Positions 1 through 35,820 are shown, numbered from the stretch's first letter. The stretch is 35,820 nt of DNA from Deltaproteobacteria bacterium (GCA_019310195.1 JAFDET010000014.1:1-35820); one strand, 5' to 3'. Numbers and translations: made by a program. The notes: a model not told the origin generated them from the sequence alone.

Positions 1-114
1 GACGTGTCGTTCGAAGTCGCGCTGGACGACCTGGCGCCCGGCGAGTACCTCTACCTGCGCGTCGTGCAGCTCGGCGGCGGCGCCGCCTGGTCCAGCCCCT
101 TCTTCGTCGAGTGA
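1..114 (+). CDS. 3' end of a gene truncated by the window edge; C-terminus resembles DUF3604/PHP-associated metallohydrolase tails
   Basis: Frame 1 reads DVSFEVALDDLAPGEYLYLRVVQLGGGAAWSSPFFVE* with TGA at 112-114. The YLRVxQ...AWSSPxF ending is typical of these beta-sandwich C-termini. Confidence 0.6.
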   Translation, partial: DVSFEVALDDLAPGEYLYLRVVQLGGGAAWSSPFFVE

Positions 115-121
115 GGGTGAA

Positions 122-949
122 ATGGCGCGCCTGCATTTCTTCGAGTTCGAGGACCAGAGCTGGTTCCCCGGGCTGCTGCGCGCCCAGATGACCGACTACC
201 TGGTGTACGCCGTACGCCAGCTCCGGAGCTTTCCGTCCTACGCTGCGTCGCGTCTGGCGCCGGCGCTCCGCGCCCGGGGCCAGCGCCGGCTCGTGGACCT
301 GGGCTCGGGCAGCGGCGGCGTGATGCCCGAAGTGGTCCGCGCCCTGGCCGACGAGCAGGGGATCCAGGCGGGAGCCCTGCTCACGGACCGCTACCCCCAT
401 GGCGCACACGCCGCCGAGGTTCGCGAAGAGCCCACGGGCCGCGTCGACTTCCACCCGGATCCCGTCGATGCCACCCACGTCCCCGCGGATCTTCACGGCG
501 TGAGAACCCTGTTCCTCTCCTTCCACCACTTCCGCCCGGAACCCGCCCGCGAGATCCTCGCCGACGCGGTTCGCGCCGGCTCGGGCATCGCGATCTTCGA
601 GCTCACCGAACGCCGGCTCATCTCGATACTCGGCTCAGTGCCCGGCATCCCCGTCATGGTCCTGCTGCTCACGCCCTTCATGCGCCCGTTCCAGTGGAGC
701 CGGCTGCTCTTCACCTACCTGCTGCCGATCCTTCCGTTCCTGATCTTCTGGGACGGGCTCGTCTCGCACCTGCGCACCTACTCGGTCGCTGAGCTGGAGC
801 AACTGGTTGCGGAGCTGGACGCACCGGACTGGCACTGGGACGTGCGACGCGAACGCCTGCCCGGCATGCCCGCCGCGTGCACCTCGCTGGTGGGCTACCC
901 GCGCGCCGATCCGGCGCCGGAGTCGGCCAGCAGCACCTCGCGCTCGTAG
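122..949 (+). CDS. Class I SAM-dependent methyltransferase-like protein
   Basis: Motif I-like VDLGSGSGG, acidic TDRYP, VDAT and FHHF post-II motifs. N-terminus RLHFFEFEDQSWFP and a hydrophobic segment near the C-terminus. GAGG upstream of the ATG. Confidence 0.7.
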   Translation: MARLHFFEFEDQSWFPGLLRAQMTDYLVYAVRQLRSFPSYAASRLAPALRARGQRRLVDLGSGSGGVMPEVVRALADEQGIQAGALLTDRYPHGAHAAEVREEPTGRVDFHPDPVDATHVPADLHGVRTLFLSFHHFRPEPAREILADAVRAGSGIAIFELTERRLISILGSVPGIPVMVLLLTPFMRPFQWSRLLFTYLLPILPFLIFWDGLVSHLRTYSVAELEQLVAELDAPDWHWDVRRERLPGMPAACTSLVGYPRADPAPESASSTSRS

Positions 950-3204
950 TCGGCGAGGCTGCCGTGCGCCGCGAAGCGCGGCTGCCCGCACGCGGTCGCG
1001 CGATCCGGACGCGCCGCGGCGCCGCTGCGCTCGAGGAGCGTCTCCACCAGACGCCGCAGGGCCGCCAGGGGCTTGGCCTCGCCCTCGACCAGACGACGCG
1101 GGTCGAAGCGATCCGAGCGCAGGCGCACGACCTGAAGCGGGCGCTCGCCGCCCTCGCTGAAGTTGAGCGCCAGATCGACCAGCAGCACCGGCCGCTCGCG
1201 TCCCGGAAGCCGCACGGCCGCAGCCGACACGGCGTCGATCTTCTCGAAGCGCAGCCGGGTCTTGCCGCGTCCGTCGACCTCGAGGGAGAGCGAGTCCTCC
1301 CGCAGACGCAGGGGCACGGCCTCCATGACCCGCAACGGGCGCAGCAGCGGGGCCGGGGGCTCGAGCGGCGGCACGTCGACCGACGCAGACTCTTCCTGCG
1401 GAGCCTCGCTCGCCTGTGCGTCGTCCAGGGAGATCGTTCCCCAGTCGCTGCCACCCACGTCCTCCGAGACGGGCCCGACGTCGGAGCCCAGCGCGCTGGG
1501 GTCGAAGGTACCGGGCTCCACGCCGGCACCGGGGTCCGAGCTCTTGGGCGCAACCGCCTGCGGAAGCGGCGGCTCGGCCGACAGCGTCTCGGGCGGCGCG
1601 GCTTCGGACGCGAGCGCCGGATCGTGCAGCGGCTCCAAGCTGGGATCCGAGAAATCCCGCAACGCCGAATCCTCGTCGAGCCCCAGGTCTTCCAGGTCCA
1701 GGCCGTCCAGGTCCATCGGGTCGAGTGTGGCGCCCTGCACTTCCACGGCGGGCGACTCGGCGACGTCGCCCACCTCGTCCAGCAGGGCCTGGGCCTCGGC
1801 CGCCTCTGCGGGCGCGGCGCCGACCCGCGCCTTGCGGGCCGCCTCGCCGCACAGCCGCGGATCCAGGGGCCGGGCGGCACGCGCCAGGCGCAACGCCACC
1901 GTCGCGTTCAGCTCCGGCGATGCCAATCCGCGACGCAGGACCTCCGTCGCCAGGTTGCGATGCCCCTGCTGCACCAGCTCCTGCGCCAGCCGCAGGGCCA
2001 GAACCGGCTCGACCGGCAGCCCTTCGCCGCGTTGGGCGAACTCCATCCAGTGCTGCACCGCCAGCTCGGTCTCCCCCGCGCGCACTTCCTCACGGACCAG
2101 ACGCAGCAGGACCGGGGCGGCCTCATCGGCGCGTCCCAGCGCCACCGCTTGATCCCAGTAGACCTGGGCCGCCTCCCGATTCTTCGGGTCGCTGCGCACG
2201 ACACGCTGGAGCTGCGCGAAGGCCTCCTCCGTGCGGCCCTCCTCGGCGGCCTGCATGGCGGCCTCGACACCGTCGTTGGAGACCGCTCCGATCTTGCGCT
2301 CCACGACGCCGTCCATCCAGCGCTCTTCGATGTGCGCCACACGCAGGCCCATCGCCACCAACGCGCCGAAGGCGAAGCCTCCCACGTGCGCCCAGTAGGC
2401 GACGCCGGCGCCACCCATGGGGTTGACCTGCTCCGTGAGCCGGGCCGACAGGAACTCGCCGCCGAACCAGAGCGGCAGCATCAACCAGGCCGGGGCCGAG
2501 AAGGTGAAGCCCACGAAGACGAACCAGACCAGGTAACGCAATTTCGCGCGCCAGAAGCGCACCAGGAATGCGCCCATGCAGCCGGCCACCGCACCCGACG
2601 CGCCCACCAGGGGCGTCTCCAGGTGGGGGAAGCGGCTCATGAACAGGCCCGCGCCGGCCAGCCCGGCCAACAGGTAGAAGCACAGGAAGACCGGCCGCCC
2701 CCACTTGTCCTCGATGAAGGGACCGGTCAGGAACAGCAGCAGCAGGTTGCCGAGCAGGTGCCCCCAGCCGCCGTGCAGGAACATGTACCCGAACGCCCCG
2801 GCGAGGCTGGGGTGAGCGCTGATCAGGCCCCAGCGGAAGAAGGGATGCGCTGCGCGGACGACCGTGGCCTCCTCGACGTGGGTGTCGAGCTCCGCTTGCT
2901 CCTTCCGGCGCTGGAAGCGGGGCGGCGTCAGGACGCCCGCCTGCTCGCGCAGGGCCATGAGCCCCTCGCGCTGCTCCTCCCAGTCCGAGCCGAGGTAGGC
3001 TTCCAGTGCATCGGGAGGCATCAGGTACGGGTGCTCGGCGAAGTACTGCACCGCCTCCTGAATCTCCAGCGAGTACTGACGCCCGATGTCGCGATTGGAC
3101 GACTTGGTGACCAGGAAGACACCCAGGCAGGCCAGCATCAGCACGTACGTCACCCACGGATTGCGCCGCACGGTGCCCGAGTCGTGGCCGATGGGAAGAA
3201 GCAT
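895..3204 (-). CDS. Rhomboid-family intramembrane serine protease with TPR-like region, acidic linker and extra C-terminal domain (769 aa)
   Basis: Start reassigned to ATG 3204 (MLLPIGHD, AGGAG upstream). Motifs FLHGGWGHLLGN, catalytic GASG and AYWAHVGG. A helical repeat region follows the TM domain. Confidence 0.85.
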   Translation of the reverse strand: MLLPIGHDSGTVRRNPWVTYVLMLACLGVFLVTKSSNRDIGRQYSLEIQEAVQYFAEHPYLMPPDALEAYLGSDWEEQREGLMALREQAGVLTPPRFQRRKEQAELDTHVEEATVVRAAHPFFRWGLISAHPSLAGAFGYMFLHGGWGHLLGNLLLLFLTGPFIEDKWGRPVFLCFYLLAGLAGAGLFMSRFPHLETPLVGASGAVAGCMGAFLVRFWRAKLRYLVWFVFVGFTFSAPAWLMLPLWFGGEFLSARLTEQVNPMGGAGVAYWAHVGGFAFGALVAMGLRVAHIEERWMDGVVERKIGAVSNDGVEAAMQAAEEGRTEEAFAQLQRVVRSDPKNREAAQVYWDQAVALGRADEAAPVLLRLVREEVRAGETELAVQHWMEFAQRGEGLPVEPVLALRLAQELVQQGHRNLATEVLRRGLASPELNATVALRLARAARPLDPRLCGEAARKARVGAAPAEAAEAQALLDEVGDVAESPAVEVQGATLDPMDLDGLDLEDLGLDEDSALRDFSDPSLEPLHDPALASEAAPPETLSAEPPLPQAVAPKSSDPGAGVEPGTFDPSALGSDVGPVSEDVGGSDWGTISLDDAQASEAPQEESASVDVPPLEPPAPLLRPLRVMEAVPLRLREDSLSLEVDGRGKTRLRFEKIDAVSAAAVRLPGRERPVLLVDLALNFSEGGERPLQVVRLRSDRFDPRRLVEGEAKPLAALRRLVETLLERSGAAARPDRATACGQPRFAAHGSLADYEREVLLADSGAGSARG

Positions 3205-3279
3205 GGATCGCCGCTCCTGGGAAGAGTCCTCATCTGAACGGCTTTCCCCCCTGCGATCTGAAGCAGGATGGAGAGGCCG

Positions 3280-4286
3280 ATGAAGGGAATCCCCCGCGTC
3301 TCGGTCCTGATGCCGGTACGCGACGCCGCCGACACGCTGGGCGCCTGCCTGCGCAGCCTGCAGCGCCAGTCGTTCTCCGACTGGGAGTGCGTCCTGGTGG
3401 ACGATGGATCCCGGGACGCCAGCCTGGCGGTCGCGCGCGCGGCCCAAGCCCGGGACCCGCGAATCCGCGTGAGCGCGGCCGGGCGACACGGGATCGTGCC
3501 GGCCCTGAACCGGGGGATCGACTTGTGCCGCGGCGCGCTGGTGCTGCGCATGGACGCCGACGACCTGATGCACCGCGAGCGCCTGAGCGCCCAGTGGGCG
3601 GCGCTGGAGGCGGAGCCGCAGCTCGCCGCGGTAGGCTGCCACGTGCGGCTCTTCCCGCGCCGGGACCTGCGCCGCGGGAGCCGCGCCTACGAACGCTGGC
3701 TGAACCGCATGGCCGGTCCCGACGACGTGGAACGCGACGCCTTGATCGAATGCCCGCTGGCACATCCTACGTTGGCCATCCGGCGCGACGTGCTGCACGA
3801 GTACCGCTACCGCGACGCCCCCTGGGCGGAGGACTACGACTTGCTGCTGCGGCTGCTGGCCGACGGCCGGCGCCTGGGTGTCGTGCCCCGCCGCCTGCTG
3901 CTATGGCGCCACGGCGCCGAGCGGCTGTCGCGGAGCGACCCGCGCTACGCGCTGCCGCAATTCGTGGAATGCAAGGCAGCCTTCCTGGCCGAGGGCTTCC
4001 TGGCAGATGCCCCAGGCTACGTGCTCTGGGGCTACGGAGACACGGGCCGGGCCCTGCGCCGGGCCCTGGCCCGCCACGACCGCCACCCGGCCCACATCGT
4101 CGAGCTGCACCCGGGCCGTCTCGGGCAGACGATCCACGGAGCACCGGTGGTGGCTCCCGACGCGCTGCGCCAGCTGCCGCGACGCCCGCTGGTGGTCTCG
4201 GTGTCGGGTGAGGAGCCGCGCGCCCAGATTCGCGCCGCGCTCGCCGCCATGGATTTTCGCGAGCTGCACGACTTCGTCGTGGCAGC

Positions 4287-4290
<4 letters not shown>
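3280..4290 (+). CDS. Family 2 glycosyltransferase with C-terminal Rossmann-like domain (QTGAL/B3GNTL1-like architecture)
   Basis: [20 protein letters not shown] (DxD) and EDYDL motifs. C-terminal [19 protein letters not shown] precedes ATG 3280. Confidence 0.85.
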
Positions 4291-5635
<1,345 letters not shown>

Positions 5636-5639
<4 letters not shown>

Positions 5640-7024
5640 GCCGCACCCCGGAGTCCGGCCAGGAGCTTTTCTCCCCGGTCCAGCAGACGCGTTGCGGCGT
5701 CGGGCACGAAGGTCGACATCAGCACCTCGTAGGAGCGCTCCGCGCCGGGCTCGCGGAAGTTCTGGGGATGAGGAAGGTAGCGGAGCCAGCCGTTGGCGAT
5801 CCCGACCACGCACGCGTGAGGCGATGCCAGGCGCTCGCGCCACGCACCGCCCACGTCCACCGTGGGCTCCAAGGGCAGGCCCAGAAGCACCGCGTCCCCC
5901 AGCACCAGCACCTGCACCTCGACCTGGGGCTCCAGTCCGCCCGCAAAGCGGGCGGCGGTGCGATCGCGCAGGTAGCGGCGCGCCCGGGCGCGGCGCGCTC
6001 GGCACTCCTCGGCGGGCAGCTCGCGGGTGCGTTCGCCGGTGAGGGCGAAGAGCTCGCCGGTGCCCGCGTCTGAGTCGGGCGGCAGGTCCAGCGCGGCCAG
6101 GGCGTCGCGCCGCCCGGCCTCCAGGGCGGCCCGTGCCGCCTCGGAGCCGCCCTCGGCGCCGTGCACCGGAAGCGAGAGCCGCGCCGATGCCGCGGCCAGC
6201 GGCGCGTCCGCACGGGTGGTGATGCCCAGCGCGGTCTCGGCCACCGCCGCACCGACTTCGCGCCCCAGGGCCTGCATCTCCTCGAAGCTTGCGCCCAGGC
6301 TCTGCCCATCCACAGCCAGGTCCATGACGCCGCGCGTGCGCGGATCCACGTCGGCGTGGGAGGCCGGCGCAAACAAAGCCAGGGCGCCCGGCAGCGCCTC
6401 CTCCACGGTCCGGCTCGCGGCGCCCGGCCAGTCGGCGGAGTACTCCAGGTTCTCGTGCCCCAGCACCGTCGGGTGGCAGCCGTGCAGATAGAGCACGGCC
6501 CGCGGCGCGCCCTCGGCATCGTCCACGCGCACGACCACGACGCCCGGATCCAGGGGCCCCTCGGCGCTGCGCCGGTTGCGGCCGATGTGCGCCTCGCCCC
6601 GACCTACGCCCAGGCGCGCCGGAGCCGCCTCGGCCCACGCACGCTCCCCAGCCTCCACGGCGGCCTGCAAGAGGGGCTCCACGTGGCTCGGCGCCGCGGC
6701 GCCGGCCAGCAGGACGGCCAGGCCCGTGTCGGGCCCCGAGTGGGTGTGCGTGCAGCCCACCAGGATGCGCTCGGCGGCAAGGGCGGTGCGCGCGGCCAGG
6801 CGTGCACGCACCTCGTCCGCCTGGGCCGGCGCCATCAGGCACAGGTCGAGCTCCAGCAGCAACAGGTCGCGCTCGGGACCGGCGCTGTCGGCCAGGTAGA
6901 GCGCCCGCGCGTACAGCGGGTCGTGGCGCCCGGCGGCGCTCCCCTGCCGGGCGCCGTAGCCCATCATGGGGATGCCGAGGGGGGGATCGAGCGGAATTCG
7001 CGCAGCGCCGGCTCTGAGACTCAT
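5636..7024 (-). CDS. Neutral/alkaline ceramidase N-terminal-domain family amidohydrolase
   Basis: [27 protein letters not shown], zinc-site THTHSGP, GRNRR, CHPTVL, SADWPG and GIANGWLRY...YE motifs. Start at ATG 7024. Confidence 0.8.
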
Positions 7025-7089
7025 GGCGTGGATGATGGACAAACCACCGGGGGAGTGACAACCTCCGGCGATTGCCAACGGAGGCCAGC

Positions 7090-7668
7090 GTGACGGACGA
7101 GCGGGTTCTGGACAAGCGGCGGGAGGCTCTGGAGGAGGAGTTCTTCCAGCGCGAGAACGAGCGTCTGCGCGAGAAGCTGCGCGAGACCGAAGAGATGCTG
7201 GAGACCAGCCGTGAGCTGCATCGGGTCACCGGCATCGACGATTTCGACGTGCTGGTGAGGCTCGCCCAGCTGGGCGTCAAGGCCGACACCCTGGCCGCCA
7301 TCACCCTGGTGCCCCTGGTAGAGGTCGCCTGGGCCGACGGCAGGCTCCAGGAGCGCGAGAAGAAGGCGATTCTGGACGCGGCCCGCGACGCCGGCATCGA
7401 CCAGCGCCACCCGGCCTACGAGCTCTTCTCCAACTGGATGATCCACCGGCCCGCGCCGAAGATGGTGGACGCGTGGACGGCCTACATCCAGGGCCTGTCC
7501 GCGCACCTGGACGATTCCCAGCGCGCATCGCTTCGAGACAAGCTGATCGGCCGCGCCCGCGGCATCGCCGAGGCGGCCGGCGGCTTCCTCGGCCTGGGCA
7601 ACAAGATCTCGCCCGAGGAAGAGGCGGCGCTGGGGATGCTGGAGCGCGCCTTCGAGCGGGCGACCTAG
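7090..7668 (+). CDS. TerB-like domain protein with N-terminal charged helix
   Basis: TerB-type [15 protein letters not shown] and [22 protein letters not shown] motifs. GGAGG at 7080-7084 precedes GTG 7090. Confidence 0.65.
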
Positions 7669-7670
7669 GG

Positions 7671-9569
7671 CTACGAGCCACCCGCCAGGCCGAGGCCGCG
7701 CAGGGCCTCGAGGATCTCGTCCAGGATCGCCGGATCGTCGATGGTGGCCGGCACCGCGAACGGCTCGCCATCGGCCATGCGTTGCATGACTCCGCGCAGG
7801 ACCTTTCCGGATCGCGTCTTGGGCAGCCGCTCGACGATGCACGCCTTCTTGAAGGCGGCCACGGGCCCCACCTGTTCGCGCACGCGCGCCACGACCTGGC
7901 GCACCACGGCCTCCGGCGCCGAGTCGCAGCCGGCCTTGAGGACGAGCAAGCCGATCGGAGCCTGTCCCTTGAGAGCGTCCGCCGCGCCGAAGACGGCGCA
8001 CTCGGCCACGTCGGGATGCCCGGCCAGCACCTCCTCCAGACGCCCCGTAGAGAGCCGGTGCCCGGCGACGTTGATGATGTCGTCGGTGCGGCTCATGATC
8101 CAGAGGTAGCCGTCCTCGTCGATGTGACCCGCGTCGCCCGTCTGGTAGAAGCCGGGGAAGCGCTCGAGATACGAGGACACGAAGCCGGCGTCGTTCTCCC
8201 ACAGGGTGGGCATGCAGCCCGGGGGCAGCGGCAGGCGGACCACCACGTGCCCGGTCTCGCCGGCCCCGAGCTCGCGGCCGTCCTCATCCAGGATGCGCAC
8301 GTCGTAGCCGGGCACCGGCAGGGTGGGCGAGCCCGGCTTGACCGGAAGCGCCTCGATGCCGAGGCAGTTGGCGGCCATGGGCCAGCCCGTCTCGGTCTGC
8401 CACCAGTGATCGATCACCGGCACGCCAAGGGCGCGCTGGCTCCAGACCACCGTGTCGGGGTCCGCCCGCTCGCCGGCGAGGAAGAGCGTGCGGAATGCAG
8501 ACAGATCGTGGCGCTTGGGCAACTCCGCGTCCGGGTCTTCGCGCTTGATGGCGCGAAGCGCCGTGGGCGCGGTGAAGAGCACGTTCACTCGGTGCTCTTC
8601 GGCCACGCGCCAGAAGGCCGCGGCGTCCGGCGTGCCCACCGGCTTTCCCTCGTAGAGAACGGTGGTGCAGCCATGGAGCAGGGGCGCGTACACGATGTAC
8701 GAGTGGCCGACCACCCAGCCGATGTCCGAGGCCGCCCAGAAGACGTCGCCCGGCGCGACGCCGTACACGTTCCGCAGGCTCCAGCACAGGGCGACGGCGT
8801 GCCCGCCGTGGTCGCGCACCACGCCCTTGGGCACGCCGGTGGTACCCGACGTGTAGAGGATGTAGAGGGGGTCGGTGGCCGCGAGCTCGACGCATGCGGC
8901 CGGCGCGGCGCCGTCGAATGCCTCGACCCAGTCCAGGTCGCGCCGGGGATCCAGCGCCGCGCGGGCCTGGGGCCGCTGCAGCACCACGCAGCGTTCGGGG
9001 GGCGCGTGGCTGGCCGCGATCGCCCCGTCCAGCAGCGGCTTGTACGCGACCACCCGGCCGGGCTCGATTCCGCAGGAGGCGGCCAGCACGAGCTTCGGGC
9101 AGGCGTCGTCGATGCGTTTGGCCAGCTCCTGGGAAGCGAAGCCCCCGAACACGACCGAGTGGACGGCGCCGATGCGCGCGCAGGCCAGCATGGCGATGAC
9201 CGACTCGGGCACCATGGGCATGTAGATCAGCACCCGGTCGCCCTTCTCCACACCCAGGGCCGCCAGCCCACCGGCCGTGCGGGCAACCCGATCGAGAAGC
9301 TCCGCATACGTGAAGGTCGCCGTGACGCCGGCAACCGGGCTGTCGTAGATCAGCGCGGCCTGCTCGCCGCGCCCGGCCTCCACGTGGCGATCCAGCGCGT
9401 TGTACGCGGTGTTCAGCGTGGCGCCGGGAAACCAGCGCACGAAGGGTGCGCGCGAGTCGTCGAGCACCCGGTCCCAGCGTCGGAACCAGTGCACCTCCTC
9501 AGCCGCCTCACCCCAAAACCCCTCGGGATCCTCCAGCGAACGCGCGTGCGCATCTCGAATGCCGCTCAT
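7671..9569 (-). CDS. prpE: Propionyl-CoA synthetase (acetate/propionate--CoA ligase)
   Basis: YILYTSGTTGVPKG, SDIGWVVGHSYIVY, DHWWQTETG, RTDDIINVAGHRLS and LPKTRSGK motifs. 632 aa. Confidence 0.88.
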   Translation of the reverse strand: MSGIRDAHARSLEDPEGFWGEAAEEVHWFRRWDRVLDDSRAPFVRWFPGATLNTAYNALDRHVEAGRGEQAALIYDSPVAGVTATFTYAELLDRVARTAGGLAALGVEKGDRVLIYMPMVPESVIAMLACARIGAVHSVVFGGFASQELAKRIDDACPKLVLAASCGIEPGRVVAYKPLLDGAIAASHAPPERCVVLQRPQARAALDPRRDLDWVEAFDGAAPAACVELAATDPLYILYTSGTTGVPKGVVRDHGGHAVALCWSLRNVYGVAPGDVFWAASDIGWVVGHSYIVYAPLLHGCTTVLYEGKPVGTPDAAAFWRVAEEHRVNVLFTAPTALRAIKREDPDAELPKRHDLSAFRTLFLAGERADPDTVVWSQRALGVPVIDHWWQTETGWPMAANCLGIEALPVKPGSPTLPVPGYDVRILDEDGRELGAGETGHVVVRLPLPPGCMPTLWENDAGFVSSYLERFPGFYQTGDAGHIDEDGYLWIMSRTDDIINVAGHRLSTGRLEEVLAGHPDVAECAVFGAADALKGQAPIGLLVLKAGCDSAPEAVVRQVVARVREQVGPVAAFKKACIVERLPKTRSGKVLRGVMQRMADGEPFAVPATIDDPAILDEILEALRGLGLAGGS

Positions 9570-9575
9570 ACGCAA

Positions 9576-9581
9576 ACCTTA
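9576..9581 (-). promoter_or_regulatory. Putative -10 element (TAAGGT) 6 nt upstream of the prpE ATG, leaderless-type
   Basis: Minus strand reads ...gcagTAAGGTttgcgtATG, with no Shine-Dalgarno. Confidence 0.5.
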
Positions 9582-9740
9582 CTGCATAGAGCGACGTTCC
9601 TGCACAACTGCACCCAGTACCACTCCTGCATTCAGGGACGTTCCTGCGTAACTGCATGCGGTGCCACCACTAGCAGGACTGGTACTGGGTGCAGTTGTGC
9701 AGGAACGTCCCTCAGTGCAGGACTGGCACTTTGTGCAGGT
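9582..9740. repeat. Palindromic intergenic repeat element, copy 1 (REPIN/MITE-like, 44-bp unit)
   Basis: AACTGCA recurs at 9606 and 9650 (44-bp period). 9593-9629 and 9673-9709 are reverse complements at 36/37 positions. Homologous to 24364-24494. Confidence 0.9.
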
Positions 9741-11089
9741 CAGCGGCGGCGGGGGGAGTAGCTGCCGGCTTCGGGCTGGCGGCGGCCGCACCAGGGGCAG
9801 AAGTGCCAGGAGCTCTTCGACACCGGCCAGCGACAGCGGGCGCAGCGATCCGGCAGGTCGGGATGGCTCCAGGGGCGGCCGGGCTTGCGCTTGCAGACGG
9901 GGCAGTAGCGCATGAATACCTGGAGCTCGCCGGCGCAGCCGCGGCGCGCGCAGTGGCGCACCGCCTTGGAGTCGCGGCGAAGACGCCGGCCGTTCGATTG
10001 GAAGCGGCCCTTGTAGCACCACGGGCAGTAGCTCCACTCGGGCCGCACGCCCCGCTCGCACTCGGGGCACACCATCGGGTAGCTCGAGACGTCGAGGAAC
10101 GACTGCTCGGCGGCCCCGCACCACGGACAGTGGCGCATCGCCTCGGCGATCGGCCCGCTGCACTGCCGGCACTGGTACCGCATGCCCAGGGTGCGCCCGT
10201 GGGCACGGCCGAAGAGCTGGGCCTGGATGGCCAGGGGCGAGGGAGCCTCGCGCTTGCGGCGCCGGCGGCGAGGGCGCACGGGCGCCGCGTCCGCCTCCAC
10301 CCTGCGGAACGCGGCCTCCAGGGCCTCGTGAAAGACCACGGCGTCCGGGTAGCGGCGCCGCGGCTGGAACTCCATGGCCTTGCGCAGCACCTTGCGCACG
10401 GGCTCGGGAGCCTTGAAACGGAAGCGGGCGTAGCCTTCGGGCGGCCACTCGAAGGGCCAGCCGGGACGGACCCCGGTCAACAGCTCGTAGGCGATGAGGC
10501 CCAGGCTGAAGACGTCGGAGCTCATGGAGGGCTTGCCGTAGGCCTGCTCGGGCGCGATGAAGCCCAGCGTCCCGGCCTCGGTGTAGGTGGCGGTGGAGCT
10601 CTTGGCGAATCGCGACACGCCGAAGTCGCACAACGCCGCGCGGCCGTCGGGCAGAATCAGGATGTTCTCGGGCTTCACGTCCCGGTGCAGGATGCGCTGG
10701 CGATGAGCGTGGGCCAGCCCGGCGGCGGCGTCGCGGATCACGCCGAGCGCCACCTTCGCCGAACGGCGCGCCTTCGGGTACGCGTCCAGGTGGGTCGTAG
10801 CCAGATCCGCAGCCATCACGAAGCGGCCGTCGATCCAGTCGGCGTTGCGAGCGCCGACGATGTTGGGGTGCTCCAGGCGCGCGGCGATCCGGGCCTCGTG
10901 CTCGACCTCGGCCCGGCCCCACTCGGCCACGACGCCGGCGTGCGCCACCTTCAGCGCCACCGGCCGTCGCTCGACGAGGTCGGTGGCCTTCCAGACGTCT
11001 GCGAAGCTTCCGCTGCCGATGCGCGACTCGAGCCGGTACTTGCCCAGCAATGAGCCCCGTCGCAGGGCACTCTTCTCTCGTTGAACCAA
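9740..11089 (-). CDS. Hanks-type Ser/Thr protein kinase with four C-terminal zinc-ribbon repeats
   Basis: IGSGSFADVW, VALK, HRDVKPEN, DFG, APE and DVFSLG motifs. Tail has eight Cys pairs (CRQC/CPWC, CPEC/CPWC, CARRGC/CPVC, CARC/CPWC). TTG start with GGAGAGG upstream. Confidence 0.9.
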   Translation of the reverse strand: MVQREKSALRRGSLLGKYRLESRIGSGSFADVWKATDLVERRPVALKVAHAGVVAEWGRAEVEHEARIAARLEHPNIVGARNADWIDGRFVMAADLATTHLDAYPKARRSAKVALGVIRDAAAGLAHAHRQRILHRDVKPENILILPDGRAALCDFGVSRFAKSSTATYTEAGTLGFIAPEQAYGKPSMSSDVFSLGLIAYELLTGVRPGWPFEWPPEGYARFRFKAPEPVRKVLRKAMEFQPRRRYPDAVVFHEALEAAFRRVEADAAPVRPRRRRRKREAPSPLAIQAQLFGRAHGRTLGMRYQCRQCSGPIAEAMRHCPWCGAAEQSFLDVSSYPMVCPECERGVRPEWSYCPWCYKGRFQSNGRRLRRDSKAVRHCARRGCAGELQVFMRYCPVCKRKPGRPWSHPDLPDRCARCRWPVSKSSWHFCPWCGRRQPEAGSYSPRRR

Positions 11090-11142
11090 CCTGGCCTCTC
11101 CGTATCGAGAGGTACCCGAGAAAGCCTACCCCGCACAACCCC

Positions 11143-12040
11143 TCAGGCCGGGTTCACCTCCAGGTATTGCACGCTGAAGAGGCGCTCCGGATCGGTCCAG
11201 CACGCGACCACGCTCCAGCCGGCGCCCTGCGCCAGGTCGGCGAACGGGCCGAGCCGGTACTTGTACGAGTTCTCGGTGTGGATGCGCTCGCCCGCGGACA
11301 GCGACACCTGCCGCTCGGCGATCCGAACGGTCTGGTCCCGGACGCTCTCCAGGTGCATCTCGATGCGGCCCTCGTCCTCGTCGTAGAAGGCGACGTGGCG
11401 GAAGTCGTCGGGTCGAAAATCGGCCCCCAGCTCGCGGTTGGCCCGCACCAGCAGGTTCTTGTTGAAGGCCTCGGTGACCCCCGCTGCGTCGTTGTAGGCC
11501 CTTTCCAGGGTCTCGCGATCCTTCTGCAGATCGACGCCCAGCAGCAGACCGCCGCCCTCACCCGAGATCTCGGCCACGTGCTCCAGGAAGGAGGCCGCCT
11601 GGGGCCGCGCCGGTGTAGTCGGCACAGACCGGCAGGACCTCCAGGCGGGGATAGAGCCCGTGGAGGATTGTCGCGGTCCGCTCGAGCTGCTCCCGGGAGA
11701 TGTCAATGGGCACGTAACCAGCGGGCGCGTCGAGGTGGTCCAGCAGGATGCGGGACTTGAGGCTGGCGCCACTGCCGTACTCCACCAACAGACAGCGCTC
11801 GCCCAGACATCCCGCCATCTCCTCGGCGTGGGTGCGGGTGATCTCCAGCTCGGTGCGCGTGGGGTAGTACTCCGGCGTCTCGCAGATGCGCTCGAAGAGC
11901 TCGGCGCCGCGCTCATCGTAGAAGTACTTGGAAGGAATCGACTTGGGATGCTGCTGGAGTCCGCGCAGCAGGTCGTCCCGGAAGGACGCCTGGGGCGATC
12001 CGAAGTCCAGCACTTCGGGAACCGAGGCCCGCTGATACAT
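11143..12040 (-). pseudogene. egtD: L-histidine N-alpha-methyltransferase EgtD, interrupted by an internal deletion plus frameshift (or assembly error)
   Basis: N-half KSIPSKYFYDERG, EYYPTRTE, LVEYGSG ... VCADYT is in one frame. C-half PQAASFL ... GVDLQKD, AYNDAAGVTEAFNKNLL, RIEMHL, IHTENSYKY is in another. The junction is at 11605-11611 and the conserved F(P/L)GSTIGN segment is absent. Confidence 0.85.
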
Positions 12041-12048
12041 GGGGGCCG

Positions 12049-12099
12049 AGTATAGCCAGCGTGGCGTTTCGTCCAGGCAGGGGCGCTTGCGGCTATGCT
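12049..12099. promoter_or_regulatory. Divergent promoter pair with -10 hexamers TATACT (minus, 12049-12054) and TATGCT (plus, 12094-12099)
   Basis: The hexamers lie 8 nt from the egtD ATG and 6 nt from ATG 12106. Neither gene has an SD. Confidence 0.5.
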
Positions 12100-12105
12100 T
12101 GGCCA

Positions 12106-12795
12106 ATGCGTCCGCTGGTGGGAGTGGCCGCCGGCGTTTACGGAAACGCCACGGGCACGTCGCGCATCGAACTCGGGCTGGATTACACCCGCGCGCTGGA
12201 GGCGTCGGGAGCGGTGCCAGTGGTGCTGCCGATCCAGGCCGACCCCGCTGACCTCGTCCAGCGCATCGCGGGCCTGGTGGTTCCCGGCGGGCCGGATTTC
12301 GTCCCGACCACGCCCTACCCCGCCGGAGTCGAGTTCGACGCCGCCCCGCCGAAACAGCTGGCCTTCGACACCGCACTGATCCAGGCGGCGCTCGAGCGCG
12401 GCACATCGTTCCTGGGCATCTGCTGGGGCATGCAGCTTCTGGCACGCGCGCTGGGCGGGTCGCTCCACCACCATCTGCCCGTGGACGTGCCGAGCGCCCG
12501 GCCGCACAAGACCGCCTCCGGCGATCTGGAGCACGGCCTGCGCGTGGAGCCCGGCACGCGTCTGGCCGCGCTGCTGGGACCCGACGCGGATCGCGTGAAC
12601 AGCCGCCATCATCAGGCGGTGGCCGACCCGGGACCGGCCCTGCGCATCAGTGCCCGCGCCGACGACGGCGTGGTCGAGGCCCTCGAACGCCCGGGTGCGC
12701 CCTTCTGCGTGGGCGTGCAGTGGCACCCGGAGCGCATGGACGCCCCCCACCGCCGCGCGCTCTTCGGCGGCTTCGTCGCGGCCTGTCGGGACTGA
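12106..12795 (+). CDS. Gamma-glutamyl-gamma-aminobutyrate hydrolase family (peptidase C26, class I glutamine amidotransferase)
   Basis: MRPLVGV start, GGPD, nucleophile elbow GICWGMQ, VNSRHHQAV and GVQWHPE. Confidence 0.88.
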   Translation: MRPLVGVAAGVYGNATGTSRIELGLDYTRALEASGAVPVVLPIQADPADLVQRIAGLVVPGGPDFVPTTPYPAGVEFDAAPPKQLAFDTALIQAALERGTSFLGICWGMQLLARALGGSLHHHLPVDVPSARPHKTASGDLEHGLRVEPGTRLAALLGPDADRVNSRHHQAVADPGPALRISARADDGVVEALERPGAPFCVGVQWHPERMDAPHRRALFGGFVAACRD

Positions 12796-12825
12796 ACGAG
12801 GTACCCTGCCGCGCCCGGAGGTTGC

Positions 12826-14895
12826 ATGAGGACGCGTTGGATCCCGATTCTGTGCCTGGCCCTGGCCTGCGGTGCGCCGGCGCCGGAGATCCCCTCCTCC
12901 GGCCAGACCTACGACGTGCACATCCTGCGCGACAGCTGGGGCGTGCCGCACATCTTCGGCGCCCGCGACGCCGACGTGGCCTTCGGCCTGGCCTGGGCCC
13001 ACGCCGAGGACGACTTCGCCACGATCCAGGAGTCGCTCTTGATGTCGCGGGGCTCGCTGGCGGCGGTCCGGGGGCGCGACGCGGCGCGCTACGACTTCCT
13101 GTCGCGCTGGCTGCGGGTGCAGGACGTGGCCCGTGCGGCTTGGGAACGCGACCTCTCCCCCGAAGCACGCGCGGTGGCCGAGGCCTACGCCGACGGCATC
13201 AACCGCTTCGGACAGCACCACCCGGACCAGGTGCTGCCGGGTGTGTTGCCCGTCAGCGGCGTCGACCTGGCGGCCGGGTTCGTGTTCCAGAACGCGGCGT
13301 TCGTGGCGGGCGGCGAGCTGGCGCGCCTGCTGGACGAGGACCGCGCGCTGGAGGAGGAGAAGCCGGAGCCGCCCCGAGGCTCGAACTCGTTCGCCGTGGC
13401 TCCCAAACGCTCCGCGGACGGGCGCACGCGCCTGGCGGTCAACTCCCATCAGCCCTGGACCGGCCCGGTGGCGTGGTACGAGGCGCACCTGCGCAGCGAC
13501 GAGGGCTGGGAGGCCGTGGGCGGCGTCTTCCCGGGATCGCCCGTGATTCTGCACGGCCACAACCGCCACCTGGGCTGGGCCCACACCGTCAATCAGCCCG
13601 ACCTGGTGGACGTGTTCCGGCTGGAGATCCACCCGGAGGATCCGAATCGCTACCGCTTCGATGGGGAGTGGCGCGAGCTGGAGCAGCGGAAGATCCCGAT
13701 CCGCGTGCGCCTCTGGGGCCCGTTCCACTGGACCGTGCAGCGCGAGGTGCTGGCGTCGGTGCATGGCCCGGTAGTGCGCCGCAAGGACGGCACCTTCGCG
13801 GTGCGCTTTGCCGGGATCGGCGAGGGCGGCATGCTCGAGCAGATCTACCGCATGAACCGCGCGCAGAACCTGGAGGAGTTCCGCGCGGCCATGCGCCTGC
13901 ATCGCATCGCCATGTTCAACACGCTCTACGCCGATGAGGCGGGCAACGTCTGGTACGTCTACAACGCCAAGCTTCCCCTGCGCGCCGACGGCCACGACTG
14001 GAGCGGCGTGGTGGACGGCAGCACCTCCGAAACCCTGTGGAGCGAGTACCTGCCCTTCGACGCGCTGCCCCAGGTGACCAACCCGGCGTCGGGCTTCGCC
14101 CAGAACTGCAACAGCACGCCCTACCGGACCACGGACGGGACCGACAACCCGCGCCAGGACGAGTTCGATCCGAAGCTGGGCGTCGAGACACACATGACCA
14201 ACCGGGCCTTGCGTGCCCTGGAACTCTTCGGTCCCGACGCCTCGATTACCCGCGACGAGTTCTTCGCGTACAAGTTCGACATGGCCTACTCCCGGGAGTC
14301 GGACGAAGCCGGCTGGGTGCGGCAGCTCCTGGAGGCCGGCCCGCCCGAGGACCCGGAGCTGCGCGAGGCCTGGGACCGGATCGCAGCCTGGGACCTGGGC
14401 GCCGAGCCCACCAACCGCGGCACAGCCATCGGCATCCTGACCCTCCTACCCTACTGGAACGCCCTGCGCCGCGGGCTGGAGCCGCCCTCGCTGCTGGAGC
14501 TTCTGGGCCGGGCGGCCGACACGCTGCGCGAGCATCACGGCCGGCTCGACCCTCCCTGGGAACAGGTCAACCGGCTGCGCCGGGGCGACCTGGATCTGGG
14601 CGTGGGAGGCGGCCCGGACATCCTGCACGCGGTCTACGCCGAGCCCACCGACGACGGCCGAATGCGTGGTGTGGCCGGGGACTCCTACGTGCTGATGGTG
14701 GAGTGGGGACCCCGCGGCGTCCGCTCGCGCAGCATCCACCAGTTCGGCAGCGCCACCCTGGACGCCACCTCGCCCCACTACGCGGACCAGGCGGTGCTCT
14801 TCGCCAAGCGCATGACCAAGCCGGTCTGGCTCGACGAGCAGGACGTGCGCGCCAACCTCATCCGCGAGTACGTCCCCGCCGGCGCCACTCCTTAG
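12826..14895 (+). CDS. Penicillin acylase family Ntn-hydrolase, probable lipoprotein
   Basis: Lipobox-like LALAC, RDSWGVPHI, beta-subunit start G|SNSFAVAP, NSHQPW, WAHTVN and QNCN. GGAGG RBS. Confidence 0.9.
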   Translation: MRTRWIPILCLALACGAPAPEIPSSGQTYDVHILRDSWGVPHIFGARDADVAFGLAWAHAEDDFATIQESLLMSRGSLAAVRGRDAARYDFLSRWLRVQDVARAAWERDLSPEARAVAEAYADGINRFGQHHPDQVLPGVLPVSGVDLAAGFVFQNAAFVAGGELARLLDEDRALEEEKPEPPRGSNSFAVAPKRSADGRTRLAVNSHQPWTGPVAWYEAHLRSDEGWEAVGGVFPGSPVILHGHNRHLGWAHTVNQPDLVDVFRLEIHPEDPNRYRFDGEWRELEQRKIPIRVRLWGPFHWTVQREVLASVHGPVVRRKDGTFAVRFAGIGEGGMLEQIYRMNRAQNLEEFRAAMRLHRIAMFNTLYADEAGNVWYVYNAKLPLRADGHDWSGVVDGSTSETLWSEYLPFDALPQVTNPASGFAQNCNSTPYRTTDGTDNPRQDEFDPKLGVETHMTNRALRALELFGPDASITRDEFFAYKFDMAYSRESDEAGWVRQLLEAGPPEDPELREAWDRIAAWDLGAEPTNRGTAIGILTLLPYWNALRRGLEPPSLLELLGRAADTLREHHGRLDPPWEQVNRLRRGDLDLGVGGGPDILHAVYAEPTDDGRMRGVAGDSYVLMVEWGPRGVRSRSIHQFGSATLDATSPHYADQAVLFAKRMTKPVWLDEQDVRANLIREYVPAGATP

Positions 14896-15764
14896 CTCCC
14901 GCGGAGCTCCTGGGTAGAGAGGCAGAAGCCCACGCCCTGGAGCCAGCAGGTGTCGTCGTGGACGTGCTCGTCGCGCCGCAGCGAGCGGACCTCGCGGACT
15001 CCGCCGCCTTCGAAGGCCCGGGCGATGCGCTTCTGCATCTCGGGATCCCGCCCCCCGAAGAGCGCCGGGATTGCAACCCCGTCGATGAAGCGGGCCTCGA
15101 ACCCTGCGCCATGCTTCACGAGTCGCAGCACCTGCCCTGCGTGGTCGCGGATCACGCGCGCGGTGACGCCGCCGGGAATCCGCGTTCCCGTGAGTGGAAG
15201 CACCAGTCGGCCGCCCACGTCCAGCGCATCCAGCCAGGAGTCCGGGGGATGCGTGACGCCGCCGCCCACCAGGATCGCGTCCAGCGGTCCTTCGAGCGGA
15301 TCGGTCCCGTCGCCGTGAACCACCTCCACCTGACGCACCCGGCGCAGGTTGCGGCGCGCCCGCTCGGCGAGTCGCGGCTCGAGCTCCAGCGCCCGCACGC
15401 GCCCCTCGCGCCCCACCAGCTCGGCCAGAATGGCCGTGTAGTAGCCGCTGCCGCAGCCCACCTGCACCACGCGGTCGCCGGCCTCCAGAGCCAGGGCGTC
15501 GATCATCTTCGCCACCAGGTAGGGCGAGCTGTTGTTGATGAAGCGCGAGACGTCCAACGCCAGGGAGCAATCCGCATAGACCTGGGCAGGATCCGCGTCG
15601 GGTGTGGAGTAGTAGCCGTCGATGCGAAACTCGAGCCAGGGACCTCGGTCCAGGAAGCGCTCGCGCGGCACGCGGGCAAAGGCCTCGCGAAGTCCCGGCG
15701 TGCGCAGCTCCAGCGCCTCCGCGAGCTCATCCGCGAACCGGCGGCGGACCTCGTCTAACCCCAC
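14892..15764 (-). CDS. Protein-L-isoaspartate O-methyltransferase family protein with C-terminal extension
   Basis: AFARVPRERF, INNSSP, VGCGSGYYTAILAELVG, GDG and GGRLVLP motifs. GTG 15764 chosen, with TAGACT 7 nt upstream. Confidence 0.82.
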   Translation of the reverse strand: MGLDEVRRRFADELAEALELRTPGLREAFARVPRERFLDRGPWLEFRIDGYYSTPDADPAQVYADCSLALDVSRFINNSSPYLVAKMIDALALEAGDRVVQVGCGSGYYTAILAELVGREGRVRALELEPRLAERARRNLRRVRQVEVVHGDGTDPLEGPLDAILVGGGVTHPPDSWLDALDVGGRLVLPLTGTRIPGGVTARVIRDHAGQVLRLVKHGAGFEARFIDGVAIPALFGGRDPEMQKRIARAFEGGGVREVRSLRRDEHVHDDTCWLQGVGFCLSTQELRGS

Positions 15765-15832
15765 GCGGGTGAGTCTATGCGGTGGAGAGCGATGGTGCAG
15801 GTACAATCCAGCCTCGCTCGTCAGGGGGAAGC

Positions 15833-16723
15833 ATGGGAGAGGATCGGGACCGCCGGGCACTCGGGCTGCTCGGCGCGGGTGCGGCGCTGGGAATCGCGCT
15901 GGCCGCATGGGGCCTCGCCGGCTCCGGCGACGCGGTGGGCGGACTGCCGGAGGGCGCGATCGCCGTCGTGAACCAGCAGCCTCTGTCGGCCGAGGCCTTC
16001 GAGCGCTTCGCCGCGGCGGTGGCCGGCGAACGACGCAGCCAGCTGGGCGCCGACGAGCGCCGGCGGCTGCTGGAGCGCATGATCGACGAGGAGCTGCTCT
16101 TCCAGCGCGGACTGGAGCTGGGCCTGGCCCGGCACGAGCCCACCGCCCGCCGCTCGATCGTGTCCGCGCTGATCGCCAGCATCGCCAGCGATGCCGAGGC
16201 CGATGAGCCCGACGAGGCGGCGCTACGCGCCTTTCACACCGACTCCCGCGAGCGATTCACGCGGCCCGGGCGCCTGTCGGTGGAGGTGGCCTTCGTGTCC
16301 GCCCGCGGCCGCGCGGAGAACGAGAGCTACGAGCGCGCTTCGGAGATCGCGCGTCGAGCCAGGGCCGGCGAGCCGCTGCCCGACGTAGCCTCCGCCCTGG
16401 GCGACGTCCCGACGGCCCCACTGCCGGCCGGGCTGCTGCCGGTGGAGACCCTGCGCCAGTACCTGGGGCCCACCGCAGCCGTGGCGGCGGAACGCCTGGA
16501 GGCCGGCGAGGTGAGCGATCCGATCCGGGGCGTCGGGGGCTACCACGTGGTGCGGCTGGTGGAGCGGACCGAGGGCGCCGTGGCGCCCTTCGACGAGGTC
16601 CGCAACCAGGTCCGCGCCGAGTACCTGCGCTCGCTGGGCGAGCGCGCACTGGCCCGCGCCATCGACGACCTGCGCGCGGACTCCACGATCCGGATCGACG
16701 ATGCGAGGCTGGACGCGCCATGA
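15833..16723 (+). CDS. Membrane-anchored PpiC/SurA-type foldase (rotamase-like)
   Basis: N-terminal hydrophobic helix, AVVNQQPL, LERMIDEELLFQRGLELGL and GEVSDPI...GYHVVRL motifs. Confidence 0.78.
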   Translation: MGEDRDRRALGLLGAGAALGIALAAWGLAGSGDAVGGLPEGAIAVVNQQPLSAEAFERFAAAVAGERRSQLGADERRRLLERMIDEELLFQRGLELGLARHEPTARRSIVSALIASIASDAEADEPDEAALRAFHTDSRERFTRPGRLSVEVAFVSARGRAENESYERASEIARRARAGEPLPDVASALGDVPTAPLPAGLLPVETLRQYLGPTAAVAAERLEAGEVSDPIRGVGGYHVVRLVERTEGAVAPFDEVRNQVRAEYLRSLGERALARAIDDLRADSTIRIDDARLDAP

Positions 16724-17979
16724 CGCGAACGCTGGCGCTGGCTGCGCTGGCGTCCCTGGCCCTGGGACTGCCTGGAGCGGCACTCGCCCACGGCCGTTCC
16801 ACGTCCATGTCGTCCTGGGACATCCGCGACGCAGAGCGGCCCTCGGCGCGCGTGCGCGTGCAGGCGACCTGGCTGGACCTGCAGCGCGCGCTACCCGAGC
16901 TGGGCGGACTGACTCCCGGGGTTCTCGCCACACGGCCGGATCTGGCGGCGGCCGTGGACGCCTACCTGACCAGCCACTACCGGCTGCAGGTAAACGGCGT
17001 CGCGTGCCACCCGACCGCACCGCGTGCGTCGCCGGTGCCCGACGCCACCCACGTGGCTCGCCGCTGGCGCATCCAGTGCTCGCTCGCCGGTGAGCGCTCG
17101 GTGCGGGCCGACGGCTTCACCGAGGTGATGCCGGCCCACCTGCACCTGGCCCGCCTGCGCATCGACGAAGCGGCGCCCCTGGGACGCGTATTCGTGCTGG
17201 CCTCCCCGCTGCTCGAGCTGGACCGGGCCGAAGGCCGGGAGCTGCCCCGGGCCAGTTCGTTTCGGGAGTTCGTCCGCCTGGGGATCGAGCACATCGCCAC
17301 CGGCTGGGACCACCTGGCATTCCTGCTCGCGTTGCTTCTCGTCGGCGTGACCGTATGGGAGGTGGCCACGGTGGTGACCGGCTTCACCGTCGCCCACAGC
17401 CTGACCCTGGCACTGGGCGTGCTGGGCTGGGTGCGCCCCCAGGCCGGGGCGGTCGAGGCCCTGATCGGGCTCTCGATCGTGGTGGTGGCGCTGGAGAACA
17501 CGGCGCTGACGGTTTCGGCGCGGGGGCGGCGCACGATCCTGGTCGGCCTGGCGGCACTGTTCGCCGTGTCCACGGCCGGTGCGCTGGCGGGTCGGGTCGC
17601 GGTCCCCGCCTTGGCGCTGGCCGGCATCGGCCTCTTCTCGCTGTGCTACTTCGGCCTGCTGTCGCGGGTGGCCCGACCCTTCCGGCTGCGCTGGCTGCTG
17701 GCCTTCGTGTTCGGGCTGGTGCACGGCTTCGGCTTCGCGGGCATCCTCACCGAGATGGAGCTGCCGCCCAGCCGCCTGGCCCCGGCGCTGCTCGGCTTCA
17801 ACGTGGGTGTCGAGCTGGGCCAGCTCGCCATCGTCGCCGTGGCCTGGCCCTTCCTGCGCGCACTGCTCCGAGGGCCCCAGACCCGCCGACAGCTTGTCGT
17901 GCAGGCCGGCTCCGCGGCGGTGCTGGCGGCGGGGATCTTCTGGTTCGCGTCCCGCGCGCTGGCCGCCGGCCCCCCCTGA
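16720..17979 (+). CDS. HupE/UreJ family membrane protein with periplasmic N-terminal domain
   Basis: Signal peptide ending ALAH. GIEHIATGWDHLAF, FTVAHSLTL, FGLVHGFGFA and FNVGVELGQ motifs. ATGA overlap with the upstream gene. Confidence 0.88.
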   Translation: MTRTLALAALASLALGLPGAALAHGRSTSMSSWDIRDAERPSARVRVQATWLDLQRALPELGGLTPGVLATRPDLAAAVDAYLTSHYRLQVNGVACHPTAPRASPVPDATHVARRWRIQCSLAGERSVRADGFTEVMPAHLHLARLRIDEAAPLGRVFVLASPLLELDRAEGRELPRASSFREFVRLGIEHIATGWDHLAFLLALLLVGVTVWEVATVVTGFTVAHSLTLALGVLGWVRPQAGAVEALIGLSIVVVALENTALTVSARGRRTILVGLAALFAVSTAGALAGRVAVPALALAGIGLFSLCYFGLLSRVARPFRLRWLLAFVFGLVHGFGFAGILTEMELPPSRLAPALLGFNVGVELGQLAIVAVAWPFLRALLRGPQTRRQLVVQAGSAAVLAAGIFWFASRALAAGPP

Positions 17980-18032
17980 GACCGCCGCCCGGCTGAAGAC
18001 GCCTTCCGGTTCAGCCGAGGTACAATCTCGTG

Positions 18033-19523
18033 ATGTTCGAAGCAGCCGAGCTGGGGCGGAAGGTCTCCAAGAAGGAGTTCGAGCGCCTGGAGCCGGAGCT
18101 CCGCACGAAGCTCCTGGAGACCCAACGGGAGCTCGCCGAGGCGGGGATCCCGGTCATCCTGATCGTGTCGGGCGTGGAGGGCGCCGGCAAGGGCGAGGTG
18201 GTGAACCGCCTGCACGAGTGGCTCGACACCCGCGGCATCACGACCTCCGCCTTCTGGGACGAGACCGACGAGGAACGCGAGCACCCGACGGCGTGGCGCT
18301 TCTGGCGACACATGCCCGAGCGGGGCAAGATCGCCATCTTCTTCGGCTCCTGGTACAGCGGGCCCATCGTCGAGCGCGCCTTTGGGAAGCTCTCCAATGG
18401 CGAGTTCGAACTCGAGCTCGACCGCATCGCCTCCCTGGAGCGCATGCTCGCGGCCGATGGCGCGCTGATCCTGAAGCTCTGGTACCACCTGCCCAAGAAG
18501 GAGCAGAGCAAGCGCATCGAGGCCGATCGCAAGGAAGACGGACGCAACACCCTCGACGTCTCCCCCTTCACCAAGAAGTTCGCCAAGCGCTTCGACGAGT
18601 TCGCCGCCGTCTCGGAGCGCGCCATCCGCAGGACCGACACCGGCCAGTGCGCGTGGCGGGTGATCGAGTCCACCAACCGGCGCTACCGCGACCTGGCCAC
18701 GGGATTCATCATCCTGGATGCCCTGCGCAGGCGTCTGGACAGCGAGGCCGCAACGCCCGAGCCGCCGGAGTCCCACGACATCGAGATCCCGGACCTCGAA
18801 GCAGCCCGCCTCACGATCCTCGACCGCGTGGATCTGACAGAGCGCATCGAGCCGGAGGCGTACAGCCGCGAGCTCAAGTCCCTACAGTCCAGGCTCAACG
18901 CGCTCTCGTGGAAGGCCTGGGAGCGCAAGAAGACCTGCGTGGCCCTCTTCGAGGGCTGGGACGCCGCCGGCAAAGGCGGCGCCATCCGCCGCGTGAACCG
19001 CGCCCTGGACGCCCGTCTCTACCGCGTCGTGCAGATCGCTGCGCCCACCGACGAGGAGCGGGCCCATCACTACCTGTGGCGCTTCTGGCGCGGCCTGCCG
19101 CGGGCAGGCCACATCACCCTCTACGACCGCTCCTGGTACGGTCGCGTGATGGTCGAGCGCGTCGAGGGGCTGGCCCGCGAGGAAGCCTGGCGTCGCTCGT
19201 ATCGGGAGATCAACGCCTTCGAGGAGCAGCTCTGCGACCACGGCATCACGCTGCTCAAGTTCTGGATGCACATCAGCCCGGAAGAGCAGCTCCGGCGCTT
19301 CCGAGAGCGGGAGCAGACGCCCCACAAGGCCCACAAGATCACGGAAGAGGACTGGCGCAACCGCGAGAAGTGGGACGAGTACCGGGCCGCCGTGAACGAG
19401 ATGGTCGCCAAGACGAGCACCAGCGAAGCGCCGTGGACGCTGGTGGCGGGCGACGACAAGCGCTTGGCCCGGGTCCAGGTGCTGAGGACGTTCGTCGAGG
19501 CGTTCGAGAAGGCGCTGGCCTAG
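18033..19523 (+). CDS. pap: Polyphosphate:AMP phosphotransferase (two-domain PPK2)
   Basis: MFEAAELG start and two PPK2 domains (GVEGAGKG...GSWY; EGWDAAGKGG...DRSWYGRV, KITEEDWRNR). TACAAT lies 6 nt upstream of the ATG. Confidence 0.92.
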   Translation: MFEAAELGRKVSKKEFERLEPELRTKLLETQRELAEAGIPVILIVSGVEGAGKGEVVNRLHEWLDTRGITTSAFWDETDEEREHPTAWRFWRHMPERGKIAIFFGSWYSGPIVERAFGKLSNGEFELELDRIASLERMLAADGALILKLWYHLPKKEQSKRIEADRKEDGRNTLDVSPFTKKFAKRFDEFAAVSERAIRRTDTGQCAWRVIESTNRRYRDLATGFIILDALRRRLDSEAATPEPPESHDIEIPDLEAARLTILDRVDLTERIEPEAYSRELKSLQSRLNALSWKAWERKKTCVALFEGWDAAGKGGAIRRVNRALDARLYRVVQIAAPTDEERAHHYLWRFWRGLPRAGHITLYDRSWYGRVMVERVEGLAREEAWRRSYREINAFEEQLCDHGITLLKFWMHISPEEQLRRFREREQTPHKAHKITEEDWRNREKWDEYRAAVNEMVAKTSTSEAPWTLVAGDDKRLARVQVLRTFVEAFEKALA

Positions 19524-19762
19524 GCAGCCAGGGCGGCCGCGGTGTCCGCCGGCGCGTGGTGTGCCTCGAGACGCGTGCAGCGCTTGCAGCTCGGATAGGC
19601 CTCGACCCGGGTGAGGGGATCCCGGACCACGATGCGGTTGGCCATCCAGCGCTCCAGCCCGATCCCGCACAGAGTGTGCTCGGAGTCGCGCCGCACGTGA
19701 TTGCGACCGTTGGGGGCCAGGTTGCGGCGCGCCGGCCGCGTGAAGTGGGTGAACCAGTTCAT
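19520..19762 (-). CDS. Small (80 aa) hypothetical protein with H-x-LCG...CxxC putative zinc site
   Basis: Strong GC3 codon bias on the minus strand. Fills the gap after pap with a shared CTAG stop overlap. Motif NH...HTLCG...SCKRC. Confidence 0.65.
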   Translation of the reverse strand: MNWFTHFTRPARRNLAPNGRNHVRRDSEHTLCGIGLERWMANRIVVRDPLTRVEAYPSCKRCTRLEAHHAPADTAAALAA

Positions 19763-19907
19763 CACCCAATAAGTGCCCCCGAGCCGGGTTCAGGTGACGG
19801 AACGGGGCGATAAAGACGGAGCTGCGCGGCGAATGCCTGGCTCTGGCCCCCGCGGGGAGAGCTCTCGGCGGCGCCGAGCCCATCACGGGCTGCTGTAGAG
19901 TCGCGCC

Positions 19908-20999
19908 ATGCCTGCGCCGGAGCTGGTCGTCTACGGCTCGGAGGTCTCCTACTTCACCGGGAAGCTCGAGGCGTACCTGCGCTTCAAGGAGATCCCCTAC
20001 GAGCGCAGGCCCATGACCATGCGGCTCTTCCGCGGCGTCGTGCCCGAGAAGACCGGAGCCGCGCAGATGCCGGCGGTGGAGCTCCCCGACGGGCGCTGGA
20101 TGACCGACACCACGCCGATCATCGCCTGGCTCGAAACGCAGCACCCGGAGCCCGCGGTGATTCCCGAAGATCCGCTGCAGGCCTTCCTCAGCCGGCTGCT
20201 CGAGGACCATGCCGACGAGTGGCTGTGGCGCCCGGCCATGCACTACCGCTGGAGCTACGCCGACGGGCGCCGCTTGCTGGGCGAACGGATCGTGCGCGAG
20301 CTGATGACCGACATCCCCCTGCCCCATGCGCTCAAGGTGCTCGCGATCCGGCGCCGACAACGCGGGACGTACGTACGCAAGGACGGCGTCGACGCCCGGA
20401 CCCGCGACCACGTGGAAGCCTGCTACACGCGCACGTTGGATCAGCTCTCGGGGGTGCTGGAGCGCCGCCAATTCTTCTTGGGCGAGCGCCCGACGCTGGC
20501 CGACTTCGGATTCATGGGGCCCCTGTTCCGCCACTTCGCGCTGGACCCGACGCCGGCTCGCATCATGCGCAACCGCGCGCCCGCGGTGTGGGCATGGGTG
20601 GCCCGGGTCTGGAACGCGCGCGCCGGCCGGCTGCACGGCCCGCTGGTCGAGGGTGTTCCCCCGGACTGGGAGCCGATCCTGGACGAGATCGGCGCCACCC
20701 ACCTGGAGCATCTGTGTGCCAATGCCGAGGCCTGGAAGGAGGGCCGGCGCCGCTTCGACGTCACGATCCAGGGCGTGGGGTACCGGCGACTGCCCACCTC
20801 GCGCTACCGGGTCTGGTGTCTCGAGCGCCTGCGGGCGCACTTCGCGGCCCTGTCCGAGCCCGCGCAGGGCGCGGCGCGCACCCTGCTGGAGAAGCACGCC
20901 TGCTGGGAGCCGCTCTGGCGCGTCGAAGGCGCCGCGTCCGGCCTGGATCCGCAGGGCCGGGCGCCCTTCGCCCCGGGCGAACGCGTCTACCCGGCCTGA
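19908..20999 (+). CDS. Glutathione S-transferase family protein (long form)
   Basis: YGSEVSYFTGKLEAYLRFKEIPY, QMPAV, DTTPII, DEWLWRPAMHYRW and FFLGERPTLADFG motifs. Confidence 0.85.
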   Translation: MPAPELVVYGSEVSYFTGKLEAYLRFKEIPYERRPMTMRLFRGVVPEKTGAAQMPAVELPDGRWMTDTTPIIAWLETQHPEPAVIPEDPLQAFLSRLLEDHADEWLWRPAMHYRWSYADGRRLLGERIVRELMTDIPLPHALKVLAIRRRQRGTYVRKDGVDARTRDHVEACYTRTLDQLSGVLERRQFFLGERPTLADFGFMGPLFRHFALDPTPARIMRNRAPAVWAWVARVWNARAGRLHGPLVEGVPPDWEPILDEIGATHLEHLCANAEAWKEGRRRFDVTIQGVGYRRLPTSRYRVWCLERLRAHFAALSEPAQGAARTLLEKHACWEPLWRVEGAASGLDPQGRAPFAPGERVYPA

Positions 21000-21005
21000 G
21001 CCGGC

Positions 21006-21428
21006 TCAGCTTCGCTTGGGGCCCTTGCGCTGGGACTCGGTCGGCGGGTTCTTGGCCACCCAGCGGTGGTCCTCCACCAGCGTGAGCAGGTCGAAGGAGC
21101 TCAGCACCCCCACCACCTTCTGCTCATGGGTCACCACCACCCGATGGATCCCGTGGTTGCGCATGACCCGCGCTGCGATGCTCACGTCCTCGTACTTCGG
21201 CACCGTGTAGACCTTCTCGGTCATGATGCTGCTCACCGGCGCGCCGCCCTTCACGTCGCCCACCAGATCCGAGGCGGAGATGATGCCGACGGGCTGGCCG
21301 TCGCTGTCCACCACCGGCATGGCCCCGATCCTGTTGCGTTCCATCACGTGACGCACGTGGTCCACGGTGGTGTGCGGCTCTGTGGTGAGGACGGATTCCG
21401 TCATCAGCTCGTGGACCTTGACGTTCAT
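21006..21428 (-). CDS. CBS domain pair protein
   Basis: VHELMT...IGAMPVVD...VGIISASDL and VSSIMT...GIHRVVV...VGVLSSFDL. Alternative start at 21443. Confidence 0.9.
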   Translation of the reverse strand: MNVKVHELMTESVLTTEPHTTVDHVRHVMERNRIGAMPVVDSDGQPVGIISASDLVGDVKGGAPVSSIMTEKVYTVPKYEDVSIAARVMRNHGIHRVVVTHEQKVVGVLSSFDLLTLVEDHRWVAKNPPTESQRKGPKRS

Positions 21429-21455
21429 GGACCCCCGCGGCATCGCCGTCGTCGT

Positions 21456-22328
21456 TCATCCGCCCAGGGGCCGGATCACGCTCTCGGCGAAGTCTTCGAG
21501 ATAGGCGCGCTTCTGGTCCAGGCTCGACCCGGCGCCAACGCTGTACGTGAAAGGATAGGAGACGGTACCGGTCAAACCCCGATCCGCCAGCCGGGCCAGG
21601 CTGTCCGGCTCCGGCGGCGTGGTGAGCGGGACCAGGGCGTCGAAGGGCTCGTCTGCGCGACCGGCCGCGCGACGCAACCGCGCCAACTCCTCCAGGAACC
21701 CCGCCGCCTCGTCCGGGGTCTGGCCTGTGCCGATCCAGCCGTCGCCGCGTTGGGCGGCGCGGCGCAAGGCCGGCCGGCTGAGGCCACCCACCCAGAGGGG
21801 AACGGGCTTGGCGGGAGCCGGGCTCATCTGAAGCGTGTCGAAGGCGAAGTGCTCGCCGCGGTGCTCCACGGGTCGGCCCGTCCAGACCTTGCGCAACACG
21901 TCGATGGCCTCGTCGTAGCGGCGACCGCGGGTCTCGAACGGTACGCCCAGGGTCTCGAACTCCTCGCGGATCCAGCCGGCGCCGGTTCCCAGGACGACGC
22001 GATCGCCCGACAGCACGGCGGCGGTGCCCACGCTCTTCGCCACCTCCAGCGGGTGCCGCAGGGGGAGGATGTAGACCAGCGTGGCGAAGCGCAGCCGGTC
22101 GGTCGCCGCGGCCATGGCGCTGATGGTCGCCCACGGATCGGGGAACGGCGTGGCGCCGTCGAAGCCCGGGCGACCGTCCTCGGCGTAGGGGTAGCGGGAC
22201 TCCAGGCGGCCGGGAAAGAACAGGTGATCCGAGAGGAGCACGCCCTCGAAGCCCACCTCCTCGGCGATTCGGGCCGTCGGGATCAGCTGCTCCGGCTCCG
22301 TGAACGCGAGGGACTGCCAGAACTGCAT
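21456..22328 (-). CDS. LLM-class (probably F420-dependent, TIGR03619-like) oxidoreductase
   Basis: AEEVGF...LSDHL, YPY, PDPW, LPLRHP, GAGWIREEF, P(L)WVGG and GDGWIG motifs. Start at ATG 22328. Confidence 0.85.
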   Translation of the reverse strand: MQFWQSLAFTEPEQLIPTARIAEEVGFEGVLLSDHLFFPGRLESRYPYAEDGRPGFDGATPFPDPWATISAMAAATDRLRFATLVYILPLRHPLEVAKSVGTAAVLSGDRVVLGTGAGWIREEFETLGVPFETRGRRYDEAIDVLRKVWTGRPVEHRGEHFAFDTLQMSPAPAKPVPLWVGGLSRPALRRAAQRGDGWIGTGQTPDEAAGFLEELARLRRAAGRADEPFDALVPLTTPPEPDSLARLADRGLTGTVSYPFTYSVGAGSSLDQKRAYLEDFAESVIRPLGG

Positions 22329-22361
22329 GGCGGCTCCGTTGGCTTGCAGGCCGGGCCAGAT

Positions 22362-22375
22362 TAGAACATGTTCCA
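22362..22375. promoter_or_regulatory. KstR-consensus operator TAGAACATGTTCCA in the divergent LLM / PQQ-dehydrogenase intergenic region
   Basis: Exact match to TnnAACnnGTTnnA. Overlaps a minus-strand TAATCT -10 candidate. Lies about 2 kb upstream of a steroid catabolic operon. Confidence 0.55.
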
Positions 22376-22397
22376 CTTCTCTCACAGGGAAGGATCC

Positions 22398-24365
22398 ATG
22401 CGTCGACGGCTCGCGACTGCGGCGCTCGCAGCGCTCCTGCTTCCGGCGTGCGATCCGGCGCCGCCGCCCATCGACCTGTCCGGACCGCTGGCGGACTGGC
22501 CGGTCTACGGCGGCGACGAGCGGGGCGGACGCTGGTCCCCGCTCACCCAGATCAACCGCGACAACGTCGGGCACCTGGAGGTCGCCTGGCAGTACCACCA
22601 CGGCGACGTCTCCGACGGCAGCGACGGGTCGACGCGCACCTCGTTCAACGCCACGCCCATCGTCGTAGACGACACGCTCTACTTCTGCACGTCGTTCAAC
22701 CGGGTGATCGCGCTCGACGCCGCCAGCGGCGAAGAACGCTGGACCTTCGACCCGGGGCAGCGGACCACGCGCCTGCACGGCCCCTACCCCCGCGTGTGTC
22801 GGGGCGTGGATCACTGGCGCGACCCCGAGCGCCGACCGGGCCAGGCCTGCGCCGCACGGATCTTCACCGGGACCCTCGACTCCCAGCTGATCGCGCTGGA
22901 CGCCGCCACCGGGGAGCCGTGCGCGGACTTCGGCCGCGGCGGGCGCGTGCAGCTTCGCGAGGGCATCGGCGAGGCTCCGGACTGGGAGTACTACCCGACG
23001 TCGCCGCCGCTCACCGTACTGGACGTGGTGGTGGTGGGCGCGCTGGTGGCGGACAACGAGCGTGTGGACGCGCCGGCCGGCGTGGTGCGCGGCTTCGACG
23101 CGCGCAGCGGTGCGCTGCGCTGGGCCTGGGATCCGGTCCCGCCGGGATGGCAGGGACGGCCCACCACGGACGAGGGCGAGTTCACCGCTGGCACGCCCAA
23201 TGTGTGGGCCCCGCTCTCGGCGGATACGGAGCGCGGCCTGGTCTTCGTTCCCACCGGAAACGCCTCACCGGACCACTTCGGAGGCCAGCGCCAGGGTCTC
23301 GATCACTACTCCAGCGCCACGGTCGCGCTGGACGCGCGCACGGGAACGGTGGCGTGGCACTTCCCGACCGTGCACCACGACCTGTGGGACTACGACGTGC
23401 CGGCCCAGCCCACGCTGCTGGATTTCCGGCATCCCGACGGGCGAGTCGTGCCCGCGCTGGTCCAGCCCACCAAGATGGGTCTCTTCTTCCTGCTGAACCG
23501 GCTGAACGGCCGGCCGCTGTTCCCGATCGAAGAGCGGCCGGTGCCCCAGGGCGGCGTGCCGGGCGAAACCCTGTCGCCGACGCAGCCCTTCCCCACCCAC
23601 CTGCCGCCGCTGCACCCAACCACACTTACCCCCGACGACGCCTTCGGCTTCACGCCCTGGGACCGGGGCAAGTGCCGCGAGCGCATCGCGGAGCTGCGCT
23701 CCGAAGGCATCTACACGCCGCCCTCTGTCGAGGGCAGCGTCATCTGGCCGGGTCCGGCGGGGGGCCCCAACTGGGGCGGCATCTCCCTCGATCCGGAGCG
23801 GAACCTCGCCTACGTGAACCAGATGCGCCTGCCCCTGGTGGTCAAGCTGATCTCGCGCGAGGACTACGACGCGCTGCCCGAGAAGACGGTTACCTACCCC
23901 AACGACATGTACCCGATGCAGGGCACGCCCTACGCGGTGGTCCGCGGGCCGCTGCTCTCGCCGCTGGGCGCACCATGCAACCCGCCGCCGTGGGGAACCC
24001 TGACCGCGCTCGACCTGAGCGCCGGGAAGATCCTCTGGGAGGTGCCGCTGGGCAGCAGCCGCGACCAGGCGCCGTGGCCGATCTGGTGGCTCCAGGGCGA
24101 CGTGGGTGCACCCAACCTGGGCGGGTCCATCGTCACCGCCGGCGGCCTGCTCTTCATCGGCGCCACCACCGAGAAGACGTTCCGCGCCTTCGACGTGGAG
24201 AATGGCCGCGTGATCTGGAGCACGCGACTGCCCTACACGGCCAACGCAACCCCGCTCACCTACCGGCTGGACGCGCAGGGCCGGCAATTCGTGGTAATCG
24301 CCTCGGGCGGCCACGGCTGGTCAAAACCCGGCGACGCCCTGATCGCCTTCGCCCTCCCCAACTAA
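22398..24365 (+). CDS. PQQ-dependent dehydrogenase (glucose/quinate/shikimate family catalytic domain), probable lipoprotein
   Basis: Lipobox-like LLPAC. WPVYGG...RWSPLTQINRDNV, CRGV, HHDLWDYD, GGPNWGG and PCNPPPWG motifs. Lacks the N-terminal five-TM anchor of membrane-bound GDH. Confidence 0.9.
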   Translation: MRRRLATAALAALLLPACDPAPPPIDLSGPLADWPVYGGDERGGRWSPLTQINRDNVGHLEVAWQYHHGDVSDGSDGSTRTSFNATPIVVDDTLYFCTSFNRVIALDAASGEERWTFDPGQRTTRLHGPYPRVCRGVDHWRDPERRPGQACAARIFTGTLDSQLIALDAATGEPCADFGRGGRVQLREGIGEAPDWEYYPTSPPLTVLDVVVVGALVADNERVDAPAGVVRGFDARSGALRWAWDPVPPGWQGRPTTDEGEFTAGTPNVWAPLSADTERGLVFVPTGNASPDHFGGQRQGLDHYSSATVALDARTGTVAWHFPTVHHDLWDYDVPAQPTLLDFRHPDGRVVPALVQPTKMGLFFLLNRLNGRPLFPIEERPVPQGGVPGETLSPTQPFPTHLPPLHPTTLTPDDAFGFTPWDRGKCRERIAELRSEGIYTPPSVEGSVIWPGPAGGPNWGGISLDPERNLAYVNQMRLPLVVKLISREDYDALPEKTVTYPNDMYPMQGTPYAVVRGPLLSPLGAPCNPPPWGTLTALDLSAGKILWEVPLGSSRDQAPWPIWWLQGDVGAPNLGGSIVTAGGLLFIGATTEKTFRAFDVENGRVIWSTRLPYTANATPLTYRLDAQGRQFVVIASGGHGWSKPGDALIAFALPN

Positions 24366-24494
24366 CTGCACCCAGTACCAGACCTGCACGGAGGGACGTT
24401 CCTGCATAACTGCACTGGGGGTCAGTCCTACCCGCCAGGAGTGGTACTTGGTGCAGTTATGCAGGAACGTCCCTCCGTGCAGGTCTGGTACTTT
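24364..24494. repeat. Palindromic intergenic repeat element, copy 2
   Basis: Perfect 42-bp inverted repeat, 24374-24415 vs 24451-24492. 44-bp period (24364/24408). Arms match copy 1 at 45/51 and 53/59 by manual alignment. Confidence 0.92.
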
Positions 24495-24514
24495 ATGTGA
24501 TCTCCCCGCGGGGG

Positions 24515-24544
24515 TTTACAGAAACGATACGTATCGTTATTGTA
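24515..24544 (+). promoter_or_regulatory. Sigma70-type promoter of the ipd operon with overlapping palindromic operator
   Basis: TTTACA (24515-20), 17-bp spacer, TATTGT (24538-43). Perfect 16-bp palindrome AACGATACGTATCGTT (24523-38), extending to a 12/14 symmetric 28-mer at 24517-24544. Confidence 0.78.
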
Positions 24545-24552
24545 TTCGGCCC

Positions 24553-25404
24553 TTGGACAAGCGCACCACAGAGCGCGAGGCCGTCGCCGAGCTCCGCGAC
24601 GGCATGACCATCGGCATCGGCGGTTGGGGCTCGCGCCGCAAGCCCATGTCCGTGGTGCGCGAGATCCTGCGCTCGGAGCTCCGGGACCTGACCCTGGTCA
24701 CCTACGGCGGTCCCGACGCCGGCCTGCTGTGCAAGACCGGCAAGGTCAGCCGGATCATCTACGGCTTCGTGTCCCTGGACTCGATCCCCCTGGAGCCGCA
24801 CTTCCGCGCGGTGCGTCAGGCCGGCTCCGTGGAGGCCGTGGAGCTGGACGAGGGCATGCTGCAGTGGGGGCTCTACGCGGCGACCCTGCGCCTGCCCTTC
24901 CTGCCCACCCGCGCCGGGCTGGGCTCCGACGTACTGGAGATCAACGAGCGCTGGATCAAGCCGGTGACCTCTCCGTACGCGGACGGCGAGGAGCTGGTGG
25001 CCATGCCCGCGATCGAGCTGGACGCCGCCTTCGTGCACCTGAACCGCGCGGACGCGCGGGGCAACGCCCAGTACCTGGGCCCCGACCCCTACTTCGACGA
25101 CCTCTTCTGCGGCGCCGCCAAGCGGCGCTTCGTGAGCTGCGAGCAGATCGTCGAGACCGGCGACCTGGTCAAGGGCGGCGTCCCCCAGACGCTGCTGCTC
25201 AACCGCAGCCAGGTGGACGGTGTGATCGAGGCGCCGCACGGCGCCCACTTCACCGAGTGTCCTCCGGACTACGGCCGCGACGAGGCTTTCCAGCGCGAGT
25301 ACGCCACCACCGCCAAGGACCCGGACCACTGGGACCGCTTCTACGCGAAGTACATCGACACCGTCGACGAGGCCGAGTACCAGAAGCGGGTGCGCGAAGC
25401 ATGA
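24553..25404 (+). CDS. ipdA: Cholesterol ring-cleaving hydrolase subunit A (CoA-transferase fold)
   Basis: DKR...LRDGMTIGIGGWGSRRKPM, YGFVSLDS, catalytic-Glu region ELDEGM, RAGLGSD and GPDPYFDDLF. Homology begins at TTG 24553; the ORF-track extension runs through the repeat and promoter. Confidence 0.9.
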   Translation: MDKRTTEREAVAELRDGMTIGIGGWGSRRKPMSVVREILRSELRDLTLVTYGGPDAGLLCKTGKVSRIIYGFVSLDSIPLEPHFRAVRQAGSVEAVELDEGMLQWGLYAATLRLPFLPTRAGLGSDVLEINERWIKPVTSPYADGEELVAMPAIELDAAFVHLNRADARGNAQYLGPDPYFDDLFCGAAKRRFVSCEQIVETGDLVKGGVPQTLLLNRSQVDGVIEAPHGAHFTECPPDYGRDEAFQREYATTAKDPDHWDRFYAKYIDTVDEAEYQKRVREA

Positions 25405-26162
25405 GCGATGCGACCCGCGCCGAGGTCTGCACGACGGCGGTCGCCGACGCGTTCCGGGGGGACGGGGAGCGGCTGGCCAGCGCCTTCGGCGCCATCCCCG
25501 CCCTGGGCGCACGGCTCGCCAAGAGCACCTTCGAGCCGGACCTGCTCATGACCGACGGCGTCGCCTACCTGCGCGACGACGTGGCGCCGCTGACCGGCGA
25601 CGCTGCGCAGGAGCCGGTGGTCGAGGGCTGGATGCCTTTCCGGCGCGTCTTCGACCTGCTCTGGAACGGGCGCCGCCACGTGGTGATGACCGCCACCCAG
25701 ATCGACCGCTACGGCAATCACAACTTCGCCTGCATCGGCCCCCACGCCAAGCCCAAGGCCCAGCTCCTGGGCATGCGCGGCGCGCCCGGCAACACCATCA
25801 GCCATCCCACCAGCTACTGGGTCCCCAACCACAGCACGCGCGTATTCGTGGAGCAGGTGGATGTGGTCTCGGGCGTCGGCTACGACCGCGCGCGCAAGCT
25901 GGGCTCGGCGGCGCGCTTCCACGAGATCCGCTGCGTGGTCTCCAACCTGGGCGTCTTCGACTTCGACACGCCGGATCGGCGCATGCGTCTGGCGTCGCTC
26001 CACCCCGGCGTCTCCATCGACGAGGTCGTGGAGCAGACCGGCTTCGAGCTGACGATTCCCGACGACGCGCCCACGACGCGCACGCCCGACGCCGAGGAGC
26101 TGCGCCTGATCCGCGAGGTCCTCGATCCGGGCGGCGCCCGCGACCGGGAAGTGCCCGGCTGA
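25401..26162 (+). CDS. ipdB: Cholesterol ring-cleaving hydrolase subunit B
   Basis: MSDATRAEVC, LMTDG, EGWMPFRRVFD, GRRHVVM, QIDRYGN and GMRGAPGNTISHPTSYW. ATGA overlap with ipdA. Confidence 0.9.
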   Translation: MSDATRAEVCTTAVADAFRGDGERLASAFGAIPALGARLAKSTFEPDLLMTDGVAYLRDDVAPLTGDAAQEPVVEGWMPFRRVFDLLWNGRRHVVMTATQIDRYGNHNFACIGPHAKPKAQLLGMRGAPGNTISHPTSYWVPNHSTRVFVEQVDVVSGVGYDRARKLGSAARFHEIRCVVSNLGVFDFDTPDRRMRLASLHPGVSIDEVVEQTGFELTIPDDAPTTRTPDAEELRLIREVLDPGGARDREVPG

Positions 26163-26170
26163 GTGCCATC

Positions 26171-27235
26171 GTGACCTCCCCCCTCCACACACCGCTCTGC
26201 GATCTCCTGGGCTCGCGTTACCCCATCGTCCAGACGGGGATGGGCTGGGTCGCCACGCCCGAGCTGACCGCGGCGGCCAGCAACGCCGGCGCCTTCGGGT
26301 TCCTGGCGGCGGCGACGATCCCGCCCGACCAGGTCGGCCCCGCCATCGAGAGGACCCAGCGGCTCACGGACCGCCCCTTCGGCGTCAACTTCCTGATGGA
26401 CGCGCCGGGCGCCGATGTGATCAGCGAGGCCGTCATCGCCCACGGAGTGCGCGCCGCCGGCTACAACCGCGCGCCGGACCCGAGCTTGATCCAGCGGCTC
26501 AAGGCCGCCGGCGTCGTGTGCATTCCCACCTGCGGCGCCGTCAAGCACGCCGTCAAGGCGGAGAAGCTGGGCGCCGACGCCATCATCGTGCAGGGCGCCG
26601 AGGGCGGTGGCCACACCGGGAGCGTGCCCACCTCGCTGCTGGTCTCCCAGTGCGCCGACGCCGTGCGCGTCCCCATCCTGGCGGCCGGCGGGTTCCGCGA
26701 CGGGCGCGGCCTGGTGGCAGCCCTGGCCCTGGGCGCCAAGGGCGTGGCCATGGGTACGCGCTTCGTGCTGACCCGCGAGAGCCCGGTCCCCGACGCCACC
26801 GCGCAGCGCTTCGTGGCCGCGGGCGTGGACGACGTGATCGTCAGCACGGTGCTCGACGGGATGCCCCAGCGCATGATCCGCAACGAGCTGATCGACGAGC
26901 TGGAGCGCAAGGGGCCGCTGGCGCGCTTGTGGCTGTCTTTTCGCAATGCGATGGAGCTGCGCCGGGCCACCGGCGCCTCGATCCCGGACCTGCTGCGCTC
27001 GGGTCTGGCGATGCGACGCCACGAGCGGATGAGCCGCTCGCAGATGCTGATGGCCGCCAACGCGCCCATCCTGGCCCGGCGCGCCATGCAGGATGGGGAT
27101 CCCGCCGGCGGGTACCTGCCCAGCGGCACGGTGACCGGCGTGATCGACGATCGGCCCAGCTGCGCCGAGCTGGTGGCCCGCATCGTCGAGGAAGCCGAGA
27201 CCACGCTCAAGAACCTGGCCAACGGGGCCCGGTAA
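26171..27235 (+). CDS. ipdC: Nitronate monooxygenase-fold enoyl-CoA reductase of HIP catabolism
   Basis: PIVQTGMGWV, PFGVN, VQGAEGGGHTG, AAGGFRDGRGL and GVAMGTRF motifs. Directly follows ipdAB. Confidence 0.82.
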   Translation: MTSPLHTPLCDLLGSRYPIVQTGMGWVATPELTAAASNAGAFGFLAAATIPPDQVGPAIERTQRLTDRPFGVNFLMDAPGADVISEAVIAHGVRAAGYNRAPDPSLIQRLKAAGVVCIPTCGAVKHAVKAEKLGADAIIVQGAEGGGHTGSVPTSLLVSQCADAVRVPILAAGGFRDGRGLVAALALGAKGVAMGTRFVLTRESPVPDATAQRFVAAGVDDVIVSTVLDGMPQRMIRNELIDELERKGPLARLWLSFRNAMELRRATGASIPDLLRSGLAMRRHERMSRSQMLMAANAPILARRAMQDGDPAGGYLPSGTVTGVIDDRPSCAELVARIVEEAETTLKNLANGAR

Positions 27236-27253
27236 GCCGGGCTAGGAGGTCCG

Positions 27254-28042
27254 ATGCCGTTCCAGATCGACGTCCGCGAGCGCATCGCCGAGTTCGTGAT
27301 CGACAACCCGCCGGTCAACGCGCTGAACTGCGCCGGCTGGCACCTGTTCGCCGAGCGCATCAACGAGCTCGGCCGCCGCGACGACGTCAACTGCATCGTG
27401 ATCCGCGCCGAAGGGCGCGGCTTCCAGGCGGGCGTGGACGTAAAAGAGCTGGCCGTCGACGGGAGCCTGATCACCGAGGTGAACCGCGGCTGCTACGACA
27501 CCTTCGCCGCCATCTATGACTGCCCGGTGCCGGTGATCTCGGCGGTGCACGGCTACTGCCTGGGCGGCGGCATCGGCATCTCGGGCTCCAGCGACATCGT
27601 GCTCGCCTCGCAGGACGCCAGCTTCGGGCTGCCGGAGATCGACCGCGGCGCCCTGGGCGCGGCGACCCACCTGCTGCGGATGTTCGGCATGGCCAAGACG
27701 CGGCGCATGCTCTACACGGGCGAGTCCATCGACGCCCAGGAGGCCTACCGGCTGGGCGCGCTGGACTCGGTGGTCCCGCGCGAACAGCTGCGCGACGCCG
27801 CTCTGGACCTGGCCCGCAGCATCGCCGGCAAGAGCGGCAAGGCGCTGCGCCTGGCCAAGCAGTCGCTCAACGGAATCGAGACCCTGGACGTAAAGCGCAG
27901 CTACCGCTTCGAGCAGGGCTTCACCCTCGAGCTCTACACGTCGCCCGACTCCCAGGAGGCGCGGGACGCCTTCGTGGAGAAGCGCGACGCGAGCTTCGAC
28001 CCCGACACCCCGCCCGACGACGGCCGCAACGACGGAGCCTGA
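27254..28042 (+). CDS. echA20: Enoyl-CoA hydratase family protein of the C/D-ring pathway
   Basis: PPVNAL, GRGFQAGVDVKEL, CLGGGIG, FGLPEIDRGALGAATHL and SYRFEQGFTLEL, as in EchA20 orthologues. Confidence 0.85.
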   Translation: MPFQIDVRERIAEFVIDNPPVNALNCAGWHLFAERINELGRRDDVNCIVIRAEGRGFQAGVDVKELAVDGSLITEVNRGCYDTFAAIYDCPVPVISAVHGYCLGGGIGISGSSDIVLASQDASFGLPEIDRGALGAATHLLRMFGMAKTRRMLYTGESIDAQEAYRLGALDSVVPREQLRDAALDLARSIAGKSGKALRLAKQSLNGIETLDVKRSYRFEQGFTLELYTSPDSQEARDAFVEKRDASFDPDTPPDDGRNDGA

Positions 28043-28043
28043 C

Positions 28044-29213
28044 GTGGACCTGCGTTTCACCCCCGAGCAGGAGGCCTTCCGCAAGGAGGCGCGCGAGTGG
28101 CTCGAAGCCCACGTGCCCAAGGAGCCGCTGCGCTCCTTCGACACCCACGAGGGGTTCGAGGAGCATCGCGTCTGGGAACGCGAGCTGAACGCCGGCGGCT
28201 TCTCCATGGTGCCCTGGCCCGTGGAGTACGGCGGGCGCGGCGCCGACCTGCTGGAGTGGCTGGTCTTCGAAGAGGAGTACTACCGAGCGGGGGCACCGGC
28301 CCGGGTGAACCAGAACGGCATCTTCCTGCTGGGCCCGACCATCATGGAGTACGGGACGCCGGAGCAGAAGGCGCGCTTCCTGCCCACCATGGCCTCCAGC
28401 GAAGAGGTCTGGGCGCAGGGTTGGTCGGAGCCCAACGCCGGCAGCGACATGGCCAACATCCAGGCCACCGCCATCCGGGACGGCGACGCCTTCGTGATCA
28501 ACGGCCAGAAGACCTGGGCCTCGCGCGGGGCCTACGCCCACTGGCTCTTCGGCCTGTTCCGCACCGACGCGGAGTCCGCGCGCCACCGCGGGCTCTCGTT
28601 CGTGCTGGTGCCCATGGATGCGCCCGGCGTCACGGTCCGGCCCATCGAGAAGATCAACGGCAAGCCCGCCTTCGCCGAGGTGTTCTTCGACGACGCCCGC
28701 GTCTCCGTCGAGCACCTGCTGGGGCCCGAGGGCGAGGGCTGGAACGTGGCCATGGCGACGGCCGGCTTCGAGCGCGGGCTGATGCTGCGCAGCCCGGCCC
28801 GCTTCCAGAGCACGGCCGCGCGGCTCGTGAAGCTGTACCGCGAGACAGCGCGGGCCGGCGCGCCCATCGCGCCCGGCATGCGCGAGAGCGTGGCGCGCTG
28901 CTGGATGGACGCCGAGGCCTACTGCCTGAACACCTACCAGACGGTGTCGCGCCTGCTGGCCGGAGGAAAGATCGGCGCGGAGGCCAGCCTCAACAAGATC
29001 TTCTGGTCCGAGCTCGACGTGCGCATGCACGAGCTGGCCCTGGAGCTGCTGGGACCGCGGGCCGAGCTCCAACCGTCGGCCCCGGCAGCGGGCGACGTGG
29101 GAAGCTGGCTCGACGGCTACATCTTCGCCCTCTCGGGCCCCATCTACGCGGGCACCAACCAGATCCAGCGCAACATCATCGCCGAGCGCATTCTCGGCCT
29201 GCCGAGGAAATAG
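28044..29213 (+). CDS. fadE31: Acyl-CoA dehydrogenase, FadE31-like (alpha subunit)
   Basis: SFDTHEGFEEHRVWE, FEEEYYRAGAP, WAQGWSEPNAGSD, GFERG and IYAGTNQIQRNIIAERILGLPR. Confidence 0.75.
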   Translation: MDLRFTPEQEAFRKEAREWLEAHVPKEPLRSFDTHEGFEEHRVWERELNAGGFSMVPWPVEYGGRGADLLEWLVFEEEYYRAGAPARVNQNGIFLLGPTIMEYGTPEQKARFLPTMASSEEVWAQGWSEPNAGSDMANIQATAIRDGDAFVINGQKTWASRGAYAHWLFGLFRTDAESARHRGLSFVLVPMDAPGVTVRPIEKINGKPAFAEVFFDDARVSVEHLLGPEGEGWNVAMATAGFERGLMLRSPARFQSTAARLVKLYRETARAGAPIAPGMRESVARCWMDAEAYCLNTYQTVSRLLAGGKIGAEASLNKIFWSELDVRMHELALELLGPRAELQPSAPAAGDVGSWLDGYIFALSGPIYAGTNQIQRNIIAERILGLPRK

Positions 29214-29214
29214 G

Positions 29215-30273
29215 ATGGACTTCGGCTTCAGCGAGGACCAGCACCTGCTGCAGCAGACCGTCCGGGATTTCCTGGACGGCGAGTGCACGCCCGAGTGGCT
29301 GCGCGCGGGCTGGGAGACCGACACCGGGCGCGACCCGGCTTTCTGGTCGCGGCTTGCGGAGATCGGCGTGCCGGGGCTGCTGGTTCCCGAGGACTGCGGG
29401 GGTCTCGGGATGGACGAGATCGACGCCGTGCTGATCTTCGAGGAGGTGGGCCGGGCGGCATTGGCCGAGCCGCTGGTGGGCACCGCCGTCGGCGCGGCGC
29501 TGCTGCGCGAGTGCGGCGACGCCGCGCTGCGCGAGCGCTGGCTGCCCGCCGTGGCCGAGGGGCGCGCGGTCCTGGCGCTGGGCCATCCCCAGAGCCCGTT
29601 CGTCGCCGACGCCCACGTGGCGGACCTGCTGCTGCTGGCCGACGGCGACGCCCTGCACGCGGTGGCACGCGACGCGGTCCGCCTGGAGGCGCAAGCCTCG
29701 AACGACGGCTCGCAACGCCTGTTCCGGGTGAGCTTCGAGGCGTCCGAAGCCACGCGTGTCGCCGAGGGCGAAGCCGCGCGGAGCCTGATCGATGCGGCCC
29801 TGGACCGGGGCGCGCTCTTCAGCGCCGCCCAGGCCCTGGGCGCGGCGGACCGGCTGATCACCCTGGCGGCCGAGTACGCGGGTCAGAGGGTCCAGTTCGG
29901 CGTGGCCATCGGAACCTTCCAGGCGGTCAAGCACATGCTGGCCGACGACAAGGTGAAGCTCGAGTACGCGCGCTCGCACGTCTACCGTGCCGCGCACTCG
30001 GTGGCCCGCGCAGTGCCCTGCCGCGCGGCGGACGTATCCATGGCCAAGCTGGCCGCCTGCGAGGCGGCCAGCCAGGCGGCCAAGACCTCACTCCAGGTCC
30101 ACGGCGCCATCGGCTACACCTACGAGCAGGACGTCCACATCTGGATGAAGCGGGCCTGGTCCCTGGACCTGGCCTACGGCGACTCCGTCTTCCACCGCGC
30201 GCGCCTGTGCGACGCGGTCATCGACGGGGCGCTCCCGGCGGAGAGCTTCGGCTACAGCCCGCGGGGCGCGTGA
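29215..30273 (+). CDS. fadE32: Acyl-CoA dehydrogenase, FadE32-like (beta subunit)
   Basis: RVQFGVAIGTFQAVKHMLAD and SLQVHGAIGYTYEQD. Short beta-type ACAD starting 1 nt after the alpha gene. Confidence 0.68.
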   Translation: MDFGFSEDQHLLQQTVRDFLDGECTPEWLRAGWETDTGRDPAFWSRLAEIGVPGLLVPEDCGGLGMDEIDAVLIFEEVGRAALAEPLVGTAVGAALLRECGDAALRERWLPAVAEGRAVLALGHPQSPFVADAHVADLLLLADGDALHAVARDAVRLEAQASNDGSQRLFRVSFEASEATRVAEGEAARSLIDAALDRGALFSAAQALGAADRLITLAAEYAGQRVQFGVAIGTFQAVKHMLADDKVKLEYARSHVYRAAHSVARAVPCRAADVSMAKLAACEAASQAAKTSLQVHGAIGYTYEQDVHIWMKRAWSLDLAYGDSVFHRARLCDAVIDGALPAESFGYSPRGA

Positions 30274-30299
30274 GGTAGCCTCGCAACGTGGAGGATCGA

Positions 30300-30734
30300 A
30301 TGGCGAAGCAGCGCGTGCCGGCCCTCGAGGGCTGGTTCACCATGGACGAGCAGAACCCGCGCCTGGTCGGTCTCAAGGACAGCGAGAGCGGAACCTACTT
30401 CTTCCCCAAGGACGTATCCGTGAGCCGCGCGCCCGGCCACGCCGACGCGGCGCTGGAAGAGGTGGAGCTGTCGAACACCGGCAAGCTCTGGTCGTACACG
30501 ACCAACCACTACAAGCCGCCGGAGCCGTACATGTCACCGGATCCGTTCGAGCCCTACACGGTGGCGGCGGTGGAGCTGACCGACGAGCGCATGGTCGTGC
30601 TGGGCCAGCTGGCTCCGAACGTGGATCCCGCCTCCCTGGAGGTGGGGATGGAGATGCAGCTGGTGCTGGGCACCCTCTACGAGGACGACGAGAACGAGTA
30701 CGTCGTCTGGAAGTGGAAGCCGGCGGCGGCCTGA
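30300..30734 (+). CDS. DUF35 / OB-fold acyl-CoA-binding protein with degenerate zinc ribbon
   Basis: GTYFFP, LSNTGKLWSYT, PYTVAAVEL, VLGQL and LEVGMEMQL motifs. GGAGGA precedes ATG 30300. Confidence 0.82.
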   Translation: MAKQRVPALEGWFTMDEQNPRLVGLKDSESGTYFFPKDVSVSRAPGHADAALEEVELSNTGKLWSYTTNHYKPPEPYMSPDPFEPYTVAAVELTDERMVVLGQLAPNVDPASLEVGMEMQLVLGTLYEDDENEYVVWKWKPAAA

Positions 30735-30760
30735 CCCCGAGAGCGGAAGAGGAGAGCAGC

Positions 30761-31948
30761 ATGAGCCACCAAGTCGCGATTCTCGGAGTCGGAATGCACC
30801 CCTGGGGCAAGTGGGGGCGCAACTTCGTCGAGTACGGCGTGCACGCGATCAAGGCCGCGCTGGCCGACGCGGGCCTCGACTGGAAGCAGGTCCAGTTCGT
30901 GGCCGGCGGCGACACGATCCGCAACGGCTACCCGGGCTACGTGTCCGGAGCGACCTTCGCCAAGGCCATGGGCTGGACCGGAATCCCCGTGGCCAGCACC
31001 TACGCGGCCTGCGCCACCGGCGCCCAGGCCATGGAGGTGGCGCGCACCCGGATCCTGGCCGGGATGTGCGAGGTGGCCGTGGTGGTGGGCGCGGACACCA
31101 CGCCCAAGGGTTTCCTCGCCCCCAGCAAGGGCGACCGCGTGCTCGACCCGGACTGGCTGCGCTTCCGCCTGCTGGGCGCCACCAACCCGACTTATTTCGG
31201 GCTCTACGCCCGACGGCGCATGGACCTGTACGGCGCCACCGAGCAGGACTTCGCCCACATCAAGGTGAAGAACAGCCGGCACGGCGCCACCAATCCCAAC
31301 GCCCGCTACAAGAAGGTCTTCACCGAGGAGGAGGTGCTCGCCTCGGCCATGGTGGCCGACCCGCTGCGGCTCTTCGAGATCTGCGCCACCAGTGACGGCG
31401 GCGCGGCGGTGGTGCTGTCGTCTCTGGACTTCGCACGCCGGCACAGCACCGAGCCGGTGCGGATCGCGGCCATCTCCACGGTGACACCCACCTTCCCCGA
31501 CACCTACATGGACATGCCGAACTTCTCGACGGACTCGGCAGCGGGAATCGCCGCGCCGGACCGGAGCTTCAAGGACTCGATCTCCCACGCGGCCTACGAA
31601 GAGGCGGGAATCGGGCCCGAGGACCTGTCGCTGGCCGAGGTCTACGACCTCTCGTCGGCCCTGGAGCTGGACTGGTACGAGAACATCGGCCTGTGCAAGC
31701 CGGGCGAGGCGGAGCGGCTGCTGCGCGAGGGCGACACCGCCATCGGCGGCCGCATCCCGGTGAACGCGAGCGGCGGACTGGCCTGCTTCGGCGAGGCGGT
31801 TCCCGCACAGGCCATCGCCCAGGTCTGCGAGCTGGTCTGGCAGATCCGCGGGCAGGCCGGCGACCGTCAGGTCGCGGGCGCCAAGGCGGGAATCACGGCG
31901 AACCAGGGCCTGTTCGGCCACGGCTCGTCGGTCATCTGCGTCAAGTAG
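30761..31948 (+). CDS. SCP-x/Ltp-type thiolase-superfamily protein
   Basis: VAILGVGMHPWGK, AACATG, KVKNSRHG..NPNA, SDGGAAVVL, EVYD and PVNASGGL motifs. Paired with DUF35. Confidence 0.85.
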   Translation: MSHQVAILGVGMHPWGKWGRNFVEYGVHAIKAALADAGLDWKQVQFVAGGDTIRNGYPGYVSGATFAKAMGWTGIPVASTYAACATGAQAMEVARTRILAGMCEVAVVVGADTTPKGFLAPSKGDRVLDPDWLRFRLLGATNPTYFGLYARRRMDLYGATEQDFAHIKVKNSRHGATNPNARYKKVFTEEEVLASAMVADPLRLFEICATSDGGAAVVLSSLDFARRHSTEPVRIAAISTVTPTFPDTYMDMPNFSTDSAAGIAAPDRSFKDSISHAAYEEAGIGPEDLSLAEVYDLSSALELDWYENIGLCKPGEAERLLREGDTAIGGRIPVNASGGLACFGEAVPAQAIAQVCELVWQIRGQAGDRQVAGAKAGITANQGLFGHGSSVICVK

Positions 31949-31975
31949 GAATCGTAGAAAGATAGGAGTAGAACG

Positions 31976-33055
31976 ATGGCAGAGGCATTCATCATCGACG
32001 CCGTGCGCACGCCCGTGGGCAAGCGCAGCGGCGGGCTCTCGACGGAGCACTCGGCGGACCTGGGCGCCCACGTGATCAAGGCGCTGATGCAGCGAACCGG
32101 CGTGGACCCGGGCGCGGTAGAGGACGTGATCTTCGGCTGTTGCGACACGGTCGGCACCCAGGCCGGCGACATCGCGCGCACCTGCTGGCTGGCGGCCGGC
32201 CTGCCGGACCACGTTCCCGGCGTGACCATCGACCGCCAGTGCGGATCGTCCCAGCAGTCCGTGCACTTCGCCGCCCAGGGCGTGATGAGCGGCACCAGCG
32301 ACCTGATCGTCGCCGGCGGCGTGCAGAACATGAGCCAGATCCCCATCTCCTACGCCATGACCGCCGCCGAGCCCCTGGGCATGGAGAACCCCTTCCACGG
32401 GTCCAAGGGCTGGGTCGAGCGCTACGGCACCCAGGAGGTCTCCCAGTTCCACGAGCGCGCCCTGCGTGCCATCGACGAGGGGCGCTTCGACAACGAGATC
32501 GTGCCCTACGGCGACGTCACCACCGACGAGGGCCCGCGACGCGGCACCAGCCTGGAGAAGATGGCGAGCCTGCCGCTCCTGATCGAAGGCGGGCGGCTCA
32601 CCGCCGCGGTGGCCAGCCAGATCTCCGACGGTGCAACCGCCCTGCTGGTGGCCTCGGAGCAGGCGGTCAAGGACCACGGACTCACGCCGCGCGCACGAGT
32701 CCACCACATGAGCGTGCGCGCCGACGACCCCATCTACATGCTCACCGCCCCGATTCCCGCCACCCAGTACGCGCTGAAGAAGGCCGGGATGAGTCTGGAC
32801 CAGATCGACGCCGTCGAGATCAACGAAGCCTTCGCCCCGGTGGTGTTGGCCTGGGAGAAGGAACTTCACCCGGACATGGAGAAGGTGAACCCCAACGGCG
32901 GCGCCATCGCCCTGGGACACCCCATCGGCGCCACCGGCACACGCCTCATGGCCACACTGCTCAACGAGCTGGAGCGCAGCGGCGGCCGCTACGGGCTGCA
33001 GACCATGTGCGAGGGCGGCGGCCAGGCCAACGTGACCATCATCGAGCGCCTGTAG
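31976..33055 (+). CDS. fadA6: Acetyl-CoA C-acyltransferase FadA6-like, with apparent in-frame deletion of about 24 residues
   Basis: DRQCGSSQQ, GGVQNMSQIPIS, RYGTQEVSQF, NEAFA, GHPIGATG and QTMCEGGG motifs. 359 aa, shorter than the usual ~385. Confidence 0.85.
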   Translation: MAEAFIIDAVRTPVGKRSGGLSTEHSADLGAHVIKALMQRTGVDPGAVEDVIFGCCDTVGTQAGDIARTCWLAAGLPDHVPGVTIDRQCGSSQQSVHFAAQGVMSGTSDLIVAGGVQNMSQIPISYAMTAAEPLGMENPFHGSKGWVERYGTQEVSQFHERALRAIDEGRFDNEIVPYGDVTTDEGPRRGTSLEKMASLPLLIEGGRLTAAVASQISDGATALLVASEQAVKDHGLTPRARVHHMSVRADDPIYMLTAPIPATQYALKKAGMSLDQIDAVEINEAFAPVVLAWEKELHPDMEKVNPNGGAIALGHPIGATGTRLMATLLNELERSGGRYGLQTMCEGGGQANVTIIERL

Positions 33056-33084
33056 CGGCGGCAGCAGAGGAAGAGAAGAGAATC

Positions 33085-33987
33085 ATGGGAATTTGTGACG
33101 GGCGCGTCGTGATCGTGACGGGCGCCGGGCGCGGAATCGGGCGCGAGCACGCGCTGGCCTTCGCCGGCGAGGGCGCCAAGGTCGTGGTGAACGACCTGGG
33201 CGTATCGCTGGCCGGCGAGGGAGGCTCCCTCTCCCCGGCGGAAGAGGTGGTGAAGGAGATCGAGGCGCTGGGCGGCGAGGCCGTGACCAACGGCGCCGAC
33301 GTCGCCGACCTGGAGCAGGCCGGCGAGCTGATCAAGGCCGCCATCGACCGCTTCGGCGGCCTCGACGTGGTGGTGAACAACGCCGGCGTGGTGCGCGACC
33401 GCATGTTCGTATCGTGCAGCGAGGACGAGTGGGACGCGGTGATCCGCGTGCACATGAAGGGCCACTTCGCGGTCTCGAACCAGGCCTGTGCGTACTGGCG
33501 CAAGCGCGCCAAGGCCGGGGAGCCGGTGGACGCCCGCATCATCAACACCAGCTCCGGAGCGGGCCTCCAGGGCTCCGTGGGTCAGAGCGCCTACTCCGCG
33601 GCCAAGGCCGGCATCGCGGCTCTCACCCTGGTGCAGGCCGCCGAGCTGGGCCGCTACGGCATCACCTCCAATGCCCTGGCACCCTCGGCACGCACGCGCA
33701 TGACCGAGGAGGTGTTTGCGGAGATGATGGCCGCGCCCGACGAGGGCTTCGACGCCATGGACCCGGCCAACATCTCGCCCCTGGTGGTCTGGCTGGGCAG
33801 CGCCGAGTCCCGCGACGTCAGCGGTCGCGTCTTCGAGCTGGCCGGCGGCAAGATCAGCATCGCCGACGGCTGGCGCAGCGGTCCCGAGGTGGACAAGGGC
33901 GCACGCTGGGCACCCGACGAGGTGGGCGCCGCGGTGCACGAGCTGCTCCAGAAAGCGGTCCCGCCCCAGAAGGTGTACGGCACCTGA
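33085..33987 (+). CDS. Short-chain dehydrogenase/reductase, Rv3548c-like
   Basis: MGICDGRVVIVTGAGRGIG, NNAGVVRDRM, RIINTSSGAGLQGSVGQ and YSAAKAG. Ends PPQKVYGT. Confidence 0.9.
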   Translation: MGICDGRVVIVTGAGRGIGREHALAFAGEGAKVVVNDLGVSLAGEGGSLSPAEEVVKEIEALGGEAVTNGADVADLEQAGELIKAAIDRFGGLDVVVNNAGVVRDRMFVSCSEDEWDAVIRVHMKGHFAVSNQACAYWRKRAKAGEPVDARIINTSSGAGLQGSVGQSAYSAAKAGIAALTLVQAAELGRYGITSNALAPSARTRMTEEVFAEMMAAPDEGFDAMDPANISPLVVWLGSAESRDVSGRVFELAGGKISIADGWRSGPEVDKGARWAPDEVGAAVHELLQKAVPPQKVYGT

Positions 33988-33997
33988 GAGGCGAAGC

Positions 33998-35116
33998 GTG
34001 AACTTCGACTTCACCGACGAGCAGGAAGAGCTGCGAGCAACCGCGCGCACTTTCCTCGCAGACCGCTCCGCCTCCGAGGACGTGCGCCGCGCCATGGAGA
34101 GCGGCGCCGGCAGCGACCCGGAGCTGTGGAAGCAGATGGGCGCGGAGCTGGGCTGGACGGCCGTCACGATCCCCGAGGAGTGCGGTGGGCTGGGGCTTTC
34201 CCAGGTCGAGCTCGCGGCGCTGCTGGAGGTGATGGGCGAGTTCCTGGTCTGCGCGCCGTTCTTCTCCACGGTCTGCCTGGGCGCGAACGCGATTCTGTGC
34301 GCCGGCAGCGAGGCCCAGCAGGCGGCGCTGTTGCCGGCGATCGCGGAGGGACAGTGCCGCGCCACGCTGGCGGGCAACGCCTGGGAAGCGGGCGGGCTGG
34401 GCACCAGCGCCCGGCGGGACGGCGATTCCTTCGTGCTCTCCGGCGGCGAGCCCCACGTCCTGGACGGCCACAGCGCCGACCTGCTCGTGATCGCCGCGCG
34501 TCTCGACGACCAGCCCGCCCTGTTCGCCGTGCCGGCCGGCAGCGAGGGGCTCCGCAGGGAAGCGCGACCCACCATGGACCAGACCCGCCGGCTGGCCGCG
34601 CTGGAGTTCCACGACGTGCGCCTCCCGGCGGAGGCGCGCCTGGGCGGCGACGCTGCGGATCCTTCGGCCTGGGAGCGCGTCCTGGCCCGCGCCACCGTAG
34701 CTCTGGCCGTCGAGCAGGTCGGCGGGGCCCAGCGCTGCCTGGACATGGCGGTCGAGTACGCCAAGGAGCGGGAGCAGTTCGGCCGACCCATCGGCTCGTT
34801 CCAGGCCATCAAGCACACCTGCGCCGACATGATGATCGCCGTGGAGGCGGCGCGCTCCGGGGTCTACTACGCGGCCTGCGCTGCGGCCGAAGCGTCCTAC
34901 GAGCTTCCGGTCCTGGCCTCGCTGGCCAAGGCCACCGCCTCCGAGGCCTACTTCCGCTGCGCGGCCGATTCGCTGCAGATCCACGGCGGGGTGGGATTCA
35001 CCTGGGAGTACGACGTCCACCTGCACCTCAAACGCGCCCGTGCCGGTGAACACATGCTCGGCGACCCGGCCTTCCACCGCGAACGCGTCGCGCGGGCCAT
35101 CGGACTGGACGCATGA
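33998..35116 (+). CDS. Acyl-CoA dehydrogenase (beta-subunit type)
   Basis: MDQTRR, REQFGRPIGSFQAIKH and LQIHGGVGFTWEYDVHLHLKRA motifs. Confidence 0.88.
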   Translation: MNFDFTDEQEELRATARTFLADRSASEDVRRAMESGAGSDPELWKQMGAELGWTAVTIPEECGGLGLSQVELAALLEVMGEFLVCAPFFSTVCLGANAILCAGSEAQQAALLPAIAEGQCRATLAGNAWEAGGLGTSARRDGDSFVLSGGEPHVLDGHSADLLVIAARLDDQPALFAVPAGSEGLRREARPTMDQTRRLAALEFHDVRLPAEARLGGDAADPSAWERVLARATVALAVEQVGGAQRCLDMAVEYAKEREQFGRPIGSFQAIKHTCADMMIAVEAARSGVYYAACAAAEASYELPVLASLAKATASEAYFRCAADSLQIHGGVGFTWEYDVHLHLKRARAGEHMLGDPAFHRERVARAIGLDA

Positions 35117-35820
35117 GCGTGAAGATCGATCTCACGGGACGCGTGGCCATCGTCACGGGCGGCGCGCGCGGCGTCGGCCGCGGCATCAGCGAGCGCTTCC
35201 TGGAAGCCGGCGCCGAAGTGGTGATCTGCGGCCGCAACGAGCCGGAGTCGCCGCCCCAGGCCGACGGACGGCAAGCCGTCTTCACGCCCGGCGACGTGCG
35301 CGACGTGGAGCAGATCGACGCCATCGTGGCCTTCACCACCGAGCGCTTCCAGCGATTGGACGTGCTGGTGAACAACGCCGGCGGCTCGCCCCACGCGGAG
35401 GCCGCAACCGCCTCACCGCGCTTCTCCGAGGCCATCGTCGCGCTCAACCTGATGGCTCCCTTGCACTTCAGCCAGCGCGCCAACGCGGTGATGCAGGAGC
35501 AGGACGAAGGCGGCAGCATCGTGAACGTGGCCAGCGTCTCGGGAATCCGGCCCTCACCGGGCACCGCAGCGTACGGCGCCGCGAAGGCGGGCCTGCTCTC
35601 GCTGACCCAGACCCTGGCCGTGGAGTGGGCGCCCAAGGTCCGCGTCAACGCGGTGACGGCGGGCATGATCCGCACCGAGCAGTCCCAGCTGCACTACGGC
35701 GACGAGGCGGGCCTGGCTGCGGTGGCGGCGACGGTCCCGCTGGGACGCATGGGCGAGCCCCGCGACGTGGGCGACCTGTGCCTGTTCCTGGCGTCGCCGC
35801 TGGCCTCCTACGTCAGCGGG
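35113..35820 (+). CDS. Short-chain dehydrogenase/reductase, Rv3549c-like (3' end truncated by the window)
   Basis: ATG 35113 overlaps the upstream TGA. Reads MSVKIDLTGRVAIVTGGARGVGRG, NNAGGSP, RPSPGTAAYGAAKAG, LAVEWAPKVRVN and LASPLASYVSG. Absent from the ORF track because it has no stop in the window. Confidence 0.9.
   Translation, partial: MSVKIDLTGRVAIVTGGARGVGRGISERFLEAGAEVVICGRNEPESPPQADGRQAVFTPGDVRDVEQIDAIVAFTTERFQRLDVLVNNAGGSPHAEAATASPRFSEAIVALNLMAPLHFSQRANAVMQEQDEGGSIVNVASVSGIRPSPGTAAYGAAKAGLLSLTQTLAVEWAPKVRVNAVTAGMIRTEQSQLHYGDEAGLAAVAATVPLGRMGEPRDVGDLCLFLASPLASYVSG

Follow-up and report, generated by a model that had tools for sequence, protein, structure and literature searches.

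The window, a stretch of 35,820 nt, belongs to the genome of an uncultured marine Myxococcota (myxobacterium), which is available as a metagenome assembly of 424 contigs with 85.7% completeness and 6.4% contamination (G000). It contains two palindromic elements, referred to here as copies A and B, each in direct contact with the end of a gene (Table 1). Copy A separates an acetyl-CoA-synthetase-like gene from a Ser/Thr kinase gene and copy B follows a PQQ-dehydrogenase gene. An earlier note on this DNA had described both as inverted, partly tandem arrangements of 44-nt units, and the positions proved to be as described there. The similarity between the copies was likewise reproduced, with 45/51 identical nucleotides (88% of 51 nt) for the left arms and 53/59 for the right arms, the latter also aligning at 89% of 62 nt.

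Table 1. Features of the two palindromic elements and their surroundings (positions counted from the first letter of the window)
Feature	Position	Strand	Remark
Acetyl-CoA-synthetase-like gene	7671..9569	-	context; ATG ~12 nt from copy A
Copy A, whole element	9582..9740	.	architecture ++-
Copy A forward unit 1	9583..9622	+	weaker, nhmmer 36 bits; GCGAC replaces GGGAC
Copy A forward unit 2	9627..9666	+	nhmmer unit match
Copy A apex CCACTAGCAGGAC	9667..9679	.	13 nt
Copy A reverse unit	9680..9719	-	nhmmer unit match
Copy A outer partial unit	9720..9739	-	second half-repeat only
TGA stop of Ser/Thr kinase gene (9740-11089, minus strand)	9740..9742	-	abuts copy A
TAA stop of PQQ-dehydrogenase gene (22368-24365)	24363..24365	+	within copy B terminal TAAC
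Copy B, whole element	24364..24494	.	architecture +-
Copy B outer partial unit	24366..24384	+	second half-repeat CTGCACCCAGTACCAGACC
Copy B forward unit	24385..24424	+	second half-repeat is the GGGTCA variant
Copy B apex GTCCTACCCGCCAGGAG	24425..24441	.	17 nt
Copy B reverse unit	24442..24481	-	nhmmer unit match
Copy B outer partial unit	24482..24494	-	tip degenerate
Promoter-like site TTTACA-17-TATTGT	24515..24543	+	outside copy B; host sequence

As single-stranded DNA, copy A was predicted to fold with -59.4 kcal/mol (z -9.98) and copy B with -60.9 kcal/mol (z -14.59); in both cases none of 200 shuffled sequences folded as well. Two alternative hairpin registers had been proposed. Copy A can indeed pair in both ways, either over 59 nt (80%), with the arms 13 nt apart, or over 48 nt (92%), with the arms 43 nt apart. 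For copy B one register is perfect (42 nt at 100%) and the other weak (35 nt at 77%). The central parts, previously regarded as unrelated spacers of 17 and 21 nt, had to be redefined, since the first ~10 nt of each belong to the unit (variable block followed by GTGCCA or GGGTCA). The true apex has the form sTCCT-N(2-8)-AGGAs, and that of copy B recurs identically at three other loci of the genome, on contigs C206 and C345 and, as reverse complement, on C359. The idea that the spacers represent captured foreign DNA was dropped, as they consist largely of unit sequence and a loop of 2-8 nt. Stop codons abut both copies in agreement with the earlier note, which had also placed a promoter at the opposite end of each. 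A promoter-like site was found beside copy B only, in host DNA that is shared with the related genome G003 and with the element-free genomes G001 and G002. None was found beside copy A, whose far end is located about 12 nt from the start codon of a neighbouring gene with the same orientation. Neither copy is followed by a terminator-like T-run.

The prediction that the two copies belong to a genome-wide family was borne out by an nhmmer search of the G000 assembly, which returned 109 unit matches at 49 loci. The 44-nt unit consists of three modules, each opening with CTGCA: CTGCA-nnnn-GGGACGTTC, CTGCATAA and CTGCA-nnnn-GTACCACTC. The core pattern occurs 104 times in G000 and its reversed form 0 times. 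In an element, 1 to 2.5 forward units stand opposite an equal number of reversed units across a loop of 2-8 nt, and as a single strand the whole forms one long hairpin. Palindromic order was found at 35 of the 49 loci (+- at 17, ++- at 8, +-- at 8 and ++-- at 2), the order -+ at none of the 49. Inverted doublets of this sort, which fold into a single hairpin with a short spacer in the middle, are characteristic of REPIN-RAYT systems. The apex measures 11-18 nt at 30 of these 35 loci, 34 nt at four and 56 nt at one. We also considered that the two arms of an element might be fresh copies of each other. At variable positions arms of the same element agreed at 0.467 as compared to 0.506 +/- 0.029 for random partners, so this was rejected. 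A CRISPR-like reading was rejected as well, since there is no spacer array and the elements are dispersed. The whole window gave 0 matches to Rfam at gathering thresholds, and copy B had no blastn match in plasmid and phage records. Most of what the earlier note had named as speaking against such a family was thus not seen: there are far more than two copies, orthologous sites without the element exist in two congeners, and Rfam, plasmid and phage records yielded no match.

Many elements lie directly against gene ends, and some provide the stop codon. At 53 of 82 outer ends an ORF with high GC3 stops at the element boundary; under a strict ORF call an adjacent stop was found at 31/82 outer ends as compared to 2.8% of random positions. 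At 15 of the 35 palindromic loci there is a stop at both ends. TAA accounts for 10 of the 31 adjacent stops, while its genome-wide share is 3.8%. For annotation it is of relevance that the repeats provide stop codons in this way, that they break contigs and that they can lie within tightly coupled operons.

The unit is not a classical REP. As the earlier note had suspected, it is not of the GTAG type: the GTAG tag expected at the repeat end is present in 2/95 full units and CTAC in 0/95. In classical REPs each repeat of 20-40 nt is itself imperfectly palindromic with a stem of 5-13 bp. Single arms and units of the present family folded no better than shuffled sequences (z -1.00, -0.21, -0.18 and -1.42), and the sole recurrent local pairing within the unit is TGCA-nAAC-TGCA. 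There is no evident counterpart here of the small hairpin bound by E. coli TnpA-REP. The reverse strand of the invariant core contains CGTC in 95/95 units, where it does not terminate a small stem-loop. The CGTC-tagged REP superfamily is defined by an unpaired CGTC tag and the lack of a dedicated transposase, whereas a dedicated transposase exists here.

All matches to Y1 transposases are located on contigs other than the window, which is consistent with the earlier statement that the window itself holds no transposase. Among six Y1_Tnp places in G000 the best is C317:10780-11106, within an ORF of 269 aa (Pfam Y1_Tnp 40.3 bits, cut-off 23). A search for a RAYT-type gene flanked by the window units led to this one gene: units are found at 10583-10666 (++) and 11575-11658 (--), so that the gene lies between inverted copies of its own repeat, as it does in G003. 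It occurs at one place at 100% identity in the 85.7% complete assembly. H60, H62 and Y119 are invariant in 25/25 aligned homologues. Among solved structures, E. coli TnpA-REP (PDB 4ER8) is its best relative, by profile (E 1e-6; ISDra2 TnpA 0.65) as well as by fold (Foldseek E 1.8e-7, TM 0.69), the latter for a model with pLDDT 87 that was built on an alignment; a single-sequence model (pLDDT 38) was discarded. With phmmer the protein gave 0 hits among PDB sequences, and the 4ER8 match required a profile. The NCBIfam equivalog for REP-associated tyrosine transposases (REP_Tyr_transpos) scored 71.3 bits, below its cut-off of 80. The C-terminal 94 residues matched Bac_DnaA_C (17.4 bits, cut-off 31.5, E 0.0045) and HTH_23 (16.8 bits, cut-off 24.6, E 0.0062) weakly, and residues 181-260 were modelled as helical, with pLDDT values of 63-89 per 10-residue block and 67 at the tip. 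The C317 product is a REP-associated HUH/Y1 tyrosine transposase with a putative HTH-like C-terminal tail. The next-best paralogue, on C148, is 44% identical and lies between copies of another palindromic repeat of 25 nt, which forms a family of its own. Nine homologues from eight related genomes (45-88% identical) each lie between inverted repeats of 25-103 nt; 6/9 of these flanking repeats contain a GGGAC or GGGGAC core, and the arms at the G003 gene extend up to 103 nt with 79% complementarity. The proposal of a REPIN/BIME/MITE-like family mobilised in trans is supported by these data, with 109 units at 49 loci and a RAYT-type gene on another contig.

Presence of the repeat and presence of the gene coincide within the genus. 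The congener G003 has 86 core matches and an 88% identical transposase, flanked as in G000, whereas neither the core pattern nor this transposase was found in the congeners G001 and G002. Co-occurrence of repeat and gene together with vertical inheritance is a hallmark of REPIN-RAYT systems. At the site of copy A the acetyl-CoA-synthetase-like and kinase genes of G001 and G002 are 1-2 nt apart without an element, and the TGA stop of the kinase gene is present at the element-free site of G002, too. The C-terminus of the PQQ-dehydrogenase differs in G001 and G002. G000 and G003 share synteny around the transposase cassette, the site of which comprises 53 nt in G002 as compared to ~1.1 kb in G000. 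Neither the junction of copy A nor that of the cassette showed a readable target-site duplication. Insertion at TGCAG, suggested by the cassette junction, found no support at the site of copy A and was dropped as a target rule.

Elements occupy 18 of 20 comparable sites in G000 as well as in G003. Across 25 pairs of orthologous units, differences were counted at 4/625 conserved positions (0.6%) and at 92/300 variable positions (31%). The transposases of the two genomes show a pS of 0.40 and a dN/dS of 0.118. Unit number differs at 6/18 orthologous loci, and the block GGGGTCAGTCCTACCCGCCAGGAG is identical at four G000 loci, with other apexes in the G003 orthologues of two of them. No insertion or excision younger than the split of G000 and G003 was seen. 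The two G003 sites not filled in G000 (C116 and C207) were rejected as clean recent empty sites; they hold other hairpins, one of which belongs to the second repeat family. A further genome, G314, has kept 35 core copies beside a mere truncated remnant of the transposase. The system is old, vertically inherited and strongly constrained in sequence. Contigs from three unrelated public DNA runs span both junctions of copy B. None of the metagenome contigs aligned to copy B skips the element, with rare variants being dropped from contigs. Their summed depth over copy B is 20-120x that of the flanks, which fits a multi-copy repeat and does not represent a copy number. The one RNA contig at copy B stops within the upstream gene.

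We consider it likely, at a probability of about 0.8, that the palindromes are a REPIN-like family of non-coding repeats that is spread and maintained by a single-copy HUH/Y1 partner transposase encoded elsewhere in the genome. By homology with E. coli TnpA-REP, the transposase would recognise the invariant unit core on single-stranded DNA. Its cutting and rejoining activity, for which homology is likewise the guide, would have spread and maintained the elements, and the same activity may have altered unit numbers and swapped central parts among existing copies. An unlikely variant is that the enzyme acts as a site-specific single-strand recombinase at the CTGCA borders of the modules and does not copy and paste whole elements. 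It would then cause gains and losses of 44-nt units and swaps of central modules between resident elements, and the host would keep the system for its stop codons and gene-end hairpins. If true, this would represent module-level, maintenance-type REP dynamics that have so far not been described.

Alternatively, the family might have spread long ago and now be immobile, its 29 invariant positions being kept since the gene-end hairpins are of use to the host, for instance as terminators, stabilisers of mRNA 3' ends or a protein-binding site, with the transposase as a bystander or in another role. The lack of visible events after the species split, the frequent gene stops at element boundaries and the copies in G314 next to a truncated transposase would agree with such a fossil, as would conserved positions that change ~60x more slowly than synonymous sites. 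However, the transposase is under purifying selection with intact catalytic residues, presence and absence of the repeat track the gene within the genus, unit numbers and apexes have changed since the species split, and neither window copy has a terminator-like T-run behind it. We regard this reading as unlikely. It is very improbable that the elements are MITEs of a DDE insertion sequence, whose classical transposase would read the arms as terminal inverted repeats in double-stranded DNA. Long inverted arms and the intergenic location are compatible with this, but the sole gene found between such arms encodes a Y1 transposase (the systematic search covered the Y1 family in an 86% complete assembly). 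Moreover, the arms are tandem and modular and do not resemble termini of 15-30 nt, the two junctions compared show no target-site duplication, and plasmid and phage records gave no match. Fragmented metagenome assemblies can be suspected of fold-back chimeras, and here the 424 contigs, the 6.4% contamination and an element at the start of contig C310 with 50 nt of exactly inverted flank on either side might point in this direction. The filled orthologous sites in an independent genome (18/20) and the three DNA runs that bridge both copy B junctions make an assembly or binning artefact hardly conceivable for the family, and for the window copies it is already refuted.

The elements represent a new case within an established class of miniature mobile DNA rather than a new type of element. 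Among published classes TIRtron/TIRYT comes closest, beside REPIN-RAYT systems; it was described by Di Nocera, De Gregorio and Rocco (2013, PMC3733652), and Quentin et al. (2018, PMC6006769) identify it with TnpA-REP subclass 2.1. As in the TIRtrons outlined in PMC3733652, a RAYT-like Y1 transposase, here the C317 homologue of TnpA-REP with its HUH and Tyr motifs, lies between long non-GTAG inverted repeats, and the flanking repeat forms a moderately abundant family of dimers or clusters. The weak C-terminal matches to Bac_DnaA_C and HTH_23 recall the profiles given for subclass 2.1 in PMC6006769 (Bac_DnaA_C, HTH_23 and HTH_28). The GGGGWSAS motif of most published cases fits the variant second half-repeats GGGGTCAG and GGGGACAC and several flanking repeats of relatives, whereas the main invariant core, GGGACGTT, breaks it at the seventh position. 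A further difference is the arm, a 44-nt unit of three modules in tandem up to ~2.5 times. With ~50 loci and >100 units the family is large for the class, judged by the text descriptions of that class, in whose tables a similar repeat may already be contained. Quentin et al. (PMC6006769) report that they detected no REP-like sequences beside subclass 2.1 genes; the present case suggests that a large repeat family can belong to a TnpA-REP that carries an HTH tail at its C-terminus.

REPIN-RAYT systems, as portrayed for Pseudomonas and Enterobacteria (Bertels and Rainey 2011, PMC3116915; preprints 10.1101/2022.05.22.493013 and 10.1101/2021.07.10.451892), share with the present one a hairpin formed by a pair of inverted repeats with a short spacer between them, a single-copy transposase flanked by the repeat, vertical inheritance with long persistence, and two distinct repeat-transposase pairs in one genome. 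They differ in that their repeat is a self-palindromic, GTAG-tagged REP of 20-40 nt, while the arms here consist of 1-2.5 tandem 44-nt units that are unfolded on their own, and in the host, here a member of the Myxococcota. No paper was found that contains both 'REP-associated tyrosine transposase' and 'Myxococc', and the latter string is absent from the available text of three key papers on these systems. A well-documented case from an uncultured marine Myxococcota is thus added to the REPIN/RAYT and TIRtron picture.

E. coli TnpA-REP has been reported to bind the REP hairpin (PDB 4ER8; Messing et al. 2012, PMC3479197). It aligns with the C317 protein at the HUH histidines and at the tyrosine of the Y-x-x-x-N-P motif, although identity is 18% over 155 columns, the C317 protein has 269 aa with an extra helical C-terminal domain as compared to 165 aa in 4ER8, and the DNA target here is without a small GTAG-tagged stem-loop. 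Transposases of the IS200/IS605 family (IS608, ISDra2) have the same catalytic fold (Foldseek E 1e-5 to 1e-4); the solved ones are far weaker matches than 4ER8 by profile. In contrast to this family, the C317 gene is single-copy and its flanks are symmetrical inverted arrays instead of distinct left-end and right-end hairpins. Binding and cleavage by the C317 transposase are inferred from homology, and, since some positions of the unit are invariant while others vary freely, 29 bases stand out as those to be probed in a binding or cleavage assay.

Searches of the source genome (G000; 3.72 Mb in 424 contigs, 70.5% G+C, 85.7% completeness, 6.4% contamination), in which the window is contig C166, confirmed the genome-wide family that the earlier note had proposed from two copies. 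With copies A and B as queries, BLAST found 48 loci on 42 contigs, and a unit profile built in two nhmmer rounds gave 109 matches to the 44-nt unit at 49 loci. Thirty-five of the 49 loci are palindromic, with forward (+) and reverse (-) units in the orders +- (17), ++- (8), +-- (8) and ++-- (2). The remaining 14 carry units in a single orientation and include 2 flanks of a transposase gene, 2 loci cut at contig ends and 3 short fragments. Reverse units preceding forward units were found at none of the 49 loci in G000 and at one of the 37 loci examined in its congener G003. Together the elements comprise 5,026 nt, or 0.13% of the assembly, at 58.8% G+C.

Both window palindromes were recovered in the described layout by sequence inspection, a repeat finder and BLAST. 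As direct repeats, the left arms of the two copies agree at 45 of 51 nt (88%); their right arms match over 62 nt at 89% in the repeat finder and at 53/59 in BLAST. Copy A can pair in one register with 59 nt paired at 80% and 13 nt separating the arms, and in another with 48 nt paired at 92% and 43 nt between them; copy B has a perfect 42-nt register and a second, weak one. Folding as single-stranded DNA gave -59.4 kcal/mol for copy A (z -9.98) and -60.9 kcal/mol for copy B (z -14.59), each equalled by none of 200 shuffles. Lone arms or units showed no folding beyond that of shuffles (z -1.00, -0.21, -0.18 and -1.42); structure exists only at the level of the doublet. The unrelated spacers of 17 and 21 nt previously assigned to the copies are really some 10 nt of unit sequence followed by the actual apex, since the latter reads sTCCT, then 2-8 nt, then AGGAs. 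The apex is 11-18 nt long in 30 loci, 34 nt in 4 loci with an additional module 3 and 56 nt in one.

The unit divides into three modules, each opening with CTGCA (Table), and arms start at the CTGCA of module 1 or of module 3. At 29 of the 44 positions the same base is found in at least 94 of 95 full units; these positions include TGC, GGGACGTTCCTGC, AACTGC and CA. Twelve positions vary freely, namely two four-base blocks and some single sites, and module 3 also occurs in a variant form that ends in GGGTCAGTC or GGGACACTC.

Table. Positions of elements and genes, and modules of the 44-nt unit
Feature	Position	Pattern	Length
Copy A	window 9582-9740		
Copy B	window 24364-24494		
Palindrome near copy B	window 24523-24538	AACGATACGTATCGTT	16 bp
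Partner gene, Y1_Tnp match	G000:C317:10780-11106		
Units on one side of partner gene	G000:C317:10583-10666	++	
Units on other side of partner gene	G000:C317:11575-11658	--	
Gene upstream of cassette	G000:C317 (L001 30-1337)		
Second paralogue	G000:C148:1341-2120		
Flanking repeats of second paralogue	L018 1256-1284, 2234-2262		
Transposase remnant	G314:C210:6147-6440 (L144)		98 residues
Inverted flanks, contig start	G000:C310:1-220		
Inverted flanks	G000:C366:5740-5940		
Site with element in G003	G000:C207:42950-43069		
Site with element in G003	G000:C116:3535-3636		
Unit module 1		CTGCA-nnnn-GGGACGTTC	18 nt
Unit module 2		CTGCATAA	8 nt
Unit module 3		CTGCA-nnnn-GTACCACTC	18 nt

A RAYT-type gene flanked by the same unit, one of the candidates that the earlier note had suggested looking for, was indeed present. 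Among six places in G000 with a match to Pfam Y1_Tnp, the best lies in an ORF of 269 aa from its ATG on C317, between ++ and -- units. The ORF scores 40.3 bits against Y1_Tnp (cut-off 23) and 71.3 bits against the NCBIfam model 'REP-associated tyrosine transposase', which is under the cut-off of 80. Across 25 aligned homologues there is no variation at the HUH histidines H60 and H62, in the block GHLFQNRF or at Y119, N123 and P124, and the profile of this alignment matched the E. coli TnpA-REP (4ER8) at E 1e-6 and ISDra2 transposases at E of about 0.65. In Foldseek the alignment-based structure model (pLDDT 87.2) matched 4ER8 best (E 1.8e-7, target TM 0.69) and, after it, IS200, ISDra2 and IS608 transposases. 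The last 94 residues are helical and show weak, sub-threshold matches to Bac_DnaA_C and HTH_23. Genes on both sides of this cassette run into its repeats: the ORF of the upstream gene enters the first unit by 31 nt and ends at a TGA in a variable block, its final residues therefore being repeat-encoded, and the cation-efflux gene downstream has its start codon inside the last unit (GAATGCAGG).

Enzyme and repeat were also compared across genomes. A 21-nt core pattern, searched with one mismatch tolerated, occurs 104 times in G000, and its reversed reading not once; among 41 related genomes it was found 86 times in G003 and 5 times, as a variant, in G012. The G003 transposase is 88% identical and lies at the syntenic site in the same flanking arrangement. 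G001 and G002, two congeners at 90% and 83% completeness, yielded neither a core pattern nor a transposase match. In a phylum sample of 401 genomes five had any core match: G000, G314 (35), G012 (5), G171 (1) and G147 (1). G314, an 88% complete genome from another order of the same class, holds its 35 copies in short palindromes; the only transposase found in it is a remnant with the first HUH histidine replaced, preceded by a core about 95 nt upstream. The elements of G314 and G012 have only the core GGGACGTTCCTGC-nTA(A/G)CTGC in common, which makes the 44-nt unit, with its repetition in tandem, a peculiarity of the G000/G003 lineage.

Nine homologues of the transposase, spread over eight related genomes (88% identical in G003, 45-58% in the others), each have flanking inverted repeats of 25-103 nt, and in six of the nine these contain a GGGAC or GGGGAC core. 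G000 itself encodes a second paralogue, 44% identical and with a different flanking repeat, the 25-nt palindrome AACTAA-n-GGGAC-w-GTCCC-n-TTAGTT. This repeat has 21 strict copies, often paired about 65 nt apart, and was also seen on contigs C17, C49, C104, C113, C116 and C135.

These observations fit a family of repeats with a REP-type tyrosine transposase of its own. Going by the solved E. coli complex and the conservation pattern, the transposase would recognise the invariant unit core on single-stranded DNA, and its cutting and rejoining would spread the elements, alter unit numbers and swap centres. Both defining features of classical REPs are absent here, as the GTAG tag occurs in only 2 of 95 units and the unit has no palindrome of its own. 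In architecture and inheritance the family matches REPIN-RAYT systems as outlined in the published passages on them, and in these respects it is one. Passages of Di Nocera et al. 2013 (PMC3733652) describe RAYT-like genes with long flanking inverted repeats unrelated to REPs, termed TIRtrons or TIRYTs; some of these repeats form moderately abundant families, as dimers or clusters, and many have GGGGWSAS in common. In passages of Quentin et al. 2018 (PMC6006769) TIRYTs constitute TnpA-REP subclass 2.1, whose hallmark is a domain of the Bac_DnaA_C, HTH_23 or HTH_28-like type at the C-terminus and which is reported to be without REP-like neighbours. The present system fits this class as those passages define it; unlike the TIRtrons and TIRYTs described there, it has a three-module 44-nt unit, tandem repetition within arms and a different family size. 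The class is therefore already in print, and what is unusual is the unit anatomy of the present member. A literature search for 'REP-associated tyrosine transposase' together with 'Myxococc' found no paper, and 'Myxococc' is absent from the running text of the three key papers.

We then considered the position of the elements at gene ends. With a loose ORF call (at least 60 codons, GC3 at least 0.8) a stop lies from -45 to +31 nt of the first full unit at 53 of 82 outer ends, and these stops concentrate just before the arm and at the internal TAA of the unit. A strict call (at least 150 codons, GC3 at least 0.85) placed a stop at 31 of 82 ends versus 2.8% of 20,000 random positions. Fifteen of the 35 palindromic loci have stops at both ends, 13 at one end and 3 at neither; the other 4 have a stop at one end and a second flank too short to judge. 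The stops at element ends are TGA (11), TAG (10) and TAA (10), compared to 51%, 45% and 3.8% among 2,663 long high-GC3 ORFs of the genome. This excess of TAA (binomial p 1.3e-7) implies that a good part of the adjoining stops comes from the element's own TAAC. The genome-wide share of TAG is itself high for a 70% G+C genome. A host function of the elements at gene ends may explain how strongly the unit is constrained; such a function is compatible with a transposase-owned family and competes with it only in an exclusive form. At C310 and C366, 50 nt and about 25 nt outside both arms, respectively, form exact inverted repeats, which could reflect an assembly fold-back in C310 or longer palindromes that include gene ends.

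The strength of constraint can be read from orthologous loci of G000 and G003, whose flanks are 91% identical. In 25 orthologous unit pairs from 12 loci of equal architecture, 92 of 300 variable sites differ (31%), as against 4 of 625 conserved ones (0.6%). As the transposase gene gives pS 0.40, dS 0.58 and dN/dS 0.118, variable positions change about as fast as synonymous sites, and conserved ones about 60 times more slowly. At variable positions the two arms of an element are no more alike (0.467) than shuffled partners (0.506 +/- 0.029), indicating that the elements are old rather than fresh copies.

Element-free orthologous sites, proposed earlier as a check, were found for copy A: the kinase and acetyl-CoA-synthetase-like genes lie 1-2 nt apart in G001 and G002 and are separated by about 170 nt in G000 and G003. 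The copy B position is occupied by the element in G003, by 761 nt of other sequence in G001 and by about 190 unrelated nt in G002. Here the final codons of the PQQ dehydrogenase differ between carriers and G001/G002, and its TAA stop in G000 and G003 falls within the element's terminal TAAC. The cassette site measures about 1.1 kb in G000 versus 53 nt in G002. The target-site duplications looked for alongside were not readable at the compared junctions of copy A, copy B and the cassette.

A promoter had been assigned to both copies; a promoter-like site adjoins copy B, where it is host sequence common to genomes without the element, but none was found beside copy A. Overlapping this site, upstream of a CoA-transferase gene, is a perfect palindrome that is conserved in G003 and G001 and in part also in G002; it resembles the operator of a dimeric regulator. 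About half of the sampled words from the stretch around copy B are present in seawater and marine-sediment metagenomes. Both junctions of copy B, left and right, are spanned by contigs from 3 public DNA runs; no element-skipping form was found among contigs of the public runs examined, and the only RNA contig there stops within the upstream gene. The window feature is real, and its interpretation in the earlier note is correct.

Of 37 G003 loci fetched, 20 were comparable, having both flanks on one G000 contig. Eighteen of these are filled in both genomes, and two are unfilled in G000 and carry other hairpins there: a G-rich stem followed by TTTCTT on C207 and a pair of second-family repeats on C116, which suggests that one type of gene-end hairpin was swapped for another. 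The filled loci are nevertheless not static, as unit number differs at 6 of the 18. Four G000 loci, one of them copy B, have the block GGGGTCAGTCCTACCCGCCAGGAG in identical form, and in G003 the counterparts of copy B and of the C359 locus have other apexes; this pattern points to exchange among elements already in place within the lineage.
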